64,000 bases of DNA, from the IMG/VR virus record IMGVR_UViG_3300045988_153285, positions 32,001-96,000 of that record; one strand, given 5' to 3'. The notes under the pieces were generated by a model that worked only from the letters and a program-made list of their open reading frames with translations, did not search any database and was not told the origin of the DNA. This DNA is from a virus. Positions 1 through 64,000 of the stretch are shown piece after piece (positions within the stretch are counted from its first letter, which is position 1; each line of letters starts with the position of its first letter). Made by a program: the position numbers and the translations under genes.

Positions 1-1
1 A

Positions 2-94
2 AAGGAAACTGTGAAAAAAGAGAAAGAAACTTCATCAAGAGTAACTTCTGAAGACCTAGATGCTATGTACGAAGATGATTCTTTCTGGGATTAA
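2..94 (+). CDS. C-terminal end of a gene starting upstream of the window (product unknown)
   Basis: Frame open from window edge to TAA 92-94 (..DAMYEDDSFWD*), followed at once by a terminator hairpin. Confidence 0.35.
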   Translation, partial: KETVKKEKETSSRVTSEDLDAMYEDDSFWD

Positions 95-101
95 TTTAAT
101 T

Positions 102-125
102 AGACGGGTATATCCCGTCTTTTAT
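102..125 (+). terminator. Rho-independent terminator
   Basis: AGACGGG / CCCGTCT stem, 5-nt loop, then T-run. Confidence 0.7.
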
Positions 126-245
126 ATTTTCATAAACATTTTTTGTAAATAATAGTAAACATTTCTGATTATTCTTCATATACTATCATATAAGCATTGA
201 TAAACAATGTGCATCATTGATTAAGTTGTAAAAAGGAGAAAGTAT

Positions 246-413
246 ATGCCAAAAAGATTAATAATCCCAATTGAATTTAGTGCTAATAAGGAGGATGAAA
301 TATCTATGTATCTAAAATTAAAATCATTTACCAATCCAGCTTCAATAATAAAAGACATATTGAAGGGTAATTTAAGCCCATCTATACTATCTGAAGACAA
401 AAAACAACCATAA
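246..413 (+). CDS. small hypothetical protein, 55 aa (below ORF-track cutoff)
   Basis: AAAGGAG SD about 7 nt before ATG 246; MPKRLIIPIEFSANKEDEISMYLK..; preferred over antisense ORF 221..481. Confidence 0.45.
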   Translation: MPKRLIIPIEFSANKEDEISMYLKLKSFTNPASIIKDILKGNLSPSILSEDKKQP

Positions 414-515
414 TCTAAAAATACGTAGACTATGGCTAAATAACTACTTTCAAAACTTGTTTTTACAAGTAGTTTATGCAAAACAACTTTAAAAGATGAC
501 TATTTATCTAAATTT

Positions 516-584
516 CTATAAAATTACTACAGCACAAGCTACAGCAAAACAAGCTAAATATCCTAATGCAAACCCAGTTATCAT
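516..584 (-). CDS. 22-aa hydrophobic peptide MITGFALGYLACFAVACAVVIL (small membrane or toxin-like peptide)
   Basis: GGAGG SD (complement of 592-596) 7 nt before ATG at 584; one TM-length hydrophobic stretch; stop at 516-518. Confidence 0.35.
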   Translation of the reverse strand: MITGFALGYLACFAVACAVVIL

Positions 585-654
585 AAAAGCACCTCCGATA
601 AATTTATACTTTATAGTATTAACAAATTTTTAAATATTATACATGGAGGATCAA

Positions 655-1068
655 ATGGAAATTGGAATCACTTTAAATAATAAATTAATTTATAATAAAA
701 ATTTTTCAAAAAAAGATGAATTAAAAGCCAAAGAAGAACTTGCTAGATATATTTTAAAGGACAAAAGGTTAACTAAATGTGCCGTATTTTTAATAGCTGG
801 TTTAAATTATACTACCGATGCAATGGCTGATATTAATCAAACTATGTCTAAAGTAGATGCTGCAGGCTTTATGTTTTTAGGAATTATACAACGGATAGGC
901 TTTTGGATTTGTCTTTTAGGATGTTTATTAGAAATCCTATTAGCAGTATTCAAAGAAGGTCGTGGTAAAAATGCTATATTGCCAATAGTATTGAAATGGT
1001 TGGGAATATTTGCTACATTCTATTTTTTACCAGCATGTTTTGAATTAATAAGAGATTTATTTGCATAG
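655..1068 (+). CDS. membrane protein with pilin-like (VirB2/TrbC-like) layout, function uncertain
   Basis: ORF-track 643..1068 trimmed to ATG 655 after GGAGGA; long leader ending ..TDAMA followed by hydrophobic helices. Confidence 0.55.
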   Translation: MEIGITLNNKLIYNKNFSKKDELKAKEELARYILKDKRLTKCAVFLIAGLNYTTDAMADINQTMSKVDAAGFMFLGIIQRIGFWICLLGCLLEILLAVFKEGRGKNAILPIVLKWLGIFATFYFLPACFELIRDLFA

Positions 1069-1080
1069 GAGGGAATTTCT

Positions 1081-1311
1081 ATGATTGAAGATGTTACAGA
1101 TAGCATTGGACTAGGATTTAAACATATGATAACTGATTTTTTTAAATGGATATTTGGTGGAGTATTAGCTAATTCTTTTTGGATATGCTTGATTATTTCA
1201 ATGATCTGCTTAATATTGTATATCTCTGGATTGAAAAAGGCGGGTAAGTATTGCACAGTTTCATTTGTGATTTATATAGTTATAGAAGCTTTAGGAAGTG
1301 CTTTTTTATGA
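1081..1311 (+). CDS. small two-helix membrane protein (VirB3-like position)
   Basis: SD AGGAGGG upstream; two hydrophobic segments; stop overlaps next start (ATGA). Confidence 0.6.
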   Translation: MIEDVTDSIGLGFKHMITDFFKWIFGGVLANSFWICLIISMICLILYISGLKKAGKYCTVSFVIYIVIEALGSAFL

Positions 1312-3626
1312 AGAGTATTAAACTAAGTAAGTATTTTGAATTGGTAAAGCCAGAATATGAATATATTCAAGTTATTCCTCACAAAAGCATAAGAAACTAT
1401 AATAGTGGGAATATAGCTAAAGCTATAGCTCATACATTCAAAAGGGCTGATAAGTTAATTAAAATAGAACAGAAAAAACTATTTTTTAGGACAAACTTTA
1501 AAATATCCTATGTAATAGATGTAAACAAGGATAATGCTAACTTTTATTTTATAGTACCTAAACCTTTTACAAATTTAATAGTTGAAAAAATATATGAAAT
1601 ATGGAGTAAAGCTACTGTAAAGATACTAGATAGCGGAATACAAGGATTTTCACCTAATGCTGAATACTTTGAACTGAGCTATAAAAAAGAAGATGCTCTA
1701 AGTCTAAATACTGATTTTAGAAGTAATGAACCTTTAAATTCTCTGCTAAATGTTATGGATATTATGAAAGATGATGACAGAGTAACTATTATATATAACT
1801 TTGTATCTAATCCTCAATTCAATTGGATAGATAGATACAACAACACTATGGATAAAATAAAAGCAAAGAAATCTATAGATAAAAATATATTTAACTTTAA
1901 CGCAATTATGAGAAATGGGCTTATTTACATGCTAGATACAATAAATGCAATCATAGGAGTTATAAATGATTTTACTGGTGGGAATCATGAAAGCTCTAAC
2001 GAAAGTATATATAATGCAGTTTTGGGCATTTTAGAAAAGCAAGATAAATTAAGTATTGCCACAAAAAAGAAAAAGGATTCTACTGTAATAAATACTCAAA
2101 TAGGGGTTATAAGTGATAGTGTAGATTATACTAGGAAGAGTAACAACATCAATGTTATCACTCAATCATTTAGAGCAATTGATGGTGATAATGAATTAAT
2201 TGCTGATAAGGTTAAGAAACCTTTTTATTTAGAACAAACTAATTTTAACACTAAACTTAGTACAATTTCTACCGATGAAGGAGCTAACTTTATACAAATA
2301 CCAGCAAGAACGTTACTAACACAACACAAAATAAATCACATATCAATAGAGGAAACGAGAGTCCCCGAAAGATTAAAAGAGGGTTATATATGTTTAGGTA
2401 AAAATAAAAATAAGGGCACAATATGTTCAGTTTATTTGGAAGATGATTATGATATAGGATCTTTACCTTTGATGTTATTAGGTCGGCAAGGTGGAGGAAA
2501 GTCTACTTATTTAGCTAACTACTGTAAATATGCAATGAGCAGAAATGAAAGCATATTTGTATTAGACTATATTAAAAATTGCGAAATGAGTAAAGATATA
2601 GAAAAAGTAGTACCAAAAGATAAATTAGTAATCTTAGATTTCTCAAAAGCTGATAATTTACAAAGTTTTGCCTATAATGAATTAAAATTCAAAGAAGATA
2701 CTTTTGAAAGTAGATATGAAATAGCTAATAAGAAAAGTCAATTAACTTTAGAACTTGTCAATTCCATTAATTTAAATGGTGATCCTTTTAGTCCGAAGAT
2801 GGAGAGATTTCTAATGAGTGCATGTGATATAGTTTTCACTATTAAAGAAAATGCCACATTTAAAGATATTATAAGATGTTTAACAGACTTTAAATATAGA
2901 GAACATATCATTGAGTCAATTCAAGATGATTATAGAAAATATTTTGAAGAAGATATTTCAACATTAGAGGAGTTAGATGAATGGTCAAAACCAACAAAAG
3001 ATAGTCCATCAGAAAAGATAGGGACTAGAGAGAGTAAAATTGAAGGTATTTTAGACAGAATGACCTTATTAAAAAGAGATTTTTACCTAAAAATGATGTT
3101 TAATAAATCTCCTGATAAGAATGTTGACTTTGTTGATCTAATGGAGCAAGGGAAAGTAGTATTGATAAGATTACCACAAAGCAAGTTTAAAAAGTATGTT
3201 AAGAATGTTATTTGCACTTTTTTAATAACTAAATTATGGACAAGTGCAGAAATAAGAGGAGAGATGTATAAGAAGCCAACCCGAAGCCACATTATTATTG
3301 ATGAGCTTAGTCAAATTCATACTGCTGAAATGTATTTAGATAGCTTGATAACAGAAACTAGAAAATATGGTTTCAAATTAGTTTTAACAGGACAAAGATT
3401 ATTCCAATTAAGTAAGGAATTTGTTGAAGATTTAAAAAGTGCTGGTTCTAGTTTTATGTTATTAAAAGGAAGCTTAAAAGAAGATTTCAATTATTTTAAA
3501 GAAGAAATTGGAGAGAATTTCACTTATGAAGATTTAGATAGCATGGAGCAATATAGTAGTTTAAATTTAATTCAATATAGTGAAGGCTTTTCTAGTTTTA
3601 TTACTAAATTACCAAAGCCTGTATAA
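1308..3626 (+). CDS. P-loop NTPase of the FtsK/HerA/VirB4 superfamily
   Basis: Walker A GRQGGGKST, Walker B HIIIDE, RKYGFKLVLTGQR motif; ATG 1308 overlaps upstream TGA; ORF-track start 1251 lacks SD. Confidence 0.7.
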   Translation: MKSIKLSKYFELVKPEYEYIQVIPHKSIRNYNSGNIAKAIAHTFKRADKLIKIEQKKLFFRTNFKISYVIDVNKDNANFYFIVPKPFTNLIVEKIYEIWSKATVKILDSGIQGFSPNAEYFELSYKKEDALSLNTDFRSNEPLNSLLNVMDIMKDDDRVTIIYNFVSNPQFNWIDRYNNTMDKIKAKKSIDKNIFNFNAIMRNGLIYMLDTINAIIGVINDFTGGNHESSNESIYNAVLGILEKQDKLSIATKKKKDSTVINTQIGVISDSVDYTRKSNNINVITQSFRAIDGDNELIADKVKKPFYLEQTNFNTKLSTISTDEGANFIQIPARTLLTQHKINHISIEETRVPERLKEGYICLGKNKNKGTICSVYLEDDYDIGSLPLMLLGRQGGGKSTYLANYCKYAMSRNESIFVLDYIKNCEMSKDIEKVVPKDKLVILDFSKADNLQSFAYNELKFKEDTFESRYEIANKKSQLTLELVNSINLNGDPFSPKMERFLMSACDIVFTIKENATFKDIIRCLTDFKYREHIIESIQDDYRKYFEEDISTLEELDEWSKPTKDSPSEKIGTRESKIEGILDRMTLLKRDFYLKMMFNKSPDKNVDFVDLMEQGKVVLIRLPQSKFKKYVKNVICTFLITKLWTSAEIRGEMYKKPTRSHIIIDELSQIHTAEMYLDSLITETRKYGFKLVLTGQRLFQLSKEFVEDLKSAGSSFMLLKGSLKEDFNYFKEEIGENFTYEDLDSMEQYSSLNLIQYSEGFSSFITKLPKPV

Positions 3627-3643
3627 TATATTATTTTAAAATA

Positions 3644-3675
3644 AAATCCCCACTACCATAGTGAGGATTTTTTTC
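3644..3675. terminator. bidirectional terminator between convergent genes
   Basis: AAATCCCCAC / GTGAGGATTT imperfect stem (one mismatch), 7-nt loop, T-runs on both strands. Confidence 0.6.
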
Positions 3676-3705
3676 TATTTTATTGACTAATGGAATATTA
3701 TTTAA

Positions 3706-4932
3706 TTATAACTCAATCATATACTTATTCACATCATATTTTCCATAAGGCAATCCCTTTTGGGTATATTTTTTTATGTCATCTACAAATCCCATCTTTA
3801 TTCTGTCATCAATGTATCTAAGTAGAGCTGCTATGTAGTCCATACTTTCTAATCTACAATATTTTATTATGTCATCATAATCTATTCCAAGTTCTCTTAA
3901 TCTACTAACTATTTCTTCATCAGTAGTATATTTATCTAGCCCTCTAGCTTTTTCTCTGCTAGTGGTATTGAATACTAAATTCACACCTTCATTTATAAAG
4001 CTATATTCTTGAATAAATTTAATTGATTTTAATTCTTCTAGAGCTATTTTTAATTGCTTATTAGAATAATATATCTCATCTTTTGTGATACAATCTAGAC
4101 CTATATAGTCACATAAGGTTTGAAATTTAATATATTTTTCATATCCCCTAGACCATTGAGTGAGTATTAGCTGCAGTTTCTTTGCAACACTACTTTTTAA
4201 ACTTTTATAAATATCGTAATCATATATCTTTAAAAAATTATTGCATAGATTTTTATAGAAAAAGTCATCAATTTCAACACTTTGATGTTCTTCTATCTTA
4301 GCAGGATCTAATAATTTCTTATTTGCCATTTTACGTTTTGAAACACTATAAGACTTATAATTCTTTAATATTCTTGAACTTTCACACCCATCAAAATCTA
4401 TTACATATTCTCCTACCTCCTGATCTCTTATTGCTAGAGTAGAGTATATGGTGCATTCATTTAAGCATAATATAGATTTTTCTAACCTTTCTTTTGTGGC
4501 CTTCCCAAATCCGCTCAACCCCATTTCTTTCGCTAATCCTCTATATGTGAAGTTTATTTTCTGTGGCATATTAGTTATGGAATGCTTAGAAGTCAATACC
4601 TCACCATTTTCATCTACGGTTTTAGAAGTCAATACCTCAATCTTATCATCCATATTTTTAGAATGAATTTTAAATAATGCCATCAATACATCTAGTTCAT
4701 ATATTGTTGGACATAGATATTTAGCTCCACCTACAACCTTCAATGCAACTTCTTGACCATCCCTAATCCAAAATCTTTTTATTTCAGGAACTCTCTTTCT
4801 TTTTAAAGATATAAATGGCAACGTCATTAAATTTGATTCATTAAAGCTTTGACTTTTCTTCATATTAATAACTTTTCCACATGATAAATCCTCATTTTTA
4901 CTTGTTTCTACAATGTTTTCCACATTATTCAC
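3706..4932 (-). CDS. plasmid replication initiator (RepA / Replication initiator protein A-like)
   Basis: LMTLPFISLKRKR and G..CPTIYELDVLMAL motifs typical of the initiator family; iteron array lies directly upstream. Confidence 0.7.
   Translation of the reverse strand: MNNVENIVETSKNEDLSCGKVINMKKSQSFNESNLMTLPFISLKRKRVPEIKRFWIRDGQEVALKVVGGAKYLCPTIYELDVLMALFKIHSKNMDDKIEVLTSKTVDENGEVLTSKHSITNMPQKINFTYRGLAKEMGLSGFGKATKERLEKSILCLNECTIYSTLAIRDQEVGEYVIDFDGCESSRILKNYKSYSVSKRKMANKKLLDPAKIEEHQSVEIDDFFYKNLCNNFLKIYDYDIYKSLKSSVAKKLQLILTQWSRGYEKYIKFQTLCDYIGLDCITKDEIYYSNKQLKIALEELKSIKFIQEYSFINEGVNLVFNTTSREKARGLDKYTTDEEIVSRLRELGIDYDDIIKYCRLESMDYIAALLRYIDDRIKMGFVDDIKKYTQKGLPYGKYDVNKYMIEL
4586..4639. repeat. 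two inverted iteron-like copies inside the rep coding sequence
   Basis: TTAGAAGTCAATACCTCA at 4586 and 4622; reverse complement shares 15 nt (GGTATTGACTTCTAA) with the iteron at 4984; encodes the duplicated VLTSK in Rep. Confidence 0.7.
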
Positions 4933-4962
4933 ACCCCTTTATCAACAGTTAACAATTACTTG

Positions 4963-5088
4963 TGGTACTCAGTTCAAATGCTAGTGGTATTGACTTCTAA
5001 TCCTTGTGGTATTGAAATCAAAAGACTGTGGTATTCAATGATAATGCTAGTGGTATTGAAATTATCCACAGTGGTATTCACTTCTAAA
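4963..5088. repeat. iteron array of the plasmid origin (6 copies, about 21-22 bp spacing)
   Basis: GTGGTAYT cores at 4963, 4984, 5006, 5028, 5050, 5071. Confidence 0.85.
5062..5070 (+). promoter_or_regulatory. consensus DnaA box TTATCCACA
   Basis: Exact 9-mer between iterons 5 and 6. Confidence 0.6.
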
Positions 5089-6196
5089 GAATCTTCTGTA
5101 TCAATTTATATAACTAATTTCCAGCATCCTTGTTACACGTTTATAGTTACTTAGTATTTTATTACATTTGTATTTAGAGTTTAGTATTAGGTTTAAAGTA
5201 ATAGTAACACAAATACCTCTAGCACTCAATACCTCACCCAATTCATTTCTATAATTTTCAAAAGATCTAATTCTTATTGTATATTTAAGTTGCATACTTA
5301 ATTGCATATATACAGTATACAACTATATTAAATAAAACATGTAAATATAAAGCACTATTTTCTCAATAAGAAATCAGTAGGGAATAGTAGAGAAGTAGTA
5401 ATGATATATAAATTTCTTATATTTCTTATATTAGGACTTGTACAATTGGACATGCTGCAATAATGAAAATCATACCCCTAGCGCAAATCTTTCAGATACG
5501 CCCTACTAAGGGACTTTGCTTATAAGCCTTTATTTGCCTTTCTAAAGGATTTTATTTTTAGACGATAAATTATATCTATAATAAATTTAAATTGATTCTA
5601 GGACGTATTATGGCTTTTCTTTTCGAATATCAAAACAACGACTAACGTGTATCGGTAAAATGTTATTAAATTTGTCAAAACTAGCTATTTATCTATATTT
5701 TAATGAGATTTATTAAAGATCATAATTGACGATATTTGATTGCAGGAAGTGTTACTCGATAGAAACCTAGTGTTTATAAGGGTTTTGAGGATATAAATAG
5801 TGCATATTTTAAGATTATTGATGGGTTTTAAGTTTGTGAAATAGGGGATAAGTGGCTTAAAATAAGGGTTTTTACGATAGCATTTACGATAACATTTTGG
5901 ATTTTTAGTCGAAGTTGATATTTAAAAAGTGGTGTAAAAATTGAATAGTTAGCTCACATTCCCCACAACCGATCAATCCAAAAAATGAAAATGTACCCCT
6001 CCAAACCCTTTATTTTAGCGGTAAGTCATTATAATTATATATTATAGGTAGTTAAGACAATGGTAAAATATCATATAATGTAGTAATTAAAACCATATAA
6101 AGAACTAAAATATTATGTTGAATAGCTGTGATTTCTTGGCTTTGGTTCGTTTTAAAGCTTTGAGAAGTAAGCAAACACTTATACGTACAACTCAAG

Positions 6197-6358
6197 TACA
6201 ACTAATCAATACAAACTCAATCTAATCAAATAACAATCCAATCACAACCAATCCAATCTATACATCATACACCACTTAATCATTACTTATCTTATTATCT
6301 ATCAATATCCAATCACACTATATCAATCACACCATACCAACCAATAAAAATACCAATA
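6197..6358 (+). repeat. G-free CA-rich tract with reiterated CCAAT/AATCA units
   Basis: No G on the + strand across 162 nt; CCAAT occurs about 7 times. Confidence 0.7.
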
Positions 6359-6446
6359 GAAAAATAAATAATAAGATCATCAACCAACTAACACATATTT
6401 TATAAAGGCAGTTGCCGACTGAAACTAAGAAAATAATATAAAAAAT

Positions 6447-6498
6447 ATTATAAAAATTAACAAAAAAGTTTGACAAATAACTACTTATAATATATAAT
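6447..6498 (+). promoter_or_regulatory. dispersed motif + sigma-A type promoter
   Basis: ATTATAAAAATTAACAAAA, TTGACA 6470-6475, 17-nt spacer, TATAAT 6493-6498. Confidence 0.65.
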
Positions 6499-6538
6499 AA
6501 TAGTATAGTAATTAATAAATCAATTGGAGGAGTTAACA

Positions 6539-6751
6539 ATGACAAATAATCAAATTGAATTAAAAGTGCAAGAATTAACGAACACATATTACAGCTATTC
6601 ACAATTAGAGGACTACTTAATAAATTCTGCTGATGATATAGGGTACAACGATAAAAATATTTATTTATCAAATGGTTGGGAAGAAATAGAAATAAATTTT
6701 AAATACACATTAACCGAAGATTATGACGTTATAATCCATTCTATAAATTAA
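6539..6751 (+). CDS. hypothetical protein
   Basis: ORF-track 6524..6751 trimmed to ATG 6539 after GGAGGAG SD. Confidence 0.6.
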   Translation: MTNNQIELKVQELTNTYYSYSQLEDYLINSADDIGYNDKNIYLSNGWEEIEINFKYTLTEDYDVIIHSIN

Positions 6752-6773
6752 CAAAGTAAAAGAGGATAGAACA

Positions 6774-7049
6774 ATGAATAAATTATTATTAACAATAAGA
6801 TCTAAAAGAGATTATCACAATATCAACAAGCTACTAACTAAATACATCAAGACGCAAGACAATAGTATTATAGATAAGATAATGGCTACTGTAATAGCGA
6901 CAACAGCCCAATATAAAGCTTATAGCTTAGAAGGTATAAATTATTTATATAATACGTTAACAGTAGTTACAAATGCACTAAGTAATAAATATAAGGCATT
7001 AGCTACACAATTACAAATACAATTCATGAACTTCATAATAAACTATTAA
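6774..7049 (+). CDS. hypothetical protein
   Basis: AGAGGA SD upstream; 91-aa ORF. Confidence 0.6.
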   Translation: MNKLLLTIRSKRDYHNINKLLTKYIKTQDNSIIDKIMATVIATTAQYKAYSLEGINYLYNTLTVVTNALSNKYKALATQLQIQFMNFIINY

Positions 7050-7072
7050 AATAATAAAGCGAGGTAATTAAA

Positions 7073-7444
7073 ATGGAAAGATTAATTAAAATCTTATTAA
7101 CAATATCAATTATATTAGGAGCTTTAATAACTACAGCAGCAATATCAACAATTAACTCAATAGATAGAACTGAAACAGGAATATCAATAAACTTTAATGA
7201 TGGATCTGGGTACTACATAGAAACAGCTAACAAAGAAGAAATACAAACAACTTTTGAAGTGACTAATGTATTATATGAATCAACTAATGATTTCTATTTA
7301 GAACCGAATGAAATTGCATTAATACTAAGCAATAATGATTATACAATAATCAATACAGAAACAAATAGAGGATATTATAATAATAAAAATGATATAGATA
7401 TTTCTACACTAAGTATAAACAATTATGGCATAAATATAGAATAA
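7073..7444 (+). CDS. hypothetical membrane-anchored or secreted protein
   Basis: GAGGT SD; N-terminal hydrophobic segment ILLTISIILGALITTAAIS. Confidence 0.65.
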   Translation: MERLIKILLTISIILGALITTAAISTINSIDRTETGISINFNDGSGYYIETANKEEIQTTFEVTNVLYESTNDFYLEPNEIALILSNNDYTIINTETNRGYYNNKNDIDISTLSINNYGINIE

Positions 7445-7450
7445 ATAACC

Positions 7451-7487
7451 AATAAATTATTGACTTATTCTGTAAAAGTAGTATAAT
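7451..7487 (+). promoter_or_regulatory. sigma-A type promoter
   Basis: TTGACT 7460-7465, 16-nt spacer, TATAAT 7482-7487. Confidence 0.55.
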
Positions 7488-7492
7488 AGAAT

Positions 7493-7510
7493 TATAAAAA
7501 TTAACAAAAT
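7493..7510 (+). repeat. dispersed motif copy (SD-proximal class, lies downstream of the -10)
   Basis: TATAAAAATTAACAAAAT followed by AAAGGAG and ATG 7527. Confidence 0.7.
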
Positions 7511-7526
7511 AAAGGAGTAAATAATT

Positions 7527-7766
7527 ATGAAAGATTTACAATTATATGAATTATTAAAAGATGCTTACGAATCAACAACTAAAAACTATAATAGATTTAA
7601 AAAGGTAATAGAGTCTACTAAATGGGATAATACATTTACAGCAGACGGCGAACACTATTTCATTAAAGATAATCTCACATTAACAATAGAAAATACAGAT
7701 CCATTTAAGGAAGCCTGGAAACCTACTGTATGGATTGGATCAGATTATTATAGTTTAAGCAATTAG
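7527..7766 (+). CDS. hypothetical protein
   Basis: AAAGGAG SD; 79-aa ORF. Confidence 0.65.
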   Translation: MKDLQLYELLKDAYESTTKNYNRFKKVIESTKWDNTFTADGEHYFIKDNLTLTIENTDPFKEAWKPTVWIGSDYYSLSN

Positions 7767-7834
7767 GCCTAAAAGGTCTTTTTGTTGTTTATATAGATAT
7801 TCTAATAAAAAGGAGATGATTAAGTTGAATGTGT

Positions 7835-7852
7835 TATAAAAATTAACAAAAT
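7835..7852 (+). repeat. dispersed motif copy (SD-proximal class)
   Basis: TATAAAAATTAACAAAAT upstream of TAGGAGA SD and ATG 7880. Confidence 0.7.
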
Positions 7853-7879
7853 AAATATATAGATAGGAGAAATAAGAGA

Positions 7880-8050
7880 ATGAATAAATTATATGTAATT
7901 AAAACAATAACAATGTACAAGCATCTATGTAACAAGGGTATATATCCAATTGAGATAGAACCGAACATTTACATACCTAAATTTGTTGTATGGAAATACG
8001 AGAATACTCCAGAGCTTCATGCAGCAATGAGGGAATTTAAAAATAATTAA
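7880..8050 (+). CDS. small hypothetical protein, 56 aa (below ORF-track cutoff)
   Basis: TAGGAGA SD; MNKLYVIKTITMYKHLCNKG.. Confidence 0.5.
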   Translation: MNKLYVIKTITMYKHLCNKGIYPIEIEPNIYIPKFVVWKYENTPELHAAMREFKNN

Positions 8051-8104
8051 TTAATCAATTAAGCTAAAAGTCAAAACTAAAAACTAAAAGGAGAATTAAA
8101 AAGC

Positions 8105-8995
8105 ATGAAATTAGAAGATATAACGGAAAACTTTACAATGATACCAAATGAGGTTATTAAATTAGAAAATGAATTAACTACTAAAGAATTATTAATATTA
8201 ACTATTATATTAACTACTAGAGCAGGAAATAAAAATATATGTATATTTAATTTACAATCTATTTATAGTACGTTAGGAATAAAAAGTAATAATACAAAAA
8301 CTAAAAAAGAAGTAAAGGATATATTGCAGTTATTTAAGGATGAAAATATACTACAGTATTTCACCGATATATTTTGCACTGAAGAAATAGATAACATATT
8401 AAACTATGATAAAAACAATTTAATTTATGCACATATCATTGACTTAGATTCTGAAGGATTTACTTACATATTAGATCAAGAAATTAAATACATATTAGAC
8501 CATTCTAAAGAAAACAAACTAGATACAAGTATAATGTTAAAAATATGTTTATATATTCTTAGCTTTATAAATGAAAATGAACAAGATGAATATTATAAAC
8601 TAGCTTTTCCTAAAATGACCACAATAGCTGAAAATGTAGACGTAACAGAAAAAACAGTATTAAAACATGTCAACGCCTTAAAAGAGTTGAAAATATTAAA
8701 TTTTGACTATGCAGGATTTAAGGAAATGAGAGACGGAAAAATAAAAAATGGAAATATGTTTTATTGTAGATATGAAGATAGTAAAATATTACTTGAGCAG
8801 TTAGAAAGAGAAAGAAGTACAAAAGGATTTATAAAACAAAATAAATTACAAAAAGATAAAAGTAATCTAAAGAGAAGAATAACACAAGAAATAAATTACA
8901 TAAATAAAAAGATAGAAAATAATACAGCTGATGAGATAGAAAGAGAAAAGATAAAACTACTAAAAGAAGAGTATAGCAAACTTGAAAATCGCTAG
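8105..8995 (+). CDS. winged-helix replication-initiator / DnaD-like DNA-binding protein (putative)
   Basis: N-terminus ENFTMIPNEVIKLE..LTTKELLILTIIL resembles Firmicute RepA_N / replisome-organizer proteins; repeat-rich DNA directly downstream. Confidence 0.5.
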   Translation: MKLEDITENFTMIPNEVIKLENELTTKELLILTIILTTRAGNKNICIFNLQSIYSTLGIKSNNTKTKKEVKDILQLFKDENILQYFTDIFCTEEIDNILNYDKNNLIYAHIIDLDSEGFTYILDQEIKYILDHSKENKLDTSIMLKICLYILSFINENEQDEYYKLAFPKMTTIAENVDVTEKTVLKHVNALKELKILNFDYAGFKEMRDGKIKNGNMFYCRYEDSKILLEQLERERSTKGFIKQNKLQKDKSNLKRRITQEINYINKKIENNTADEIEREKIKLLKEEYSKLENR

Positions 8996-9090
8996 GTTTT
9001 CAATGATTCATATTTATAAATTAGTGATGTTGTTATTTATTTATGTTGATAATTAGTAATATTGTTACACTATACTGTGTTATTAATTTC

Positions 9091-9310
9091 TTCTACAATT
9101 TGAATTTTGAAGTATTAAAAATTTCTACAATTTGAGTTGATGAGTATAAGAAATTAATAAAATGAAGTTTTAGTCTGTAAACCTAGTAAAATAGCCACTT
9201 TTGAGGGAATTATAAAAATAAATATATTATTAAAACCTAGTAAACAAGCCATTTATAACAGATAATAGACTAAAACTTCAAAATATAAGAAATTAATAAA
9301 ATAAAGTTTT
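9091..9310. repeat. cluster of direct and inverted repeats (possible origin or binding-site array)
   Basis: TTCTACAATTTGA at 9091 and 9123; ATAAGAAATTAATAAAATRAAGTTTT at 9146 and 9285; AAACCTAGTAAA at 9179 and 9233; 14-bp inverted repeat 9163-9176 / 9267-9280. Confidence 0.7.
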
Positions 9311-9355
9311 CAAGCAAAATAATAAAATCTAAAAGTAAAGAAAGGAATAAAAGAC

Positions 9356-10330
9356 ATGAGAGAATTTAAAGTGAATAATTGGTTAGGGCTAACAAAAGAA
9401 GGAGAATATGTTACAATAGATCAAGTGACAGATATACATACAGATTACTATTGTCCATCATGCGGTGAAATTTTACATGGCAGAGCTTTAGAGTCTGAAT
9501 TAGTCGAAAGACATTTTTACCATTTACAAAATAATAACTTAGAAAGTTGCAACTGTGAACAAGCCTATAAAAGATATTGGAAAGATAAATTTATTTCAGT
9601 TGGTGAAATTATGACATTACCATTTTTAAACGAGATAACTTGTATTGCTAAAGAAATTGATCATAAGGTTAATAGTGATTTAACAGCAGATATTTACATA
9701 AAGTCATCTAATGATGATAATATAGTGATATTGTTTGAAGATAGTAAACAAGTTGAAAATAGTAATTTAAATTATACAATTTTTTATTTAAATTTTATGG
9801 AGCTAAAAAGAGATTTAACAAATATAAACGAGTGTTTAGTATTACTACATAGTGAACAAATTAACAAAATAAATATTGAATTTAAAAATAAAATCAATGA
9901 TATTGCAAGCATTTTTACAAGATTTTTAAAAATTGATTTTTCAGAATGTGCGGTTAATATAAATAAATGTGTAGGTATAAAAAAGGAATTTGAATTATTG
10001 GGTTATAAAGACGAGTGTATTATTATGGATTGTTTAATAGATTCTTTGAAAAAGAGAACAATAACTATTTGTAAATATAAAAATATAAACATAACAAAAG
10101 ATGAAGTAAAAGCGGTCGAATTTTTAATTAATAAATTAAGATCAATTACAAAGTACAATATATCTTTAGATGTAAAAATGTTAAAGTCTATGAAATACAA
10201 AATATATAATAAAGGTTATTATAATAATAGTTGGACTAAATCAGTTTATTTTGACTTAATAAAGCCAATAGGAGCAGAATTTAACTCATACATAAATAAA
10301 ATTGAAAATATTCTAAATAACAATGAATAA
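9356..10330 (+). CDS. CoiA-like competence/nuclease family protein (putative)
   Basis: YYCPSCGEIL..ERHFYHLQ matches the CoiA N-terminal Zn-ribbon + HF(A/Y)H pattern; ADIYIK..ILFEDSKQ resembles the nuclease core. Confidence 0.55.
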   Translation: MREFKVNNWLGLTKEGEYVTIDQVTDIHTDYYCPSCGEILHGRALESELVERHFYHLQNNNLESCNCEQAYKRYWKDKFISVGEIMTLPFLNEITCIAKEIDHKVNSDLTADIYIKSSNDDNIVILFEDSKQVENSNLNYTIFYLNFMELKRDLTNINECLVLLHSEQINKINIEFKNKINDIASIFTRFLKIDFSECAVNINKCVGIKKEFELLGYKDECIIMDCLIDSLKKRTITICKYKNINITKDEVKAVEFLINKLRSITKYNISLDVKMLKSMKYKIYNKGYYNNSWTKSVYFDLIKPIGAEFNSYINKIENILNNNE

Positions 10331-10380
10331 ATTAACAAAATTAAGTATGCAATATAAATATAAGTCTATAATATTCATAA

Positions 10381-10424
10381 AAGGAAGCACTAACAAGAAA
10401 CGAAATAAAGTTAGTGCTTTCCTT
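10381..10424 (+). terminator. strong hairpin after the CoiA-like gene (no clear T-run)
   Basis: AAGGAAGCACTAAC / GTTAGTGCTTTCCTT arms (about 14 bp, one bulge). Confidence 0.4.
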
Positions 10425-10450
10425 ATTCTAATAAAAATTAACACAATCTA

Positions 10451-10499
10451 ATATAAATTAACAAAACAAATTGACAAAAGAATAAGTAAATGTTTTAAT
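10451..10499 (+). promoter_or_regulatory. dispersed motif + promoter driving the ORF-free region
   Basis: ATATAAATTAACAAAAC, TTGACA 10471-10476, TGTTTTAAT extended -10-like element at 10491-10499. Confidence 0.5.
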
Positions 10500-10505
10500 A
10501 TAATT

Positions 10506-10998
10506 AAAATTTAAAAATATTATTTTATATAAATTAATAAAAATATAGGAAGTCCTATAAGGCAACTGGAACACAGAAAAACAGTATAAATAAACTGTGG
10601 TTGGCCACCGACTAAAAAGAAGGCTCGGATATAAGTATTACTTACTATATGCTTATAACCGTCAAACGGGTACATATGACCGTTAAATAAATTATATGGG
10701 TTTGGTTAGCTTAGGTTAGAAATAACGGACTTATAATAAGCTTTAAAGCGTATTCTATGGGCTAAGAGTAGAATGTTAAAGTTATAAGATAACAAAGTAA
10801 GTAATATTACTAAGATACAATAGCGATATACAGTAGTATTTTTGTTTGCCTCGAAAAACAGGGGTAAACTATACCCAAAAATGTGTCCAAGCTCAACCAG
10901 TAGTATATAGCTTCGCTACCTAATTGCAAGTAAAAACTATATTTTATTTATATAAATTAATAAAACAAAGAAGAAGTTTAACGACTTCTTTTTATTTT
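10506..10998 (+). ncRNA. candidate structured non-coding RNA, class unknown
   Basis: About 0.45 kb without an ORF. G+C is visibly higher than in the flanks. A promoter lies upstream and an AAGAAGT/ACTTCTT hairpin + T-run terminator at 10971-10998. Several local hairpins, e.g. GGGTA-aacta-TACCC. Confidence 0.4.
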
Positions 10999-11038
10999 GT
11001 CTAATATTTGATATAATATCCATTAGGAGGTGTTTTGA

Positions 11039-11302
11039 ATGGTTATAAATAAAAACAATGGAAAAATAGTAATAGAAGAATATAGAGAGTTTAACGGGTT
11101 TATAACGGGCATTAAAACAATTAAGGCTTATAACATTACTGTGTTGGATCTTGAAGGTATAGAAAAGTTAAAAGGTAAATTAAGAGTGCAGCAATTAGAG
11201 AATAGAAAGAATTATAAATTTTCTCACAATAGTACCAACAAGGATTTGGTTGAATATGTATTGAATGAATTGAAGAAATACAAGTATATTACTATAAAAT
11301 AA
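11039..11302 (+). CDS. hypothetical protein
   Basis: AGGAGG SD; TGATATAAT extended -10 at 11008-11016. Confidence 0.65.
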   Translation: MVINKNNGKIVIEEYREFNGFITGIKTIKAYNITVLDLEGIEKLKGKLRVQQLENRKNYKFSHNSTNKDLVEYVLNELKKYKYITIK

Positions 11303-11426
11303 GGATTTTAAGCTGTTTTAAGCCTGAATTTAAAGCGTTTAGCATTTAGAGGATAAATTATATTATTAAAAACAAAAACTAAAATTATACTGTTTTAATG
11401 AGATTTACAAGCTATAAAAAATTTAA

Positions 11427-11476
11427 AATATAAATTAATAAAATAGGTTGACAAATATTAAATAAGTCATTATAAT
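11427..11476 (+). promoter_or_regulatory. dispersed motif + consensus sigma-A promoter
   Basis: AATATAAATTAATAAAAT, TTGACA 11448-11453, 17-nt spacer, TATAAT 11471-11476. Confidence 0.75.
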
Positions 11477-11515
11477 ATAATTAAAGATTGAAATTGATTT
11501 AAGGAGTTGTTGAGA

Positions 11516-13339
11516 ATGTGTAAAATATTATTAAATGAAAAATTAAATGGTGTAGAATTATATTTTGAGGAGAAACCAGCAGGAACAGTATTAACAGATT
11601 TAAAAGCTAATGGTTTTAGATGGAATGGTAAAAAGGTTTGTTGGTATGCTAAACAATCAGAAGAAACTTTAAAGGTTGCTAATACATACAGTGAAGGATC
11701 AAAAGAAGTTGCAACAGCTTCATTAAAGAAAATTAACAAAATAGATTTATTTGAATTAACTACTTATACAGAAGTAGAAAGAGAAAAGAATTATAATACA
11801 AAGGAAATAGCAAAGAAAATAAGAACACACTTAAAAGCTAGATTTAAATTTGTTAAATTTTCAGTTACTTCTAAAGATAGAATAAGAGTAGAAATAAAAT
11901 CAGCACCATTTGAAAAAGATACTATTTATTTAAAGGCTATTCAAGAATACGTTGATAAATTAGTAGAATCATACAATTTTTGTACTTGTTATGATCCATA
12001 TGGTGACTATGGTTCAAGTTATAATTTTTATTTCTTTGGTTGTAGAGTTGATTATGATTATATTCAAGTTGAAGCAACACAAGAAATAATTGAAGCTATG
12101 AAACAGTTTGATATTAAAGTAGCCGAAGCCGAAGAATTAAAAAGAGTTGAAGAAGAAAGACAATATCAAGAATATTTAAAAGAACAAGAACAAGCGAATA
12201 AAGAAGCAGAAAAAAGACAAAAACAAATAAAAGCCGATAAAGAATATATTAATAATAATATTGAAGTTGTTGATCTAGAAGAAGGAAATCAATATTTTGT
12301 TAAAAATGCTTATTTTGCAAATTTAAATAAAAATAACACATTAGAAAGATATCAAGAAGAAGTTTCTAAAGGTGACTACTATTTAAATACTTTAAAAGTA
12401 ACTAGAGAAGTTCACTTCAAAGATTTAAAATCATATAATCTATACATAAATATGTTATTACATGATTTTGATTTTATTGACGGTACTGGTGGAAGTTATA
12501 CAGATGATTTAAGAATTAATTCAATGACAGACTATTATAATATGACTAGCGAAGAACAAAAAACTATTGAATGGCTTTTAAAGGGCGTAGCAGTATATAT
12601 TGATAATGAGTTAATGTTTGTTATAGATGCTCAGGGTTATTGTTATGCTAGATATGTTGGATTAATTGGAGAAAATACAGTTACTACAAAGGAATATACT
12701 TGTAAACAAGTTGTAGCAGTTGAAGAGGTAGAAGAAAGAAAAATTGAAGCTGAAGAAATTCAAGAGGTTTATAATAATGTAATTAATAATACTTTTGATA
12801 ATTGGTATGATACTAGAAAAGCAATAGCAGCAGCTATAAGAAAAAATCCGTTATTGACTTTTGATAATACAGTGGTACAACAAATCAAAGATGAAAAAAT
12901 TAAAATTGATTTATATAAAGTGCTAAAGGAAGTCGATACGATTCAAGATCAGTTTAATGAATCAGGATTAAGCAAGGGCGATAAATTAACCATTGTAAGG
13001 GGTTCAATGATTGGCGGGGCTTCTATATCACATATTATATTAGAAGGTTTTACAATGGAAGAATATGCACAATATAAAGACAATGTAAAAATAACTATGA
13101 ATGTTAAGGGTAAAAAAGGTTTATATTTAACTAATGTGCATGATAAAGATATTGTAATATATAAAGGTTGGATTGATATACCTACTAGCGTATTATATGA
13201 AGATACAAGCAATGGAAACTTTAACGGAATGGCTACAAAATACGGAAGTTATGACGAAAGAGCAATAAGTGATATTATGAGTTATTTACAAGAAAAAAAT
13301 ATATTGCCAATAATAAATACATTCAAGCCAATATTTTAA
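11516..13339 (+). CDS. large hypothetical protein with coiled-coil centre
   Basis: AAGGAG SD, ATG 11516; N-terminal NGVELYFEEKP..LKANGFRWNGKKVCWYA domain recalls mobile-element proteins; EEERQYQEYLKEQEQANKEAEKRQ coiled coil. Confidence 0.7.
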   Translation: MCKILLNEKLNGVELYFEEKPAGTVLTDLKANGFRWNGKKVCWYAKQSEETLKVANTYSEGSKEVATASLKKINKIDLFELTTYTEVEREKNYNTKEIAKKIRTHLKARFKFVKFSVTSKDRIRVEIKSAPFEKDTIYLKAIQEYVDKLVESYNFCTCYDPYGDYGSSYNFYFFGCRVDYDYIQVEATQEIIEAMKQFDIKVAEAEELKRVEEERQYQEYLKEQEQANKEAEKRQKQIKADKEYINNNIEVVDLEEGNQYFVKNAYFANLNKNNTLERYQEEVSKGDYYLNTLKVTREVHFKDLKSYNLYINMLLHDFDFIDGTGGSYTDDLRINSMTDYYNMTSEEQKTIEWLLKGVAVYIDNELMFVIDAQGYCYARYVGLIGENTVTTKEYTCKQVVAVEEVEERKIEAEEIQEVYNNVINNTFDNWYDTRKAIAAAIRKNPLLTFDNTVVQQIKDEKIKIDLYKVLKEVDTIQDQFNESGLSKGDKLTIVRGSMIGGASISHIILEGFTMEEYAQYKDNVKITMNVKGKKGLYLTNVHDKDIVIYKGWIDIPTSVLYEDTSNGNFNGMATKYGSYDERAISDIMSYLQEKNILPIINTFKPIF

Positions 13340-13341
13340 TT

Positions 13342-13361
13342 AAGGGCTGAAATATGCCCTT
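13342..13361 (+). terminator. hairpin after the 11516..13339 gene
   Basis: AAGGGC / GCCCTT stem with 8-nt loop; weak T-run. Confidence 0.4.
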
Positions 13362-13373
13362 GAAAAATATTTT

Positions 13374-13423
13374 AATATAAATTAACAAAATATATTGACA
13401 AACGATTTATAAAGTAATATAAT
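13374..13423 (+). promoter_or_regulatory. dispersed motif + consensus sigma-A promoter
   Basis: AATATAAATTAACAAAAT, TTGACA 13395-13400, 17-nt spacer, TATAAT 13418-13423. Confidence 0.75.
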
Positions 13424-13466
13424 AATAATTGTAGATGAGAAATAAATAATTTATGAGGTGATTAAA

Positions 13467-13940
13467 ATGTGTAAACAAATGGTTTTAGTATGTAAATTAA
13501 ATAAGGTAGATTTTTCAATAGCTGATAAGGAGCTAGATAAATACATAAGTGGATTAAAAGAGATCAGTTACAAAGAAAAGCATAATGGAACAACAGAAAT
13601 TGCAACTTATGCAAATGAGGAAAGAACGAAGGTGTTTGAAGTAAATACTCATTGGTACAAAGATATAAATAAATATGATCTTTCAGTTTATGAATTAGTT
13701 GAAAGTAGAGAAATAAAAGTGACTAAAGTTAATGGAGATTATTTCTATACTAAGATAAATGGAAGCGAAGAAGATGTAATAAATCATTATAATGATAGTA
13801 ATTTTCTAAGCAGTGATTTATCAGAACAAGTAAAGGAAATAGAATTTAATACAAATGATAATTTACTACCAGGAGAGAAGGAAAGAAAAGTTATTTATAA
13901 CTTTGTATATGATAACAAAGCAGAATGTTATTTATATTAA
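13467..13940 (+). CDS. hypothetical protein
   Basis: GAGGTG SD; ORF-track 13458 trimmed to ATG 13467. Confidence 0.65.
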   Translation: MCKQMVLVCKLNKVDFSIADKELDKYISGLKEISYKEKHNGTTEIATYANEERTKVFEVNTHWYKDINKYDLSVYELVESREIKVTKVNGDYFYTKINGSEEDVINHYNDSNFLSSDLSEQVKEIEFNTNDNLLPGEKERKVIYNFVYDNKAECYLY

Positions 13941-13976
13941 TAAAAGAGTTTGTTAGTATCTCATCAAAAACTAATT

Positions 13977-13993
13977 ATATAAATTAACAAAAT
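13977..13993 (+). repeat. dispersed motif copy (SD-proximal class)
   Basis: ATATAAATTAACAAAAT followed by AGAGGTGG and ATG 14006. Confidence 0.7.
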
Positions 13994-14005
13994 AGAGGTG
14001 GAAAA

Positions 14006-14218
14006 ATGGATAATTTAATTTTAACTTTAAAGGTATTAGCGAAAATGGCGTTTATATGGGGAACATGTGGAATAGTTTTATTTTTGATATTAGCAACTAT
14101 AACAGCTATTACAGGATCTAAAACATGGTTAAGGGAATTATTGTTCGGAAGACCAATACATAAAAAGAAAAAGAAAAGACTTGAAATGATTAATATAGAG
14201 CTAGATGAAGTAGCTTAG
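14006..14218 (+). CDS. small membrane protein
   Basis: SD GAGGTGG; hydrophobic core FIWGTCGIVLFLILATITAI then a KKKKKR tract. Confidence 0.6.
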   Translation: MDNLILTLKVLAKMAFIWGTCGIVLFLILATITAITGSKTWLRELLFGRPIHKKKKKRLEMINIELDEVA

Positions 14219-14264
14219 AAAATAAATAGAATATTAGTTTTATTAAAAATTGGAGGATTGAAAA

Positions 14265-14486
14265 ATGAAAAATTTAGAAATGATAACTAGTTATAAAGGG
14301 TTTAATTTATGTAAAGAAGATAACTTTTATTTCATAACAGGAATAAGCGAAAATTACTTAGATATTTCAGGAGAGAAAGAAGAATTAATAGCAGAGCTTA
14401 AACGTTGGAGAAATGAAATAGATTTTGATAATGCACATATGTTGGATATAGAAACATTTTTTATAAATATATTAGAAAACAGATAA
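14265..14486 (+). CDS. hypothetical protein
   Basis: GGAGGA SD; 73 aa. Confidence 0.6.
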   Translation: MKNLEMITSYKGFNLCKEDNFYFITGISENYLDISGEKEELIAELKRWRNEIDFDNAHMLDIETFFINILENR

Positions 14487-14535
14487 AAGAATAAGTATAA
14501 AATAATACTTTTATATGTGAATGGAGAGTTTGAAA

Positions 14536-14742
14536 ATGATTATAGAACAAAAAATAATATTAAATTGTAGTAATACAAAACAAGGAAAAGATAAAGGCTG
14601 TATGATAAGGTTATTAAGAGTTAATCCAAATGGAGAATATGGACGTTCAGAATATCAAGGAGTAATTACAGAAGAACAAAGGCGCTCAATAGAAAAAATT
14701 TTAGGTATATCAGAATATAACGATTATAGAAGAATTATATAA
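14536..14742 (+). CDS. hypothetical protein
   Basis: ORF-track 14521 trimmed to ATG 14536 after GGAGAG. Confidence 0.55.
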   Translation: MIIEQKIILNCSNTKQGKDKGCMIRLLRVNPNGEYGRSEYQGVITEEQRRSIEKILGISEYNDYRRII

Positions 14743-14760
14743 ATGAATTGTTTTATTTAT

Positions 14761-14780
14761 ATATAAAAATTAATAAAAAT
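14761..14780 (+). repeat. dispersed motif copy (SD-proximal class)
   Basis: ATATAAAAATTAATAAAAAT followed by TGAGGT and ATG 14794. Confidence 0.65.
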
Positions 14781-14793
14781 ATGAGGTAGAATT

Positions 14794-14991
14794 ATGGAAT
14801 TAAATAAATCAATGTTAGAATTAAATTTAACTGATTTTAATAAAGCAATAATTAAAAATTTAGGCAAAGAAGTTTGGAGAAAAATCAACAGTGATTTAGA
14901 TACAAGTTGCGTATTACTTGCAGGTGGATCAGAGAAGTATAAAAATTTAGTTTATAACTATTTAGGTAATAAAGGTTATATAAATAATTAA
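14794..14991 (+). CDS. hypothetical protein
   Basis: GAGGT SD; 65 aa; GCCGA/TCGGC hairpin at 15001-15015 downstream. Confidence 0.55.
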   Translation: MELNKSMLELNLTDFNKAIIKNLGKEVWRKINSDLDTSCVLLAGGSEKYKNLVYNYLGNKGYINN

Positions 14992-15075
14992 AATAAGTTT
15001 GCCGAGTTTATCGGCTTCTTATATGAGTATATAAAAATTATATATTGATATGAGAATATATTAAGAGGTGAAAAT

Positions 15076-15312
15076 ATGAAACGAATAGGTAAATTAACAA
15101 AATATAGAGTAATATGCAATACGCTTGATGTATTAGTTAGAAATAATATAGATAATAGATTTAATATTATACAAGAAAAATTCAATAGGAGAGAATCTGA
15201 AACTATTCAGGAGCTTTTGAGTGTTATAGATGAGTTGTTATGTTCTACAGAAGATTATGATGTTAAACAGTGTTTAATAGCATATAGAGACAGATTGAAG
15301 GTAATAATATAA
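15076..15312 (+). CDS. hypothetical protein
   Basis: AGAGGTG SD; 78 aa. Confidence 0.6.
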   Translation: MKRIGKLTKYRVICNTLDVLVRNNIDNRFNIIQEKFNRRESETIQELLSVIDELLCSTEDYDVKQCLIAYRDRLKVII

Positions 15313-15328
15313 TATAGGAAGTGGTTGT

Positions 15329-15574
15329 ATGAAAAGATATATAGTAAATAACACAAAAGTATATGAAGCAGATCCAGCAAAAGAAATGAGATTTATAAAA
15401 AGATTGGCTAAACTCGACTATATAATTGTATACGATAAACAAATAATAGAGCAAGAGAATAAAATATTGCTTATACCTAACCGATTAACATTGTTAGAAA
15501 CTTATGATATTATTAAGAGAGTGTATCCTATTAGTTATGTTGTAAAAAATTTCAAAGAAATAGGTTTAATATAA
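15329..15574 (+). CDS. hypothetical protein
   Basis: AGGAAGTGG SD-like; 81 aa. Confidence 0.55.
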   Translation: MKRYIVNNTKVYEADPAKEMRFIKRLAKLDYIIVYDKQIIEQENKILLIPNRLTLLETYDIIKRVYPISYVVKNFKEIGLI

Positions 15575-15584
15575 AAAATAATTT

Positions 15585-15635
15585 AATAAAAATTAACGAA
15601 ATGTGTTGACAACGATAAGAAGAATATGGTAATAT
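15585..15635 (+). promoter_or_regulatory. dispersed motif + promoter with extended -10
   Basis: AATAAAAATTAACGAAAT, TTGACA 15606-15611, TGGTAATAT at 15627-15635. Confidence 0.65.
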
Positions 15636-15677
15636 ATAGGTATAGTAAGTAATAAAAAATTTAAGGAGATTTGAGAA

Positions 15678-16268
15678 ATGAATAATGAATTTATTATAAA
15701 AAGAGGAATGATATTTTATGCAGATCTAGGAATTAGCGAAGATAGTGTTCAAGCTGGGCTTAGGCCGGTAATTATCGTGGGAAATGGCTTACAATGCAAA
15801 TTCGGGCCGATTATAACAGTAATTCCAATAACTTCAAAGATAGCGAAGAAACGTTTAATGACACAAACATTATTAATTAATGAAATTGGTTTAAATAGAG
15901 AAAGTATGCCAATGGCAGAACAAATTACAACAATATCAAAGGACAAATTAGTTAGTTACATAGGTAGATTAAGAAAAAGTACAATGGAGGAAATTGATAA
16001 AACAATAGATGCAGCGTTAGCATTAACAGATATAAGAGAAAAAGAAATAGAAAAACAAGTTGAAGAAGTTAAGAGATGGGAAAACAATATAAATGATCTA
16101 AAAGATATAGTTCCAAAGACTGCTTTAGAACAAATAAAACTAAGATATAAAATAGAGTTAAATAAATTAGATAATATATGTAATTCAAATAGGAAGAGTA
16201 TAAATAATTATTATATAGCAAATATAAATACATTTTCAAATGAGATGAGTATGGTAGCAACAAGATAA
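15678..16268 (+). CDS. MazF/PemK-family toxin domain with about 80-aa C-terminal coiled-coil extension
   Basis: RGMIFYADLG..GLRPVIIVGN..ITVIPITSK..AEQITTISKDKL..GRL matches the PemK/MazF fold pattern; AAGGAG SD. Confidence 0.7.
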   Translation: MNNEFIIKRGMIFYADLGISEDSVQAGLRPVIIVGNGLQCKFGPIITVIPITSKIAKKRLMTQTLLINEIGLNRESMPMAEQITTISKDKLVSYIGRLRKSTMEEIDKTIDAALALTDIREKEIEKQVEEVKRWENNINDLKDIVPKTALEQIKLRYKIELNKLDNICNSNRKSINNYYIANINTFSNEMSMVATR

Positions 16269-16294
16269 AAAGAATTTATGGGGGCGGATGTAAA

Positions 16295-16903
16295 ATGGAT
16301 ATACAAAAAATTGTAAAAGAAGAAATATTCCCTATGTTAGGCGAAGGGAAAATAGATGAAGCAGAAAAGAAACTAAGAAGATTAATGTTAACTTTGACGG
16401 ATAAGAATTGCACAGAAGACCATAGAATAGTTTTATGTTCTCTTAGCAGAATAAAGTATATTACTGGTGATATTGATAATGCAAAATATTATATAAATAG
16501 ATTCATAGATATTCTGCAGCATGATAATGAATATGCAGAAACATATAAGGATGGTTATTGTAATTATATAAATTTATATGCTGAGATATTTAAAGATAGT
16601 ATTGATATAGATGAAAAAAATAAGATAAACAATATAAATTTAGATAATGCTATAAATAATAACGATACAGCAAGGATATATACAGCTAAAGCAAATATAG
16701 CATTTCTAAGAGATGATATAGAAGAAATAGAAAATGTCCTTATGGACATACATAATTATGAAAAATCTAAACTAATAGATGAAAATAAGCTAATTAGCGC
16801 AGAGGTTTTAAATGATCTTTGCAATTTAAAAATAGAAATATACAAAGAGTTAAAGGAAAAATATCCTAATTATGTACAAGAAGATTATAACTATGCTTAC
16901 TAG
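16295..16903 (+). CDS. helical-repeat (TPR-like) protein; candidate peptide receptor or antitoxin
   Basis: Repeated helix-pair signatures (GKIDEAEKKLRRLM, GDIDNAKYYINRFIDI, ARIYTAKANIAFLRDDIEE); 27 nt after the MazF-like gene. Confidence 0.6.
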   Translation: MDIQKIVKEEIFPMLGEGKIDEAEKKLRRLMLTLTDKNCTEDHRIVLCSLSRIKYITGDIDNAKYYINRFIDILQHDNEYAETYKDGYCNYINLYAEIFKDSIDIDEKNKINNINLDNAINNNDTARIYTAKANIAFLRDDIEEIENVLMDIHNYEKSKLIDENKLISAEVLNDLCNLKIEIYKELKEKYPNYVQEDYNYAY

Positions 16904-16959
16904 ACAATTTCCTCTTTAGAGGGGTTGAATATATATATATAATTTTTGGAGGTACATTT

Positions 16960-17124
16960 ATGAAAAAAACAATTGGAAAAGGAATTATTCTAGGAGCAGC
17001 TATAACAATAGCAATAGGTGTAATAGGAGGTGCAACAATGATGAAACCTAGAATATTAAATCCATGGGGAGGTACAAATGATAAAGACGGGATTGAATTA
17101 GCAATATTGAATCCTTGGGGATAA
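16960..17124 (+). CDS. 54-aa signal-peptide-bearing propeptide with duplicated ILNPWG motif (below ORF-track cutoff)
   Basis: TGGAGGT SD. Sequence MKKTIGKGIILGAAITIAIGVIGGATMMKPRILNPWGGTNDKDGIELAILNPWG*. Basic n-region + hydrophobic h-region; second ILNPWG at the extreme C-terminus. Confidence 0.5.
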   Translation: MKKTIGKGIILGAAITIAIGVIGGATMMKPRILNPWGGTNDKDGIELAILNPWG

Positions 17125-17199
17125 TTGGAAGAGTGGGCATCTTAATTGGTGTCCACTTAAAATTGTATAGATTAATATAATAAAGGAGAATGAGAAAAT

Positions 17200-17976
17200 A
17201 TGAACAATAATGTAGAAAAATTTTTAAGTGAAGTATTTGGAGAAGTTAGAGTAGAAAAAGATAACTTAAAATTATGGTTTTGCGCTAGTGATATAGCAAA
17301 AGTATTAAATTATAGCTCAACACAAAAGATTACCGATAAAGTTGATGATGAAGATAAAGATTACCGAACTTGGGTAACCCTTGGAGGAAAACAAAATATG
17401 ATTTGCATAAACGAATCAGGCTTATATCAAGCGGTATTAAGTATTACTAAAAAGGATAAGGAGAGATACGAAAAATCAAGAGAGTTTAAAAGATGGATCA
17501 CAGGAATAGTTATACCTGCTATAAGAAAAGATGGAGCTTATATTCAGGATGAGGAAAAAGTTTCTCATGGAGAATTAAGCGAGGAAGAATTTATTTTAAA
17601 AGCTATGACAATAATGCAGAATAAAATTGATAGGCTATCAAGAGAAAATGCAGAGATGAAACCAAAAGTAGAATATGTTGATAAAATACTATCAAGTACG
17701 GATGCAGTTACAACAACTCAAATAGCAAAAGATTATGGATTATCTGCAAGACAATTGAACGATATATTAAAAGAAGAAAAAATTCAATACAAACAAAATT
17801 CTCAATGGCTACTATATTCTAAATATGCAGATAAAGGATATATGAAATCTGATACATTTAGATATGATAAACATAATGGTGAAGTTGGAACCAAGATAAA
17901 CTCTAAATGGACTCAACAAGGTAGATTATTTATACACGAAGTATTGAAAGGTAGAAACATAAAACCGGTAGCATAA
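17200..17976 (+). CDS. phage antirepressor (Bro-N domain + KilA-C/ANT domain)
   Basis: FGEVRVEKDN..LWFCASDIAKVLNY (Bro-N) and TTTQIAKDYGLSARQLNDILKEEKIQYKQN (KilAC). Confidence 0.8.
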   Translation: MNNNVEKFLSEVFGEVRVEKDNLKLWFCASDIAKVLNYSSTQKITDKVDDEDKDYRTWVTLGGKQNMICINESGLYQAVLSITKKDKERYEKSREFKRWITGIVIPAIRKDGAYIQDEEKVSHGELSEEEFILKAMTIMQNKIDRLSRENAEMKPKVEYVDKILSSTDAVTTTQIAKDYGLSARQLNDILKEEKIQYKQNSQWLLYSKYADKGYMKSDTFRYDKHNGEVGTKINSKWTQQGRLFIHEVLKGRNIKPVA

Positions 17977-18021
17977 TACATATAAATAGTTTTAGGTGGC
18001 TAATCTATAAAACCACCTTCA

Positions 18022-18071
18022 AATATAAATTAACAAAACTCATTGACTGAATTTGAAAAGTATGGTAATAT
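18022..18071 (+). promoter_or_regulatory. dispersed motif + promoter
   Basis: AATATAAATTAACAAAAC, TTGACT 18043-18048, 17-nt spacer, TGGTAATAT. Confidence 0.7.
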
Positions 18072-18109
18072 ATAAATATAGAAATTAAGAAAAATGAGAG
18101 GTCAAAAAA

Positions 18110-19054
18110 ATGAGTATTATAATTGATAGATTTGAAAGAGAATTAATAAGATCCGAAGCTTCTGTTGATACAATAGCAGCATATAAAAGTGATTTGAAAA
18201 AATTTCATGAATATATAAGAGAAAATGTTTTTTACAGCGATAGCAGTTTCGATGAATCTCTTTGTGCTATTACCTATGAGGTTTTAGAAGATTTTATTTA
18301 TTGGCTTGAAGATAGAGAATATTCAAGAGCAACAATTAACAGAATGGTCGCATCACTAAAAGCATTTTATAAATACTATTCTAAGCATAGCGGATTTAAT
18401 CCTGCTATTGGACTTAAAGGATATAAGAATGTGAATAGTAGACGTAGAACTGTATTATCAAAAGAACAAGTAATTAAAATAATAAACCAAACACAGATAA
18501 AAAGATATGGTGAACCTTATATGTTATTTAATGCACAAAGAAATAGATTTTTAATAGCTTTACTTGCAACAACTGGACTGAGAATAGGAGAAGCACTTAA
18601 TATTAAGTTCGGAAATATAGAACACTACGATGGATATAAAATGGTTAATATCGACATACATAAAGGAAAAACTAAACTTAACAAAAGAGTTCCTATTTGT
18701 GAAAAAATATTGCCATACTATGATTTATATATAGAAGAATATAAGAAAAAATTTAAGATAAGTGATGAAAAATATTTAATTGTTGCTGGAAGATCAGGAG
18801 GACAATTGTGTTCAAAATCTAGTAATGTGATGATAAAAAAATATTGTAAAGAATTAGAGATAGAAGATGTGACAAACCATTGTTTTAGACATTACGCTAA
18901 TACATCACTGGAAGAACTTGAAACACCAGATTCAATAAGAAAAAAAATATTAGGGTGGAGTTGCAATGGTGATATGGGGAATAGTATATATTCGCATGAT
19001 ACAGAAAAAAAAGATAAGATAATGGCGAAGTATTGCAATAAAATATTAGAGTAG
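18110..19054 (+). CDS. tyrosine recombinase (XerC/D / phage integrase family)
   Basis: TGLRIGEAL (Arg), HCFRHYANT (H-x-x-R), LGWS..GNSIYSH (Tyr); N-terminal SAM-like domain ..IAAYKSDLKKF. Confidence 0.85.
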   Translation: MSIIIDRFERELIRSEASVDTIAAYKSDLKKFHEYIRENVFYSDSSFDESLCAITYEVLEDFIYWLEDREYSRATINRMVASLKAFYKYYSKHSGFNPAIGLKGYKNVNSRRRTVLSKEQVIKIINQTQIKRYGEPYMLFNAQRNRFLIALLATTGLRIGEALNIKFGNIEHYDGYKMVNIDIHKGKTKLNKRVPICEKILPYYDLYIEEYKKKFKISDEKYLIVAGRSGGQLCSKSSNVMIKKYCKELEIEDVTNHCFRHYANTSLEELETPDSIRKKILGWSCNGDMGNSIYSHDTEKKDKIMAKYCNKILE

Positions 19055-19067
19055 GGTTTTCCTACTC
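19049..19067. terminator. bidirectional hairpin between convergent genes
   Basis: GAGTAGG / CCTACTC stem overlapping both stop codons. Confidence 0.5.
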
Positions 19068-19367
19068 TTCTAATAAAAACATGTGAGAACAACCTTTATT
19101 AATATGATTTTTACGGCAAGTCTTTCGTAACTCCTTCGTGGGCATAATAACACAATTATTACAATTGTATTGAATTATTTCACTAGGACAGGTTTTTAAG
19201 TTTTTACAAACTTCAATAAATCTGTCACGTTCATTAGATCCACGATATCTGAAATTATTTGTTTCTAATCTACTTATGTAAGTTTGAGATACTTTTGATT
19301 TAATAGCTAGTTCATCTTGTGTAAGTTTATTTTTCGTCCTATGTTCTTTTAAATTTAATTTTATCAT
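19062..19367 (-). CDS. XRE-family HTH repressor with Cys-rich C-terminus
   Basis: ORF-track 19062..19478 trimmed to MIKLNLKEHRTKNKLTQDELAIKSKVSQTYISRLE (HTH_3 pattern) with an AAGGAA SD; C-terminal CPSE..CNNC..C..C. Confidence 0.7.
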   Translation of the reverse strand: MIKLNLKEHRTKNKLTQDELAIKSKVSQTYISRLETNNFRYRGSNERDRFIEVCKNLKTCPSEIIQYNCNNCVIMPTKELRKTCRKNHINKGCSHMFLLEE

Positions 19368-19575
19368 TCTTATTCCTTTCTTAATATTTTTATTATATTT
19401 AATAATATTAAAAAATGAAAGAAAAACAAAGCAATACAAATACAAAAAATGAAGAAATATGGAAGAAATAAACGACAAATATTACTATACGGAATAAAAA
19501 TGTGAGAAAAATGTTATATAATGTTATTGTAGACAAATGGTTGCCTCATTTGATATAATAGCAATAAGAAAAGAG

Positions 19576-19589
19576 AGAACATGTGTTCT
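19576..19589. promoter_or_regulatory. candidate operator (inverted repeat AGAACA-tg-TGTTCT)
   Basis: Lies between the TGATATAAT extended -10 (19551-19559) and the SD of the 19609 gene, in the divergent repressor region. Confidence 0.45.
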
Positions 19590-19608
19590 TTAGAAAGGGG
19601 AAATTAGG

Positions 19609-19821
19609 ATGGGAGAATTAAGTTTATTAGACTTAAAGGTATTATTAATAGAAAAGGAGGTATTCGATATTGAGAGAAATGGAGAAAAAATGTTTGATGT
19701 TGGCTCAGATGAATTATGGGAAGAAATACATAAAGAAAAAATTATAAAAGCCGAGTTTTTCGGAGATGAAAGTATAGTATACATAAAGTTACAAAGCAAT
19801 GAATTAATATTATTGTTGTAG
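19609..19821 (+). CDS. hypothetical protein (first rightward gene of the switch region)
   Basis: AAGGGG SD; 70 aa. Confidence 0.55.
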   Translation: MGELSLLDLKVLLIEKEVFDIERNGEKMFDVGSDELWEEIHKEKIIKAEFFGDESIVYIKLQSNELILLL

Positions 19822-19851
19822 AATAAGCACAGTTAAGTGCTAACATGTAAG

Positions 19852-19866
19852 TAAAATTAACGAAAT
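19852..19866 (+). repeat. dispersed motif copy (variant)
   Basis: TAAAATTAACGAAAT. Confidence 0.5.
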
Positions 19867-19978
19867 ATAAACATAAATCACTCCTTTTAGGGTATAATAC
19901 ATATATAAAATAATAAAAAAGATTGATTAAACTGTTGTTTTTATATATAATTATATTTATAGAAGGAGTGTTTTTATC

Positions 19979-21319
19979 ATGGAAAGTTTAGAAAAATTAA
20001 AAGAGAGAATATTAGAATCTGTAGAAGATAATATTAACAATAAAAAATTATTAAAAGAGTTGAGAGAGGAATTTATAAAGAAAAAATTACCTTCAGCCAT
20101 ACCAAACCAATTGTTTAGTGAGTCTATAGATGAAGATCACTTAGATAAAAATGTATTGATTGCTATAACAAAAGTATTTAAGAATGAATTAGACTCTGAA
20201 AAATTTAAACTATCTAATTACTTTAGTGAAGGTGAAATATTTAGCTACAACAATGAGATAGAAGTTAAAGAAAAAATAGATTATGTATTGTTTAAAGGAA
20301 TCAGACAGATAGATGGCAAGAACTTTTTAGGTGTTATTGATGGTAAGCAAGCAGTTGAAATGAGAAAAAATTCACTATATTCCTATAATAAGTTATTTCA
20401 ACGTGCGCCTAAGGTGGTCAGAACATCTTCTGGAAGAACTATAAAGAAAATTGATGCGAATAAAGAAAATATATTAGATATGGAAAAAGAGTTTTCAGAA
20501 GAAAAAATGACACCAACATCTATTCATTTTGCTATATTAGTTAATAATACGGCAGGAATAAGCGAAAACTTTAAATTTAAAAAAATGTATGAAAATATAG
20601 GTGATATGTGGATTAAGCCGAACTTTGATTTTGAATCTGAAACTTATTTACCATTAATGTGTGTTGATGGGTGGCATAGATTAACAGCTATGTGCAATGC
20701 AGTTGAAAAAGCTGAAGCAGAAGGAAAAACAATAAAGGCTGAATTAGGATGTTTTGTTCATATTTTTGATAATGAAGCAGCTATTAGACACTTTATAGTT
20801 AGTACATTTAAACGCTGTACGACTAATCTAGATTATTTAAATGCAATTACTCCTAATGATGACAATATATTTATAGATGAATTTATAAAAGAATGCAAAT
20901 GGTTAAATGGACATACAGCATTAACTAAGCAAGAAATGAAATTAGAAAATAATTATACTGAAAAAAGAATATTAATAGATTCATTTAAGAAAACTAATAT
21001 AGAGATGAATGATGATCTAAAGAACACAATAAGTCGAGAAAAAGTGGCAAAAGTAATCGATGAAACATTAGATTATGTATTAAAAGAATTATATGATAAC
21101 AATTTAGAAAAAATGATTAATACTATTTATTTGAATAGAAATATATTTAAAATGTATATAAAGTTTGCAGCAGAAGTTAGAGATAAAAAATATGGAATGG
21201 ATATTTATAACCTGATTCAGTATATAGAAAATAATTGCGAAAAAATTACAAACACATTTAATGAAAAGTATATAGCAGATAGTAGTATAGATTTAATTCT
21301 GAGCGAGGTGATTAAATAA
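19979..21319 (+). CDS. ParB/Srx-fold protein with DGQHR-like motif (DndB-like)
   Basis: LMCVDGWHRLTAM resembles the DGQHR signature of DndB/DGQHR-domain proteins; AGGAG SD. Confidence 0.5.
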   Translation: MESLEKLKERILESVEDNINNKKLLKELREEFIKKKLPSAIPNQLFSESIDEDHLDKNVLIAITKVFKNELDSEKFKLSNYFSEGEIFSYNNEIEVKEKIDYVLFKGIRQIDGKNFLGVIDGKQAVEMRKNSLYSYNKLFQRAPKVVRTSSGRTIKKIDANKENILDMEKEFSEEKMTPTSIHFAILVNNTAGISENFKFKKMYENIGDMWIKPNFDFESETYLPLMCVDGWHRLTAMCNAVEKAEAEGKTIKAELGCFVHIFDNEAAIRHFIVSTFKRCTTNLDYLNAITPNDDNIFIDEFIKECKWLNGHTALTKQEMKLENNYTEKRILIDSFKKTNIEMNDDLKNTISREKVAKVIDETLDYVLKELYDNNLEKMINTIYLNRNIFKMYIKFAAEVRDKKYGMDIYNLIQYIENNCEKITNTFNEKYIADSSIDLILSEVIK

Positions 21320-22461
21320 TGAAGACTTTTGAGGAATTAATAAAGAGCGAAAGAAATAAATTGGAAAATAAAAATTTAAAATTTGATGAGTACGAGAACA
21401 ATAAGATAAACTGGTTAAACGATGATGAGAATAACGGATATATAGCAGAAAAAACAAAGATAACTTATTATAGATTGTTAGATGTGCATGTGCATAGTTC
21501 GGAAATAGCTAATAACAAAGATTTAAGAAAATTTACAAGTGTAGAAATAGAAAACCTAGTTAAAGGAGCAATAACTAATAGTAGTACAACTAAACGTGCT
21601 ATATTTGCAGCTATAAATAATTATATGATATATAACGTTGAAAGAGGATTTATAAGCTACAATCCATGTGACTCAATACCAACAACTGATTTATTTGAAG
21701 TAAATAATAAAGCATTAAAAGAACAATACATGCCGTTAGATGAGTTCTATGCATATGTAGATGAATTATCTGCTGATAATGTTGAAAAAATGGTATATGT
21801 ACTAATTAGATACGGTGTACCAGTAAGTGATGTACCTAATGTCAAATGGGAAGATTTGAATGAAGAAGAAATGGTATTAACAACTATTGTTAAGAAAAAA
21901 GCAGTGTCATTACCTATAGATGAAGATTTTATAAGAAAAGCAAGGTTGTGTAGGGCATGTTCAGAGTATGAAGATGGTGGCTATATGATAAAAACAGTAG
22001 ATGGAAGACTTTCTTCTGTAAGTAGAATATATGGAATAATTGATAGGGTTAGTAAAGCTAGCGAAGTTGCAAGACCAGATATGGGAATGTTATTTAAAAA
22101 TAGAAGATATGATCTCGCATTAGAAATTTATGAAGATGAAGGACAAATAGAATCAAACGATCTAAAAGAAATATTAGATATATTAGGTTTATCAAGTGGA
22201 AATTCTAGTTTAACTACATTTAGAAAAGAATTAGAAAATATCTTTGGTTTAGAAGTTAAAACAAAAAACAAAAGAGCTATTGATGTTATAGATATTAATA
22301 CAGGTGAAATAATAAAGACTTATGAATCTATTAGAAATGTGGTAAAAGATAGCAAAGAAACTTTCGGATTCTATATAGATAAGAGTGTTGTTGGGAAAAC
22401 ATGCAAAGGTGAAAGAGAAGGCATGAGAGGATTAACATTTAGATATTCAGAGCAGGGGTAA
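21319..22461 (+). CDS. tyrosine-recombinase-like DNA-binding protein, probably catalytically inactive, with C-terminal NUMOD-like tail
   Basis: Start overlaps upstream stop. SAM-like N-domain (..TTKRAIFAAINNYMIYNVERGFISYNP). VLIRYGVPVSD keeps the Arg. LFKNRRY replaces H-x-x-R and LGLSSGNSSLTTF has Phe where Tyr is expected. Confidence 0.45.
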   Translation: MKTFEELIKSERNKLENKNLKFDEYENNKINWLNDDENNGYIAEKTKITYYRLLDVHVHSSEIANNKDLRKFTSVEIENLVKGAITNSSTTKRAIFAAINNYMIYNVERGFISYNPCDSIPTTDLFEVNNKALKEQYMPLDEFYAYVDELSADNVEKMVYVLIRYGVPVSDVPNVKWEDLNEEEMVLTTIVKKKAVSLPIDEDFIRKARLCRACSEYEDGGYMIKTVDGRLSSVSRIYGIIDRVSKASEVARPDMGMLFKNRRYDLALEIYEDEGQIESNDLKEILDILGLSSGNSSLTTFRKELENIFGLEVKTKNKRAIDVIDINTGEIIKTYESIRNVVKDSKETFGFYIDKSVVGKTCKGEREGMRGLTFRYSEQG

Positions 22462-22482
22462 AACCTGTTCTTTTATTATATA

Positions 22483-22543
22483 AATATAAATTAATAAAAT
22501 TTGAGAGAAAAGTGTTTACTTTTATTTCAAACTATGATATTAT
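22483..22543 (+). promoter_or_regulatory. dispersed motif + weaker promoter
   Basis: AATATAAATTAATAAAAT, TTTACT 22515-22520, TGATATTAT extended -10. Confidence 0.5.
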
Positions 22544-22606
22544 AATGACATAAGCTAAATATAAATAAATTTGAATTCTATTAGAAAATAAAGGAGAATT
22601 GTAGCA

Positions 22607-22759
22607 ATGTTAAAGAGATTTCAATGTGAAGAATGTGATAGTTATGATTATTTAGATCGTGAAGGTAGTGGAGAAGATGAGTATGGAGAATACGAAGCTT
22701 TTAGTTGTGAATGTGGCCATATAACACACATATATTATGAAGAAGATGATTCAATATAA
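22607..22759 (+). CDS. 50-aa zinc-ribbon protein (below ORF-track cutoff)
   Basis: AAGGAG SD; CEEC..CECGH. Confidence 0.5.
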   Translation: MLKRFQCEECDSYDYLDREGSGEDEYGEYEAFSCECGHITHIYYEEDDSI

Positions 22760-22791
22760 AAAGTTAAATTTATTTAAAAGAGGTGGATACT

Positions 22792-23085
22792 ATGGGGGAT
22801 AAACTAACAATGCAAGAAAGAAGTAAAATAAAAAGATTTTTAATTTACTTATATCAAAATAATAAATATGATGACCAAAAGTATTGTACGAATAAGAAAA
22901 GATTATTGGAATGTATAGATTTAGTCGAAAATGAGTCTATTTTTAAAAAGGAAGATGCTTTAGATTTGAGGTTGTTTTTAGATAGTGCTGTTATAGACTT
23001 TAAGAAAACAAGAATTGGATCATTAATAGATGATGATGTATTTAAAAATGCATATAATAAAATATTCAATATGTATTTGGCATAA
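22792..23085 (+). CDS. hypothetical protein
   Basis: GAGGTGG SD; ORF-track 22783 trimmed to ATG 22792. Confidence 0.6.
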   Translation: MGDKLTMQERSKIKRFLIYLYQNNKYDDQKYCTNKKRLLECIDLVENESIFKKEDALDLRLFLDSAVIDFKKTRIGSLIDDDVFKNAYNKIFNMYLA

Positions 23086-23115
23086 AATATGTATTTTAGG
23101 AGGAATAAAAGTTAT

Positions 23116-23475
23116 ATGGATAAAATAGAATTAATAAAATATTTGGCGGACAATATTTTAACTACAGATTTATTAGAAGGATGGGCTAAAGATGAAATTA
23201 AAGAATTGAAAAAATTAAGAGATGGAAATTTTAATATAATGAATAAACATATTTATGAAATATCGAACTATTGGTATGATGAAGAAATTATGGATAATCA
23301 TTATGGATTTTTATATCTTCAAAGTGATAGAGAGTATAGTCAAGATGAGTTTTGGAGATTATGTGAGGAAATAGGTAAAGAACACGGAAATGATAATGTA
23401 TATGATATTCTTATAAGTAAATATGGATTCGAGCGTATGGAGATTACATCGAAGTATGAATATGAAGAAGAATAA
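23116..23475 (+). CDS. hypothetical protein
   Basis: AGGAGG SD; trimmed to ATG 23116. Confidence 0.6.
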   Translation: MDKIELIKYLADNILTTDLLEGWAKDEIKELKKLRDGNFNIMNKHIYEISNYWYDEEIMDNHYGFLYLQSDREYSQDEFWRLCEEIGKEHGNDNVYDILISKYGFERMEITSKYEYEEE

Positions 23476-23553
23476 GATAAAAAGATTATTTTAAGACTAT
23501 TTATATAAAAATAGTATATAATAATATAATAACAAAAGATGAGGAGTTTTATT

Positions 23554-23886
23554 ATGAAATATGATTTTAAGGTTAACTTAACAGAAGATTTATATAAAAT
23601 ATTTTTAGAAAGCGAATCAGATTTTAATTTAAATAAATTTAATAGTATCAAAGAAGAGTTTGAGGAATTTAGAATATTATATAATGATTCACCAGAAGAT
23701 GATGCGATGATATACACAGCAGCATTTAATGAACATAGCGATCATTATCAAATCTTATTAGTCGGTATGAAAGAAGAAAAAGGGACTATATTGTGCTACT
23801 ACTATGTAGGTGACGATAAAAATGATGTGTGGTACAGACAGGGTAGAAATGACTTTAAAAAGATTTTGAGATTTAAAATAAAGTAA
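23554..23886 (+). CDS. hypothetical protein
   Basis: GAGGAG SD; trimmed to ATG 23554. Confidence 0.6.
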   Translation: MKYDFKVNLTEDLYKIFLESESDFNLNKFNSIKEEFEEFRILYNDSPEDDAMIYTAAFNEHSDHYQILLVGMKEEKGTILCYYYVGDDKNDVWYRQGRNDFKKILRFKIK

Positions 23887-23914
23887 AATTATGATTTTTA
23901 AGGAGGCAATAATT

Positions 23915-24238
23915 ATGAAATTTAAAAACTCAGATGAATTACTGAAAATGATATTAAATAATAAGTTAAAGGTGGAAATGAAATTAAAGGAGGGTATTAC
24001 ACAAAAATTCCCTTACTTTAATTTAGGAGTAACTTTTTATGAAGGAAAGGAGAAATGGGTTGAATGTAAATTCGAAGACTATGCAAGTTTCTCACCAATT
24101 TCAGCGAAGTATAAATTAAATGTAGTTCCAATTGATAAGAATTTCAATAAGAGAGATTATTATTTTAGTGATCTATATGACACATTGAACCTGGAAGATC
24201 CAGAAAGAACAAAAATAAGAGTGAAATTAATAAATTAA
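23915..24238 (+). CDS. hypothetical protein
   Basis: AAGGAGG SD; trimmed to ATG 23915. Confidence 0.6.
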   Translation: MKFKNSDELLKMILNNKLKVEMKLKEGITQKFPYFNLGVTFYEGKEKWVECKFEDYASFSPISAKYKLNVVPIDKNFNKRDYYFSDLYDTLNLEDPERTKIRVKLIN

Positions 24239-24247
24239 CTATTTTAT

Positions 24248-24298
24248 AATATAAATTAACAAAAATGATTGACAACAATTAGAAAGTTATGGTAATAT
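24248..24298 (+). promoter_or_regulatory. dispersed motif + promoter
   Basis: AATATAAATTAACAAAAAT, TTGACA 24269-24274, TGGTAATAT extended -10. Confidence 0.7.
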
Positions 24299-24332
24299 AA
24301 ATTTGCAAGATAGATCAAAAGGAGTTGAGAAT

Positions 24333-24920
24333 ATGAAAAATAAATTATTTGTTTTGTTAAGTGAGTCATCTGGTGGCAAAGATACATTATTAAATATGAT
24401 AGTAAAAAATGAATTTTTAAAACCTGTTATTTCTACAACAACAAGAAGAATGAGAAGTAATGAAGAACAAGAGCGTGAATATCATTTTATAACTAAAGAA
24501 GAATTTATGTTGATGGAAGCAAAAGATGAATTCCTAGAGACTACGAGTTATCTAATTCCTTCAGAGGGAATAGTCAAATACGGATTAGCAAAGAAAGATG
24601 TTGTTTTGAGTAAAAGCAGCTACGGAGTAATATTGAATCCAATAGGTCTCCAACAAGTAGAAGAACAATTAGGAAAAGAGAATGTTGTTAGTATTTATAT
24701 ACATAGAAATGATAAAGATAGATTTATAAGTTATCTAAATAGAGAAGAAAAAAGGTTTGATTTAATATTGGATGATGCGTACGAAAGATATAAGAGAGAT
24801 TTAAAGGACTTCGCAGGAATAGAAACAAAAGTGGATTATGTAATTAATAATGATGGTTATTCAGAAGATATGTTATTACAATTCTTAGAGATATTAAATG
24901 CAGAAAGTTATAAAAATTAA
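24333..24920 (+). CDS. guanylate-kinase-like nucleoside monophosphate kinase
   Basis: P-loop SESSGGKDT and STTTRRMRSNEEQEREYHFITKEEF (guanylate kinase signature pattern). Confidence 0.65.
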   Translation: MKNKLFVLLSESSGGKDTLLNMIVKNEFLKPVISTTTRRMRSNEEQEREYHFITKEEFMLMEAKDEFLETTSYLIPSEGIVKYGLAKKDVVLSKSSYGVILNPIGLQQVEEQLGKENVVSIYIHRNDKDRFISYLNREEKRFDLILDDAYERYKRDLKDFAGIETKVDYVINNDGYSEDMLLQFLEILNAESYKN

Positions 24921-24941
24921 AATAATAAAGGAGAAAATGAT

Positions 24942-25124
24942 ATGATTGAATTGTTAAAATTATATGGAATGAGGGAAAGAGCTTTGAAGAGAGCTAGAGA
25001 TTTGGAGGTGTTGCTTAATATAAGGAAAGAACAAGATGTTGAATTAGAATTTAATATATTAGTTAGAAAAATACATAAGTTAGATGATGAAATATTTGAA
25101 GCTGAAAGAAAATTACAACAATAG
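24942..25124 (+). CDS. hypothetical protein
   Basis: AAGGAG SD; 60 aa. Confidence 0.55.
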   Translation: MIELLKLYGMRERALKRARDLEVLLNIRKEQDVELEFNILVRKIHKLDDEIFEAERKLQQ

Positions 25125-25139
25125 AGTGATGGTGGAGAT

Positions 25140-25376
25140 ATGTATATAAGTTTTGGTCAAGCTATGGCAAAGCCTAATAGGGTTGTGATTTTAGAGGGCA
25201 TAAATGCAGAAAGAGTTGCAGCTAAAGATAAGAAAAATAAATTTAGAATTGATAAGATCAGAAGAAAAATTCCAATGAATTTTACAAAAATCAATACTGT
25301 GTTACATAGAGAGTTAAATAGCATTGAATACATAGAATTTTGGAAAGGCATCAGGATAAAAGAAGTTATAGATTAA
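25140..25376 (+). CDS. hypothetical protein
   Basis: GGTGGAG just upstream (short spacing); 78 aa. Confidence 0.5.
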   Translation: MYISFGQAMAKPNRVVILEGINAERVAAKDKKNKFRIDKIRRKIPMNFTKINTVLHRELNSIEYIEFWKGIRIKEVID

Positions 25377-25426
25377 TAAAATCATGTTTTTAATGGAAAT
25401 GAAATAAATTTATAAGGGAGATTATT

Positions 25427-25891
25427 ATGGGAAAATGTATAATATGTAATTGCGAAACAGAAGATTTTAGATGTTGTGTAAGAGAGGAAAATGGAGAATA
25501 TTTTGATGATTTTCAGTGTGGAGAATGTACTGATAAAATAGTTGAAAAAGAAAGAATAAAATGGGAAAGTGATTTTAATAATAAAGCGTTACCATATTTC
25601 ATAGAGAATAATTTTAAGGTAATAGTTGAAGGTAATGATAAAATAGAAGAATTTCCTATAAAAGATTCAGATGTGATGTACTGTGTAAATATAATCAGAA
25701 AAAGAATGGAAGAAAGAGGATATTATGAAAATTGGATAGATGTGCATTGGGAAGAGTGTAATGGAGTAGATTTTGAGGTTGTAGATTATTTATGTTATGC
25801 ATTACCCGAAGATGACGAAGGTGGCGAGTGGATTAGTTATCACTTGAAAATTGTTGGTAATAACAATATGAGATTAAAGAAGATATGTTAA
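25427..25891 (+). CDS. Cys-rich hypothetical protein
   Basis: AGGGAG SD; N-terminal CIICNC..C..CGEC. Confidence 0.65.
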   Translation: MGKCIICNCETEDFRCCVREENGEYFDDFQCGECTDKIVEKERIKWESDFNNKALPYFIENNFKVIVEGNDKIEEFPIKDSDVMYCVNIIRKRMEERGYYENWIDVHWEECNGVDFEVVDYLCYALPEDDEGGEWISYHLKIVGNNNMRLKKIC

Positions 25892-25984
25892 TAAATTGAA
25901 TTACATAAAAGACGAATTTTATTAGAAAAATATCTGTGAAAAACGGAGTAAATAGAAGTATGAGTGAGAATGGAGGAGATTAAA

Positions 25985-26347
25985 ATGAAAATTCTTTACA
26001 CTGTAAATCTAAATAATTACTATTCAAAACATTTTAATACATTTTATTGGAGAGAGTTAATTATTGATAAAGATGGTTTAGTAGAAAAAACCGTAGATGA
26101 GTTTAGAGGTTATTTAGATTATAAATTGTTTGATAAAGAAGATGAGGCAAAAGCTCATAAAGAGGCTAGAGAATTGTTTCAAGGAGACTTAGATAAAATA
26201 ATTTATGATATAGAGATTGTTAATAATATTGCAGAAGCTATAAAAATAATAGAAAACAGTAAATGTATTCAAACTATAAGGTTAAAAGATACAACATATA
26301 AAGTTAAAGAACACGATTTTACATTATCAGTAAATATAAGTAATTAA
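25985..26347 (+). CDS. hypothetical protein
   Basis: GGAGGAG SD; trimmed to ATG 25985. Confidence 0.6.
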   Translation: MKILYTVNLNNYYSKHFNTFYWRELIIDKDGLVEKTVDEFRGYLDYKLFDKEDEAKAHKEARELFQGDLDKIIYDIEIVNNIAEAIKIIENSKCIQTIRLKDTTYKVKEHDFTLSVNISN

Positions 26348-26367
26348 AAGAAATATTTTAAAAGAAT

Positions 26368-26383
26368 CTAAAATTAACAAAGG
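26368..26383 (+). repeat. dispersed motif copy (partial, SD-proximal)
   Basis: CTAAAATTAACAAAGG merging into the SD of the 26393 gene. Confidence 0.5.
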
Positions 26384-26392
26384 AGAGATAGT

Positions 26393-27161
26393 ATGCAAAT
26401 AAATTTGATTAAAGGTGATTGTTTAGAAAAGATGAAAGATATATCTGATAAGAGTATAGATATGATTTTATGCGATTTACCATATGGGACAACTAAAAAT
26501 AAATGGGACTCAATCATTCCTTTAGATAAGCTGTGGGAACAATATAATAGAGTTGTTAAAGATAATGGAGCGATAATATTGTTTGCACAAACTCCATTTG
26601 ATAAAGTTTTAGGATATAGCAATTTAAAAATGTTAAAATATGAATGGATATGGGAAAAGACTTCGGCCACTGGTTATTTAAACGCCAAAAAGATGCCGAT
26701 GAAAGCCCATGAGAACATATTGGTATTTTATAAAAAATTACCTACATATAATCCACAAAAGACTACTGGACACAAAAGAAAAGTGAGTAAAGCAGAACAT
26801 AAAATTAATTGTGTTAAAACAACTAATTATGGAGTTCATGATTTGACTACATATGATAGCACAGAAAGATATCCAAGAAGTGTACAAGTTTTTAAAACTG
26901 ATAAACAAAAAGAGGCTTTACACCCCACTCAAAAAACCAGTAGAGTTATTAGAGTATCTAATTAAGACTTATACCAACAAAAATGAAACTGTACTGGATA
27001 ACACAATGGGTTCAGGATCTACAGGCGTAGCTTGTGTAAATACAAAAAGAAACTTTATAGGCATTGAATTAGAGGACGATTATTTTGATATAGCAAAAAA
27101 CAGAATTGATACATATATAGAAGATAATAAAATAGAAAATATTGAATTAAATATAAATTAA
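26393..27161 (+). pseudogene. beta-class N4/N6 DNA methyltransferase split by a +1 frameshift in an A6 run
   Basis: DLPYG (motif IV) then HPTQK|PVELLEYLI and MGSGSTG (motif I). The two ORF-track pieces 26393..26965 and 26853..27161 join if one A of 26931-26936 is removed. Confidence 0.75.
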
Positions 27162-27167
27162 TAAAAT
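27150..27167 (+). repeat. dispersed motif copy overlapping a stop codon
   Basis: AATATAAATTAATAAAAT encodes the ..NIN* end of the methyltransferase. Confidence 0.7.
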
Positions 27168-27220
27168 AATAAAATAAGTGATTTATTAAAAATAAATTAA
27201 AATAAAAAGGAGATAGACGG

Positions 27221-28165
27221 ATGAAATATTTTGAATTATTTGCAGGGACAGGTATAGGAGGACTAGCATTAGATAGAAATGGATTTAAAAATGTAGGATA
27301 TTCCGAATATGATACGTATGCCATTAAGAATTATGAAGCTAATTTTCCAGGAAGAGTTAACTATGGAGATATAACAAAAATTAATGAAAAAGAATTACCT
27401 AATTTTGATCTATTAATAGGTGGCTCACCATGTCAAGATATAAGTATAATGCGAAAAACTTGGACGGAAGGTAATACAGAAGGGTTGCAGGGGAATGAAA
27501 GTAAATTATTCTTTGATTATGCGAGAATATTAAACTATAAATTACCAAAATGGTTTATATTTGAGAATGTTCAGAATTTAACTACATGTAATAACGGGGA
27601 AGACTGGGATATAGTCAAAACCGCTTTAGAGAGAAATTATTTTATAAAGTATAAAATATTAGATACTAAAAATTATAATATACCTCAAACTAGAAGAAGA
27701 ATATACATACTTGGACAAAGAAAAGATTTGGGAGAATTTAATTATGAATTTCCTAAACCATTGAAATTAAACAAAACAGTATTTGATCTATTAGAAAGAA
27801 ATGTTGATGATAAATATTATTTAAGTGATAAAATGTATGACTATGTTATGAAAGAAGGTACTGGGAACTTTAAGCAAAAGCCTGAGACTGATCTTGAAAT
27901 TGCTAGACCTCTTACAGCTACTATGCATAAAATGCACAGAGCTGGAACGGATAATTATTATCATACTAACTATAAGCCAAATAATAAAACAAATTTAAGA
28001 AAATTAACACCTAGGGAATGTGCTAGACTACAAGGTTTGGATGATACATATAAAATAGTAGTTAGTGACACAAGGGCTTATAAATTAATGGGAAATGCTA
28101 TGAGTCTAAATGTTATTGAAGCAATAGTTAAAGAATTATTGGAATACATAAATAAATTAAAATAA
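27221..28165 (+). CDS. C5-cytosine DNA methyltransferase
   Basis: FAGTGIGG (I), GGSPCQDIS (IV), FENV (VI), QTRRRIYILG (VIII), GNAMSLNV (X). Confidence 0.9.
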   Translation: MKYFELFAGTGIGGLALDRNGFKNVGYSEYDTYAIKNYEANFPGRVNYGDITKINEKELPNFDLLIGGSPCQDISIMRKTWTEGNTEGLQGNESKLFFDYARILNYKLPKWFIFENVQNLTTCNNGEDWDIVKTALERNYFIKYKILDTKNYNIPQTRRRIYILGQRKDLGEFNYEFPKPLKLNKTVFDLLERNVDDKYYLSDKMYDYVMKEGTGNFKQKPETDLEIARPLTATMHKMHRAGTDNYYHTNYKPNNKTNLRKLTPRECARLQGLDDTYKIVVSDTRAYKLMGNAMSLNVIEAIVKELLEYINKLK

Positions 28166-28247
28166 AAAATATTAGAGAGAGCTAACAAAATAAATTGATA
28201 AAATTAATCTTTTATAGAAAATAATAAACTAAAAGGAGGAAATAAGA

Positions 28248-28970
28248 ATGGTTTATATGGGAAGTAAGAATAGATTAGCAAAATGTTTAGTGCCAATAAT
28301 ACAAAATTATATAACAGAAGATACAAGAGGATATTTAGAACCATTTGTAGGTGGTGCAAATATGATTGATAAGATACAATGCAACAATAAAATAGGTTGC
28401 GATATACATAAACCATTAATAGCATTATTGAACAAAGCAAAAGATGATAGTGAATCTTTGCCAACGAATATAACAAAAGAAGAATATGAGGACGTTAAAA
28501 ATAATAAGGAGAGTTACGAAGATTGGTATGTAGGATTAGTCGGTTTCTGTTCTAGTTTTGGCGCTAAGTATTTTGGTGGATATGCAAAAGCTAATGATAA
28601 GAGAAACAGACAATTAGAGATGATAAATAATTTAAAGAAACAATCACCTAATTTAAAAAATATAGAGTTTAAATGTTGTGATTTTCTTGATTTGCCAAAA
28701 GAAGATATAAAAGGATATGTTATTTATTGCGATCCACCATATAAAGGGACAACCAAGTATAAGACAGAAGAATTTCCATATGAAGAATTTTATGAATGGT
28801 GCAAAGAAATGTCAATACATAATACAGTTTTAATTAGTGAATATAATATGCCCGATGATTTTGAATGCATATGGGAGAAAGATCTTAAAACTTCTTTGGG
28901 TAGTGGTGTTAATAAAGAGAGTGATAGAAATAGAACTGAAAGATTATATACATATAAAATAACTAAATAA
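28248..28970 (+). CDS. Dam-like N6-adenine DNA methyltransferase (D12 class)
   Basis: MGSKNRLAKCLVPII N-terminus and CDPPYKGTTKY motif. Confidence 0.85.
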   Translation: MVYMGSKNRLAKCLVPIIQNYITEDTRGYLEPFVGGANMIDKIQCNNKIGCDIHKPLIALLNKAKDDSESLPTNITKEEYEDVKNNKESYEDWYVGLVGFCSSFGAKYFGGYAKANDKRNRQLEMINNLKKQSPNLKNIEFKCCDFLDLPKEDIKGYVIYCDPPYKGTTKYKTEEFPYEEFYEWCKEMSIHNTVLISEYNMPDDFECIWEKDLKTSLGSGVNKESDRNRTERLYTYKITK

Positions 28971-29014
28971 AATCAACCTTTTATAAAAAATAAATTAAAA
29001 ATGGAGGAATTATA

Positions 29015-29588
29015 ATGAGTGCAACTAACCGAGGAGCAGAAAGAAAGGCGTATGATTTTTATGCTACACCAATAGATGTTGTTTTAAACTTTTTGGAAAA
29101 ACAAAATATATCAAAATTAAATCAAGGTGGGGGGGGTAATTCTTGAACCATCTGCAGGGAATGGAAATATAATAAAAGCATTGAATACATATTATAAAGA
29201 TAGAAAAATAGAGGCTTGCGAAATTAGGCAGGAAGAAGAATTGGGATTAAAAGAGATTTCAGATGAAGTAATTATAGGGAATTTCTTAGAATTAGACATT
29301 GATAAGAAATATGATGTTATAATAGGTAATCCACCTTATAGTTTGGCAAGGGAGTTTGTAGAAAAATCTTTAAACAGCTTAAAAGATGATGGCGTATTGA
29401 TATTTCTTTTAAGAACAGCTTTCTTGGAAAGTAAATCTAGGTATGAATTTTGGCAAAAGAATCCTTTGAGTGGATTGTATACATTAAGTAAGAGACCAAG
29501 TTTCACAGGGAAAGGTACTGATGCAACATCTTATAGTTGGTTTGTTTGGGATAAAGGTTCAGATAAACAAACAATTAAAGTTATATAA
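29015..29588 (+). pseudogene. N6-adenine DNA methyltransferase interrupted by a G8 tract (candidate phase-variable gene)
   Basis: ATG 29015 (SD GGAGGA) reads ..KLNQGGGGNS* in frame 1. Frame 2 continues ILEPSAGNGNI (motif I) and IGNPPYS (motif IV). G8 lies at 29129-29136, and G7 would fuse the two frames. Confidence 0.75.
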
Positions 29589-29600
29589 GGAGAATTTTAA

Positions 29601-29774
29601 ATGTATAAATGTAATAATTGTGGAAATGAGAAATATTTCGAAGAAACTAATATTATTAAAATTTTTGTATTACAAGATGAAGATGGTAATATAAACACTT
29701 CAAGTGATAAATTTTTATATAACCAAAATGTGATTTGTTCAAAATGTAAAAGAGTAATAGAGAATAAATCTTAA
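29601..29774 (+). CDS. 57-aa zinc-ribbon protein (below ORF-track cutoff)
   Basis: AAGGAG SD; CNNC..CSKC. Confidence 0.5.
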   Translation: MYKCNNCGNEKYFEETNIIKIFVLQDEDGNINTSSDKFLYNQNVICSKCKRVIENKS

Positions 29775-29783
29775 AATAATTAT

Positions 29784-29832
29784 ATATAAATTAATAAAAT
29801 AAATTGACAACTCATTTCCGAAATGTTATCAT
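29784..29832 (+). promoter_or_regulatory. dispersed motif + promoter of the sigma-factor gene
   Basis: ATATAAATTAATAAAAT, TTGACA 29804-29809, TGTTATCAT extended -10. Confidence 0.65.
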
Positions 29833-29893
29833 GAATAGTAGTAATTAACAGATAAGGAGTGAGTTGTAAAAAAAATTAAAGAGGTAGAACAGT

Positions 29894-30535
29894 ATGGAAT
29901 TAGGGAGATATAAACATAAAATAACTGAGAAAGAATTTAAAAGTGCAACTAATGTGTGCAAAAGGTTGGCTAGAGAATATTATGAAAAGAATGATAGATA
30001 TACATACGAAGAATATTTAAGTACGGCATATTATGGGTTATCAAGGGCTATTAAATATTATGATAGCAGGAAAGCATCGTTTATTAGATTAATTTATATA
30101 TGCTGTGAACAAGATTTAGCAATGATGATTAATACAATAGATAAAAAATATAATCAAAATAAAAGAGAATTTGAACCTAAAATAGTTGCAGATTATAGTT
30201 TGAATGAGGTTATTAAAACAGAAAAGAGCTTAAACAACACCGACAATACATTAGAAGATCTCATTGGAGATAAAAGAGTAGATTATACATATATAGAGGT
30301 AAAAGATTATATACATACAATATTCAATAGTTTTTATGAAAATATAAATCCTAAAATGAAAAGATTTAAAGTTAATAAAGATAGAGATATAAGATTAATA
30401 GAGTTGATTGTAAAAGGCTACACAGTAATGGAGGCTAGTAATATTATAGGTATTTCTAATCAGTTGGCAAATAGTATAATAAAGAAATTTAGAAATTATG
30501 CCATAGAAAATAACTTGAAATATAATATAAATTAA
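29894..30535 (+). CDS. sigma-70 family RNA polymerase sigma factor (small, ECF/phage-type)
   Basis: Region-2-like YEEYLSTAYYGLSRAIKYYD and C-terminal HTH GYTVMEASNIIGISNQLANSIIKKF. Confidence 0.6.
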   Translation: MELGRYKHKITEKEFKSATNVCKRLAREYYEKNDRYTYEEYLSTAYYGLSRAIKYYDSRKASFIRLIYICCEQDLAMMINTIDKKYNQNKREFEPKIVADYSLNEVIKTEKSLNNTDNTLEDLIGDKRVDYTYIEVKDYIHTIFNSFYENINPKMKRFKVNKDRDIRLIELIVKGYTVMEASNIIGISNQLANSIIKKFRNYAIENNLKYNIN

Positions 30536-30541
30536 CAAAAT
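30524..30541 (+). repeat. dispersed motif copy overlapping a stop codon
   Basis: AATATAAATTAACAAAAT encodes the ..NIN* end of the sigma-factor gene. Confidence 0.7.
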
Positions 30542-30577
30542 AAAAGATAGGTTTTATTGAAAGCAAGGAGGTATAAA

Positions 30578-30793
30578 ATGAAGCAGCAGGAATATTATGT
30601 GACGTTAAAGTTAAAAATTGAATCTGATCCAATCCAGGAAGAAGACTTATTAACTAAAGAAATAATCGATGATAGATTTAAACAAAGAATGAGTTGTATA
30701 TTTGATGAGGAGACTATTGAAGTTAAGGAATTTAAAAGCAAGTTAAAAGTTAAGGAGGTGGAAAATAAAAATGAGCGAGAAACAGATTTATAG
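30578..30793 (+). CDS. hypothetical protein
   Basis: AAGGAGG SD; trimmed to ATG 30578. Confidence 0.55.
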   Translation: MKQQEYYVTLKLKIESDPIQEEDLLTKEIIDDRFKQRMSCIFDEETIEVKEFKSKLKVKEVENKNERETDL

Positions 30794-30869
30794 ACATTAC
30801 CAACAAGGGTTTATTTCAAATGAAGAATTAAAGAGTTGGATTAAAAAAATAAATACATAATAGTTGAAT

Positions 30870-30887
30870 TATAAAAATTAACAAAAT
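30870..30887 (+). repeat. dispersed motif copy (SD-proximal class)
   Basis: TATAAAAATTAACAAAAT followed by AAAGGAG and ATG 30902. Confidence 0.7.
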
Positions 30888-30901
30888 AAAGGAGAAGGTA
30901 A

Positions 30902-31057
30902 ATGACAAAATGTTATTTTTGCGGAGAAGAAATGATGTGGAATATTGATTACACAAAAGAAGATTATGGCATGGAAGGAACAGGGCTTATTGTTAGTTTA
31001 AGTTGTTCGAATTGCGGTGCTAGTTGTGATTTTTATGAAGGGGAGGAAGAAGAATAA
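30902..31057 (+). CDS. 51-aa zinc-ribbon protein (below ORF-track cutoff)
   Basis: CYFC..CSNC; stop abuts ATG 31058. Confidence 0.5.
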   Translation: MTKCYFCGEEMMWNIDYTKEDYGMEGTGLIVSLSCSNCGASCDFYEGEEEE

Positions 31058-31948
31058 ATGAGAGTTTTAAGTTTATGTGATGGAGTTTCGGGAGGACAAC
31101 AAGCATTTGATATGCTTGGAATAAAATTTAATGGAGTAGAAAATACGTACTATGCGAGTGAAATAGCCGAATATAGTATAAAAGTTACACAGAAAAATTA
31201 TCCTACAACCATACAACTTGGAGATATGACAGCATTGACAAATGATTTTTTTGACAGTTTGGGTGAAATTGATATTTTACTTTCAGGCACACCATGTAAA
31301 TCGTTAAGCCGTACTCACATAGGTAATTATAATGAAGGCTTAGATGGATCTTCTAAATTATTTTGGGATTTTGTAAGAATAAAAGATTATATAAAACCTA
31401 AATATTTCTTATTTGAAAATGTAGAAAGTATGAAAGACAGTGATAGAGATATAATTACAGAGGCACTAGGTGTTGAACCAATTATGATTAATAGCAGTTT
31501 ATTTACTGCGCAGGATAGAAAAAGATATTATTGGACTAATATACCTATATTACCATTACCAGAAGAAAGCTCATCGGTATTAAAAGATATAATGATACAT
31601 AATCCAGAAGAGAAATTGTTTTATAAGCAAGATTTTGAATTTCATGGCTGGGATAAAAAACAGATAGCAACTTTAAATTTAAAATGCCATGACATAGGTA
31701 AAAGAGTTTATAATCCAAATATGAAATGTGCTACTTTAACTGCTGTAACAGGTGGATATCAAGAAAAGAAGGTTTATGATAATGGAAGGTGTAGAAAATT
31801 AACTCCATTAGAATATGAAAGGTTGCAGGGTATGAAAGATAATTATACTGAGGGTATAGCTAATTCAAAAAGATATTGTGCTTGTGGTGATGGATGGACT
31901 ATACCTGTAATAGCACATATATTAAAGGGTTTAAAAGAATACATATAA
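31058..31948 (+). CDS. C5-cytosine DNA methyltransferase (divergent)
   Basis: LCDGVSGG (I-like), SGTPCKSLS (IV variant), FENVESM (VI), QDRKRYYW (VIII), GDGWTIPV (X). Confidence 0.75.
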   Translation: MRVLSLCDGVSGGQQAFDMLGIKFNGVENTYYASEIAEYSIKVTQKNYPTTIQLGDMTALTNDFFDSLGEIDILLSGTPCKSLSRTHIGNYNEGLDGSSKLFWDFVRIKDYIKPKYFLFENVESMKDSDRDIITEALGVEPIMINSSLFTAQDRKRYYWTNIPILPLPEESSSVLKDIMIHNPEEKLFYKQDFEFHGWDKKQIATLNLKCHDIGKRVYNPNMKCATLTAVTGGYQEKKVYDNGRCRKLTPLEYERLQGMKDNYTEGIANSKRYCACGDGWTIPVIAHILKGLKEYI

Positions 31949-32101
31949 TAAAAAATAACAAAATTAAAATATTAATAAAACTAACATTTTATCAGGAAAA
32001 ATATAAATTAAAATAATACAATAAATATATTAAATTTACGAATATTATTGAATAAAATGGAAAGTATAATAAATGATGTTTAGTTTAAAGGAGATGTATT
32101 T

Positions 32102-32626
32102 ATGGGAACAATAGGTTTTTTTGGAATTAAGAAAGGTAATTTATATAAAAGGTGTTATACTTTCTATGATGCGTATCCATCATGCTTAGGAATTGAGATT
32201 GTTAAATTTATAAATAATTCTACAATTCAAGAAATTAATAGCATATATGATAATATAGTGTTGGTAAATATGGATGACTTCCCTACAAGAAATCAATTTT
32301 CTGATTGTGTATCGAATGGTTTTTATTCTAATCAAGAGTTTGGAGATGCTTGGGAATATATTATAAGGACTCCGAAAGATTTTGATCTAAGTATTTATAA
32401 AAATTTTAGATATATGATAGATTTTGATAATGAAGAAAATAGAAGTAATTATAATTATTGGGACTATAACTATGTAATAAATTTAAATGAAAACACCTTA
32501 GATATATACTACGATAATAAAAAAGATATTTATATTAGCTTTCCATTAGACGATGTTAATACACAAGATATGATAGAATTAGAAGATGATATAAATAGTG
32601 ACGAATGTAATGAATATATTTATTAA
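32102..32626 (+). CDS. hypothetical protein
   Basis: AAGGAG SD; 174 aa. Confidence 0.7.
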   Translation: MGTIGFFGIKKGNLYKRCYTFYDAYPSCLGIEIVKFINNSTIQEINSIYDNIVLVNMDDFPTRNQFSDCVSNGFYSNQEFGDAWEYIIRTPKDFDLSIYKNFRYMIDFDNEENRSNYNYWDYNYVINLNENTLDIYYDNKKDIYISFPLDDVNTQDMIELEDDINSDECNEYIY

Positions 32627-32740
32627 TATCAAATCAGGTTGTATAAGTATTATTATATGAATCATATTTGAAAGAAGAGTAGATAAGATAAATTATTGAT
32701 TATATCCTAAGTATGATGTAAAACTGCTTAAAAATAATTA

Positions 32741-32790
32741 AATATAAATTAATAAAATATGTTGACAAAAGAAAAGATTGGCATTATAAT
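32741..32790 (+). promoter_or_regulatory. dispersed motif + consensus sigma-A promoter
   Basis: AATATAAATTAATAAAAT, TTGACA 32762-32767, 17-nt spacer, TATAAT 32785-32790. Confidence 0.75.
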
Positions 32791-32854
32791 TAAATCATAC
32801 CAAAGAGATACAAAAAAACAAAAGACTATAATATATATAAAAGGAGGTGAAAGC

Positions 32855-33088
32855 ATGAAAATTGAAACTTTGGAAATGGGGAAAAGATATGTTGTGACAA
32901 AAGATTCTATGAGTGGATTTGCCAATATTGTAGGAATGGCTGAAGGAAATAAAATTGAATTTAAAAATGTTGATATTGACAATGTGGAGCTATATAAAGA
33001 AGATGATAAGATGTTTATCAAATTAGAAGTAAAAAGAGATAGTAAAGGCAACTTTGGATACATAACAACACCAAAGAATGAATTTTAA
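32855..33088 (+). CDS. hypothetical protein
   Basis: AAGGAGGTG SD; ORF-track 32759 start lies inside the promoter, so trimmed to ATG 32855. Confidence 0.6.
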   Translation: MKIETLEMGKRYVVTKDSMSGFANIVGMAEGNKIEFKNVDIDNVELYKEDDKMFIKLEVKRDSKGNFGYITTPKNEF

Positions 33089-33122
33089 TATAAAATAATA
33101 AATAAAAAGGAGACAAGAAGAT

Positions 33123-33299
33123 ATGTCATCAACAATAATAGCAAATTTTAAGGAAATTATAACGGATGAAAAAGGAATTCAAATAGAATGTGATAAAACA
33201 ATTCAAAGTGTAGGAGAAACATTAATATTGAAAGGAGAACGAGTAATTAAAGATTTTGAAATAAAAATTGAAAATGAAAATAAGGAGGTGAAAGTATGA
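33123..33299 (+). CDS. 58-aa hypothetical protein (below ORF-track cutoff)
   Basis: AAGGAG SD; stop overlaps ATG 33296; paralogous fragment at 33695-33860. Confidence 0.5.
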   Translation: MSSTIIANFKEIITDEKGIQIECDKTIQSVGETLILKGERVIKDFEIKIENENKEVKV

Positions 33300-33679
33300 A
33301 TACATTACTAAAAGTTTATCAATGCAGCATATCAAAGAAGTTTGAATATAAACTGATCAATGATCTTGAAAATTATACGGTTAAATCAATACATAATAAT
33401 AGAGTCGCTATTGAAGATAATGTAGGAGATATCTTGTGGATAGAAGACAGGGGTTATGGCTTAGATATTGGAGACACCATAAGATTTAATAGATACGGTA
33501 TCAAAATATATAATGAAGATGGATATGTGGTAGATACAAAAGATTATAATTACAAGACTAGAGTTAAAGATATAAAAAATACTAAAGGTAAATATTTTGC
33601 AATTAAATCAATTTTAAGTTCATGTGACGAATTAAGAAAAACTATTGAAGAAGCTGAAATTGATTTTAATATAAATTAA
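33296..33679 (+). CDS. hypothetical protein
   Basis: AAGGAGGTG SD; 127 aa; ends ..NIN* within a motif copy (33668-33683). Confidence 0.65.
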   Translation: MNTLLKVYQCSISKKFEYKLINDLENYTVKSIHNNRVAIEDNVGDILWIEDRGYGLDIGDTIRFNRYGIKIYNEDGYVVDTKDYNYKTRVKDIKNTKGKYFAIKSILSSCDELRKTIEEAEIDFNIN

Positions 33680-33878
33680 TAAAGGAGATGAGAGTGTGAA
33701 GACAGTAACAGTAAAATTAAAAACAATAATTACAGATGAAGAAGGAAATGAAATAGATTTAGAAAACATAGATCAATACATAAGATAAACGTTGACATTA
33801 AAAATTGTACAAGTTAGCACAAGTAAAATTATTAAAGAAAAAGAAATAAAAATCAATAAATAAAAGGAGAGATAGAAA

Positions 33879-34391
33879 ATGAAATTAAATTTAATACCAG
33901 ATTTAATACTCATAAATGAAAGAGGAGAGAGGTTTAAAATTATAACTCAGCAAGCTGTAATTAGAATAGGTGATAGCGTTTTAATTAAAAATGACTTTGA
34001 CATTAGAGATGAATTAGAAAAGTTTTTTGAAGAATCAAAAGAATCAATTCTTGAATTAGAATACCATCCGTTAGATCAAAATCTAGAGCATACAGAAATA
34101 ACTACTAAGCGAATATATATTAATACATATGAAGTTAGAGAGTATTATAACACTGAAAAGGATAAAAATGATATGATATATATGTTTAGCGTTTCTGGTG
34201 AGAATACAAAGGAATTAATTGAAGAATATAGACACAGACAGATAGTTGAAAGTTTAAAAGAACAAAAATCAAAAGAAATAAAGTTTATTGATGAGGCAAC
34301 TCTGGAAAGATTGCTTAACGAAATGAGTGTAGGAACGCAAGAATTGATAGATTCAAATACAGAATTAATAAATAAATATTTAAGTATATAG
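33879..34391 (+). CDS. hypothetical protein immediately upstream of the cas operon
   Basis: AAGGAGAG SD; 170 aa. Confidence 0.7.
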   Translation: MKLNLIPDLILINERGERFKIITQQAVIRIGDSVLIKNDFDIRDELEKFFEESKESILELEYHPLDQNLEHTEITTKRIYINTYEVREYYNTEKDKNDMIYMFSVSGENTKELIEEYRHRQIVESLKEQKSKEIKFIDEATLERLLNEMSVGTQELIDSNTELINKYLSI

Positions 34392-34396
34392 ATTTT

Positions 34397-34414
34397 AATA
34401 TAAATTAACAAAAC
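34397..34414 (+). repeat. dispersed motif copy heading the cas operon
   Basis: AATATAAATTAACAAAAC followed by an AGCCC/GGGCT hairpin and the cas5 SD. Confidence 0.7.
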
Positions 34415-34465
34415 ATAGAGGATAAAGCCCGGAGTTGGGCTATTAAATAGATGTGAGGTGAAGAA

Positions 34466-35098
34466 ATGAGGTTTCATAAATTAATTATAACTGGCAATGA
34501 AGCACACTTTAAAATACCTATGAGAAGCAAATTTCAAAATACTTATAAAATACCTCCTATATCAACAGTTGTAGGAATGCTGCAAAATATATACGGTAAA
34601 GATATAAATGACTTTGAATTAGGATATTTCATAGAGTATGAGGGTGTTGGAAAAGAAATAATAAATATATATAAAGAAGTAAATAGTAGGCAGAAGACAT
34701 TGACTTGTTCAGATAGATTTACGAAAGATATTATATATGTTGAAAATTTATATAAAGTTAGGCTAGTTATCTACCACAATATAGAAAAAGAAATTGAATT
34801 CAAAGAACCATTGACATTAGGGAAAGCTAATTATCTTGCAAATGTAAAATTTGAGGAGATAGATCTAACTAATAAATTAGGTTTAGGATATAATCAATAT
34901 ACCCCTAAAGATATAGGATATGGTATGTTGACAAGAATTAATACAGTAACAAAATACAATGAATTAAAAGGTTATTATGAATATGAAACAGAACTTGTAA
35001 GAGAAAACTTGGAGGAGTTTGAGTTAGATAATAACTATGATGAAACAGAAGATATGAATATTTATGTGTGGAAATGGAGTGATGGAGTTGTTAGTTAA
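34466..35098 (+). CDS. cas5: CRISPR-associated protein Cas5
   Basis: MRFHKLIITGNEAHFKIPMRSKFQNTYKIPPISTVVGMLQNIYG is the classic Cas5 N-terminal pattern; LTLGKANYLANV. Confidence 0.8.
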   Translation: MRFHKLIITGNEAHFKIPMRSKFQNTYKIPPISTVVGMLQNIYGKDINDFELGYFIEYEGVGKEIINIYKEVNSRQKTLTCSDRFTKDIIYVENLYKVRLVIYHNIEKEIEFKEPLTLGKANYLANVKFEEIDLTNKLGLGYNQYTPKDIGYGMLTRINTVTKYNELKGYYEYETELVRENLEEFELDNNYDETEDMNIYVWKWSDGVVS

Positions 35099-35849
35099 AA
35101 AAATAATAATTATGAAAGGTGAGGGCAAGTTAGATTATAATTATCATTATGAATTAATGAAGAGATTATACGAAGCATTAACATTAACGGATGATAAGAA
35201 GGCATTGAATCTACACGATAAAGGAATAAGTGTAGATAAAAAGAGGTTTAAATTATTTAATTATACATTATGTTTCGATAAGGAAGTAAAATATTTAAAT
35301 GATGGTATAAGTTTTAATAAGGATAATAGTATTAGATTAATTCTATCAGGTGATACAGATATATTAAATCCAATAATTAAAGGACTTATAACTAAACAAG
35401 TAATAACCTTGAATGGTGTTGAATTAAAAATAACAAATATGGAAGACGATAAAAAATTTAACTTCAAAAATATAATGCTATATAAAGTAAGATCACCAAT
35501 AGTTGAAACAATATTTAATGGCGAAAGAATAGAGTATTTAAATCCTTGTCAAGAGAATTGGTATTCAGCTTTGGCAAATAACTTAAAGAGGAAATATAAA
35601 GCGGTGTACAATGAAGAATATGAAGGTGAGTTATTCTTTGACATAGAAGATATATTAAATGTTAAAAAGAAAATGATAAATAAAATCAAGAAAGGATTTT
35701 TAATAGGATATACAGATTTTGAAATATTTGTACAAGCTACTCCTAAGATGCAAAAAATAGCTTATAATTTAGGATTAGGGCAAAATAGTAGCTTAGGAAT
35801 GGGAGCTATATCTTATATAAAAGGGTGGAACAATGAACAGGACATATGA
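35082..35849 (+). CDS. cas6: CRISPR-associated endoribonuclease Cas6
   Basis: Trimmed to MELLVKK..; LHDKG..FKLFNYTL; C-terminal Gly-rich loop GLGQNSSLGMGAI typical of Cas6. Confidence 0.75.
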   Translation: MELLVKKIIIMKGEGKLDYNYHYELMKRLYEALTLTDDKKALNLHDKGISVDKKRFKLFNYTLCFDKEVKYLNDGISFNKDNSIRLILSGDTDILNPIIKGLITKQVITLNGVELKITNMEDDKKFNFKNIMLYKVRSPIVETIFNGERIEYLNPCQENWYSALANNLKRKYKAVYNEEYEGELFFDIEDILNVKKKMINKIKKGFLIGYTDFEIFVQATPKMQKIAYNLGLGQNSSLGMGAISYIKGWNNEQDI

Positions 35850-36960
35850 TGTATTCGTAGATAATGGGTTATTTGTGTTAGCATACTATCTAGATAAGGA
35901 AATAGAGAATATAACAGAACAAGATATATTTGATAGTATAGATATGATGTGTGAAAAGATAAATGAATTTACTGGTTGTGAAAAGTATTCAAATTTAAAA
36001 TCTATGATGTTTGCAAATTCAGCTTTGACACAACCTAATTCATCAAAGAAAGTAAATGACTTTTTAAATGACTTTTATAATTCTAAAGGCGAAGAAACTT
36101 GTTGTACTTGTGGAAATAAAACAGCAAATATAATTAATGGAGATTTAAATAGAAGTTATCTACCAAATAAAGTAGCACATACATTTTATAATTTCTCTAA
36201 CAATCTACAGGGTGTAAATGTATGTGGAATATGTTCTATACTTACAATGTTTAGTATATTAAATGCTAGAGTATATGGATTGGCTTACTTATATAATAGC
36301 GATAATGATGACTTTATGTATGACTATACATATGAACGTCAAGAAGAGAATGAAAGAGATATATTATCAGAAGCAAAGAAAAGTAAAGAAAAGATCAATA
36401 GTTTAAATACAGTTGAGCAGTTGATGAATAATACTAAGCTATATGATGGATATATACAAATATATAAATTCAACAATTCAGGACAAAACCAAGACATAGA
36501 AATACAAGATATTAATTCTGAAAGTGTTAAGCTATTATCCAATATAGTTAAATCAGGTATGTTAAATGAATTTAAACAATTTGGCTTAATGTACAATCTA
36601 ATCATAGGCAATTTAAGAAACGTATATCTTAGTAAAATAACAAAAGATGATGAAATGATATGCAGCAAAGAATTATTTGAGATGTTAAATAGAGAGGTAA
36701 ATATTTTGAGTAGTGAATTAAAGGAAGTTATAATAAAAATAGCCGATAGGTTAAAGAATGAAGATATAGTTAAGATAAGAAAAACATTAAAATTAATAAA
36801 AACATTTAAAGACTTTGAAGGGTTTATTGTTAACCTAGCTGAAGATTATAAAGATAAATATGATGACAATTTGTATACAGTTGACGAGTATATGCTATTA
36901 GATAATAAATTAAAATATAACCAAATTAAAAATTTAATGATAGTAAGCTTGATGCAATAA
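35833..36960 (+). CDS. cas8: Cas8b-like large subunit (short, 375 aa)
   Basis: Position between cas6 and cas7; CCTCGNK..CGICS Zn-finger as in the TM1802/Cas8b family; helical C-terminus. Confidence 0.55.
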   Translation: MNRTYDVFVDNGLFVLAYYLDKEIENITEQDIFDSIDMMCEKINEFTGCEKYSNLKSMMFANSALTQPNSSKKVNDFLNDFYNSKGEETCCTCGNKTANIINGDLNRSYLPNKVAHTFYNFSNNLQGVNVCGICSILTMFSILNARVYGLAYLYNSDNDDFMYDYTYERQEENERDILSEAKKSKEKINSLNTVEQLMNNTKLYDGYIQIYKFNNSGQNQDIEIQDINSESVKLLSNIVKSGMLNEFKQFGLMYNLIIGNLRNVYLSKITKDDEMICSKELFEMLNREVNILSSELKEVIIKIADRLKNEDIVKIRKTLKLIKTFKDFEGFIVNLAEDYKDKYDDNLYTVDEYMLLDNKLKYNQIKNLMIVSLMQ

Positions 36961-36974
36961 TAAATTAATAAAAT
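36956..36974 (+). repeat. dispersed motif copy (variant) inside the cas operon
   Basis: AATAATAAATTAATAAAAT overlapping the cas8 stop, upstream of the cas7 SD. Confidence 0.55.
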
Positions 36975-37000
36975 TAGAGAGTAAAAGGAGAATGATTAAA

Positions 37001-38029
37001 ATGAAAAGAATGTTAAATATGAATTATGTTATTGAAGTTTTAGATGGAAGATTAAACGGAAGTGCAGTGGAAGTCGAAAGCAATAAGGATGGATTTAATA
37101 ATACAACTTTTACAAAGAAAATCGGTGGTAGAGCTAAGGTATCGGCAGTTTGTCAAAAGGCGAACATGAAGAATTATATGTGTGAAGTATTAAAAGAAAC
37201 TATTGGAGAAAAGACTAAAGAAGGTAAGCAAGTTTTAAGCACGCCTAACCCATATGCTAATTTATTTGATGATGTATTTGGATTTATGTTGGCGACAAAG
37301 ATTGAGTTGACTGAGGGAGAATATAAGGAATTACCAGAAGATGTGCAAAAAACATTTGAAAAGAAAGGTAAAAAATATACTAATAATGCAACTAAAAAGA
37401 GAACTTCTAACTTACAAATGAGTTCATTAATCAATGTGAGTAATAGAAGGGTTGAAACGGAATTTAATGTTTGTGCTACAAGTGGAGACAATATGCCTTA
37501 TAAAATTGAAACATATTCAGGAATTATGTCAGGAATAGCAAACTTAAATATAGGTAAGATAGGTGAATTTACTATATCAGATATTGCGTCAGAATATAGA
37601 GATTATACTGTTAAAGAAGCAGAAGTTCTAGGGGTTGAAAACCTATCAAGAGAAGATAAATTATCTAGAATAGAAAAGACATTAAATGCTTTAGAGTATA
37701 TGTCAATCAAAGGAAATCAGACAAACCACTTAACAGATACAAAACCTAAATTTATTATAATGGCTGATTATGGTTGGGGTAATAATGTATTCCAAGGAGT
37801 GATAAATAAAGATGGGTTAGATATAGAAATGCTAAAAGAATCAATAGATCAAAATGAAGAATATAGATTAAGTAATATTTATATAGGAGTTAATAAATTC
37901 TTTGATAAAAATAACAATTTAGATTTAGATACAATAAGAGAAGAATTAAGGGAATATGATTTCATAAAAGTTGATAATGTTCATAATACATTTAAGAATT
38001 ACATAAAAGAGTTAAGAGAGAATATTTAA
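37001..38029 (+). CDS. cas7: Cas7-like backbone subunit
   Basis: Size and position; GGRAKVSAVCQKANMKNYM resembles the Cas7/DevR R..(V/I)S....K..R segment; trimmed to ATG 37001 for SD spacing. Confidence 0.6.
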   Translation: MKRMLNMNYVIEVLDGRLNGSAVEVESNKDGFNNTTFTKKIGGRAKVSAVCQKANMKNYMCEVLKETIGEKTKEGKQVLSTPNPYANLFDDVFGFMLATKIELTEGEYKELPEDVQKTFEKKGKKYTNNATKKRTSNLQMSSLINVSNRRVETEFNVCATSGDNMPYKIETYSGIMSGIANLNIGKIGEFTISDIASEYRDYTVKEAEVLGVENLSREDKLSRIEKTLNALEYMSIKGNQTNHLTDTKPKFIIMADYGWGNNVFQGVINKDGLDIEMLKESIDQNEEYRLSNIYIGVNKFFDKNNNLDLDTIREELREYDFIKVDNVHNTFKNYIKELRENI

Positions 38030-38127
38030 TTGTCGATGTAGTGGGATTTTAACACTAAGTTAATTAGACAGAAAATAAAAGACGGTCAGAGGTTGCAAAC
38101 TTAGTGTTAGAGCCAATATAGATACGG
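38030..38127 (+). other. CRISPR leader-side region with 11-bp inverted repeat
   Basis: AACACTAAGTT 38051-38061 / AACTTAGTGTT 38098-38108; comparatively G+C-rich; no obvious sigma-A promoter. Confidence 0.5.
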
Positions 38128-38751
38128 GTATTAATTATAATATGGTTATTTATAAACAACAACCTTTTAAAGTCATTATGAGTATTCCAATATGTATTAA
38201 TTATAATATGGTTATTTATAAATGAATGTGGACTCCTATATAAGATTATCTTCGATACGTATTAATTATAATATGGTTATTTATAAATATATATAAATTT
38301 TATGTGTTTCTTCAGTTTCTTCTGTATTAATTATAATATGGTTATTTATAAACTATAAATAGGTGTTTTTAACTCTAAATAGTGTCAAAGTATTAATTAT
38401 AATATGGTTATTTATAAATAGATCTACTGCCATTTTAATATTCATACTATTCACTTGTATTAATTATAATATGGTTATTTATAAACAGTGGTAATTCTAT
38501 TGTCAATATATCACCATAACTAGTTTTAATATTAATAATATATATTTATAAAGGTAGTAACAGTTTTAGGAACATTGACAGCTGGTGTGTTTAAATAGTA
38601 ATATAATTATTTATAAATGGTGTAGTGGTATACGACATCGAAAATAAAACTGCGTTTAAATATTAATATAGTTATTTATAAACTAAAAGGTCTTCCTAGA
38701 TACATTACATCTAAAGAAGTGTATTAATTATAATATAAATTATTTTATAAA
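38128..38751 (+). CRISPR. CRISPR array, 10 repeats / 9 spacers (36-38 nt)
   Basis: Six identical 29-nt repeats GTATTAATTATAATATGGTTATTTATAAA at 38128, 38194, 38259, 38324, 38390, 38457. Variants follow at 38523, 38589, 38654, 38721. Confidence 0.95.
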
Positions 38752-38771
38752 ATTGAAAGGAGTAAAATAAA

Positions 38772-40718
38772 ATGTTAAAAGAGTATATAGCAAAAACAGA
38801 TAAAACATCATTAGAAGATCATAATAAAGAATTGACAAATATACTGAAACAAATAATTGATATATATGATATAGAAAATATAAAAGAATCATTGAATAGA
38901 TGTATTGAATATCATGACATAGGAAAATGTTCTGATTCAATGCAGAATAGATTAAAGGGAAAAGACGTTAATTTTATAAGACATGAATGGGTCGGTGCAA
39001 GTGTAGAAGATCTGACAGATGGTGAAAGATTGGCTATATTAACGCATCATAAAGATATTAGTAAGTCATTAGAATTAATTGATAATGATAAGTATATATC
39101 TGAATTAGAAGAAATTAAAAATAAATTGAATATAAAATTAAATAATATTGATGATTTTGTTAAGAAAGTAAACAAACCGAGGTGTAGTATTACAAAAGAT
39201 TTAGATAATATATTATTAAAGGGTTATTTAAATTATTGTGACCATTTATGCAGTGCAGGTAATATAACTATAGATAAAGGATTTAATTCTTTAGATAGGT
39301 TTAAGTTTAATAATTATAATTCTATTCAGAATAAGGCTATGAATACACGTGAAGACGTTTTAATTCAAGCTATGACAGGATTAGGTAAAACAGCGGCATC
39401 TTTATTGTGGAGTAATAATGTTCAGAATGAGGACAAGTCTAAAAGAATATATTACATATTGCCTTTTACAGCTAGTATAAATTCGTTATATAAAGATTTC
39501 TTAAATAGAAATATATCTACCACAATGCTACATAACAAAGCTGAATATTTTATGGACAAGCTGCATGATGAATATAATTATAAATTAATGAAGTATTCCA
39601 CTAAGCAACTAAACATTTGCACAATATTTCAATTAGCTAAGGCAATTTTTAGTTGTAAGAACTTTGAAATGATAATAGCTCAAATGAAGAACAGTATAAT
39701 AATGGTAGATGAAATACATTGCTTTGATTTAAAAACGTTGAGTTATATTTTAGAATTATTAAGATTTTTAAAATATAAATTAGGATGTAGAATCTGCATA
39801 ATGAGTGCCAGTATTCCAACTGTATTACAGAAATTAATAAAGGATAGACTAGATATAAACAAGGTTATATATGCTGATAAGCGTGATCTAAAAATAAGAC
39901 ATAGAATACATAGAGTAAATAAAACAATTTTGGATGACATAGAAAAAATAGAAAATGATCTAAGAGAAGGAAAGCAAGTTATAGTGTGTGTTAATAATGT
40001 GACTACTTCTCAGATTATTTATAAAATATTTAAAGATAAATATAAGTGCAAGTTGATACATGGTAGATTTAATACTAGAGATAGAGAAATTGCTGAACAA
40101 GGGCTAAAGGTAAATCAATTACTTGTAGGAACTCAAGCGATAGAAGTATCTTTAGATATTAGTTATGATACAATGTATACTGAAATAGCGCCATATGATG
40201 CTTTACTGCAGCGTTTCGGAAGAGTTAATAGACGTGGAGAAAAGGGAATTAGAGATATTTACATATATAATAACTATAATAAATGTATTTATGATGATGA
40301 ACTAATTAATAATACAGATTTAGTTATAGATGAAATAATACATAATGATAATAGAATAATACTTGAAGAAAAAGTTGAGCATTATTTGGATAAAGTTTAT
40401 ACATATATAGATATAATTAGCTACAATAAATATTCAAATTCTTTAGAAAAAGTAATAAATAATCTTAGAGTTGGAAACTATAATAAAAATAGCATAAAAG
40501 AGATGATTCAAGGTGATACAGTATCGGTAATTCCTGAGTGTCTATTGGAAGAATATCAAAAGCTGATAAATGATAGAGAATATTTAAAAGCTCAATCACT
40601 AAAGTTAAATATTAATTCTAATAGAATGAAATACAATAGTGACATGTTTTATATATGCGATGATTTGGTTGTATCGAAATATAAATATACATATGATTTA
40701 GGTATGGAGTTTGAATGA
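38772..40718 (+). CDS. cas3: Cas3 nuclease-helicase (HD domain + SF2 helicase)
   Basis: HD motifs (EDHNKE, YHDIGK, THHKD); helicase AMTGLGKT (I), VDEIH (II), QRFGRVNRRG (VI). Confidence 0.85.
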   Translation: MLKEYIAKTDKTSLEDHNKELTNILKQIIDIYDIENIKESLNRCIEYHDIGKCSDSMQNRLKGKDVNFIRHEWVGASVEDLTDGERLAILTHHKDISKSLELIDNDKYISELEEIKNKLNIKLNNIDDFVKKVNKPRCSITKDLDNILLKGYLNYCDHLCSAGNITIDKGFNSLDRFKFNNYNSIQNKAMNTREDVLIQAMTGLGKTAASLLWSNNVQNEDKSKRIYYILPFTASINSLYKDFLNRNISTTMLHNKAEYFMDKLHDEYNYKLMKYSTKQLNICTIFQLAKAIFSCKNFEMIIAQMKNSIIMVDEIHCFDLKTLSYILELLRFLKYKLGCRICIMSASIPTVLQKLIKDRLDINKVIYADKRDLKIRHRIHRVNKTILDDIEKIENDLREGKQVIVCVNNVTTSQIIYKIFKDKYKCKLIHGRFNTRDREIAEQGLKVNQLLVGTQAIEVSLDISYDTMYTEIAPYDALLQRFGRVNRRGEKGIRDIYIYNNYNKCIYDDELINNTDLVIDEIIHNDNRIILEEKVEHYLDKVYTYIDIISYNKYSNSLEKVINNLRVGNYNKNSIKEMIQGDTVSVIPECLLEEYQKLINDREYLKAQSLKLNINSNRMKYNSDMFYICDDLVVSKYKYTYDLGMEFE

Positions 40719-40737
40719 ACTTAAATTAAAAATTTAA

Positions 40738-40787
40738 AATATAAATTAATAAAATAGATTGACAAATTTAAATAAGTAATATATAAT
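40738..40787 (+). promoter_or_regulatory. dispersed motif + consensus sigma-A promoter just after cas3
   Basis: AATATAAATTAATAAAAT, TTGACA 40759-40764, 17-nt spacer, TATAAT 40782-40787. Confidence 0.75.
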
Positions 40788-41039
40788 AAATAATGTAAGA
40801 TTAAGGCATAAACCTTTAGCATAAGTATTGTCATAAATAATATGAAGGGCGGTGATTATCAAATTTAGGATAAATACATAAAACAAATCAAGATCAAACC
40901 AATTTAAATAAAAAATAAACCTATTCACACATTATTAACGGTTGACCTTAATTGGTCAATCTGAGGATATTGAAAAGTATCTTGAGATTAACTAATTAAG
41001 AAATGACTTATAAATTAAAATTACAAAGGAGTTGGGAAA

Positions 41040-41213
41040 ATGAATGCATATGAATTAATGAAAGAATTCTATGATCTAGATAATGAGATTTTAGAATTGG
41101 TAAACAAGAAAAATAAGAAAGATGTAGCCTGGATGGACAAGGCGATCGATTCAAAATTAAGCAGACAATTAGAAATTAAGCACACTTTAGAAAGAATAAA
41201 TGTAGTGTTATAG
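41040..41213 (+). CDS. 57-aa hypothetical protein (below ORF-track cutoff)
   Basis: AAGGAG SD; MNAYELMKEFYDLDNEILEL.. Confidence 0.5.
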   Translation: MNAYELMKEFYDLDNEILELVNKKNKKDVAWMDKAIDSKLSRQLEIKHTLERINVVL

Positions 41214-41223
41214 GAGGGAAATT

Positions 41224-41610
41224 ATGAATCATAAATACATAGAAGAAATTATGGATATAGAAGAATCGCCTTATGGTTGGTCAAAAAATACGGGTAGAGA
41301 TGAAATGTGGGAAGATCAAAGAAGAATATATGGGTTTGATGAAAGAGAAACTTGGAGTTTAGATGCAACATTTATCTATTGGCTATATGAACGATTGAGA
41401 ATGTTTAATGAAGTAAATTGTATAAATACTGATTTTCATACATTCGATATAAACGGTAAGAAACTTACTCAACAAGAATGCATAGATACTATGATAGCTA
41501 AATGCAAAGATTATATAGCATATCGAGGAATAGATGATAATTATACTTACAACTTAAAAAATGAAATTTTAGATATATGGAAAGAATGCATTCATGCTAT
41601 GTGGTGGTAG
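41224..41610 (+). CDS. hypothetical protein
   Basis: AGGAGGG SD; 128 aa. Confidence 0.7.
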   Translation: MNHKYIEEIMDIEESPYGWSKNTGRDEMWEDQRRIYGFDERETWSLDATFIYWLYERLRMFNEVNCINTDFHTFDINGKKLTQQECIDTMIAKCKDYIAYRGIDDNYTYNLKNEILDIWKECIHAMWW

Positions 41611-41647
41611 CAAATAAAATGCGGATTTTAAAAGGAGTTGAATAAAA

Positions 41648-41992
41648 ATGGATAGAGAAATAATATTGAAAGCTTTAAGAATTCATGAAGATGGAATAAT
41701 GCAATTTACTCTAGGAGAGGTAACTGTTGACGAAGATGAGACAATTAAATGTAGTGATATTTATAGTTCAGAATGGGAAAATCATAGTGAAGAAATAGCA
41801 GTTTCGATAGAAAGTATATTATGTAGTAATATGCCTTTAAAACCAGATATGTTGGTAGGTATTATAGTAAATGAATGGTTTAACTATGTTGGTAGTGATG
41901 TTGAAGATTTAAACTATTATGGTTTACTAGGTGTAGCTATAGAAATTATAGATTATATAGAAAGATGCCAACACAAGGATGATAATGAATAA
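41648..41992 (+). CDS. hypothetical protein
   Basis: AAGGAG SD; 114 aa. Confidence 0.65.
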   Translation: MDREIILKALRIHEDGIMQFTLGEVTVDEDETIKCSDIYSSEWENHSEEIAVSIESILCSNMPLKPDMLVGIIVNEWFNYVGSDVEDLNYYGLLGVAIEIIDYIERCQHKDDNE

Positions 41993-42024
41993 TTTGAAAT
42001 TATTGCGAAAGAGAGGATTTTAAA

Positions 42025-42219
42025 ATGGTAGTAAGAAATGATAAAGATAAATTAGTTTTTCAAAGTTTAGATTTTGAAATAATGTTAGGTGATATGTTTA
42101 TGAAGTGTAGGAATGTAAGAGAAGCACAGTGGTTAGCATGTCAATTACAGGGTGCAGTTGAAGTTATTTGTGAAGAGAAAATAGATGAAATTGAAAGTGA
42201 CGAAGAATTATGTGATTAA
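42025..42219 (+). CDS. hypothetical protein
   Basis: AGAGAGGA SD; 64 aa. Confidence 0.55.
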   Translation: MVVRNDKDKLVFQSLDFEIMLGDMFMKCRNVREAQWLACQLQGAVEVICEEKIDEIESDEELCD

Positions 42220-42267
42220 TTCGCAATTTAAAAATAGGACTTTGAAATTATTACGAGGTAAATGGAT

Positions 42268-42363
42268 ATGGTTATTTTAAAAATTATAATAGGGTTATGG
42301 TTAATTTTTGTAGTAATACCAACATTATTTAAGATACTAGAAGATTACAAACATACAAAATAA
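42268..42363 (+). CDS. 31-aa hydrophobic peptide (below ORF-track cutoff)
   Basis: GAGGT SD 8 nt upstream; MVILKIIIGLWLIFVVIPTLF.. Confidence 0.35.
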   Translation: MVILKIIIGLWLIFVVIPTLFKILEDYKHTK

Positions 42364-42420
42364 AGGAGTAGCAAGTAATTCATTAAAAAAATTAACGAAT
42401 AACTGAAAGGAATAATATAA

Positions 42421-42591
42421 ATGATGGTTTATCAAATAATGGAATATAGAAATTGTGACGAACATTATAGTTGGGGAATGTATTCATCTGAAGAGAATGC
42501 AATACTTTACTTAAAACAAATGGGATGGGATAAATGTGAGGATTTTGAGATTGTATCATATGAGTTGGATGAAAAACTAAAAAAGTAATTC
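42421..42591 (+). CDS. 56-aa hypothetical protein (below ORF-track cutoff)
   Basis: AAAGGAA SD; preferred over antisense ORF 42392..42619. Confidence 0.45.
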
Positions 42592-42756
42592 GCAATTCAA
42601 AAAGTGAAGAAAAATACATAGATAATTATGAAGAGTATTCAAATATTGGCGATGACGGATGTCTAGAGTACGAAAGTAAATTAGGGTATTAATTAAACAA
42701 TAATTAAAAATAAAGTGAATTGATAAAATTACAAATTTATTAAAGTAGGTGATAAT

Positions 42757-42966
42757 ATGAAAAAGAAATTAACAGAAGAAATAGAAAATCTGGAAAGAAA
42801 AATGATGACTGCTGGAACAATATTAGCTGTAATATCATCAATAGGATTGTATGCTTGGGCGTTTGGTGTAAAGATGGTGCATCCAGCAATATATGTTATG
42901 AGTATGATAATGGGTATAGGTTTCTTTTGCACAGCCTGTGTAGATAAAATTAGGAGGTTGAAATAG
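42757..42966 (+). CDS. small membrane protein
   Basis: AGGTG SD; two hydrophobic segments. Confidence 0.6.
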   Translation: MKKKLTEEIENLERKMMTAGTILAVISSIGLYAWAFGVKMVHPAIYVMSMIMGIGFFCTACVDKIRRLK

Positions 42967-42967
42967 T

Positions 42968-43405
42968 ATGAAGCAAATAGTTGTAAATGGTGGAGAAACT
43001 CATGGAGGTTTATTAACTCCAAAGTGGGTAGTTGAATATTACAGAAGAAAAGGAATTGAGTTATTTGTTTATATTCCTGAATTAATAGAAGATGATTATA
43101 TATATGAATTGAAAGATCCAAACGAGTTAGATGATAACACTTGTATATATTGTCCGTTATATTTACTTGATAATTTTGGTGATATTATTGAAGAAATTAC
43201 CGATGAAATAGCTCAGAAAGTAGTTAATGAATACGATATGTTTAAAGATAGAGAAGATAAGACATTAATAGATATTGTAAAAGAAATAAATAATGAAAAC
43301 TTAGTTAAAATCATAGAGATACCTGATGACGTTGAATATGACGTTGCAGAATCAGATTGTGGATTTAGGGAATGGGTAGAAGAAAAACATAGAGTGTGGT
43401 ATTAG
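42968..43405 (+). CDS. hypothetical protein
   Basis: AGGAGG SD; 145 aa. Confidence 0.7.
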   Translation: MKQIVVNGGETHGGLLTPKWVVEYYRRKGIELFVYIPELIEDDYIYELKDPNELDDNTCIYCPLYLLDNFGDIIEEITDEIAQKVVNEYDMFKDREDKTLIDIVKEINNENLVKIIEIPDDVEYDVAESDCGFREWVEEKHRVWY

Positions 43406-43416
43406 GAGAAATAAAT

Positions 43417-43542
43417 ATGAGTAGATTAGATTTTGAATTAAAGGTTATTGATATATTAGATGATGCATGTAGTAATTTATCAAGTCAAGAATTTGACAAG
43501 CTGTTAGAAAGAATTAAAGAAACTATTGAAGATTATGAATAA
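43417..43542 (+). CDS. 41-aa hypothetical protein (below ORF-track cutoff)
   Basis: AGGAGA SD; MSRLDFELKVIDILDDAC.. Confidence 0.4.
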   Translation: MSRLDFELKVIDILDDACSNLSSQEFDKLLERIKETIEDYE

Positions 43543-43560
43543 GTATATGGAGGCAAGAAT

Positions 43561-43812
43561 ATGAAAAATGATAATAAAGTTATACAAACAAATATAACAA
43601 ACAAGGATATAGTTATTAGAATACCAAAGAAATTTATACTTGAAGACTTTGAAAACAGTGTTGAAGACTATAAAATAAAAGGAAATAAGAAAACAGAATT
43701 TATAAATGAATTCACTAAGTTATTTAGAGAACATATAGAAGATAACGATATTGTAGTTGATATTTATGATGAATTATGTGATACAGATTTAGTTAAAGAA
43801 ATAGAATATTAA
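43561..43812 (+). CDS. hypothetical protein
   Basis: GGAGG SD; 83 aa. Confidence 0.6.
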   Translation: MKNDNKVIQTNITNKDIVIRIPKKFILEDFENSVEDYKIKGNKKTEFINEFTKLFREHIEDNDIVVDIYDELCDTDLVKEIEY

Positions 43813-43851
43813 AATTAATAAAAACAATATTTTAAAGAAAGGAATAGTTAT

Positions 43852-43989
43852 ATGTTTTGCTTAGATGACAATAAATATAAAAATGAGTGCGGTAAGTGTT
43901 GTAGTAAATGTATGGATAGACAAACTCATTTATGTAAGAAAAGCTGTTTTTATTTGACTTTTAGATGTGATGAATGTATGCATCAATAA
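43852..43989 (+). CDS. 45-aa Cys-rich protein (below ORF-track cutoff)
   Basis: AAAGGAA SD; 9 Cys in 45 aa (CGKCCSKC..C..C..C..C). Confidence 0.4.
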   Translation: MFCLDDNKYKNECGKCCSKCMDRQTHLCKKSCFYLTFRCDECMHQ

Positions 43990-44011
43990 AATAATAGGAG
44001 GTTAATTAGAT

Positions 44012-44209
44012 ATGAACACAGAATTTTATACAATTATGATTGGTGATAAGTTCTTAAATTCGAATTTATTTAGAAAAGAAAATGAATTGATAACAGAGGC
44101 AGTTAAATTTACATATGAAGAAGATTGTAGAGAATATTTTAATGATCTTAGAAAAGACAAGCCATTTAAAATAGTTAAGGTTAAATGCGAATTAGAGGAA
44201 GTAGAATAG
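44012..44209 (+). CDS. hypothetical protein
   Basis: AGGAGG SD; 65 aa. Confidence 0.6.
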   Translation: MNTEFYTIMIGDKFLNSNLFRKENELITEAVKFTYEEDCREYFNDLRKDKPFKIVKVKCELEEVE

Positions 44210-44223
44210 AGGAGGAATATACA

Positions 44224-44385
44224 ATGAAAGCAAAAATAGCATTACATGGTTGTGATGATATTACACGTTTTGAGGTTGAAGTTGATGATAACAAGTTAGA
44301 ATTTATTAAAGAATTGTCTGAAAAGTCTATAGAAGAATCAGAATATGCGTGTATGCCAGTTTTAAAATATGAAATATGTGAATAA
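44224..44385 (+). CDS. hypothetical protein
   Basis: GAGGAGG SD; ORF-track 44185 trimmed to ATG 44224. Confidence 0.55.
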   Translation: MKAKIALHGCDDITRFEVEVDDNKLEFIKELSEKSIEESEYACMPVLKYEICE

Positions 44386-44397
44386 AATTTACGATTT

Positions 44398-44414
44398 ATA
44401 TAAATTAATATAAT
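44398..44414 (+). repeat. dispersed motif copy (variant, SD-proximal)
   Basis: ATATAAATTAATATAAT followed by AAAGGAG and ATG 44432. Confidence 0.6.
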
Positions 44415-44431
44415 AAAAGGAGTGTTTATTT

Positions 44432-44632
44432 ATGAAAAACAAATTAACAATAGCTGTAACAATTTTACTATTAAACATTGCAGTCGGAGGATGGTCAGTA
44501 AATGAAATACTATCCTGGTTCGGCAAGAATATACCATTTGCATTTGATATAATTTTAGGATTAATAACAGGATCTATTTCAATACCAGTAGCAATTGTAG
44601 GATGGATATTAAAAGTTTGTGGAGTATTTTAA
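44432..44632 (+). CDS. small membrane protein
   Basis: AAGGAG SD; two hydrophobic helices. Confidence 0.6.
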   Translation: MKNKLTIAVTILLLNIAVGGWSVNEILSWFGKNIPFAFDIILGLITGSISIPVAIVGWILKVCGVF

Positions 44633-44650
44633 AAAGGAGTTAATACATAT

Positions 44651-44824
44651 ATGAACGTAATAGCATGGACAGTGTTAACGTTAAGCTGGTTAAGTGCAGC
44701 AATATGTTTAACAGGTGTAATTATAGAAGGTAATACTAAAGATAAAGTTAAGAATTTAGTACGAGCTAGTATAAACATAATGACAATGTATTTAATGTTA
44801 TATATGTTAGGATTTATAATTTAA
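44651..44824 (+). CDS. 57-aa membrane protein (below ORF-track cutoff)
   Basis: AAGGAG SD; two hydrophobic helices. Confidence 0.5.
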   Translation: MNVIAWTVLTLSWLSAAICLTGVIIEGNTKDKVKNLVRASINIMTMYLMLYMLGFII

Positions 44825-44853
44825 GTAAAAATATAATTTTACAAAAAAAACAT

Positions 44854-44903
44854 AATATAAATTAACAAAATTGGTTGACAAGTTCTTTTATATGATATAT
44901 AAT
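44854..44903 (+). promoter_or_regulatory. dispersed motif + consensus sigma-A promoter of the replication module
   Basis: AATATAAATTAACAAAAT, TTGACA 44875-44880, 17-nt spacer, TATAAT 44898-44903. Confidence 0.75.
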
Positions 44904-45015
44904 AAATTATGTAAGGAGGACAAGTTAATAAATAATAAAAATTAAAATACAGAGATAAGAATAAAACCTGTGAGAAGATGGTTAAATAAATTGAAATAAA
45001 AAGGAGAAATGAATT

Positions 45016-45945
45016 ATGGAAAGAACAGCAAACAAATTATCAATCGTAGGAGTTTTAGTTAAGAAAGGTTTAGAAATCAGAAATGTAGGAGAAGACAAAG
45101 AATGCATATCTGGAAGTTTAGTTTTAAGAACTGATGATGGTAGTGAACACGAAGTTAATTATTTTGCAAATAAATATAAGAAGGATGAGAATGGAAATTT
45201 CACAAGTGAAATTAGTAAAATGTATACTGGTTATGAAACAATTATTTCAGATTACATATCTTTAGAAATGGATAAAGATAATGCAGATGTTATTAAAACA
45301 GGAAGCACTGAGTTAACAGCAAATGATTTTAAGAATAAAGAAGGAAATTTAATATCAACTAATAAGATTAGAGCAAATTTTGCAAATAGATTGTCAGATC
45401 AAGAAAGAGAAATAACGCCAAAAGCGGCAACATTTGAAGTATCAGGAGTGATAACAAAAATTCAACCTGAAATGATTAAAGATGAAGCAACTGGAAATGG
45501 AATAGTAATGTTAGATGTAATTGGTTATAATGGTACTATAATTCCTGTCAAATTAACAATTCCATCAAACTTAGTAGATGGATTCGGAAAAGCAGGTTTC
45601 TATGAAGGTGGTACAGGGAAGTTTACAGGTAACATTATAAATACAAAAACAATAGAAACAGTTGTAGAAAAACAAGCGTTTGGAGAAGATAAGGTTTATG
45701 AAACAACAAAAACTGTAAAAAGATATGAAGTTAGAGGTGGATCTCCATTAGGTGGATTCGAATCATTAAAAATAACTCAAGAAGAATATTCAGCGGCACA
45801 ATCTAAGAGAAGATTAAAATTAGATGAAATTAAAAATGGTACAAATAATTCAAATACAAACAATGTAAATAATATGAACAATCCTTTTGGACAAGCAGCT
45901 CAACCACAAGTTAATCCATTTAGCAGTAACCCTTTTGCTAGATAG
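45016..45945 (+). CDS. hypothetical protein, possible ssDNA-binding protein
   Basis: First gene of the replication module; low-complexity N/Q/P tail ending ..NPFSSNPFAR recalls SSB tails; function is inference. Confidence 0.6.
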   Translation: MERTANKLSIVGVLVKKGLEIRNVGEDKECISGSLVLRTDDGSEHEVNYFANKYKKDENGNFTSEISKMYTGYETIISDYISLEMDKDNADVIKTGSTELTANDFKNKEGNLISTNKIRANFANRLSDQEREITPKAATFEVSGVITKIQPEMIKDEATGNGIVMLDVIGYNGTIIPVKLTIPSNLVDGFGKAGFYEGGTGKFTGNIINTKTIETVVEKQAFGEDKVYETTKTVKRYEVRGGSPLGGFESLKITQEEYSAAQSKRRLKLDEIKNGTNNSNTNNVNNMNNPFGQAAQPQVNPFSSNPFAR

Positions 45946-45951
45946 CAATAC

Positions 45952-45991
45952 ATATAAATTAACAAAATAAGGGTGTTTAATAAACACCCTT
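45952..45991 (+). repeat. dispersed motif copy followed by a hairpin
   Basis: ATATAAATTAACAAAAT then AAGGGTG / CACCCTT stem. Confidence 0.65.
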
Positions 45992-46037
45992 ATGAAATAT
46001 AAATTAAATTTATTAGATTGAAGGAGAGATTATTAAT

Positions 46038-47027
46038 ATGATGGGATTAAATATTTTTGATATTCAAGAAAACAAGGTAACTACAAATTTAAATCAATAT
46101 GGAATTATATTAATGAGTGAAACTGGTGATGGTAAAACAACAACAATGAATAATATATTAACTCAATTAGCAGATGGAGATAAGAAACCATTATTCATAA
46201 TGTTAGAAGATCGATATCAACATATTCCAGGAATCAAAGCAATAAGAGTTAGAAATATGGGAGAATTAAATACAGTAAAATCACAATTAATGAACCCTAA
46301 AGCTAAAGAGTTATTTAGTTGTATAGTATTTGATACAGTTGATAAATTAGATTCAATGATTGAAAAATATGTTGCTGATTCAAAGGAAGTGCAAATAACT
46401 GGTGATTTAGGGTTTGGAAAAGGTAATAAATACATAAAGAGTACAATTCAATTCATTACAGAGTTAAGAAATAATGGATGGACACCACATTATATAGCAC
46501 AAGCTGTAAAAAATGAAGATATAACAACGAAGAGTGTAACTTATACAGTTAAGGTAAATAAAGAGATTTGGGGGCTTATTTCACATGATGCATATTTAAT
46601 AGGATTTTTAAGTGTAAATGCTAAAGGTGATAGATTAATTAATTTTAAGAAAACTAAAGAATATCCTCAATTAAAAGATTCTATAGGAATGCCAACGAAT
46701 GTTAAACCTCAAGAATTTAAAAAAGTTTTCAAAGAGGGAGTTACTAAAATGGCAGGTGGAATGCTTACAGATGAAGATACAATAAATGTAGTAGTTAATG
46801 ATACTAGAGACTTTGAAGCTATAAAACAAAAGGGAATGGATTTAGGATCAGAACTTGCAGCTAATGGTTATTTAAATGATGCCATGTTTGTATTAAGTCA
46901 AACAATAGGAACTGATGAAAATGGAAATGCTAAAATGTTCGATTCATTAATACCTGCTCAAATAGATTTAGCTGAAGTAGTGGTTCAAAAATTAGAAGAA
47001 TTAAAGAGAACAAAAGGATTAGCTTAA
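46038..47027 (+). CDS. AAA-type ATPase (Sak4 / AAA_24-like recombination or replication ATPase, putative)
   Basis: Walker A MSETGDGKTTT, then LFIMLEDRY; phage replication context. Confidence 0.6.
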   Translation: MMGLNIFDIQENKVTTNLNQYGIILMSETGDGKTTTMNNILTQLADGDKKPLFIMLEDRYQHIPGIKAIRVRNMGELNTVKSQLMNPKAKELFSCIVFDTVDKLDSMIEKYVADSKEVQITGDLGFGKGNKYIKSTIQFITELRNNGWTPHYIAQAVKNEDITTKSVTYTVKVNKEIWGLISHDAYLIGFLSVNAKGDRLINFKKTKEYPQLKDSIGMPTNVKPQEFKKVFKEGVTKMAGGMLTDEDTINVVVNDTRDFEAIKQKGMDLGSELAANGYLNDAMFVLSQTIGTDENGNAKMFDSLIPAQIDLAEVVVQKLEELKRTKGLA

Positions 47028-47030
47028 ACG

Positions 47031-47059
47031 AATAGGGGCGTATATCGTCCCTATTTTTA
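47031..47059 (+). terminator. Rho-independent terminator
   Basis: AATAGGGGCG / CGTCCCTATT 10-bp stem (one G-U), 5-nt loop, T-run. Confidence 0.75.
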
Positions 47060-47080
47060 TAAAGAGATGGGTGGTGTAAT

Positions 47081-47566
47081 ATGGCAAGATTAGCAAAATG
47101 TAAATTGTGTGGGATCGAAATTCCCAAAGATGAGAAATTACTAATATCCAATAAAAGATATTGTAGATCTTGTTATGATATAAAGATTAAAGAAAATGAA
47201 GATTATACTAATTTAAAATTAAATATATGTACAATATTTAATATTGATGTTCCAAGTGGGTTAATGTTGAAGCAAATAAAACAATTTAAAGAAGAATTGA
47301 ATTATACATACGCAGGGATTAATTATTGTTTATGGTATTTAACTCAAATTAAAGGAGTTAAATTAGAATTTAAATATGGAATAGCTCTAGTTAAGTTTGA
47401 ATATGAAAATTCAAAAAATTATTACATGCAACAATGCAAAATAAAAGAAAGTGTTAAACCACCACAAAATATAGAAATTAAGAAAATTATAAAGATGAAA
47501 ACAAATAGAGATTATAAAAATAAATTTCTAATTGATATAGATGATATTATAAAGGATGGTGTATGA
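47081..47566 (+). CDS. zinc-ribbon protein of the replication module
   Basis: CKLCG..CRSC at the N-terminus; 161 aa. Confidence 0.65.
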   Translation: MARLAKCKLCGIEIPKDEKLLISNKRYCRSCYDIKIKENEDYTNLKLNICTIFNIDVPSGLMLKQIKQFKEELNYTYAGINYCLWYLTQIKGVKLEFKYGIALVKFEYENSKNYYMQQCKIKESVKPPQNIEIKKIIKMKTNRDYKNKFLIDIDDIIKDGV

Positions 47567-47567
47567 T

Positions 47568-49202
47568 ATGAAATTTCAAGGATTGACAGATAAAAGAAAT
47601 ATATATTTATTGTTAGGTTGTTATTGTAATAATCCTAAATTCATACTAGATGATAAATACAAAACTTGTCCTTCAGATTATCCAGAAAAGTTCCATAAGA
47701 TAATATTTGGAGCAATATTTAATATTGCTAAGAAATCAAATGTTAACAAAATTACAGCAGTTGAAATTGAAAATGAATTAAGTTCGTTCAAAACATCTTT
47801 TGATATATGGAATATAAATAATGGATTTGATTATATAGAAGGTGCTATACAAGAAACAAAAGACAAAGCATTCAATGTAGATTTATACAGAGATGAGGTT
47901 AGAAAATATAGCATACTGAGAAATGCAGCAGAAGAATTAGGTTTAGACATATCTTTCATTTATGAAGAGTTTGATGAGTTGGATACTACAGATTTAAGAT
48001 TAAAAGAAAAACAATCAAAAATGGAAAAATTCAATAATATGAAAAGTATAGAAGTTTCATCTTTAATAAATAATAAATATTTAAATTTTAAAAACATGTG
48101 GGATGATAAGTTCTCAGATAATTATAGTTTTCATATAGGGGACGGAATTGATGAAAGGTTGGAAGCTCATAAAAATCAAGATGATTCGTGGGGTTATCCG
48201 TTCCAAAGCGGATATATGACTACTGCCTTTAGAGGAATGAGAGGGAAGAAGTTCATGATTAGATCTAGTATATCGGGAGGTGGAAAATCTAGGTCTTCGA
48301 TGGCAGAAGCATGTAATATAGGTTGTGATAGGATTTATGATTGGGGGAGTCGTCAGTGGATTAGTACTGGTGAAAAACAACCATGTTTATTCATATCAAC
48401 AGAATTAACAAAAGAAGAAATTCAAGATTGTATACTGGCTCATATCAGTGGTATTGAGGAGGATAGAATTGGAGAATGGAGAGATATAACTGACGAAGAA
48501 TATGAAATATTAAAGGAATCATCAAGGTTAATGAAAGAATCATGTGTTTATGGTGAACATTTACCAGATTTCACAATAGATTTAATAGCTGATACTATTG
48601 AGGAATATGTATTAAATTATAATATAAGATATGCTTTTTTCGATTATATAAATGATTCACCATCATTATATTCTTATTATATGGAAAAGACTGGTGTTAG
48701 ATTACAAACACATCAAATACTATTCTTATTCTCTCAATCACTAAAAGCTATGGCAAATAAATATGATATTTATTTAGGAAGTGCAACTCAATTGTCATCT
48801 AACTGGAAAGAAGAAAAGGATGCAAATGCACTAAAAGGTTCTAAAGCTATAATAGAAAAGGCTGATTATGGGGTGATATCATTACCAGCAACTCCACAAG
48901 ATCTAAAAAAATTAAAATCTGTATTGGAAAGCGGGTTTTATGAAACTCCTAATTATTGCTATCATATATTCAAAAATAGAGGTGGAAAATGGAATTCAAT
49001 TGTAATCTGGACAAAGTTAAACATGGGTACTATGAGGGAAAAAGATTGCTTTGTTACTAATACTGAATTTGAAATAATATCAGATATTGAAAAGACAATA
49101 TTAGAATTTGAATTAGATTATATTGGAAATGCCACTGAATTTGAAGCTACAGATGCAAATGCTAAAGAATACATAGAAGAATTAAATAAAACTAAGCTGT
49201 AA
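47568..49202 (+). CDS. DnaB-like replicative helicase (putative)
   Basis: Walker A SISGGGKSRSS, Walker B-like AFFDYINDS; sits just upstream of the primase. Confidence 0.6.
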   Translation: MKFQGLTDKRNIYLLLGCYCNNPKFILDDKYKTCPSDYPEKFHKIIFGAIFNIAKKSNVNKITAVEIENELSSFKTSFDIWNINNGFDYIEGAIQETKDKAFNVDLYRDEVRKYSILRNAAEELGLDISFIYEEFDELDTTDLRLKEKQSKMEKFNNMKSIEVSSLINNKYLNFKNMWDDKFSDNYSFHIGDGIDERLEAHKNQDDSWGYPFQSGYMTTAFRGMRGKKFMIRSSISGGGKSRSSMAEACNIGCDRIYDWGSRQWISTGEKQPCLFISTELTKEEIQDCILAHISGIEEDRIGEWRDITDEEYEILKESSRLMKESCVYGEHLPDFTIDLIADTIEEYVLNYNIRYAFFDYINDSPSLYSYYMEKTGVRLQTHQILFLFSQSLKAMANKYDIYLGSATQLSSNWKEEKDANALKGSKAIIEKADYGVISLPATPQDLKKLKSVLESGFYETPNYCYHIFKNRGGKWNSIVIWTKLNMGTMREKDCFVTNTEFEIISDIEKTILEFELDYIGNATEFEATDANAKEYIEELNKTKL

Positions 49203-49215
49203 AGTAGGTGTTCAA

Positions 49216-50298
49216 ATGGACGCTAAAGAATTAAAGAATAAATTGAATAGTGAACAAATCAAGATTATACTTGAAAATTTAGGCGGCGTAATTTGGTATG
49301 AAGATGATGATAAATTGATATTAAATACAATATGTCATGGAGGGGATTCACCAAATAAGTTATATTATCTAAAAGAAGAGAAGCACTTTTTTTGTTACAC
49401 TCATTGTGGACAAACTGATATATTTGCAATAGTTTCAGAGGTGAAAGACTTCAATTTACCACAAAGTATAAATTATATTTGTACATTATTAGGAATATCT
49501 CAAATAAAAGAAGGTTTTGGACAAGATTGTGCAGATGTATTAGATGATTGGAGTTTTATAAATTCATATAAACGTAAATATGAAAAAATAAATAAAGTTG
49601 AAAAATCATATGAAGTATTAAATAATAAAATATTAAATATGTTTCAAAATATTTATACTAATGAGTGGATAAATGATGGTATTTCAAAAGAAGTTATGGA
49701 AAAATACAATATAATGTATTCTACATTAAAACAATCAATCGTAATCCCACATTATAGTATTAACGGAGATTTAATTGGTATTAGACAAAGAGCAACAATT
49801 CAAGAAGACATTGATTGTTTTGGAAAATATACTCCTTTTTCAATTTGTGGTGAAATGTACAATCATCCATTATCTACAAACTTGTATGGGTTAAATATAA
49901 ATAAAGATTGCATAAAAAGAACTAAGAAAGTAATGATTGTTGAATCTGAAAAGGGGACTTTACAAGCAGCTACAATGTTTGGAATAGATAATAATTTTAC
50001 AGTGGCTTTATGTGGTTGTTCTAAAATAAGTAAAATTCAAAGAAAATTATTACAAGATTTAGGTGTCATAGAGGTGATAATTGCATTAGATCGTCAATAT
50101 GAAAAAGTTGATAGCGAGGAATATAATAAATGGAGAAAACATATAAGCGAAAAAATAATTAATCCATTATTACCATACTTTAACGTAAGTGTAATATGGG
50201 ATACAGAAGGTTTATTAGGATTTAAAGATAGTCCAACAGATAGAGGGAAAGAAACATTATTAAGATTAATGAAATCAAAAATTAAAATAAGTGGGTGA
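49216..50298 (+). CDS. DNA primase (zinc-binding + TOPRIM)
   Basis: CHGGDSPNKLYY..FFCYTHCG zinc motif; TOPRIM-like MIVESEKG..IALDRQ. Confidence 0.7.
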   Translation: MDAKELKNKLNSEQIKIILENLGGVIWYEDDDKLILNTICHGGDSPNKLYYLKEEKHFFCYTHCGQTDIFAIVSEVKDFNLPQSINYICTLLGISQIKEGFGQDCADVLDDWSFINSYKRKYEKINKVEKSYEVLNNKILNMFQNIYTNEWINDGISKEVMEKYNIMYSTLKQSIVIPHYSINGDLIGIRQRATIQEDIDCFGKYTPFSICGEMYNHPLSTNLYGLNINKDCIKRTKKVMIVESEKGTLQAATMFGIDNNFTVALCGCSKISKIQRKLLQDLGVIEVIIALDRQYEKVDSEEYNKWRKHISEKIINPLLPYFNVSVIWDTEGLLGFKDSPTDRGKETLLRLMKSKIKISG

Positions 50299-50302
50299 TA
50301 TT

Positions 50303-52045
50303 ATGAATTTTAAAATTGAAAAAAGAAATAAATTAAACATAGGGTTCGGAAATGTATTAGAATCATTGTTAAAAGTTAGAGGTGTTGAAGATGTAAATAA
50401 ATTTCTAAATTTAACAGATGATGTTATAGAGGATATTAATAATTATGATAACATTGAAGTAGCTTCCCATATATTACTTGAACATTTAAAATGTAATAGT
50501 AAAATTGCAATAATAGTTGATAATGATGGTGATGGTTTTTCTAGTGCAGCTTTATTATATAATTACATAAAACGAATAAAACCTTCAATTAAATTAGAGT
50601 ATTTAATTCATAGCAATAAGGCTCATGGTTTAACTGAAGAGATGATGGAAAATATAAGAGCGGGAAATTATAATTTATTATTTATACCTGATGCTGGTAG
50701 TGGAAATATACAGCAACATAAGATATTGAAAGAAAAACTAGCTATGGATATTATAGTATTAGATCATCACCAATGCAATAAATATTCTCCATATGCTTGT
50801 GTTGTAAATAATCAAATGTCTAAAAATGTGAGGAATAAATCAATCACAGGAGTTGGAGTCACATATAAGTTTTGCAAGTATATTGACAATATACTGAATT
50901 TAAATGTAGCAGATGATTTTTTAGACTTATTAGCATATGGTATGGTTAGTGATAGTGCTGATTTAAGAGAATTGGAAAGTAGATATTTAGTATTGGAAGG
51001 ATTGAATAGAATTCAAGATGGTGTAAATTCAAATGAACTTTTAAAGAAACTATATAAATCTAAATCATATTCGATGAATAATAAATGTACAATAAGTGGA
51101 ATGGCTTTTTACATGTGTCCTGCTATAAATTGTATAATACGTGGAGGAGATTTAGAGATAAAGACAATATTATTCAAGGCATTTATAGGTTCAGATGAAA
51201 TATTTAAAGATAAAATTAGAGGTAAAGGTGAAGTTGAATTATCAGTTGAAGATTATATATTAAGAGTTTATACAAAATTAAAAAAGGTTCAAGATAAAGC
51301 TGCGGAAGAAGGAGTTGAGTTGATGAAAAATCAAATTAATCAATTTAACTTAAATAATAGTGAAATTATTATTGTCAATGGAACTGAAATAGAAAATAAA
51401 ACTTATAATAGATTAATAGTTAATAAATTATGCAGCGCTTATAATAAACATATACTTCTATTAAGTGAAACTGGAAGTTCACTATCTGGTAGTGGAACTG
51501 GAGCAAAAAATAAAGAGATTTCTGATTTTAGAAAATGGTGCGAATTAACTGGATTATTTAATTATTGTGAAGGACACCCTTCTGCATTTGGATGTCAAAT
51601 TCCAACATATAATATAAATAAATTATACGAATTGATATCAACAATTCCTTCAAGTGATGTATTAGTATATAACGTGGATGAAATATTTACAGAGAAATCT
51701 TTAAATAAAGCTACTGTATCATTTATAGGTAGCTATGATTATATATGGGGTAATAAATTAGATGAACCTATATTTGCAATAGAAGATATTATTGTTGACT
51801 CTAATAACATCAAGTTAATGGGAAAAAATAAAAATACTATAAAAATAATACATAATGGAATTGAGTTTATAAAGTTCAAGTCATCTGAAGATGAGTATAA
51901 TAATATAATGAAAAATAAACATAATATTTTTACAATAGTAGGAAAATTTAAAGTTAATGAATATTGTGGTAATACTACACCACAAGTATTAATTGAAGAT
52001 TATAAATATAAAGCTACAGAAGTAAAACCAAAATTTATATTTTAA
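50303..52045 (+). CDS. RecJ-like DHH-family phosphoesterase / ssDNA exonuclease
   Basis: IIVDNDGDGFSS and IVLDHHQ (DHH motifs). Confidence 0.75.
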   Translation: MNFKIEKRNKLNIGFGNVLESLLKVRGVEDVNKFLNLTDDVIEDINNYDNIEVASHILLEHLKCNSKIAIIVDNDGDGFSSAALLYNYIKRIKPSIKLEYLIHSNKAHGLTEEMMENIRAGNYNLLFIPDAGSGNIQQHKILKEKLAMDIIVLDHHQCNKYSPYACVVNNQMSKNVRNKSITGVGVTYKFCKYIDNILNLNVADDFLDLLAYGMVSDSADLRELESRYLVLEGLNRIQDGVNSNELLKKLYKSKSYSMNNKCTISGMAFYMCPAINCIIRGGDLEIKTILFKAFIGSDEIFKDKIRGKGEVELSVEDYILRVYTKLKKVQDKAAEEGVELMKNQINQFNLNNSEIIIVNGTEIENKTYNRLIVNKLCSAYNKHILLLSETGSSLSGSGTGAKNKEISDFRKWCELTGLFNYCEGHPSAFGCQIPTYNINKLYELISTIPSSDVLVYNVDEIFTEKSLNKATVSFIGSYDYIWGNKLDEPIFAIEDIIVDSNNIKLMGKNKNTIKIIHNGIEFIKFKSSEDEYNNIMKNKHNIFTIVGKFKVNEYCGNTTPQVLIEDYKYKATEVKPKFIF

Positions 52046-52094
52046 ATATAAATTAATAAAATATATTGACAAATAAATTGAATTTTGTTAACTT
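52045..52094 (+). promoter_or_regulatory. dispersed motif + promoter upstream of the polymerase gene
   Basis: AATATAAATTAATAAAAT overlapping the upstream stop, TTGACA 52066-52071, weak TGTTAACTT -10. Confidence 0.55.
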
Positions 52095-52114
52095 GAATAT
52101 GAGGTGATGAAAAT

Positions 52115-54640
52115 ATGAAGTATGACATAATAGCTTATGATTTTGAGGTATTCAGTAAAGCTAAATGGTGGATGGTTGTTTTTATTGATTATGAAACTAG
52201 AGAAAAAACTATAATATTAAATAATAAACAGGAGCTAGAGGAATACTATAGATTACACAAAGATGATATTTTTATAGGGTATAATTCTAGGGGATATGAC
52301 CAATGGATTTTAAAAGGAATATTATTAGGTAAAGATCCATTTAAAATTAATGATGGTATTATAGAAGAAGATAAAAAAGGCCATCAATTATTAAGAAATG
52401 CCAAAGAAGTCGTTTTAAATAATTTTGATGTTGCTAATCCTATGAATAGCTTAAAACAATTGGAGGGTTTCATGGGAAGTATGATTAAAGAATCATCAGT
52501 ACCATTTGATTTAGATAGACCTTTAACAGAAGATGAAATACAAGAAACGATAAAATATTGTACACATGATGTAGAAGAAACGATAAAAGTTTTTGAATAT
52601 AAAAAAGAAGATTTTGATAGCCAACTATTATTAATTGAAACTTTTGATTTAGGAATGGATATGTTCAATAAAACTAAAGCACAATTATCAGCTCATATTC
52701 TTGGAACTGTAAAACAAGAATCTATAGATGATGAATTTGATTTTGAATTTCCAAAAACATTAATTTTAAATAAATATAAATACATACAAGATTGGTACAG
52801 AAATCCAAGGAATTTAACTTACGATAGAAAATTAGAAGTTGAGGTTGCTGGATGTCCTACAACATTTGCTTATGGTGGGGTTCATGGTGCAAAATCTAAT
52901 TGTTTCAGAGAAGGTATAATATTATGTTTTGACGTTGCATCCCTATATCCATCAATTATGATAAATTATAATTGTCTTAGTAGGAACGTATTGGAACCTA
53001 AAAAATATGAAGAAATAAAACACCAAAGATTAGAGTTTAAGAAACAAAAAGATAAAAGGCAAGCTCCACTAAAAATCGTATTAAATTCAACTTACGGTAT
53101 ATTGAAAGATAAAAACAATCCTTTTTATGATCCTAGAATGAGTAATCAAGTTTGTGTTACTGGGCAATTACTACTTTTAGATTTAGTTGAGAAAGTTGAA
53201 CACTTAGGTGAAGTGTTACAGATGAATACTGATGGTGTTTACATGTATATGAAAGACATGGAATCTGTTGAAAAAGTAAAGCAAATTGCACATGAATGGG
53301 AAAGAAGAACAATGTTAGAGTTGGAGTTTGATATTTACGCTAAGATATACCAAAGAGATGTAAATAATTATATTATAGTTGATGAAAATGGTCACTATAA
53401 ATCTAAAGGTTGTGTGAAGAAAAAGTCTCCAATTGATTACGATTTACCTATTATAACTAAAGCAATTATAAATTATTGTGTAAATGATATACCAATAGAA
53501 GACACAATAAATAATTGTGACGACTTAATGGAGTTTCAAAAAATAGTAAAAGTATCAAAGCTATATAAATATGCTTATTATGGTACAGTAAAACAAATAA
53601 CAGAAGGTAAGAATAAATTTACTGTTAGAGATGAGGGAATTAAATTACCAGAAAAAGTATTAAGAGTATTTGCCTCATCAAGAGATGATGATAAAGGAGT
53701 ATTCAAAGTAAAAAATGAAAAGAAAGTAGAGAAAATAGCTAATACTCCAGATAAATGTTTTATATTTAATGAGGATGTTAAGTATGAAAAATGCCCAGAC
53801 TATTTAGATAGATCATATTATATTGAATTAGCCAAAGAACAATTAAATGATTTCCTTGGGCTAAATGATAAAGTTATAAAAATTAAAAAAAGTAATGAAG
53901 AACAGATATTAGAGGTATTAAATAAAAATTACACTGATTTTTACGATGTTCTAGTAGATATAAAGTTAAATACAAATATAACTAATGCGATTCTATTGAA
54001 ATATATAAATATAGAAGCATTCAATAGATTTGGTAAGTGTAAAAAGCTATCAAAGTACTTAAATTTATTTAAAATGATATACGGCAAGAAAAGTGTAACA
54101 CCTAAAATGATAAAAGATATAAATAATGATGAAATATTAGATATATTGAAATCTAATTGCGATTATGATTCTATCAAGAATACATATAAGAACTTAAATA
54201 GTGAACAAGCTCTTAGAGATATATTTAAATATTTACCAGATGAGGATATTCATATCTCAACAAAAATAAAACAAGAGTATGACTTGTATGATGATTTAAC
54301 AATAAAAGATTCTTCACTAGATGAAAATTTAATTTTCATAATGAATATAAACAATACAAAAAATCCTTCCATCATAGCTTATAACTTAAAGTATGGAGTC
54401 GTAAATATACTTAAAATTAATAAAGAAATATTCAATATATTAGAATTAAGAGTTGGAGACTTTGTTTATATAAAATCGATGGAACGAAAACCAAAAGTCA
54501 AAGTTATAGATAAGGTGGATGGTGTTAATGTATTAGGGTGTTCTGAAGAGTTTTATGATTGGTGGTTAAATGAGTATGAAATCATACTTAGAGATTATGG
54601 TAAAAACAATAAATTAATTGTAGATACTGAAATGGAGTGA
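52115..54640 (+). CDS. family B DNA polymerase
   Basis: Exo I IAYDFEV, Exo II GYNSRGYDQWIL, Exo III YCTHDVEET; Pol A DVASLYPSIM, Pol B KIVLNSTYG, Pol C MNTDGVY. Confidence 0.9.
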   Translation: MKYDIIAYDFEVFSKAKWWMVVFIDYETREKTIILNNKQELEEYYRLHKDDIFIGYNSRGYDQWILKGILLGKDPFKINDGIIEEDKKGHQLLRNAKEVVLNNFDVANPMNSLKQLEGFMGSMIKESSVPFDLDRPLTEDEIQETIKYCTHDVEETIKVFEYKKEDFDSQLLLIETFDLGMDMFNKTKAQLSAHILGTVKQESIDDEFDFEFPKTLILNKYKYIQDWYRNPRNLTYDRKLEVEVAGCPTTFAYGGVHGAKSNCFREGIILCFDVASLYPSIMINYNCLSRNVLEPKKYEEIKHQRLEFKKQKDKRQAPLKIVLNSTYGILKDKNNPFYDPRMSNQVCVTGQLLLLDLVEKVEHLGEVLQMNTDGVYMYMKDMESVEKVKQIAHEWERRTMLELEFDIYAKIYQRDVNNYIIVDENGHYKSKGCVKKKSPIDYDLPIITKAIINYCVNDIPIEDTINNCDDLMEFQKIVKVSKLYKYAYYGTVKQITEGKNKFTVRDEGIKLPEKVLRVFASSRDDDKGVFKVKNEKKVEKIANTPDKCFIFNEDVKYEKCPDYLDRSYYIELAKEQLNDFLGLNDKVIKIKKSNEEQILEVLNKNYTDFYDVLVDIKLNTNITNAILLKYINIEAFNRFGKCKKLSKYLNLFKMIYGKKSVTPKMIKDINNDEILDILKSNCDYDSIKNTYKNLNSEQALRDIFKYLPDEDIHISTKIKQEYDLYDDLTIKDSSLDENLIFIMNINNTKNPSIIAYNLKYGVVNILKINKEIFNILELRVGDFVYIKSMERKPKVKVIDKVDGVNVLGCSEEFYDWWLNEYEIILRDYGKNNKLIVDTEME

Positions 54641-54644
54641 TAAT

Positions 54645-56876
54645 ATGAATAAAGAAAATATTGTAAAATGTATAGTTGAGTTAGGGAAGGTATTCTTCCC
54701 TAAAGGTAAATCTCATATAAAATCAGGTGAATTTGGTATATTTGTCGCTGATATAATTGAACCAATAGATAATTGTGAAAATATATATAAGAACATCAAA
54801 TTAAAAGGTACTTGCTGTGAAATACAATATGGTGAAAAATATAAAGTATCTTGTAAATTATGTGATGTAAATGAGAAGTTTGGGAATACATATGAAATAG
54901 TATATATAAATAGAATTGTTGATTTAAAAGATGAAGTCAAGCAAAAGAATTTTTTAATGTCAATATTAAATGAGAATGTTGTAGCAAGATTGTACGATGA
55001 ATGTGAAAATGTCATAGATTTATTAGATAATGAAGATGTAGAAAGTTTAAGTAAGATTAAAGGAATTGGTGTAAAATCAGCAATGAGATTAATTGAGAAA
55101 TATAAAGATTGTAAGGATTACAGTGAAGTATATTCTGAACTAGGCCATTTAGGTTTTACAAGTAACTTAATAAAGAGATTGGTAGATTATTATAAATCAC
55201 CAGATGTTGTAATTGATATAGTTAAAACTAATCCATATCAGTTAGTAAATGTAGATGGTATTGGATTTAAAAAGGCAGATGAAATAGCAGCTAAAACTGG
55301 AATAAAAGGAGCTAATCCAAACAGAATTAAAGGTTGCATATTGTATATATTAAATCAATCAGGTGAAATAGGTAAAAGTTTTTTACATTATAGTGATTTA
55401 TTGAAGCAATTAAGCGATAATATTGGGTTTATTGAACAGGATGTTATAAATAAGGTTGCTAGTGATTTAATATCAAAGAATGAAGTTTATTTAAGTGAAA
55501 ATGGGGAGTACATTGGTTTAAAAAAATATTATAATTTAGAAAATAAAATTAAAAATGAATTATTAAGAATAGCTAATAGTGAAAGTAAAATGAAAATAAA
55601 CAATATTGAAGAAACAATACAATTAACAGAAAAAGATCAAGGATTTGATTTCACAGAAGAACAAAGAAATGCAATTATTGAATTTACAAAAGCAAATGTA
55701 TTAGCATTAACTGGAGGTGCTGGTTGTGGTAAAACTAGTGTGTCTAAGGGTATGATGGATTTGATAAAGAAATATTCAATATGTGCATGCGCTTTAAGTG
55801 GAAAAGCTTCTGTTAGAATTACTGAGGCTACTGGAATAGAAGCAAGCACAATACATAGATTATTAGGATTCCAACATGGAGAGTTTGTGTACAATAAAAA
55901 GAATCAATTAATTGCTGATGCAGTATTTTTAGATGAAGCTACTATGGTCAACGGTGAATTATTTTTAAGTCTATTAGAGGCAATTCCAAATGGTTGTAAA
56001 TTAGTAATGATGGGTGACGTGCAACAATTAACACCTATTGGAAGTTGTCAAGTATTCGCAGATGTATTGAGTTCAAAATCCATAACTTCATGTAAATTAA
56101 CAAAACCTCATAGACAAGCTATGAAATCAGGAATTATTCCATTATCAATGAATATAATAAATCAAAATAATATATTTGATTCAACATTTGAAGGTAGAAC
56201 TATATTAGGTGAGTTAAAAGACATGGAATTGAATATATATAAATCGAATGAATCGCATTTAAATGAAGTAGTTGAGTGTTTCATGAGGGAGTATAACAAG
56301 ACAAATGATTTAATGGAAACCCAAATAATAGCACCAATGAGAAATAGAGGAGACTTCTCAACATATGCAATTAACATTGAAGTTCAAAAAAGAATAAATC
56401 CCATTAATTCAAATAGAAAACATATAACTGTGTCGCTAGATAAGGAAAGATTTTATACTATTCAAGTAGGGGATAAAGTTATAAATACTAAAAATAATTA
56501 TAAATCGAAAAATGCAGATGGTATTGAAGTTCCCGTTTTTAATGGAAATATGGGTATTGTTAAAGATATAGATGGTGAGTTAATTACAGTAGACTTTATA
56601 GGTATTGGTGAATTAATATTAGATGCAAAAGGCGCAAAGAGTTTAGAGTTAGGCTATGCAATTACAATACATAAAAGTCAAGGTTCTGGATTTTCAACTG
56701 TAATTGGAGCTATAGACTCATCTGCATATGTTTTATTAAATGCTGAATTATTATATACATTGGTAACTAGAGCTAAAAAGTATTGTGTGTTAATTGGTAA
56801 AAATACAGCAATCAGAACTGCGATCAAAAAAAGAGAAATAAAAAATAAACAAACATATTTAAATAATATTTTATAG
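54645..56876 (+). CDS. RecD-like SF1B DNA helicase
   Basis: LTGGAGCGKTS, VFLDEATMV, GYAITIHKSQGSGF; HhH-like N-terminal region. Confidence 0.85.
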   Translation: MNKENIVKCIVELGKVFFPKGKSHIKSGEFGIFVADIIEPIDNCENIYKNIKLKGTCCEIQYGEKYKVSCKLCDVNEKFGNTYEIVYINRIVDLKDEVKQKNFLMSILNENVVARLYDECENVIDLLDNEDVESLSKIKGIGVKSAMRLIEKYKDCKDYSEVYSELGHLGFTSNLIKRLVDYYKSPDVVIDIVKTNPYQLVNVDGIGFKKADEIAAKTGIKGANPNRIKGCILYILNQSGEIGKSFLHYSDLLKQLSDNIGFIEQDVINKVASDLISKNEVYLSENGEYIGLKKYYNLENKIKNELLRIANSESKMKINNIEETIQLTEKDQGFDFTEEQRNAIIEFTKANVLALTGGAGCGKTSVSKGMMDLIKKYSICACALSGKASVRITEATGIEASTIHRLLGFQHGEFVYNKKNQLIADAVFLDEATMVNGELFLSLLEAIPNGCKLVMMGDVQQLTPIGSCQVFADVLSSKSITSCKLTKPHRQAMKSGIIPLSMNIINQNNIFDSTFEGRTILGELKDMELNIYKSNESHLNEVVECFMREYNKTNDLMETQIIAPMRNRGDFSTYAINIEVQKRINPINSNRKHITVSLDKERFYTIQVGDKVINTKNNYKSKNADGIEVPVFNGNMGIVKDIDGELITVDFIGIGELILDAKGAKSLELGYAITIHKSQGSGFSTVIGAIDSSAYVLLNAELLYTLVTRAKKYCVLIGKNTAIRTAIKKREIKNKQTYLNNIL

Positions 56877-56933
56877 TTAAATTTTCAAATAAAAGTCTAG
56901 TTTTATAAAAATTAAAATAATAGGAGTGATTAA

Positions 56934-57026
56934 ATGAAATATGTAATGAGTGATATACATGGTTGTTACGATGAATTTATAAATATGTTAGAGTTAATTA
57001 ACTTTAATGAAGGTGATGAATTATAA
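56934..57026 (+). pseudogene. N-terminal remnant of a calcineurin-like metallophosphoesterase
   Basis: [30 protein letters not shown] stops just before the expected GDxxDRG motif; AGGAG SD. Confidence 0.55.
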
Positions 57027-57040
57027 AAGGAGTGAATGAT

Positions 57041-58258
57041 ATGAGGAAAGTTTTCTTAGATAATTTACCTAAAAAAATGAGGATAGATAAAGAAATTATT
57101 GATTGGAAGGGTAGTATGGGAATCAAAGTACCGTTTATCTATGATGATATTGAAGGAGAAGTTGAGATTATTAACTATGATAATGGAATTTTAACTATAA
57201 AAAATTTATTGAATAATGAATTTTTTAAAATAAAAACTGATAAATTATCAAAATGTAAACTTGGGAAGATGCTAACGAAGTATACAAAAAACTTTAAATA
57301 TAACATCAATAACAATATTATAAGCGAAAATAGAGATTTAATCATAACCGATAGAGAATATAGGGAGAGAAAACATTCTAATGCAAACAGTATTATAAAT
57401 GATAAATACTATAAATATACATGTAATAAATGTGGTTGGACTGAGGGATGGATTGTAGAGGGAAGCTTAAGTAAGGGTGTTGGATGTTCTTGTTGCTACA
57501 ACAGATCTGCTGTTTTAGGCATAAATACAATATGGGATACTGATAGATGGATGTGTGATTTAGGTGTATCTGAAGAAGATGCAAGAAAATTTACTAAGTC
57601 TAGTGGGAAAAAGATAGAAGTTATATGTCCTGATTGCAAGAAAAGAAAATTGGTTTCGATTGATAAAATATACAAAAATAAATCCATAGGTTGTAGTTGT
57701 GGAGATGGAATTAGTTATCCTGAAAAATTTATAAATGATGCGCTAAATCAATTAAATGTTGAATTTCAAAGTCAATTAACAAAGACAACATTTGAATGGT
57801 GCGGAGACAAAAGATATGACTTTTATATACCAGAATATAATATGATAATTGAAACTCATGGCATACAACACTATGAAGATTGTAATTGGGGTAAAGCATG
57901 TGATATTCAAGAGAACGATAGAATTAAAAAGGAATTAGCAAAAGAAAATGGTATTGAGCATTACGTTGTTATAGATTGTAGATATAGTGAATTAGAATGG
58001 ATTAAGAATTCTATATTAAATAGTAAATTGGTAGATATGCTTAATTTATCTAAAATTGATTGGCTAAAGTGTGAAGAATTTGCACTGAAGAATATTGTCA
58101 GGGAAGTATGTGATTATTGGAATAATAAAGAGGAGTGGGAGACTACAACAACCATTGCAGAAAATAATGAATGGGGAATTAGAAGTGTTATTACAGTAAT
58201 AAAATATCTCAAAAAAGGAACAATCTTAGGATGGTGCAACTATAATCCTAAAAGATAA
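57041..58258 (+). CDS. putative homing endonuclease (zinc ribbons + Vsr/DUF559-like PD-(D/E)XK core)
   Basis: CNKCGW..CSCC, CPDCKK..CSCG; YDFYIPEYNMIIETHGIQHY nuclease-core pattern; sits where the phosphoesterase gene is truncated. Confidence 0.55.
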   Translation: MRKVFLDNLPKKMRIDKEIIDWKGSMGIKVPFIYDDIEGEVEIINYDNGILTIKNLLNNEFFKIKTDKLSKCKLGKMLTKYTKNFKYNINNNIISENRDLIITDREYRERKHSNANSIINDKYYKYTCNKCGWTEGWIVEGSLSKGVGCSCCYNRSAVLGINTIWDTDRWMCDLGVSEEDARKFTKSSGKKIEVICPDCKKRKLVSIDKIYKNKSIGCSCGDGISYPEKFINDALNQLNVEFQSQLTKTTFEWCGDKRYDFYIPEYNMIIETHGIQHYEDCNWGKACDIQENDRIKKELAKENGIEHYVVIDCRYSELEWIKNSILNSKLVDMLNLSKIDWLKCEEFALKNIVREVCDYWNNKEEWETTTTIAENNEWGIRSVITVIKYLKKGTILGWCNYNPKR

Positions 58259-58356
58259 TATAGTTCACTATGTTTTTTTGTGTATTTAAGAAAGCAAACG
58301 GTAAATTAGCTTGTTTGTGCTTAGATACTATGGAAGAATTTTATATCTAAATTCAA

Positions 58357-58384
58357 GGCAGCTTAACGGCTGTCTTTTCTTTTT
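58357..58384 (+). terminator. Rho-independent terminator
   Basis: GGCAGC / GCTGTC stem (one G-U), 6-nt loop, T-rich tail. Confidence 0.65.
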
Positions 58385-58393
58385 AAATTTTTT

Positions 58394-58443
58394 AATATAA
58401 ATTAATAAAATAGGTTGACAAAGGTATAATATGGGTATATAAT
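58394..58443 (+). promoter_or_regulatory. dispersed motif + consensus sigma-A promoter
   Basis: AATATAAATTAATAAAAT, TTGACA 58415-58420, 17-nt spacer, TATAAT 58438-58443. Confidence 0.75.
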
Positions 58444-58484
58444 TAAATCATCAAGTAAATAAAATAATAAATGAGGTGGTTAAT

Positions 58485-59096
58485 ATGGCAGAAAGAAATT
58501 ATACTTTAAGTGAATTAAAACTAATTGAAAAGGTAAAAGAAGAAAACACAACTTGTTATTATTGTGGTGATCCATTGAAATCTAAAAATAGAACAATAGA
58601 TCATAAAGTTCCAATAAGCAGAGGTGGACAAACTACATTAGACAATCTAGTAGTAAGCTGCAAAAGATGTAATGAAGAAAAGGGAATGATGAATGATGAA
58701 GAGTATTTAAGTTTCTTAGAAAAGTTTAGAAAATACATAGATGAAGATATTAACTTTAATGAATTAAAAGATATAAAGACTAAATACCAAGGAATATTAG
58801 ATAGGCACAAAGAATTATGTGAGAAGCATCGCTTGATAGGGTGTGAAGTTAGAAAAGTTCAAGATATAATAATGGTTATGAAGATGAATGCAGCAGATGG
58901 ATACATATTAGCAAGAGATTTACAAAAGTTATTAAATGAACAAAATGAAATTAAAAAGCAAAAAGAAAGTATAGCTAAATTAAGAGATATGGCTATAAAT
59001 CAAATAAATGAAATATCTAAGAATATGACGGCTTTAGCAGATACAGTAAGGAGCAATTACAGGAATGATGTAATAAGAAATATCAGATATAAATAA
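58485..59096 (+). CDS. HNH endonuclease with coiled-coil C-terminus
   Basis: CYYCG..IDHKVPISRGGQTTLDNLVVSCKRCNEEKG. Confidence 0.85.
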   Translation: MAERNYTLSELKLIEKVKEENTTCYYCGDPLKSKNRTIDHKVPISRGGQTTLDNLVVSCKRCNEEKGMMNDEEYLSFLEKFRKYIDEDINFNELKDIKTKYQGILDRHKELCEKHRLIGCEVRKVQDIIMVMKMNAADGYILARDLQKLLNEQNEIKKQKESIAKLRDMAINQINEISKNMTALADTVRSNYRNDVIRNIRYK

Positions 59097-59109
59097 AAAT
59101 TAACAAAAT
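59093..59109 (+). repeat. dispersed motif copy overlapping a stop codon (SD-proximal)
   Basis: ATAAAAATTAACAAAAT followed by AGAGGTG. Confidence 0.7.
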
Positions 59110-59122
59110 AGAGGTGATAAAG

Positions 59123-59365
59123 TTGAATGTAAAGGCATATTATAACCTAACAGAAAGAAGAAGTAAAGTAGAAAGATACATAGAAGATTATGATGTAGTC
59201 ATAAAAGAACTTAGAGATGAAGCTAAGAAGTTGAAGAAGGGTAGCATGGAGAGACAAGAGTTGATGAAAAGAGCGAATGACCTAAAGAATGATTCTACCT
59301 ATAGAGAACTACAAATTGAGCTTAGAACATTAAATTATTGTATTAATACAGTATTTTATAATTAG
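59123..59365 (+). CDS. hypothetical protein (start uncertain, TTG 59123 or GTG 59114)
   Basis: GAGGTG SD; coiled-coil-like sequence. Confidence 0.5.
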   Translation: MNVKAYYNLTERRSKVERYIEDYDVVIKELRDEAKKLKKGSMERQELMKRANDLKNDSTYRELQIELRTLNYCINTVFYN

Positions 59366-59377
59366 GTGGTGATTTGA

Positions 59378-59623
59378 ATGAATGCTTTAATAATTGATAA
59401 TAAACCTTATTGCTCTAAATGTAAAGTGCAATTAGGGAATGGAACAGGTGAATATTCACTAATAACACATGAAGGTAAAAATTACGTAAAGTTTCAAAGA
59501 TATTGTAATAGTTGTAGAAATAAGATTGATTACTATGCAGATATAACTTTAGAAGGAACTACCAGATATTCATTTAGTAATGATGTCAAAGAAATAAAAG
59601 ACGAGGTGAGCAATAATGATTAA
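59378..59623 (+). CDS. zinc-ribbon protein
   Basis: AGGTGG SD; CSKC..CNSC. Confidence 0.6.
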   Translation: MNALIIDNKPYCSKCKVQLGNGTGEYSLITHEGKNYVKFQRYCNSCRNKIDYYADITLEGTTRYSFSNDVKEIKDEVSNND

Positions 59624-59783
59624 ATTAATTGCTGAAGAGAAGTGTTGTAGAACTACTATAACATTCAGTGAACACAACCAAGAGAAAGAGAATCAGTACT
59701 TAGCAGATTTTAAGGTAAACTCTAATATATATAAGATAATTAGAATTGAAAATGATGAAGAAGTAATTTTATTAGAGAGGTAG
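59616..59783 (+). CDS. 55-aa hypothetical protein (below ORF-track cutoff)
   Basis: GAGGTGAG SD within the upstream gene end; overlaps it by 8 nt. Confidence 0.4.
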   Translation: MIKLIAEEKCCRTTITFSEHNQEKENQYLADFKVNSNIYKIIRIENDEEVILLER

Positions 59784-59786
59784 AAA

Positions 59787-59999
59787 ATGAATAAAAGATT
59801 AAAAACAGATTTAGAAGTTATATGTGAACCGACTTGGGTAAAGATGTGTTGTCCTCATTGTGATGAAGAAATAGAAATTGATTACGATGAATTTACTAGA
59901 AGTATGATCGGTGAGTATTGGTGTGATTGGGAAGGTGAACTAATCACCTGTGAACATTGTGATGAAATTTTTGAAATAGGCTGTGTTCATATGGAATAA
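59787..59999 (+). CDS. zinc-ribbon protein
   Basis: CPHC..CEHC; AGAGAGG SD. Confidence 0.6.
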   Translation: MNKRLKTDLEVICEPTWVKMCCPHCDEEIEIDYDEFTRSMIGEYWCDWEGELITCEHCDEIFEIGCVHME

Positions 60000-60046
60000 A
60001 AACGACATTTTATTGAAAAATAAATTAAATAAAAAGGAGTATGATT

Positions 60047-61243
60047 ATGGAACAAACAGTTAAGGTAAAAGATTTTATTATAGATTTAAGTAAAGTTAAA
60101 GAACCAACTACTATGAGTAAAAAAGCAGTAGCGCCCAAGGTTAATTATTCATTGGTGTTAGAGAATGATATGGATTTTGTAATAAAAAGAAAAACATCTA
60201 AAACAGATAAGGATCTTGTATTTTTGGTGAGTCAAGATTTATATTATATAAAAAATAATGGCGATGATACTGTGATTCAGTTAGATATGAATAACTATAA
60301 AAGGCAAATAAGTGCATTTTTAAGAGATATGGGAATGTGGATGAATTTTGAAAAGGTAAAATGGACTGAAAATTGTTATACTGAGAACCTTTATAATATG
60401 TTTACAGATGAAACTAAGAGGATTCTAACAAGACATGGAATTAATTTAAGAGGTAGTTATTATAAAAATGAGGTAGCTAATGCATTAAAGACTAATCCCA
60501 AAATAGTAAAGTATTGGTTTTCAAAGTTTAACGATATACATAGATACACGTTAGAAGCAATACTTTATTTAAATAATGAGTATAACTTTAATAATGCTAA
60601 ATATTTAATAGATTCTATGTATGACTTAAATAGGACTAAATTAAGTGGATATTATACAACTCAAATGTTATCTTTAGCAAAGGGTTATAATTGTAATATA
60701 AATACACTTATAGATTACATAGTAAGAGGATTATATTCTCAAGGAATAGATTCTATAGAAAATGACATTTATAACGACTATAGGGATTATTTATCAATGA
60801 CAAATGCTATGAAAGGCAAGATAAAGGATAAATATCCTAAATATTTAAAAACAGAACATGATAAGGTATCAATGAGATATAGCATTTGGAGAAAATACAA
60901 AGATGATTTAGAAATATTTAAGATTACTGAAGAGAATAAGAAATTGGAATTTAGTGATAAAAAATATAGCATTATATTACCTGAAACAAGTTCAGATATA
61001 GTTGATGAAGGGATTAATCAATCGCATTGTGTTGCATCATATGTTAAGAGAGTAGCAAATGGAGATACATTAATATTATTTATGAGATATACAGATATTA
61101 TTGATGAATCATTAGTAACCATTGAAGTAAAAAATGGTGAAGTATGCCAAGCTAGGGGATATGCAAATAGAGGTTTAAGCAAAGAAGAGTCGGCTTTTAT
61201 TAAAAAGTGGGCTAAAATAAATGAATTAAAGGTTAATTATTAG
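60047..61243 (+). CDS. PcfJ-like protein (putative)
   Basis: C-terminal GINQSHCVASYVKRVANGDTLILFMR resembles the PcfJ domain; AAGGAG SD. Confidence 0.55.
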   Translation: MEQTVKVKDFIIDLSKVKEPTTMSKKAVAPKVNYSLVLENDMDFVIKRKTSKTDKDLVFLVSQDLYYIKNNGDDTVIQLDMNNYKRQISAFLRDMGMWMNFEKVKWTENCYTENLYNMFTDETKRILTRHGINLRGSYYKNEVANALKTNPKIVKYWFSKFNDIHRYTLEAILYLNNEYNFNNAKYLIDSMYDLNRTKLSGYYTTQMLSLAKGYNCNINTLIDYIVRGLYSQGIDSIENDIYNDYRDYLSMTNAMKGKIKDKYPKYLKTEHDKVSMRYSIWRKYKDDLEIFKITEENKKLEFSDKKYSIILPETSSDIVDEGINQSHCVASYVKRVANGDTLILFMRYTDIIDESLVTIEVKNGEVCQARGYANRGLSKEESAFIKKWAKINELKVNY

Positions 61244-61255
61244 GAGGAATGTAAA

Positions 61256-61639
61256 ATGGAATTAAAAGTAGGAATGAAATTAGAGTTAATAAAGAATTTA
61301 GATTGTGGAATTAGAGTCATAGAGAAAGGTGAAGTATTTAAAATTAAACATATATCAGCAAATAAAGTGTCTTTAATTAATAATGAAATAGGTGTGGGCG
61401 TATTTGAATTAGAAGAAGTTAAGGAATATTTTAAAGAACACATAGAAGAAATTAAAACAGATGAAGATGTTAAGAGAGTAATATATAGTGATAAAGTTAC
61501 AGTAGTAATTCTAAATAGTGGAATCAAAGGAATTGCTAAATGTTTAGAAGAAGATGAATATGATAAGAAGGTAGGATATAGAATCGCATATTTAAAAGCT
61601 AAAATCAAAGAAATGAATAAGGAGTTGAAAAGTTATTAA
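61256..61639 (+). CDS. hypothetical protein
   Basis: AGGAGG SD; 127 aa. Confidence 0.7.
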   Translation: MELKVGMKLELIKNLDCGIRVIEKGEVFKIKHISANKVSLINNEIGVGVFELEEVKEYFKEHIEEIKTDEDVKRVIYSDKVTVVILNSGIKGIAKCLEEDEYDKKVGYRIAYLKAKIKEMNKELKSY

Positions 61640-61908
61640 TGATAAAGAAATTAATTAGAATATACATACAAAGTTTCAAATATTCCAGGAGATTATCCAA
61701 GCTATATAAAACATTAGATATACTTATGAAAGAATTTGATTGCACACAAAAGTCTGAAGATAAGAAGATGTTATATAGATCACTAACAGAACTTCATAAA
61801 TACACAAGTGGTTTATTAAAAGAGTTTGATAATTATATAGAAAATAATAAATTTAAGAGTGGAGGAATGAATAATGCAAGTAACAATGACAATGGAAGAA
61901 TACACTAA
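61639..61908 (+). CDS. hypothetical protein
   Basis: Start overlaps upstream stop; 89 aa. Confidence 0.55.
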   Translation: MIKKLIRIYIQSFKYSRRLSKLYKTLDILMKEFDCTQKSEDKKMLYRSLTELHKYTSGLLKEFDNYIENNKFKSGGMNNASNNDNGRIH

Positions 61909-62467
61909 GTTAATAACTGCCAATGCCAAACAGGTTGAACAGTTAAATAAAATGATGGAGAAATATGATAATATCAGCAAAGAAAGATATGAACTGTTAA
62001 AATCTCAAAATAATAATGAAGATTGCAAATACTGCAACGGTAATGAAGAAACAATAATGTATACATCTGATGGTAATAGCATCTATATAGGTGAAGGTGG
62101 TACTTACAAGCGATATGGTGATAATAGTGGGAAGATATGCTTAATAAATAGTGATAGCTATAAAGGTAATGAAGTGGAAATAAATTATTGTCCTATGTGT
62201 GGCAAGAAGTTAGGCGATAATACAAATCAAATGAGTAAAAGTCAGGGAAATAAATTAAAATACATACAAACATTGTTAGAAGAGACTGGTAATAGTTGTT
62301 TTATAAACCTATATAAAAGATGGGATTATGTATTTTCTATAGAAATAATATATTTCGATGAATTAACAACAATTTCAGAATCATTTGGTATAAAAGAGTT
62401 CGATGAATTGAATCCACATATCATAGTAAATGATTTATTAGATAAATTTGATAAACAAAAACGATAA
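61874..62467 (+). CDS. hypothetical protein with central Cys cluster
   Basis: GGAGGA SD; CKYCNG..CPMCG. Confidence 0.65.
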   Translation: MQVTMTMEEYTKLITANAKQVEQLNKMMEKYDNISKERYELLKSQNNNEDCKYCNGNEETIMYTSDGNSIYIGEGGTYKRYGDNSGKICLINSDSYKGNEVEINYCPMCGKKLGDNTNQMSKSQGNKLKYIQTLLEETGNSCFINLYKRWDYVFSIEIIYFDELTTISESFGIKEFDELNPHIIVNDLLDKFDKQKR

Positions 62468-62558
62468 GATCAGATTTCAAAAGTAGTTATTTAAATAGGA
62501 TTTAGATAGTTTAAATTAATATAAAAGAAGAATTCTATTAGAATTGGAGGATTAAAGA

Positions 62559-62738
62559 ATGAGTGTTTATACTGAATACGATAGATTAAGAGATGAATTA
62601 AAATGTAATTTAGAGAATTGTTTAGAGAAAGCAAAAGAATTAATGTTAGGCACAGAAATATGGGGTTACGATCACATGAAAGAAGATTATGCTGAAGAAT
62701 TATATTTTGCTATTAAAAATGCAATAAAGAAAGTTTAA
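62559..62738 (+). CDS. 59-aa hypothetical protein (below ORF-track cutoff)
   Basis: TGGAGGA SD. Confidence 0.5.
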   Translation: MSVYTEYDRLRDELKCNLENCLEKAKELMLGTEIWGYDHMKEDYAEELYFAIKNAIKKV

Positions 62739-62760
62739 TTGATTAGGGGGGGGTAGAAGT

Positions 62761-62919
62761 ATGAGAGAAGGTAAAATTTTAATATTATCAGATTGTTCCG
62801 AATGTACTTTTAGAAATGGATATTATTGTGATTTTGAAAGAAAGAATATTGCAAAGGAAGATATGGTTAAATATCACTATGGTGTATTTCCTAATTGGTG
62901 CAAATTAAAAGATTATTAA
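62761..62919 (+). CDS. 52-aa Cys-containing protein (below ORF-track cutoff)
   Basis: ATG 62761 preceded by a G8 tract (62746-62753) acting as the only SD-like element. Confidence 0.45.
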   Translation: MREGKILILSDCSECTFRNGYYCDFERKNIAKEDMVKYHYGVFPNWCKLKDY

Positions 62920-62945
62920 AATATAGATTAGTAGGAGGAGTAATA

Positions 62946-63053
62946 ATGAAATTAAGCTATGGGGATGGTTTTAAATATGTAATGATTGCATTAGGTGCAT
63001 TTTGGATTATATTGGCAATATTTTTAGGAACAATATGTTATATAAGAATGTAA
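62946..63053 (+). CDS. 35-aa membrane peptide (below ORF-track cutoff)
   Basis: AGGAGGAG SD; hydrophobic core MIALGAFWIILAIFLGTI. Confidence 0.4.
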   Translation: MKLSYGDGFKYVMIALGAFWIILAIFLGTICYIRM

Positions 63054-63291
63054 ATAAATCAGTTGTTTTATATAGTTAAAAATAAATTAAATAGGTATGT
63101 ATATGAAAGAGTTTAAAGTAGTATCTTATAAAAGTACGGATAGACACATACATAGTGTTAGAAAGATATTCGAAGGGACTTATGACGAATGTTTAAAGTT
63201 TTATATATAGAATAAAAGTAAATACCGATGCAAGAATGAATTATTAGAATTAATGTATAATAACTAAAAATTAAAATAAGGAAGTGATATT

Positions 63292-63636
63292 ATGATTAAG
63301 TTAAGTGAATTAAAAGATGATGAAATGTTAATTGTAGATATGGGGAGTTATGGCCATGTAATATCAAAAGAAGATTACTTAAATGAAATAGAAGAACATC
63401 GAGGAAACAAAGTATATACTTCAAATAAATATAAGGCTAGTATAGATGCATACGATATGCTTGAAAGTGCTATAGAACGTGAATATCAAAATATGTATGA
63501 AGATTGGGATATTGAAATAAGGCAAGATACAACCAAGGAAGATATAGAAGATATTCAGATTGTCTTAGATAGAATTTTAAGTAGAAGTGATAATATATCT
63601 TATACAGAAAAAGAACAAGTAGAAATTGATATGTAG
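63292..63636 (+). CDS. hypothetical protein
   Basis: AAGGAAGTG SD; 114 aa. Confidence 0.65.
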   Translation: MIKLSELKDDEMLIVDMGSYGHVISKEDYLNEIEEHRGNKVYTSNKYKASIDAYDMLESAIEREYQNMYEDWDIEIRQDTTKEDIEDIQIVLDRILSRSDNISYTEKEQVEIDM

Positions 63637-63644
63637 GTGATTGA

Positions 63645-63998
63645 ATGAGTAGAGAAATTAAATTTAGAGCATGGGATAAACATTATAAGAGGTTTAGAGA
63701 TATCGTATTGAATAGTCCTATAAGTGCATTAAACAACAATGAAATTGATGAGAGATTTGAATTAACTCAATACACAGGATTAAAAGATAAAAATGGGAAA
63801 GAAATATATGAAGGTGATATACTAAGGGTTTATGACGACTTCTTTAGAGATGGGTTAGACGATATGTATGGAGTCGTAAAGTTTGACAATGGTAGATTTT
63901 ATCTAAATACATTTAAGCCTTATTATAATGAAACTTGGATATACTTTGAAGTTGTGGGCAACATCTATGAAAATCCTGATTTATTGGAGGAGGAGTAA
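63645..63998 (+). CDS. YopX-family phage protein
   Basis: IKFRAWDK..LTQYTGLKDKNGKEIYEGDIL..GNIYENPDLL is the YopX pattern. Confidence 0.7.
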   Translation: MSREIKFRAWDKHYKRFRDIVLNSPISALNNNEIDERFELTQYTGLKDKNGKEIYEGDILRVYDDFFRDGLDDMYGVVKFDNGRFYLNTFKPYYNETWIYFEVVGNIYENPDLLEEE

Positions 63999-64000
63999 TT

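Follow-up and report, generated by a model that had tools for sequence, protein, structure and literature searches.

An asymmetric same-strand motif in a distant SPbeta-like phage of Clostridium: probable operators of an integrase-fold master repressor

Results

The stretch of DNA analysed here, 64,000 nucleotides long and hereafter the window, is that of a distant SPbeta-like phage of Clostridium, and its early region carries, over 53 kb, 32-37 copies of a single short motif, all in the same orientation. From sequence comparison and the analogy with Bacillus phages, we estimate a probability of about 0.7 that these copies constitute the operator set of an SroF/MrpR-type master repressor, equivalent to the SPbeta repeated element (SPBRE) and the SroF box of phi3T. 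An integrase-shaped master repressor that silences the whole early region has been shown in Bacillus and is not yet described for clostridial phages.

A repeated motif on one strand

The motif, ATATAAATTAAYAAAAT, was counted on both strands with AATATAAATTAAYAAAAT as the query and compared with shuffled sequence; it yielded 32 matches at two or fewer mismatches, all on the + strand and none on the − strand (shuffles: mean 1.26, maximum 5). Exact occurrences of AAATTAAYRAAAY numbered 31, all on the + strand (shuffle mean 0.74). A position weight matrix (PWM) derived from the 32 copies, applied at a cut-off score of 12, gave 37 positions on the + strand and 0 on the − strand, with about 1.2 in block shuffles. 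The preliminary description of this DNA had reported more than 30 same-strand copies, no reverse-strand copy and conservation beyond the effect of AT-richness, and all of this holds, with 32-37 copies observed where about one is expected. Its coordinates were right to within 1-3 nt, except that the copy placed at 26368 is only a degenerate one (AAAATTAACAAAGGAG), and its list missed copies, e.g. those at 6740 and 31947.

In outline, the motif is contiguous, asymmetric and sharp-edged, about 17-18 nt long, and contains two A-tracts; 10 copies are exact 18-mers, and no second conserved block was found within 20 nt upstream. The strand bias is explicable in part by the A-rich sense strand, on which, according to an estimate from base composition, an A-rich 18-mer arises about 20-fold more easily.

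Positions of the copies

All copies described below lie on the + strand. In 13 of them (class 1), TTGACA or TTGACT begins exactly 3 nt past the motif, and the motif covers about −39 to −56. All intergenic + strand promoters with a perfect TTGACA carry the motif at this fixed 3-nt gap, and the sequences of the spacers between motif and promoter vary from copy to copy, so the coupling reflects selection rather than recent duplication. The first copy (6449-6466, PWM 17.9), which has TTGACA 3 nt on and then, after 17 nt, TATAAT (promoter 12/12), sits where the coding strand switches and the early region begins. The other class 1 copies are those at 10450-10467 (PWM 22.0), 2 nt from a tandem copy at 10430-10447 (PWM 18.6); 11427-11444 (an exact 18-mer); 13374-13391 (exact), in the order terminator (13340-13363), motif, promoter; 15585-15602 (PWM 18.6), ahead of the PemK/MazF-like gene 15678; 18022-18039 (PWM 22.0), ahead of the Xer-like integrase gene 18110; 24248-24265 (PWM 20.0); 29783-29800 (PWM 20.3), ahead of the weakly sigma-like gene 29894; 32741-32758 (exact); 40738-40755 (exact), 20 nt past the cas3 stop; 44854-44871 (exact), ahead of the yorF-like replication module; 52045-52062 (exact), which adjoins the RecJ-like gene at its stop and precedes the DNA polymerase gene; and 58394-58411 (exact). 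The preliminary description had also placed the copy at 22483-22500 in this class; this copy is perfect, but what comes after it is a hairpin and a farther promoter-like site, with no TTGACA at +3. It lies 22 nt past the stop of the repressor gene, after a terminator (22449-22471), a position shared with the relatives L028 and L035.

Some 20 high-scoring copies are not followed by a promoter and adjoin Shine-Dalgarno sequences (SDs), stop codons or terminators. In about ten of these (class 2), 1-3 nt separate the end of the motif from an SD, and the start codon follows 13-18 nt past the motif; a search just upstream of class 2 copies revealed no recognisable promoter for most of them. This class includes the copies at 7493-7510 (PWM 20.7; SD at +1), 7835-7852 (PWM 20.7), 13976-13993 (PWM 22.4; SD at +1, start at +13), 14762-14779 (PWM 15.8), 30870-30887 (PWM 20.7), 44397-44414 (PWM 16.5) and, over the stop of an HNH ORF and last in the window, 59092-59109 (PWM 21.0). 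The copy at 7493-7510 coincides with the expected start site of the promoter TTGACT-16-TATAAT at 7460-7487.

Five ORF stops (27161, 30535, 33679, 6751 and 24920) fall at motif positions 10-12; the ..NIN* endings described earlier for the first three are present, and the two further ORFs stop likewise. The copies concerned include an exact one at 27150-27167 (ORF 26853-27161), an exact one at 30524-30541, which overlaps the stop of ORF 29894-30535 and is a class 2 copy for ORF 30557, and those at 33668-33685 (PWM 14.1; ORF 33296-33679) and 6740-6757 (PWM 14.0; ORF 6524-6751, with the next start 17 nt downstream). Stops are also overlapped at 10324-10341 (PWM 15.3; ORF 9356-10330) and reached at 31947-31964 (PWM 15.3; methylase ORF 31058-31948). 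A hairpin with a T-run, recognised by eye, follows the copy at 10949-10966 (PWM 19.6), and a G+C hairpin the one at 45951-45968 (PWM 20.9), while that at 10526-10543 (PWM 17.6) is intergenic. Ahead of the type I-B cas operon (cas5 start 34466) lies a copy at 34397-34414 (PWM 22.0), and a weaker one (36957-36974, PWM 13.1) marks the junction between ORF 35833-36960, for which a Pfam search gave no match, and cas7. The yopQ-like/mrpR-like operon has a weak promoter, with a weak copy upstream of it at 19849-19866 (PWM 11.2); this copy is kept at the same position in L028, and autoregulation of the operon is possible.

The candidate repressor and the lysogeny module

The proposed binder is the 380-aa product of ORF21319 (21319-22461, + strand). 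It matches the Pfam family MrpR_N_CB (PF22822), as do 43/43 homologues, the distant ones also having MrpR_C_cat. When the family profile was compared with the PDB, YopR/MrpR was the only match (E 3e-4); hhalign gave 91.7% probability against SPbeta YopR (E 8e-7) and nothing against the phage's own Xer-like integrase. The AF2 model (pLDDT 89) has as its top Foldseek matches MrpR (8a0a), YopR (8bj6), phi3T SroF-DNA (9rd5) and SroF-Sar (9rgl). By profile and predicted structure, then, ORF21319 is a member of the MrpR/SroF/YopR family of integrase-fold repressors, and of the genes that the preliminary description had listed for testing it appears to be the right candidate. Its assignment to the motif follows from this homology (identity to MrpR/SroF about 16-19%) and from architectural analogy: the protein would bind the motif, and binding would repress. 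An invariant Arg (R164) is kept at the first catalytic-arginine position, and residual recombinase activity may therefore remain.

Directly upstream of the repressor gene lies a YopQ-like gene (19979-21319, + strand; tblastn against SPbeta yopQ, E 1e-5; phrog_5732). Farther upstream, a 70-aa acidic ORF (19609-19821, + strand) is, by its context, a candidate SOS-controlled antirepressor; a fold search with it gave no match to Sar or YopT. Between the promoter at 19530-19559, which would be LexA-controlled and lacks the motif, and ORF19609 there is a LexA-box-like palindrome, GAACATGTGTTC (19577-19588, + strand), with half-sites kept and a variable spacer in 10 of the 14 loci compared (the window and 9 relatives). 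By comparison with Sar in Bacillus phages, the conserved LexA box suggests that ORF19609 would act as an antirepressor under SOS control. The adjoining divergent gene (19062-19478, − strand), in the yopS position, encodes an HTH_3 protein, an alternative candidate binder.

Relatives whose MrpR-like protein has 50% identity or more (L025-30, L034-36) retain the PWM, and it had 0 matches in 21 kb where this protein is 39% identical, with synteny conserved. Neither the yopQ-like gene nor the integrase gene follows the motif in this comparison; the HTH protein and ORF19609 co-vary with it as well as ORF21319 does, so the comparison of relatives cannot single out the binder.

Comparison with known systems

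Homologues of yorF-G-H-I-J-K are collinear in the window (30-37% identity), a yopQ homologue is also present, the replication module is collinear with yorF-yorL, and by YorK the window is closest, among annotated phages, to Spbetaviruses. Of the four readings of the motif offered in the preliminary description, dispersed asymmetric operators of one master regulator is, on sequence and analogy, the best supported. The closest counterpart is not the C1 operators of P1, as proposed there, but SPBRE, the site bound by the SPbeta master repressor MrpR/YopR/SroF (Lazarevic 1999; Kohm et al. 2023, PMC10516654), where MrpR ChAP-seq peaks match SPBRE, EMSA supports binding, and PaimR and PyosX are repressed 5-fold (PMC10516654). 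We mapped 11 boxes in SPbeta, all gene-oriented, lying just upstream of or over −35/−10 elements or directly ahead of an SD (yopM, yopV, yonX). SPbeta and the window thus share an asymmetric, A/T-rich site that is scattered over the early region, co-oriented with genes, and placed beside or over promoters or directly ahead of SDs; in both, and in phi3T, the integrase-fold repressor gene follows yopQ. The repressor operon and late-transcription gene region are also guarded in SPbeta, as they would be in the window. The differences are that the sequences are unrelated (about ACAAATACAAAWAATATGTATATA in SPbeta vs. the window motif given above), that SPbeta has about 11 copies vs. 32-37 in 53 kb, that several SPbeta copies make up the promoter spacer and −10 whereas the window shows a rigid 3-nt gap before the −35, that the window repressor has an extra C-terminal part, and that the host is Clostridium, with no aimR or yonO homologue seen within the window.

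In phi3T, the SroF box (26 bp, CAGTAATTTTATTTTTATTCTTAATG) is part of an SroF-Sar-LexA switch; an SroF monomer reads 24/26 bp of this asymmetric two-A-tract box, and the sites are scattered genome-wide (bioRxiv 10.1101/2025.11.27.690993). Mapping of the 50-100 kb region of phi3T gave 17 boxes, all gene-oriented, of which about 6 abut a −35-like hexamer (PaimR included) and at least 5 abut an SD. The resemblance to the window extends to the asymmetric two-A-tract site, with monomer binding shown for SroF and expected here by analogy, to its density and placement, and to a small gene behind a LexA box that adjoins a divergent HTH gene. Unlike in phi3T, the box sequence is different, the conserved core has only 17-18 nt against 24-26 bp for the SroF box, and the candidate antirepressor lies upstream rather than downstream of yopQ/mrpR, with no fold similarity to Sar/YopT detected.

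P1 C1 operators are 17-bp asymmetric sites present in more than a dozen scattered copies, and the window resembles P1 in having many scattered asymmetric sites of about 17 bp, which one repressor would read, and in that separate operons, not one immunity region, would be controlled. The repressor fold and phage lineage are unrelated, however, P1 operators are found in either orientation, frequently over promoters, and no homology to P1 was found in the window.

Proposed mechanism

In the lysogen, ORF21319 monomers would occupy each asymmetric A-tract site. At class 1 copies, a footprint of SroF size (24-26 bp) would abut the −35 hexamer and deny RNA polymerase (alpha-CTD and sigma region 4) access to the near-consensus early promoters; at copies close to an SD, over a stop or behind a terminator, the protein, once bound, may act as a roadblock or start-site block against read-through in the 53-kb early region. 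The genes silenced would comprise the replication genes, methylases, cas operon, sigma-like gene and the repressor operon itself. Upon induction, the repressor would probably be stripped off.

Alternative explanations

It is unlikely that the motif is the operator of another phage DNA-binding protein, such as the HTH_3 protein mentioned above or some other factor. This protein belongs to the lysogeny module, has repressor-family matches and, from relative to relative, declines in identity (100, 91, 88, 86, 57, 47 and 33%) together with the retention of the motif, but HTH_3 repressors normally bind as dimers to dyad-symmetric sites, whereas the motif shows no dyad and keeps a single orientation. 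In SPbeta, YopR/MrpR and not YopS has been shown to be the repressor (PMC10516654, PMC8612738). An asymmetric A-tract site is, furthermore, directly explained by a monomeric SroF-type binder. Neither does a plain strong UP element, i.e. an alpha-CTD site boosting host-type early promoters with the other copies decayed or incidental, appear at all probable. Class 1 copies do lie at the position of UP elements of sigma-70/sigma-A promoters and are rich in A-tracts, the 3' half of the motif (AAYAAAAT) resembles the A-rich proximal subsite of the UP-element consensus, known from E. coli rrnB P1, and in a distant relative the −35 hexamers are preceded by another A-rich motif. However, UP elements vary widely, whereas the motif is exactly conserved, also at promoter-less places, and its PWM is gone from syntenic relatives with a diverged repressor, which points to a phage-specific reader, although hosts may differ. 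UP-element activity is possible as a secondary property only; to this extent the earlier suggestion of an UP element with a second function stands, but it leaves the SD-proximal copies and the exact conservation unexplained.

That the motif is a promoter read by phage transcription machinery (the sigma-like protein 29894 or an RNA polymerase of the phage), with class 1 copies as tandem phage/host promoters, is similarly improbable. The motif holds TATAAAT, recalling −10-only promoters such as the T4 late promoter TATAAATA, the distance from class 2 copies to start codons fits short leaders, and ORF29894 combines weak similarity to sigma region 2 with a C-terminal HTH. Against this, ORF29894 matches sigma factors only weakly (Sigma70_r2 E 0.14; PDB sigma-H E 0.003), the motif is one block with none conserved upstream, several copies are directly followed by hairpins or terminators, and among the early genes preceded by a copy are those of the repressor operon and the sigma-like gene itself. 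Moreover, contig 160574, from a relative, keeps the motif (12 matches in 21 kb at L027) although its segment corresponding to 29810-33282, which includes gene 29894, is replaced; no close homologue of this ORF was found in 160574 or 144614, with partial contig coverage and a search reaching close relatives only. The window contains no YonO-like polymerase, and the phi3T boxes, which are proven repressor sites, have the same SD-abutting geometry. The earlier proposal that the motif is a promoter for the sigma-like protein is not supported. A primary role in gene shuffling, with the motif serving as a recombination or module-boundary sequence through microhomology or as the sites of one of the two tyrosine-recombinase-fold proteins, is highly improbable, even with R164 retained in ORF21319. 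When synteny breakpoints were compared with relatives, 18 of 102 mosaic breakpoints lay within 30 nt of a copy (4.8 at random) and 84 elsewhere; for intergenic breakpoints the figure was 15 of 42 (null 8.3 ± 2.6), and the cassette 30527-30896, flanked by copies on both sides, occurs in another context in contig 144614. The association that had been suspected is therefore present but weak, and it is inflated because the conserved motif forms an alignable island where BLAST alignments end; it is probably a by-product of conserved microhomology. In addition, tyrosine-recombinase sites typically have an inverted-repeat core, which is missing from the motif; an active site present as more than 30 direct repeats would lead to deletion of the genome; and MrpR showed no recombinase activity in vitro (PMC10516654).

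Apart from the copies at gene boundaries, weak intragenic copies were found at 15086 and at 56089-56106 (PWM 14.9), the latter within the helicase/exonuclease V-like ORF 54645-56876.

Counts, shape and strand of the repeated motif

When both strands of the window were searched for AATATAAATTAAYAAAAT with up to two mismatches, 32 matches were found, all on the + strand (dinucleotide-preserving shuffles: mean 1.26, maximum 5); 31 matches were found for the shorter AAATTAAYRAAAY, likewise confined to the + strand. A position weight matrix (PWM) made from the 32 copies, with a score cut-off of 12 or more, recovered 37 positions on the + strand and 0 on the − strand, compared with about 1.2 in block shuffles. 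The preliminary description had reported such a repeat without any reverse-strand copy: the repeat is real and far above the null expectation, and its copies were placed correctly, off by 1–3 nt at most, except that only a degenerate version is present at 26368. As defined by the PWM, the motif, also written ATATAAATTAACAAAAT, is one sharply bounded block of 17–18 nt in which positions 6–12 (AAATTAA) and position 16 are invariant; no second conserved block was detected in the 20 nt 5′ of the aligned copies. The motif lacks dyad symmetry, contains two A-tracts and is dispersed from 6.4 to 59.1 kb. The 37:0 strand bias is partly accounted for by the A-rich sense strand, the motif itself being A-rich. 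Conservation at orthologous motif sites (97.6–97.9% vs. 93–96%) is uninformative because only near-identical regions can be aligned.

Placement of the motif relative to promoters and genes

The window has a G + C content of 26%, and almost every gene from about 6.4 kb onward lies on the + strand. High-scoring copies lie between genes or across stop codons, with five ORFs ending within motif positions 10–12 (at 6751, 24920, 27161, 30535 and 33679). In 13 copies (class 1), a TTGACA or TTGACT hexamer starts exactly 3 nt past the motif, and the −10 hexamer follows 17–18 nt beyond; the copy at 22483, previously assigned to this class, is perfect but has no −35 hexamer at the standard distance. All intergenic promoters on the + strand that have a perfect TTGACA carry the motif, including the three promoters within 6–26 kb that match the consensus at 12 of 12 positions. 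The spacer sequences of class 1 promoters differ; therefore, the 18-mer appears to be kept by selection and not to result from recent cassette duplication. In about ten other copies (class 2), a Shine-Dalgarno (SD) sequence is located 1–3 nt past the motif end, and the start codon 13–18 nt after the motif. Hairpins directly follow three copies on the 3′ side (10949, 22483 and 45951), and at two sites (13340–13423 and 22449–22500), the order is terminator, motif, promoter. The copy at 7493 lies where the promoter at 7460 is predicted to initiate transcription, the copy at 34397 (+) heads the type I-B cas operon, and a weak copy at 19849 (+) lies upstream of the promoter shared by the yopQ-like and mrpR-like genes. 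Across the window, the boxes are co-oriented with transcription and are placed either at the −35 element or in the 5′ UTR next to the SD.

A MrpR-like protein is the candidate binder

The gene ORF21319 (21319–22461, +; 380 aa) ends an sro-like operon directly 3′ of ORF19979, a gene matching SPbeta yopQ (E = 1 × 10−5); yopQ and yopR are arranged alike in SPbeta and phi3T. The Pfam domain MrpR_N_CB (PF22822) was found in ORF21319 and in all 43 database homologues, the distant ones of which additionally contain MrpR_C_cat. Among PDB sequences, a family profile matched SPbeta YopR/MrpR alone (E = 3 × 10−4), and hhalign aligned ORF21319 with SPbeta YopR over 242 columns (91.7% probability, E = 8 × 10−7); the same comparison with the Xer-like integrase of this phage yielded nothing, and neither did a tblastn search of the phage collection with ORF21319. 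AlphaFold modelled the protein with confidence (pLDDT 89), and the best Foldseek matches are MrpR (8a0a), YopR (8bj6/8bpz), SroF bound to DNA (9rd5) and SroF bound to Sar (9rgl), with true recombinases ranking below. Together, these matches identify the product of ORF21319 as a protein of the MrpR/SroF/YopR family with a tyrosine-recombinase-like CB + CAT fold, although, at about 16–19% identity, its homology to the solved repressors is remote.

In the hhalign register, the invariant residue R164 occupies the Arg-I position (that of the first catalytic arginine), D171 corresponds to E144 and K192 to K169, and the His-I position holds no His; the Tyr position falls outside the aligned region. 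About 60 extra C-terminal residues (about 318–380; 22270–22461), arranged as strand-strand-helix-helix-strand, are absent from SPbeta MrpR and phi3T SroF and have no Pfam match; a weak Foldseek match to the DNA-binding part of I-HmuI hints that they may form an added DNA-binding module.

Comparison with the operators of SPbeta and phi3T

In SPbeta, ChAP-seq located MrpR at ten promoter regions, all containing the SPbeta repeated element (SPBRE); MEME analysis yielded a 15-bp motif, MrpR shifted SPBRE DNA, and PaimR and PyosX fusions were repressed about five-fold (Kohm et al. 2023, PMC10516654). MrpR is monomeric and retains 3 of 7 catalytic residues (PMC10516654). The phi3T counterpart, SroF, was solved on a 26-bp box, where one monomer wraps around the DNA to read 24 of the 26 bp, among them two consecutive A-tracts; its sites are found genome-wide (Chmielowska et al., bioRxiv 10.1101/2025.11.27.690993).

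We mapped the validated boxes on SPbeta and on the 50–100 kb region of phi3T. All 11 SPBRE copies in SPbeta, including the lone minus-strand copy at yonP, are in the orientation of the adjacent gene: those of aimR, yonT and yonX are just 5′ of the −35 element, those of yonX-2, yopM and yopV are right before the SD, and others make up the spacer and −10 element of TAGACA-17-TATAAT promoters. In phi3T, all 17 boxes are in gene orientation, about six abutting a −35-like hexamer (the aimR promoter included) and at least five abutting an SD. Thus, both placements seen in the window recur, and the class 2 geometry is a family trait of sites with experimentally established binding in Bacillus phages. 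A monomeric reader also accounts for the asymmetry and orientation of the motif, which a dimeric HTH repressor would not explain. The window resembles the SroF/MrpR regulons in having an asymmetric A-tract box of at least 15 bp with many dispersed copies in the early region, and differs from them in its shorter conserved core (compared with the SroF box), longer repressor, unusually high site density and rigid coupling to every consensus early promoter.

Motif and repressor in related phages

The gene order integrase, HTH protein (− strand), small ORF, yopQ-like, mrpR-like is conserved in nine loci from relatives (L028–L032 and L035–L038), of which L037 is incomplete: a contig end cuts its integrase, and the locus has an additional, inserted ORF of 487 aa. 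Relatives whose MrpR-like protein is 50–95% identical keep the window PWM; at 65% identity, the motif drifts (AAATTAATRAA), with the 3-nt gap to the −35 hexamer unchanged. In the group with 39% identity (L031, L032 and L038), the PWM had 0 matches in 21 kb despite the same gene order. Here, A-rich, strand-specific AWATAAAATAAAW (28 matches vs. 11.6 ± 3.4) and AGAAAAAATTWTAT (7 vs. 0.9) are enriched at −35-proximal and SD-proximal positions, and either one is a candidate for the operator of this group. These assessments are based on PWM scans and anchored inspection; de novo searches (k-mer neighbourhood, EM) were dominated by SD and low-complexity signal at 25% GC, and in the SPbeta control, the same methods did not cleanly recover SPBRE.

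Motif retention is tracked alike by the HTH protein (19062–19478, −), the small ORF and ORF21319, and is not tracked by the yopQ-like gene or the integrase. The comparison of relatives therefore excludes some candidate binders, the HTH protein not being among those excluded.

To the left of the region corresponding to the window start, three relatives each contain one reversed copy of the motif plus promoter (L013 11226, L003 4000 and L019 14195), co-oriented with leftward genes and reminiscent of SPbeta, which has one reversed SPBRE at yonP-yonO. PHROGs assigned no function to the genes downstream of the L013 copy, one of which encodes a 496-aa protein without a family match.

Interpretation of the motif

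Four interpretations were offered in the preliminary description, and the one supported here is that of dispersed operators for a single regulator, with the 21319 protein among the candidates for testing. We consider it likely (probability about 0.7) that the motif copies are SPBRE/SroF-box-type operators of one master regulator in a Clostridium phage. The proposal that they are promoters for a phage sigma factor or RNA polymerase is not supported: the motif is a single contiguous block, whereas a sigma-70-family factor would be expected to recognize a bipartite −35/−10 signal, and copies precede terminators as well as heading early genes. The suggested sigma gene, ORF29894, is only faintly sigma-like; in the relative contig 160574, the segment 29810–33282 that holds it is replaced and the motif is kept, and no close homologue was found in the covered parts of 160574 or of a second relative contig, 144614. 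No homologue of a YonO-like polymerase was found within the window. An UP element fits the 13 copies located at about −40 to −60 of sigma-70-type promoters but not the approximately 20 copies without a promoter downstream; such activity may be a secondary property of class 1.

The association of the motif with recombination at module boundaries is weak. Intergenic synteny breakpoints lie near motif copies in 15 of 42 cases, compared with 8.3 ± 2.6 expected, a modest enrichment that is biased because the conserved motif itself affects where alignments end; 84 of 102 breakpoints are elsewhere. The one-gene cassette 30527–30896 (ORF 30557–30793), bounded by the copies at 30524 and 30870, recurs in a different neighbourhood in 144614 (L010 3632–4001), a module exchange with its ends at the motif. 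A tyrosine-recombinase core site or an integron-like cassette site would, however, be expected to have inverted arms around a 6–8 bp crossover region, and the motif has no dyad symmetry; microhomology-assisted module exchange is a plausible by-product of the repeats. Other repeat types were ruled out: dispersal across 53 kb argues against iterons or packaging sites, excessive length and a strictly intergenic location against Chi- or KOPS-like oriented oligomers, and the absence of inverted repeats together with a conserved block of just 18 nt against MITE or IS ends. A purely RNA-level element was rejected because class 1 copies are upstream of promoters.

Proposed regulation

Returning to the operator interpretation, we infer that ORF21319 binds the motif and represses the adjacent promoters. 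In a lysogen, repressor monomers would occupy every copy. At class 1 sites, a footprint of 24–26 bp with its centre at −47 would extend to the −35 hexamer and keep RNA polymerase out; at sites within operons, the bound repressor would stop read-through. The weak copy at 19849 suggests autoregulation of the yopQ-like/mrpR-like promoter.

Strict sense-strand placement in the window, SPbeta and phi3T may be more than a by-product of A-rich coding strands. We regard it as rather improbable that the boxes 5′ of ribosome-binding sites reflect an undescribed orientation-dependent activity of SroF-type proteins, with the 18-mer perhaps doubling as an UP element. Such activity could consist of a polar block to elongating RNA polymerase or of a role in mRNA through the 5′ UTR copy. 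If the motif acted as an UP element once stripped of repressor, some 13 near-consensus promoters and the phage-borne CRISPR-Cas operon would be switched in an all-or-none manner.

If the operator interpretation is correct, the integrase-fold monomeric repressor system with dispersed boxes (MrpR/SroF) reaches beyond the Bacillus Spbetaviruses into large uncultivated Clostridium phages, seemingly without arbitrium in the region seen. The regulon would be unusually dense, with at least 30 sites and a site at a constant distance from each consensus early promoter, and it would silence, among other genes, the type I-B CRISPR-Cas system. The new operator sequence, together with the divergent repressor, would be useful for understanding how this fold reads A-tract DNA, and the motif could be used to annotate early promoters and the limits of operons in this group of phages.

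A LexA-type box upstream of a small acidic ORF

A promoter without the motif, TAGACA-18-TATAAT with a TG, is located at 19530. Between this promoter and ORF19609, which encodes a 70-aa acidic protein, an exact LexA-type box, GAACATGTGTTC, is found at 19577–19588; among 14 loci compared, 10 (the window and 9 relatives) retain the half-sites, separated by spacers that vary. The divergence of ORF19609 tracks that of the MrpR-like protein, whereas that of the intervening yopQ-like gene does not. Induction of phi3T involves a small LexA-controlled antirepressor, Sar, with YopT as the SPbeta counterpart (bioRxiv 10.1101/2025.11.27.690993). This context suggests that ORF19609 encodes a Sar-like, SOS-triggered antirepressor; the suggestion is based on context only because comparison with Sar and YopT produced no sequence or fold match, and the AF2 model is unstable (1 of 5 models confident).

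Gene content of the phage

The region 45016–54640 is collinear with SPbeta yorF-G-H-I-J-K(-L) at 30–37% amino-acid identity, and the RecJ-like protein has its best annotated matches in Spbetaviruses. Four IMG/VR contigs (34–136 kb), all from a single metagenome, are close mosaic relatives; a Clostridium cuniculi contig, with a repressor homologue 92% identical, is also related, whereas no close annotated relative emerged from megablast searches of phages and plasmids. The relatives include IMG/VR 3300045988_144614, _158328 and _160574 as well as NZ_SMUS01000011.1. No AimR homologue was detected in the 64-kb window by tblastn; arbitrium is a mark of the Bacillus subgroup and not of the repressor family.

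The window also encodes a type I-B-like cas operon, a Bro/Ant protein and a Xer-like integrase. A CRISPR array at 38128–38750, between cas7 and cas3, consists of 30-nt repeats GTATTAATTATAATATGGTTATTTATAAAY, six perfect and three degenerate. Its spacers at 38224–38258 and 38289–38323 match, at 35/35 and 33/35 positions, a viral contig from the same metagenome, IMGVR_UViG_3300045988_175147 (L001 4180–4214 and 10920–10954), and the phage-borne system thus appears to target a co-occurring phage. Five DNA methyltransferase genes cluster at 26393–31948, with the sigma-like gene and motif copies in between: N6_N4 (26393), C5 (27221), D12 Dam-like (28248), Eco57I-like (29127) and C5 (31058).

A PemK/MazF-like toxin domain is present in a 196-aa protein (15678–16268). 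A class 1 motif copy heads its gene, which keeps its place upstream of the integrase in most of the relatives that were examined. This protein is noteworthy because arbitrium phages act via the host MazEF system.

Follow-up and report, generated by a model that had tools for sequence, protein, structure and literature searches.

What might a small gene encoding a duplicated hexapeptide be doing immediately behind a gene for a helical-repeat protein, when both lie behind a toxin gene? The question is raised by a locus in the 64,000-nucleotide stretch of viral DNA analysed here (the window; IMGVR_UViG_3300045988_153285:32001–96000), which a first-pass annotation had read as a candidate peptide-based communication cassette beside a lysogeny switch. 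The features underlying that suggestion are all in place: a gene for a 202-aa protein (ORF call at 16295–16903, plus strand) is followed, 56 nt after its end, by a 54-aa ORF on the same strand (16960–17124; candidate propeptide MKKTIGKGIILGAAITIAIGVIGGATMMKPRILNPWGGTNDKDGIELAILNPWG), with a GGAGG ribosome-binding site (16948–16952, plus strand) read from the sequence 7 nt before the ATG. Its product carries ILNPWG twice, at residues 32–37 (17053–17070), where the motif is preceded by Arg, and at residues 49–54 (17104–17121), where it is preceded by Ala and forms, as claimed, the extreme C-terminus. The flanking genes are also as described, with a gene for a 196-aa MazF/PemK-family protein upstream (ORF call at 15678–16268, plus strand; Pfam PemK_toxin, PF02452, 1.5e-17; phrog_1936, 1.2e-23) and a Bro-N/KilAC antirepressor gene downstream (17200–17976, plus strand; Bro-N 8e-19, ANT/KilAC 4e-35). 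Ahead of the MazF-family gene lies a promoter-like site identified by consensus match (TTGACA-N15-TATGGTAATATA, with an extended −10; 15606–15636, plus strand), from which the genes between 15678 and 17124 are probably transcribed as one three-gene unit. Further downstream are a tyrosine recombinase gene (18110–19054) and, on the minus strand, an XRE/HTH_3 gene (about 19062–19367; product of 101 aa, judged from relatives). The latter had been called a divergent repressor; it is convergent with the recombinase gene and divergent only from the plus-strand gene at 19609. The Rfam scan of 14500–20000 gave no match, and neither did near-identity DNA and tblastn searches of phage and plasmid collections with the region and the 202-aa protein.

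The small ORF is a real gene, with its GGAGG ribosome-binding site, and is under purifying selection (dN/dS 0.22–0.29). Among the 152 ORFs of 30–100 aa in the window that start with Met, only two contain an exact non-overlapping 6-aa repeat, the other of these being antisense within a long gene. Manual inspection of the 54-aa product revealed an n-region (MKKTIGK, +3), then a 21-residue h-region and a possible signal-peptidase site (GGA|T), beyond which the predicted exported tail reads KPR-ILNPWG-GTNDKDGIELA-ILNPWG. In the window and its relatives the n-region has a charge of +3 or +4, the h-region spans 16–22 residues, a length that also fits a membrane anchor, and candidate (−3,−1) sites are present, so that in its make-up the N-terminus is consistent with a Sec signal or signal anchor. 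Two other peptide classes were ruled out: a double-glycine bacteriocin leader, given the hydrophobic N-terminus and a GG that is not conserved, and a RiPP precursor, given that no modifying enzymes are encoded nearby.

The first-pass annotation had asked for the same arrangement with variable C-terminal peptides in related phages, and this is what comparison yielded. In all close relatives, and also where the candidate receptor is only 26–44% identical (lineages at 43%, 32% and 26% among them), the small ORF lies directly 3' of the gene for the 202-aa protein. A two-copy propeptide gene occurs on the same strand 26–61 nt downstream in the window family, L006/L016–L018, L008 and L010, and the two-copy architecture recurs with other motif sequences in four further lineages. 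What is shared is a basic N-terminus, a hydrophobic segment of 16–22 residues and two lineage-specific copies of xxxxW[G/S/N], namely ILNPWG twice, VLNPWS with VLNPWN, ILDRWG twice (L006), GVQAWG twice or GNQGWG with SNQGWG. The Trp is invariant in all motifs and is usually followed by Gly. Copies within one peptide are identical at five or six of six positions, those of different lineages at only two to four of six, and among relatives the internal copy varies more than the C-terminal one (ILNPWS, ILNSWS, ILNTWS, VLNPWA). There are two departures from this pattern: L012 has only a 20-aa single-motif ORF that overlaps the receptor stop, and L021 and L022 have no peptide ORF behind the pair of upstream genes. 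A profile search of a set of 5.8 billion proteins with the distant alignment added few new members, and scanning contigs from genomes, viruses and metagenomes with single proteins returned at most one or two loci each time.

The 202-aa protein had been described as all-helical and repeat-like, and the AF2 model bears this out (pLDDT 93, pTM 0.83), with 10 helices arranged as four TPR-like hairpins and a capping helix. In Foldseek, TPR proteins account for every top PDB match, RapI, pLS20 Rap and phi3T Rap among them (TMq 0.5–0.56), with alignments to the Rap structures that span only part of the Rap chain (TMt 0.29–0.35); no E-value fell below 1e-3 and the best match was an uncharacterised Deinococcus protein. 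As modelled, the structural similarity is that of a generic TPR fold and has nothing specific to Rap or AimR. At the sequence level, no family in Pfam, PHROG, NCBIfam or PADLOC was matched at its curated cut-off or with E <0.02, the best Pfam TPR-type matches (E 0.02–0.08) lying far below cut-offs and outside the TPR-HMM threshold used for RRNPP systems, while a profile search of PDB sequences gave only unrelated helical proteins at E >0.03. Rap, NprR, PlcR, PrgX, Rgg, ComR, AimR and QsrR, the RRNPP subfamilies, yielded no Pfam, NCBIfam or PHROG match. In phmmer, the protein matched the TPR section of a repeat protein of 668 aa, in whose N-terminal half we read a Walker-A-like GGIGKT. Rap receptors are thus among the fold matches, but there is no sequence relation to AimR or to any RRNPP family. 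The other part of the description, that the candidate receptor is about half the usual length (202 versus ~380 aa) and has no HTH, agrees with the searches of Pfam and NCBIfam, in which no HTH was found, and with a model consisting entirely of helical hairpins. PADLOC made no defence-system assignment for either the TPR-like or the peptide gene. The 202-aa protein is a candidate peptide receptor and may regulate the MazF-family protein or serve as its antitoxin.

The MazF-family protein is a long one. Its MazF domain covers residues 1 to about 118, beyond which lies a putatively helical C-terminal extension of ~80 aa. A profile of six family members matched B. subtilis YdcE/EndoA at 8.8e-44 over positions 7–119 only, and the columns equivalent to the catalytic Arg29-Pro30 and Thr/Ser52-Ser53 are conserved. 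MazF-like genes of phages reach no more than 60% coverage of the 196-aa protein and therefore lack the extension. The long MazF gene lies 20–27 nt ahead of the TPR gene in six lineages; L012 has a TPR homolog without any MazF, and in L021 and L022 the MazF and TPR genes adjoin a different, MrpR-like recombinase gene, and the upstream gene in L021 is a recombinase gene. The antirepressor slot of relatives holds a gene of 24–32% identity, a different gene or none. The conserved partner is thus the upstream long MazF-family RNase and not the antirepressor or the lysogeny genes, and the antirepressor is variable cargo, a neighbour rather than a conserved part of the unit. No MazE-like gene was found upstream of the unit, where the ORFs differ between lineages and match no family; an 81-aa upstream ORF considered as a MazE-like antitoxin was rejected, since it matches no family, varies by lineage and is separated from the unit by the promoter-like site. 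An apparent disruption of MazF in the relative L001 proved to be a run of N in the scaffold. From gene linkage only, we infer that the TPR-like and MazF proteins may make contact. Of the refuting conditions named in the first-pass annotation, those on fold and conservation, checked here by computation, left the core suggestion standing, since the fold is TPR-like and the small ORF is conserved; on the signal peptide, the N-terminus is merely consistent with one. Of the two roles envisaged for the cassette, governing induction or governing the adjacent toxin, the latter is better supported because MazF is the one invariant partner and the antirepressor is variable, and the arbitrium or lysogeny-switch framing is unsupported.

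Building on the established gene content, fold class, conservation, co-varying duplicated motif and MazF linkage, we propose that the TPR-like protein is a peptide-gated partner, probably an antitoxin, of the phage-plasmid MazF, acting in a Rap–Phr-like manner with peptide binding releasing the RNase, a proposal that we consider evenly balanced between right and wrong. Gene 1 would provide a MazF-family endoribonuclease with its catalytic residues kept and a family-specific helical C-terminal extension, gene 2 a cytoplasmic TPR-like protein of ~200 aa with no DNA-binding domain, and gene 3 a propeptide exported via its N-terminal signal. Cleavage outside the cell would yield a 5–6-residue xxxxW[G/S/N] peptide, here ILNPWG, from two tandem copies, and this peptide would build up with the density of element-carrying cells, be re-imported, probably by an oligopeptide permease, and bind the TPR protein on its concave face. 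The peptide-free TPR protein would neutralise the co-encoded RNase by protein–protein contact, as Rap receptors act; peptide binding would free the RNase, and a high signal would then mean RNase activity favouring quiescent carriage or lysogeny. Which way the switch works is guessed from phi3T, in which arbitrium controls AimX, a MazE-like antitoxin of the host MazF, MazF activity is needed for lysogeny, and host MazF, left active when the arbitrium signal is high, drives lysogeny (bioRxiv 10.1101/2023.04.27.537455). In its most specific form, the proposal is a self-contained, post-translational analogue of arbitrium: a minimal TPR receptor of ~200 aa would itself neutralise a MazF encoded on the element, and a secreted hexapeptide specific to the pherotype would turn this antitoxin off (or on). 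In that form it is tentative and perhaps somewhat doubtful.

Toxin–antitoxin modules are common on plasmid prophages, and the TPR protein could be no more than an unconventional antitoxin, or a sensor, in a MazF module of two genes serving plasmid addiction or abortive infection, with the small ORF encoding an unrelated small membrane or secreted protein, its repeat being structural and no cell–cell signalling taking place. We regard this as unlikely, although it is the alternative that fares best: the MazF and TPR pair occurs without the small ORF in L021 and L022, the length of the h-region would allow a transmembrane anchor, and the small ORF matches DUF3042, whose members are small proteins, weakly and below threshold. 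A structural repeat, however, leaves unexplained why the copies are near-identical within a peptide while the motif changes between lineages, and why a signal-like N-terminus is combined with a motif placed at the very C-terminus or close to it, as in propeptides of the Phr, AimP and PapR type; moreover, the position of the small ORF after the TPR gene is kept at 26–44% receptor identity. The peptide-less pairs of L021 and L022 also resemble the RRNPP 'eavesdropper' receptors, which are known to exist without a peptide gene of their own (PMC9765709).

Variation between close relatives bears on what an exported peptide would bind. Three allelic types can be distinguished, in which MazF is 93–99% identical and the TPR protein 60–78% identical; between types the TPR gene has a higher dS and a dN/dS of 0.34–0.45, versus 0.03–0.18 for MazF. 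Across nine loci, TPR block 41–120 co-varies with the last residue of the peptide motif (G versus S/N) and block 121–185, in both copies, with its first (I versus V), a co-variation resting on three haplotypes in which conservative peptide substitutions (I/V, G/S/N) accompany a receptor divergence of 25–40%. Part of this pattern could stem from recombination, the region being mosaic in general: the recombinase and XRE genes, too, are no more than ~61% identical. With MazF near-constant and the alleles of peptide and TPR protein shifting jointly, the peptide tracks the TPR protein and not MazF.

This weighs against a second alternative, in which the exported peptide is indeed a signal but its target is the MazF RNase itself, in the manner of EDF or as a mimic of the MazE tail, xxxxWG occupying the pocket for MazE Trp73 (IDWGE) and competing with a TPR antitoxin or modulating the RNase, the TPR protein then not being the receptor. 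The EDF literature is contested, and TPR grooves are classic binders of short peptides, including Trp-containing motifs in kinesin light chain, all of which makes us consider such a target distinctly improbable. In its favour are the invariant Trp, usually followed by Gly, and the resemblance of the L006 motif ILDRWG to the MazE IDWGE segment; E. coli EDF (NNWNN) reportedly competes with residues 71–75 of MazE (IDWGE) for binding to MazF, its Trp being essential (PMC3668371).

Weakest, and in our estimate very improbable, is an arbitrium-type transcriptional circuit in which the receptor–peptide pair controls the antirepressor, recombinase or XRE genes and MazF is an incidental neighbour, for although the unit lies just upstream of the recombinase and XRE genes in all c-st-like relatives and its promoter-like motif recurs 5' of the recombinase gene (about 18043–18074, repeat D1), as also of ORF 24303, the candidate receptor has neither an HTH or other DNA-binding domain nor any sequence relation to RRNPP proteins, the antirepressor is variable or absent in relatives, the L021 and L022 pair adjoins a different recombinase, and MazF is the only invariant neighbour, findings that leave the original arbitrium and lysogeny-switch framing unsupported.

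How does the proposed peptide-gated switch compare with known systems? The RRNPP signature comprises a propeptide of 10–100 aa of Sec (SignalP) or SHP type, an adjacent receptor gene, and a receptor of 250–500 aa with TPR HMM matches at E<1e-5 and coverage >65% (PMC10075063). The propeptide size (54 aa here, 51–56 aa in relatives) and the direct adjacency of the two genes agree with this signature; receptor length (202 aa; 179–220 aa in the family), HMM-detectable TPRs and homology to a known subfamily do not. The closest parallel is Rap–Phr, which shares a TPR receptor that has no HTH and acts by protein–protein contact (proposed here), a propeptide gene directly downstream on the same strand with a Sec-type N-terminus (here one whose make-up is consistent with it), and Rap structures among the fold matches. 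Phr105 of phage phi105 carries two identical ERPVGT copies separated by an LKLA spacer, both produced and active (PMC11343458), and the predicted 5–6-mer here likewise lies at the C-terminus, with a (near-)identical internal copy and a short spacer ending in Ala. Our candidate differs in having four hairpins in ~200 aa rather than the ~380 aa of Rap, in lacking the N-terminal three-helix-bundle effector domain and the seven or more TPRs, in showing no detectable sequence homology, in its clostridial rather than Bacillus hosts and in its candidate target, a co-encoded MazF-family RNase instead of Spo0F or ComA.

With arbitrium it would share a peptide signal that is encoded on a phage and ends in its hexapeptide, a location in the regulatory region of a temperate element and, as in phi3T, a MazF RNase as downstream effector (bioRxiv 10.1101/2023.04.27.537455). 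AimR, in contrast, is an HTH-TPR transcription factor of ~380 aa with no sequence similarity to the 202-aa protein, which has no DNA-binding domain, and the gene in the aimX-type slot here, the antirepressor, is not conserved; moreover, phi3T places AimX under transcriptional control and acts on the host MazF, whereas here the RNase is element-encoded and the receptor would be its neutralising partner, acting post-translationally. Type II MazEF/PemIK modules have the same catalytic domain, with its Arg-Pro and Thr-Ser positions, and the same tight operon coupling to a second protein, but here the toxin gene comes first and is extended by ~80 aa, no MazE/PemI/AbrB-type antitoxin is present and a third gene encodes a predicted exported peptide; classic autoregulation is unlikely because the TPR partner has no DNA-binding domain. 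EDF is reported to come from Zwf, a housekeeping protein, and no propeptide gene is dedicated to it, whereas the propeptide gene here is dedicated, duplicated in its motif, lineage-specific and toxin-linked, with a TPR protein in between. Common to both is a short Trp-containing extracellular peptide (export being predicted here) linked to a MazF RNase (PMC3668371).

We found no description of a TPR, MazF and propeptide unit in the literature searched, and what emerges in this large Clostridium phage-plasmid looks like a switch, not described before, through which signalling between cells would act on a toxin. The idea is cheap to check, requiring three small genes and synthetic hexapeptides, and the allelic types (ILNPWG, ILNPW[S/N], VLNPW[S/N], ILDRWG, GVQAWG, NQGWG) offer a natural panel for receptor specificity. 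If true, the receptors would form a family of their own, roughly half as long as any RRNPP receptor and missed by present RRNPP detectors. Working receptors of ~200 aa would expose a gap in the filter, based on 250–500 aa and HMM-detected TPRs, with which surveys catalogue peptide signalling in mobile elements of Gram-positive bacteria (PMC10075063). The unit would also be the first toxin–antitoxin module gated directly by a dedicated quorum-sensing peptide: direct coupling of signal to MazF would turn the transcriptional arbitrium–AimX–MazF link of phi3T into a one-step protein switch and would give toxin–antitoxin biology a defined extracellular input, long disputed in the EDF literature. 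Working receptors would, moreover, extend peptide signalling to the clostridial c-st-like phage-plasmids.

The cassette comprises three plus-strand genes, a MazF/PemK-family toxin gene (15678–16268, 196 aa), a gene for a TPR-like protein (16295–16903, 202 aa) and a propeptide candidate ORF (16960–17124; product MKKTIGKGIILGAAITIAIGVIGGATMMKPRILNPWGGTNDKDGIELAILNPWG), which starts 56 nt past the end of the 202-aa gene with GGAGG 7 nt before it. All three were read in the sequence where the first-pass annotation had placed them. The 196-aa product belongs to the PemK/MazF family (Pfam, 1.5e-17; phrog_1936 'MazF-like growth inhibitor', 1.2e-23). The small ORF is followed 3' by a Bro-N plus ANT/KilAC antirepressor gene, a tyrosine recombinase gene and an XRE gene on the minus strand, the last convergent with the recombinase gene, not divergent as first described. 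A promoter-like site with an extended −10 (TTGACA-N15-TATGGTAATATA, 15606–15636, a motif match) precedes the MazF gene, and the motif TTGAC[AT]-N14-15-TATGGTAATATA occurs at three sites in the window (this one, about 18043–18074, and 24269–24299) ahead of the MazF-family gene, the tyrosine recombinase gene and ORF 24303–24920 respectively, which suggests a common promoter class for three putative transcription units. No Rfam family matched in the cassette region.

Judged by its conservation, the small ORF is a real gene. Gene callers place a 51–56-aa ORF directly 3' of the TPR gene in most readable relatives, the exceptions being L011, where the contig ends just past the ORF start, L012, with an ORF of only 20 aa, and L021/L022, which have none; a profile search recovered 18 clusters, and pairwise dN/dS is 0.22–0.29. 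All versions have an n-region of +3 or +4, an uncharged h-region of 16–22 residues and a polar tail carrying a six-residue motif twice, with Arg before the first copy and Ala before the second. The C-terminal tails are R-ILNPWG...A-ILNPWG in the window type (100% TPR identity), R-ILN[P/S/T]WS...A-ILNPWN in type B (74–78% identical to the window TPR protein), R-VLNPW[S/A]...A-VLNPWN in type C (60–61%), R-ILDRWG-SRSNVA-ILDRWG-TI in L006/L016-18 (43%), R-GVQAWG-YNPTNNIA-GVQAWG in L010 (32%) and R-GNQGWG-FIPREIAL-SNQGWG in L008 (26%). The two-gene arrangement with variable C-terminal peptides, which had been singled out as worth seeking in relatives, is therefore found across lineages at 26–78% TPR identity. 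The copies agree at 5–6 of 6 positions within one peptide and at only 2–4 of 6 between lineages; Trp is the sole residue invariant in all peptides, mostly with Gly next. An exact 6-aa repeat of any kind occurs in just 2 of the 152 small ORFs in the window. Two near-identical motif copies in the C-terminal region are also a feature of duplicated Phr propeptides: the Phr of phage phi105 contains two identical ERPVGT copies with spacer LKLA, both released and active, and conservation in propeptides of this type is concentrated on the repeats (PMC11343458). The long h-region would fit a signal anchor as well as a cleaved signal; in either case the positive-inside rule predicts that the repeats lie outside the cell. 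In one metagenomic variant of 46 aa (P0121, on an 84.6-kb contig), a frameshift after the first ILNPW copy has removed the second.

The 202-aa protein matched no family in Pfam, PHROG, NCBIfam or PADLOC at the curated cut-off or E < 0.02, yielding sub-threshold TPR-type matches only. Its close family comprises 79 clusters at 60–100% identity, nearly all of 202–206 aa with a few shorter, truncated entries, and includes Paraclostridium bifermentans and Clostridium cuniculi contigs of 118–140 kb. Searched exhaustively, 1.84 billion representatives yielded only 26 homologs at E <= 1e-3; these measure 179–220 aa at 23–44% identity, except for a handful of fragments and a single protein of 668 aa, whose own TPR repeats align with residues 17–64. 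The AlphaFold2 model (23-sequence alignment; pLDDT 93, pTM 0.83) has ten helices forming four helix-hairpins and a capping helix, and all its top Foldseek matches in the PDB are TPR proteins, which supports the TPR fold considered at first pass. The best is 3gw4 (E 8.6e-3, TMq 0.56); others include RapI, pLS20 Rap with Phr* bound, phi3T Rap with its pheromone, and kinesin light-chain TPRs holding Trp-containing cargo peptides. A structure search of a viral library returned TPR, Sel1 or SNAP-like proteins only. The suspected kinship with Rap/AimR fared less evenly: Rap structures are among the matches, but no Foldseek E-value fell below 1e-3 and the sequence profile found no RRNPP receptor in the PDB. 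Since the modelled similarity is thus generic, we assign the protein only to a fold class, TPR-like and predicted to be suited to peptide binding, and not to a family.

The genomic partner of this protein is the MazF-family gene. The antirepressor is a non-conserved neighbour: relatives have a gene only 24–32% identical to it, another Bro-N or pRha gene in its place, a split copy or none at all. The MazF-family gene is invariant, its end separated by 20–27 nt from the start of the downstream TPR gene in the window family, L006/L016-18, L008, L010 and L021/22. Its products at these loci are all long (196–220 aa), with a common helical C-terminal extension that gave no match in a profile search; their N-terminal 119 residues match Bacillus subtilis MazF/EndoA (8.8e-44) and keep the conserved Arg-Pro and Thr-Ser positions. 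The MazF-like genes of 95 phage records span no more than 60% of the query and so are without the extension. No MazE-like gene was found near the cassette, and the upstream genes differ between lineages without a family match (a recombinase in L021), which leaves the TPR protein as the sole candidate for a protein partner, or putative antitoxin, of the RNase.

Among the three allelic types of the close family, identity is 93–99% for MazF, 60–78% for the TPR protein and 80–87% for the propeptide. Between types, dS is 0.28–0.61 for the TPR gene versus 0.05–0.26 for MazF, and dN/dS 0.34–0.45 versus 0.03–0.18. The TPR gene is a recombinant mosaic (window 16295–16903 compared with L001/L003/L004/L019) with allelic blocks at codons 41–120 and 121–185, that of type B being C-like in codons 1–120 and window-like in codons 121–185. 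Across nine loci, the allele of block 41–120 tracks the last residue of the peptide (G versus S/N) and that of block 121–185 its first residue in both copies (I versus V). This is the expected look of pherotype co-evolution, but suggestive only, because there are just three haplotypes and the whole region is mosaic, the downstream recombinase and XRE genes also being about 61% identical between types.

The evidence best supports a three-gene unit: a duplicated hexapeptide, derived from the secreted propeptide candidate, would be sensed by a minimal TPR protein acting on the co-encoded RNase; all steps beyond the existence and co-variation of the genes we infer. Having no DNA-binding domain, the TPR protein would act by direct contact, as Rap receptors do on their protein targets, Rap being the only HTH-less RRNPPA member (PMC9765709). 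By analogy, the apo-protein would neutralise the RNase and peptide binding would free it. In phi3T, AimX, a MazE homolog, blocks MazF at low arbitrium signal, leading to lysis, and MazF stays active at high signal, leading to lysogeny (bioRxiv 10.1101/2023.04.27.537455); the proposed switch would give the same logic in one protein step. Three rival explanations remain in contention: a plain MazF–TPR toxin module beside an unrelated small membrane protein; an EDF or MazE-tail-mimic peptide targeting MazF itself, as MazE residues 71–75 are IDWGE with Trp73 critical (PMC3668371); and a transcriptional, arbitrium-type circuit, unlikely given that the TPR protein has no HTH.

Variant loci bear on the proposed peptide-sensing unit. 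L021 (3743–5263) and L022 (2479–2809), of the P0091 lineage, keep MazF and TPR genes with no peptide ORF downstream, L021 having a 506-aa TnpB/IS605-like gene in its place, and represent either an 'eavesdropper' or a disrupted version. L012 (1344–2022) encodes a 26%-identical TPR homolog without any MazF gene, beside a divergent XRE gene; a 20-aa ORF, MFNFLACLFVSPLGGGEMWG, overlaps the stop codon of the homolog, and this may be the same sensor in an SHP-like version, with a single peptide copy and another output.

The host element is a large replicon encoding a family-B polymerase, DnaB-like, RecD2-like and Cas3-like helicases, RecJ, methyltransferases and PcfJ, and its proteins assign to phage protein families. 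An IMG/VR contig of 96.5 kb matches the cassette locus at 99% identity. Because close relatives are only metagenome or draft contigs (96–148 kb), and the nearest sequenced phage, the Clostridium botulinum plasmid-prophage c-st, shares just 46% identity over one protein (window 36992–38029), we place the element among poorly sampled c-st-like phage-plasmids. The genes for a 446-aa protein (phrog_5732) and, after it, an MrpR-like recombinase-related protein (together 19979–22461) lie downstream of the XRE gene and are syntenic in all relatives, including L006/L016-L018, and hence may serve in partition or resolution. Directly upstream of the Cas3-like/DEAD-box helicase ORF 38772–40718, TATGGTTATTTATA occurs six times in a tandem array (38141–38483) with a spacing of about 65–66 nt, perhaps an iteron-like origin, perhaps a regulatory array. 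Two small plus-strand ORFs with internal 5–6-aa repeats (LEVNTS, RSQYL; 4448–4680) are antisense to ORF 3706–4932(−), which encodes a 408-aa member of phrog_23878, a family without a functional annotation; the repeats probably reflect a DNA repeat within that gene.

Set against the five-point RRNPP signature (PMC10075063), the cassette has the small propeptide and the receptor–propeptide gene adjacency and lacks the receptor length of 250–500 aa and the TPR HMM match; on Sec export, the remaining point, its N-terminus would fit a cleaved signal and an anchor alike. It shows no homology to any named RRNPP subfamily, so that current RRNPP detectors would miss it. No account of a unit combining TPR, MazF and propeptide genes turned up in full-text literature searches. 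By analogy, the cassette would work like Rap–Phr but is not a member: RRNPP-type peptide quorum sensing would be the part already known, and the receptor family and its output would be new.

Follow-up and report, generated by a model that had tools for sequence, protein, structure and literature searches.

In the present study, we analysed a 64,000-nucleotide stretch of viral DNA (the window), which carries a cas module with a CRISPR array at positions 34466-40718, all on the plus strand. The module is made up of genes for Cas5, Cas6, Cas8 and Cas7, the array and the gene for Cas3 (Table 1). The five co-directional Cas reading frames named in a preliminary description of this DNA were all present and each was supported by profiles. 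In the typing by profile HMMs that it proposed, the best match of each of the five proteins was a type I-B model. The non-canonical order that it reported, cas5-cas6-cas8-cas7 with cas5 leading, is real. A promoter and terminator scan of this AT-rich DNA gave 59 sites against 66 expected. The ORF at 33879-34391, also put forward for a profile check, was matched by no Cas profile and is not taken as a Cas protein; it is conserved in the closest relatives only.

Table 1. Features of the cas module and CRISPR array, in window coordinates
Feature	Position	Strand	Description
cas5	34466..35098	+	210 aa, first module gene; TIGR01895 Cas5b E=9.6e-18
cas6 endoribonuclease	35064..35849	+	TIGR01877 68.3 bits (cut-off 58.65)
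cas8 large subunit	35833..36960	+	compact, 375 aa; invariant CxxC...CxxC motif
Cas11-like small subunit, putative	36706..36960	+	84 aa, internal to cas8 in frame
cas7 backbone subunit	36992..38029	+	TIGR02585 Cst2/DevR 73.0 bits (cut-off 72.75)
CRISPR leader	38030..38127	+	98 nt, upstream of the array's perfect-repeat end
CRISPR array	38128..38751	+	10 repeats, 9 spacers
cas3, fused HD nuclease and SF2 helicase	38772..40718	+	648 aa; cas3_core E=9.4e-63

Cas5 was also matched by TIGR02593 (38.6 bits; cut-off 17.8) and by PADLOC Cas5b (E=2.5e-18), and its gene heads the operon in 13 of 13 related loci, with dN/dS of 0.17 against the related locus L001. Cas6 was recognised by PADLOC Cas6b (E=4.9e-39) and has a Pfam Cas_Cas6_C domain (E=4.2e-15) together with a Cas6_I-A N-terminal domain. 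Its ORF opens at 35064, and ATG 35082 is the probable true start, giving the 255 aa at which the homologue is called in two close relatives (L032 and L033). Cas7 was matched by PADLOC Cas7 and Cas7b (E=2e-23 and 4.5e-21) and is likely to start at 37001 (342 aa); its homologues, in 65 clusters, are clostridial without exception, and dN/dS of the gene is 0.09-0.14. In Cas3, the cas3_HD profile scored 44.3 bits (cut-off 43.45) and PADLOC Cas3b covered residues 3-646 (E=8.6e-137). The HD motifs (YHDIGK, THH, CDH) and the helicase motifs (GLGKT, DEIH, SAS, QRFGRVNRRG) are intact in the translation, with dN/dS of 0.09. Across all five cas genes, dN/dS was 0.08-0.21.

The Cas8 assignment is a provisional one, made from synteny and from a single profile, PADLOC Cas8b PDLC02050 (E=2.7e-11, profile positions 99-485 of 496), with no significant match in Pfam (CXXC_CXXC, E=0.19) and none in NCBIfam. 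The protein is small beside Cas8b1 of T. maritima (62.7 kDa). It belongs to a family of 74 clusters of 372-411 aa, mostly annotated as hypothetical, in which C90, C93, C131 and C134 are invariant. Its AF2 model (pLDDT 88) had no significant fold match in the PDB, the best being Cas8c (8g9t_K, E=0.37). There is no separate cas11 gene, and the internal start at ATG 36655 offered earlier for such a product is probably wrong, having neither a ribosome-binding site nor conservation. We replaced it by TTG 36706, which is preceded by an SD-like GAGAGG at 8-nt spacing. An R-G-GAG-G motif 8-9 nt 5' of an in-frame TTG, ATG or GTG is kept in 10 of 13 Cas8 homologues, and its GAG is kept although only about 20% of Glu codons are GAG. 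On account of this conserved internal SD and start, TTG 36706 probably yields an 84-aa Cas11, and internal translation has precedents (bioRxiv 10.1101/2020.04.18.045682; PMC11899642; PMC13199841). The segment is predicted to form a 5-helix domain (pLDDT 95), whose top TM-score of 0.58, to a small chain of I-A Cascade (7tr6_E), is not significant (E=2.5).

Six repeats of the array are perfect 29-nt copies of GTATTAATTATAATATGGTTATTTATAAA, effectively 30 nt including the final Y, and the four at the cas3 end are degenerate, the last one abutting the cas3 ribosome-binding site. The placing of the array between cas7 and cas3 was correctly described for the window, but it is not a fixed trait, as the array lies 3' of cas3 in several relatives. 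The nine spacers are 35-37 nt long. In the related locus L030, the Cas proteins are 98-99% identical to those of the window (dS 0.05-0.06) and the leader, which is also conserved in L001, is near-identical; no spacer is in common, and the spacer content is fully turned over between the two. Large arrays were found in relatives lacking cas1, cas2 and cas4, with 48 repeats in Terrisporobacter and 69 in Hathewaya limosa.

The search for spacer targets, also proposed earlier, succeeded for spacers 2 (38224-38258) and 3 (38289-38323), which match the contig IMGVR_UViG_3300045988_175147 at 35/35 and 33/35 positions, both with 5'-CCA before the protospacer. For the other seven of the nine, no target was identified. 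The target contig, which has genes for Dit, HNH and a rolling-circle Rep, shows no relationship to the window, so two spacers with a proper PAM against an unrelated phage contig fit the suggested use against competing mobile elements. CCA is the clostridial I-B PAM, published for C. difficile as CCA/CCT (CCW) (PMC4556805; PMC6079278). In the C. difficile members of the clade, spacers match C. difficile phages, with CCA or CCT in 7 of 8 cases, and their protospacers lie in genes for endolysin, holin, tail fibre and tape-measure proteins. Given the dN/dS values, the intact Cas3 motifs and the matches of spacers 2 and 3 with 5'-CCA, the five-gene locus looks functional, and we infer interference activity.

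The order cas5-cas6-cas8-cas7 is kept in all 13 related loci examined (33-99% amino-acid identity), with the array on either side of cas3; some members, among them L019 (C. carboxidivorans chromosome), L020 and c-st, have no cas3. The clade is found in phage c-st, in plasmid p2BKT015925 and in C. difficile chromosomes. The proposal of an undescribed type I variant was therefore given up, since the same module and order occur in c-st, p2BKT015925 and pCLG2/pCN2-type plasmids, described in 2021, and are also common in C. difficile. Le Gratiet et al reported the botulinum copies as incomplete type I-B on mobile elements, without Cas4, Cas1 and Cas2 (PMC8473940). The loci on C. novyi s.l. elements (c-st/p1_Stockholm, p2BKT015925, pCLG2/pCN2) resemble the window in their Cas5, Cas6, Cas8, Cas7 and Cas3 (40-50% identity), in the order cas5-cas6-cas8-cas7-array-cas3, in a repeat of the same family (GTATTAATAGAACTATGTTAGTTATAAAG), and in a large phage or plasmid carrier without cas4, cas1 and cas2. 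Those copies are disrupted by IS elements, carry frameshifts or lack cas3, in contrast to the intact one of the window: ISCbt1 interrupts cas8 in c-st, which has no cas3, and in p2BKT015925 both cas8 and cas7 are broken up and the array contains IS256. Unlike theirs, the window module is not adjacent to a Rep gene, a Rep-like ORF lying 30 kb away.

In C. difficile, one Cas8 cluster member is found on at least 1000 contigs and bears the UniProt mnemonic CLODR, which we take to denote strain R20291. The C. difficile loci (49-56% identity to the window) differ from it in having the array after cas3 and in lying in an integrated element with integrase, Fic and DnaB instead of a large phage. They are probably the R20291 operon CDR20291_2998-2994, with which they share the same make-up. 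This additional divergent partial operon has five genes associated with an array (CRISPR 20), no cas1, cas2 or cas4, and was expressed in RNA-seq (Boudry et al 2015, PMC4556805). The canonical clostridial I-B order is cas6-cas8b-cas7-cas5-cas3-cas4-cas1-cas2 (CD2982-CD2975 of C. difficile), whereas in the window cas5 is first and cas6 second. Both have the interference components, the 5'-CCW PAM, no separate cas11 gene, repeats of 29-30 nt and spacers of 35-38 nt, but the canonical system has an adaptation module and a different repeat.

The module lies among phage-type genes, as had been noted, with PHROG and Pfam matches to Ant, YopX, DnaB, primase, RecJ, PolB and a RecD-like helicase. The organisation of the element resembles the left arm of c-st, to which it is distant kin, few proteins being common beyond the cas module. 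We consider it likely that this is an intact type I-B interference module of a clostridial mobile-element cassette clade that has sometimes settled in chromosomes, and, as part of the same explanation, that a large temperate phage or phage-plasmid of SPbeta/c-st-like type carries it in its early/replication region.

No Cas1, Cas2 or Cas4 had been recognised in the 64 kb, and Pfam scans of 98 other ORFs of the window bore this out. It is unlikely that the system is complete and self-adapting, with cas4-cas1-cas2 elsewhere on an element of about 150 kb. The window is less than half of that probable element (Cas8 homologues are on contigs of 145-160 kb), spacer turnover is rapid, and the relative on the BoNT phage p1_16868 was reported complete with cas4-cas1-cas2 (PMC8473940). 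However, adaptation genes are absent from the 34 kb upstream and the 25 kb downstream of the module, and from the 10 kb around each of the 13 related loci, on varied elements and chromosomes, as far as their sequence reaches. In canonical type I loci, these genes adjoin the effector genes. Most likely, new spacers are installed in trans by the adaptation module of a canonical type I-B system in the host. Such acquisition, raised in the preliminary description, is plausible in view of the host-type CCW PAM and the complete spacer turnover against L030. The clade repeat is not that of the canonical host system (19/29 positions shared for a C. difficile member, by manual comparison), which makes it less certain that these arrays are usable by host Cas1-Cas2.

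Seven spacers without a known target, and the ICP1 precedent of a phage-encoded CRISPR against host islands (PMC11656645), would leave room for counter-defence or host manipulation (aimed at defence islands, genes or the CRISPR of the host), and the clade members without cas3 would permit binding without cleavage, as in a Cascade-only transcriptional silencer. We find these roles quite improbable, because both identified targets lie on a phage-like contig, spacers of the C. difficile members match phage genes, the window Cas3 is intact and no self-target was found within the window. A decaying or silent remnant is the least probable reading: the c-st and p2BKT015925 relatives are visibly decayed and four of ten window repeats are degenerate, but five full-length ORFs with intact catalytic motifs and low dN/dS, six perfect repeats and a spacer that matches the contig of an extant phage at every position, next to the correct PAM, argue against it.

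In the type I-B interference module that we favour, cas5-cas6-cas8-cas7 and the array, probably with cas3, would be co-transcribed, and Cas6 would cleave the repeats to give crRNAs with the 8-nt 5' handle UUAUAAAY. Cascade may consist of Cas5, Cas7, Cas8 and the internally translated Cas11-like fragment of Cas8, and would bind protospacers with 5'-CCW and then recruit the HD-helicase Cas3 for degradation. The element would deploy the module against competing phages, two spacers being aimed at one unrelated small phage, and would gain spacers through the host adaptation module with the same PAM. Type IV-A3 plasmids, the I-B system of a Haloferax provirus and jumbo-phage systems likewise combine effector and array on a mobile element without adaptation; for IV-A3, conflict between mobile elements and spacer acquisition in trans are documented (PMC11656645; bioRxiv 10.1101/2023.06.23.546257; PMC12596717). 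The window module differs from these in its clostridial I-B lineage, and it keeps a Cas3 predicted to be nuclease-competent, in place of which type IV has DinG; CASTs lack one. The window locus is thus an intact new member of a known, poorly characterised clade, to which the present analysis adds a repeat family that spans the clade, CCW as the PAM, the replacement of all spacers relative to L030, and a probable Cas11 start.

In the present study, five co-directional ORFs were identified at window positions 34466-40718, tightly abutting or overlapping one another, with a CRISPR array between the fourth and the fifth. The components of a type I system are all present, namely Cas3, Cas5, Cas7, the processing nuclease Cas6 and an adjoining array. 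Cas3 combines an SF2 helicase core with an HD nuclease, and every HD and helicase motif is legible in its translation. The best matches of Cas5, Cas6, Cas7 and Cas3 are I-B models (Cas5b/TIGR01895, Cas6b, Cas7b/TIGR02585 and Cas3b), with the Cas5b score below the NCBIfam trusted cut-off and the Cas7 score at the cut-off; by these best matches the locus is placed in subtype I-B. A Cas8b-family large subunit is the signature of this subtype, and Cas8 was recognised as such by PADLOC alone. The preliminary description had noticed a type I interference module at this position. Profile typing of the five proteins, the Cas3 motifs and the 10-repeat array bear this out, and the observation is therefore confirmed.

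Features of the cas locus, with window coordinates and supporting evidence
Feature	Position	Strand	Evidence
cas5	34466-35098	+	TIGR01895 Cas5b, E=9.6e-18; generic Cas5 N-terminal model above cut-off
cas6	35064-35849	+	TIGR01877 above cut-off; PADLOC Cas6b, E=4.9e-39
cas8	35833-36960	+	PADLOC Cas8b only, PDLC02050, E=2.7e-11
cas7	36992-38029	+	TIGR02585 (Cst2/DevR, I-B) right at cut-off; Cas7b
leader	38030-38127	+	adjoins the perfect-repeat end of the array, on the cas7 side
cas3	38772-40718	+	cas3_core, E=9.4e-63; cas3_HD, 44.3 bits (cut-off 43.45); PADLOC Cas3b, E=8.6e-137, full length
candidate Cas11 start	TTG 36706	+	GAGAGG precedes; 84-aa product predicted

The gene order is cas5-cas6-cas8-cas7-[array]-cas3, and not that of the canonical I-B operon, which is cas6-cas8b-cas7-cas5-cas3-cas4-cas1-cas2. 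The departure from the canonical order had been pointed out before, and it proved to be kept across the related loci, since cas5-cas6-cas8-cas7 was found in 13/13 distinct loci read. Single-protein scans of viral and genome contigs with Cas7 returned no loci, and a profile search was needed to find the relatives; homologs formed 65 clusters for Cas7 and 74 for Cas8, all from Clostridia. By tblastn and tblastx, the window Cas proteins are orthologous to those of a clade that includes phage c-st, plasmid p2BKT015925 and C. difficile loci, and the gene order, the repeat family and the absence of adaptation genes match as well. Megablast found no near-identical DNA to the locus in phage and plasmid collections.

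Members of the clade are found on an SPbeta-like 155-kb contig (ERZ28629643 scaffold_42; 72-81% identity), on a 208-kb C. botulinum contig, in Terrisporobacter, Hathewaya limosa and C. carboxidivorans P7, and on C. difficile chromosomes, where the module lies within an integrated element with an integrase, Fic and DnaB. In phage c-st, ISCbt1 splits cas8 and cas3 is missing; in plasmid p2BKT015925 the module adjoins RepA, cas8 and cas7 are fragmented and an IS256 element lies within the array. The same plasmid carries, at 18584-18940 and 3' of its clade-type arrays, a second array with the 30-nt repeat GTTGAACATTAACATGAGATGTATTTAAAT. This repeat differs from that of the clade, so that one replicon holds two repeat types; it presumably resembles canonical clostridial I-B repeats. 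Within the region examined, cas3 is likewise absent from three other related loci (L015, L019 and L020). Two of them, L019 on the C. carboxidivorans P7 chromosome (7398-11902) and L020 (1-3865), consist of cas5-cas6-cas8-cas7 and a short array with no cas3 within 10 kb. When their flanks were checked by Pfam, one was flanked by housekeeping genes (TPP enzyme, cobalamin/cobalt transport) and the other adjoined clamp-loader genes of a large mobile element. These two loci may be Cascade-only variants or decaying copies.

The array contains 10 repeats and 9 spacers of 35-37 nt. Six perfect GTATTAATTATAATATGGTTATTTATAAA repeats at 65-67-nt spacing are followed by four degenerate ones toward cas3, the final one stopping ~20 nt ahead of the cas3 ATG, immediately 5' of its GGAG ribosome-binding site. 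Because the perfect repeats are at the cas7 end, the leader was assigned to that side, and the array runs in the same direction as the cas genes. The repeats of the clade form a single family, GTATTAAT...TTATAAAN (also written GTATTAAT..AACTATGTTAGTTATAAAN), which differs from the canonical C. difficile repeat, the identity of the latter having been confirmed in C. difficile phage arrays; the exact window repeat had no match in IMG/VR. The position of the array between cas7 and cas3, remarked on in the preliminary description, is real in the window but does not extend to the clade as a fixed trait: the array occupies this gap in some loci, follows cas3 in others and is found at both places in two. 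A regulatory role of an array placed ahead of cas3 was considered as a clade feature and rejected, because the array is 3' of cas3 in several relatives (C. difficile, H. limosa and the related loci L017 and L018).

The module is under purifying selection. Against the 155-kb relative, dN/dS was 0.09-0.21 for all five genes; it was 0.08-0.09 against L030 (OBKB01000226.1), a 5062-bp metagenome contig whose Cas8, Cas7 and Cas3 are 98-99% identical to those of the window. The leader of L030 is near-identical to that of the window, and none of its 12 spacers is shared; therefore, spacer turnover was complete within ~5% synonymous divergence. Both arrays carry the same two repeat variants, GTATTAATTATAATATGG... 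on the leader side and GTTTAAATAGTAATA... on the trailer side. In addition, two independent assemblies (L032 and L033) encode a Cas8 identical to P0066, itself 99% identical to the window Cas8, and both end ~125 bp past cas7 (~12323), at the start of the array. Array heterogeneity within a population would be expected to interrupt assembly at this point, and these ends are consistent with it.

In I-B systems the PAM is located on the 5' side of the protospacer, and in clostridia it is CCN. Window spacer 2 matches the virus contig IMGVR_UViG_3300045988_175147 (L029) at 35/35 positions (protospacer GAATGTGGACTCCTATATAAGATTATCTTCGATAC), and spacer 3 matches it at 33/35 on the opposite strand; CCA is directly 5' of both protospacers. 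These matches to a phage contig were obtained on following up the suggestion that spacer targets be sought. The contig is 34 kb long with 28% GC; a Dit tail protein, HNH and a rolling-circle Rep are encoded in the 14.8 kb examined, and nothing besides the protospacers is shared with the window. The protospacers (4180-4214 and 10920-10954) are 6.7 kb apart, on opposite strands, and derive from adjacent spacers, a pattern that could result from primed acquisition. Against reference collections the window spacers gave one chance-level match only (E=0.4, a crAss-like phage), and no match to spacer 1 or spacer 8 was found in IMG/VR. In the C. difficile members, spacers match C. difficile phages within the genes for endolysin, holin, tail fibre and tape measure, with CCA or CCT as the PAM in 7/8 protospacers. 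For the canonical C. difficile I-B system, CCW has been validated by experiment as the PAM (PMC4556805). The target and PAM results fix the direction of transcription and show type I-style targeting of phage DNA; they would also fit a choice of spacers by an I-B adaptation module of the host.

The assignment of Cas8 is the least secure part of the annotation. The alignment of this protein to the PADLOC Cas8b profile begins at position 99, as would fit a protein short of roughly 100 N-terminal residues of typical Cas8b. It was not recognised by Pfam (CXXC_CXXC, E=0.19) or NCBIfam (no match), and a PDB sequence search with Cas8 and Cas7 profiles gave no matches. Homologs are mostly annotated as 'hypothetical' and one was named Cst1 by JGI, an annotation gap that persists for the clade in NCBI and UniProt. 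The AlphaFold2 model of Cas8, built with 51 homologs, was of good confidence (pLDDT 88, pTM 0.81). Foldseek of this model against the PDB returned nothing significant, the top match being a I-C Cas8c at E=0.37; the model therefore points to a large subunit strongly diverged from every solved one. Structural confirmation of Cas8b and Cas11 thus failed, neither the Cas8 model nor its C-terminal domain giving a significant match.

A small subunit encoded within cas8 had been proposed to begin at ATG 36655. This start was abandoned because it lacks both a Shine-Dalgarno sequence and conservation. The conserved candidate is a TTG further downstream (Table): in 10/13 cas8 homologs, RG-GAG-G lies 8-9 nt 5' of an in-frame TTG, ATG or GTG located 84-90 codons ahead of the stop. 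This internal Shine-Dalgarno sequence is kept although GAG is the minority Glu codon in the window cas genes (29 GAG vs 114 GAA). The 84-aa C-terminal segment is predicted to form a five-helix domain (pLDDT 95), whose top TM-score, 0.58, was to a small chain of the type I-A Cascade (E=2.5, not significant). Internal translation of Cas11 from cas8 has been documented for I-B, I-C and I-D (bioRxiv 10.1101/2020.04.18.045682, PMC11899642, PMC13199841), and it is likely that Cas11 is made from the window cas8 in the same way.

With respect to the surroundings of the locus, the window has 24-28% GC and transcription is nearly all on one strand. Its genes include an anti-repressor, two tyrosine recombinases (one MrpR/YopR-like), PemK toxin, YopX, several DNA methyltransferases, an AAA_24 annealing protein, DnaB, primase, RecJ, a B-family polymerase, a RecD-like helicase, HNH endonucleases and PcfJ. 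Methyltransferase-like ORFs 5' of the cas module (27221-28165, 31058-31948 and 28248-28970; two C5-cytosine, with further N6 and Eco57I-type) are likely anti-restriction cargo. The polymerase and RecD-like helicase genes belong to the replication module and are directly followed, at 57032-59096, by two ORFs of 408 and 206 aa for HNH or homing endonucleases. Rfam and tRNA scans of the window gave no matches, and a promoter and terminator scan was uninformative in DNA of 26% GC. A perfect sigma-70 consensus (TTGACA, 17 nt, TATAAT) is present at 40759-40787, directly 3' of the cas3 stop; it is the sole 12/12 match in the stretch covered by the scan, and the next transcription unit probably begins there.

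The organisation of the window parallels the left arm of phage c-st; sequence similarity is low outside the cas genes. Clostridium phage c-st is a plasmid-like prophage with many SPbeta homologs. The ORF at 3706-4932 (-; 408 aa, phrog_23878) is 27% identical over 381 aa to c-st CST015 (E=1e-17), the putative replication initiator and probably the one drawn beside the c-st CRISPR locus in PMC8473940. Just 5' of this ORF are iteron-like 22-bp tandem repeats (4959-5087, ~4.4 copies), and 3706-5087 is a possible plasmid-type replicon. Cas8 homologs (P0068, P0072, P0073, P0080, P0081 and P0104; 47-72% identity) occur on contigs of 144.8, 153.0, 155.7, 156.7, 157.5 and 159.8 kb from different samples, which suggests a family of ~150-kb elements assembled to completion. 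Early and replication genes of phage type are present in the window. The element is probably a phage or phage-plasmid (phage genes joined to plasmid replication or partition on one element) of ~150 kb, a grade of certainty we retain because structural genes, like partition genes, were found nowhere within the window.

Several other identities were weighed. That of an undescribed type I variant had been raised in the preliminary description and did not hold, as public genomes already contain the clade, which has been described twice as 'partial type I-B'. Le Gratiet et al (2021, PMC8473940) assigned the loci of c-st, p2BKT015925 and pCLG2/pCN2 to type I-B and reported them as mostly incomplete: Cas4, Cas1 and Cas2 had been lost, and sometimes Cas3. 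According to these authors the loci are situated near a replication initiator and have spacers against other C. botulinum mobile elements, and one copy, p1_16868, is complete. In C. difficile R20291, Boudry et al (2015, PMC4556805) described an 'additional divergent' partial operon of five genes (CDR20291_2998-2994), which is expressed and has an array of its own; it is very probably of the same clade. One Cas8 of the clade has a UniProt entry with the mnemonic CLODR, which denotes strain R20291, and is on at least 1000 C. difficile contigs. The locus is thus an intact additional member of a clade already in public genomes. What is new here is that cas5 comes first throughout the clade, together with its repeat family and CCW PAM, the internal start that is conserved in cas8, the rapid turnover of spacers and the two spacers aimed at a phage. 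The ORF at 33879-34391, flagged earlier for typing, was considered as a hidden Cas protein and rejected, having no Cas profile match and being conserved in the nearest relatives only. I-B CAST systems are marked by Tn7-like tnsA/B/C and tniQ and by loss of cas3; here Cas3 is present and intact, and the Pfam matches of the window ORFs include no Tn7 transposase family. Type IV is dismissed, Cas3 being present and the DinG and Csf genes absent.

The absence of adaptation genes from the 64 kb, noted at first sight, was upheld by a Pfam scan of all other window ORFs, in which Cas1, Cas2 and Cas4 had no match; in the related loci none was found within 10 kb, as far as sequence extends. Arrays of the clade reach 48 and 69 repeats although cas1, cas2 and cas4 were not found nearby. 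That CRISPR systems on mobile elements can lack adaptation genes, and that spacers can be acquired in trans, is already established (PMC11656645). The initial functional reading, an effector-only system turned by a phage-plasmid against competing mobile elements or host functions and perhaps dependent on host machinery in trans, was largely sound. A farther-reaching proposal, which we consider rather improbable, is that these loci are an I-B lineage dedicated to mobile elements, with a compact, structurally divergent Cas8 that contains an internal Cas11, an invariable order with cas5 first and a separate repeat family. Such a lineage would have lost its adaptation genes permanently, would depend obligatorily on the canonical I-B Cas1-Cas2-Cas4 of the host to load spacers under a shared CCW PAM, and would deserve a variant name of its own. 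If true, clostridial phages, plasmids and integrated elements would wage RNA-guided war on one another at the expense of the host, and the ~5.5 kb of coding sequence would be among the more compact Cas3-containing type I systems.

A compact module of this size is of practical interest. CRISPR systems carried by mobile elements give insight into the conflict between phages and plasmids, and an intact, Cas3-armed, adaptation-less I-B system on a large, probably phage-type clostridial element is a clean example from a clade so far seen mostly as disrupted copies. Members of the clade are frequent in C. difficile and on the phages and plasmids of botulinum toxin, where borrowing of host adaptation is directly testable, and the answer bears on phage susceptibility and on the stability of toxin phages.
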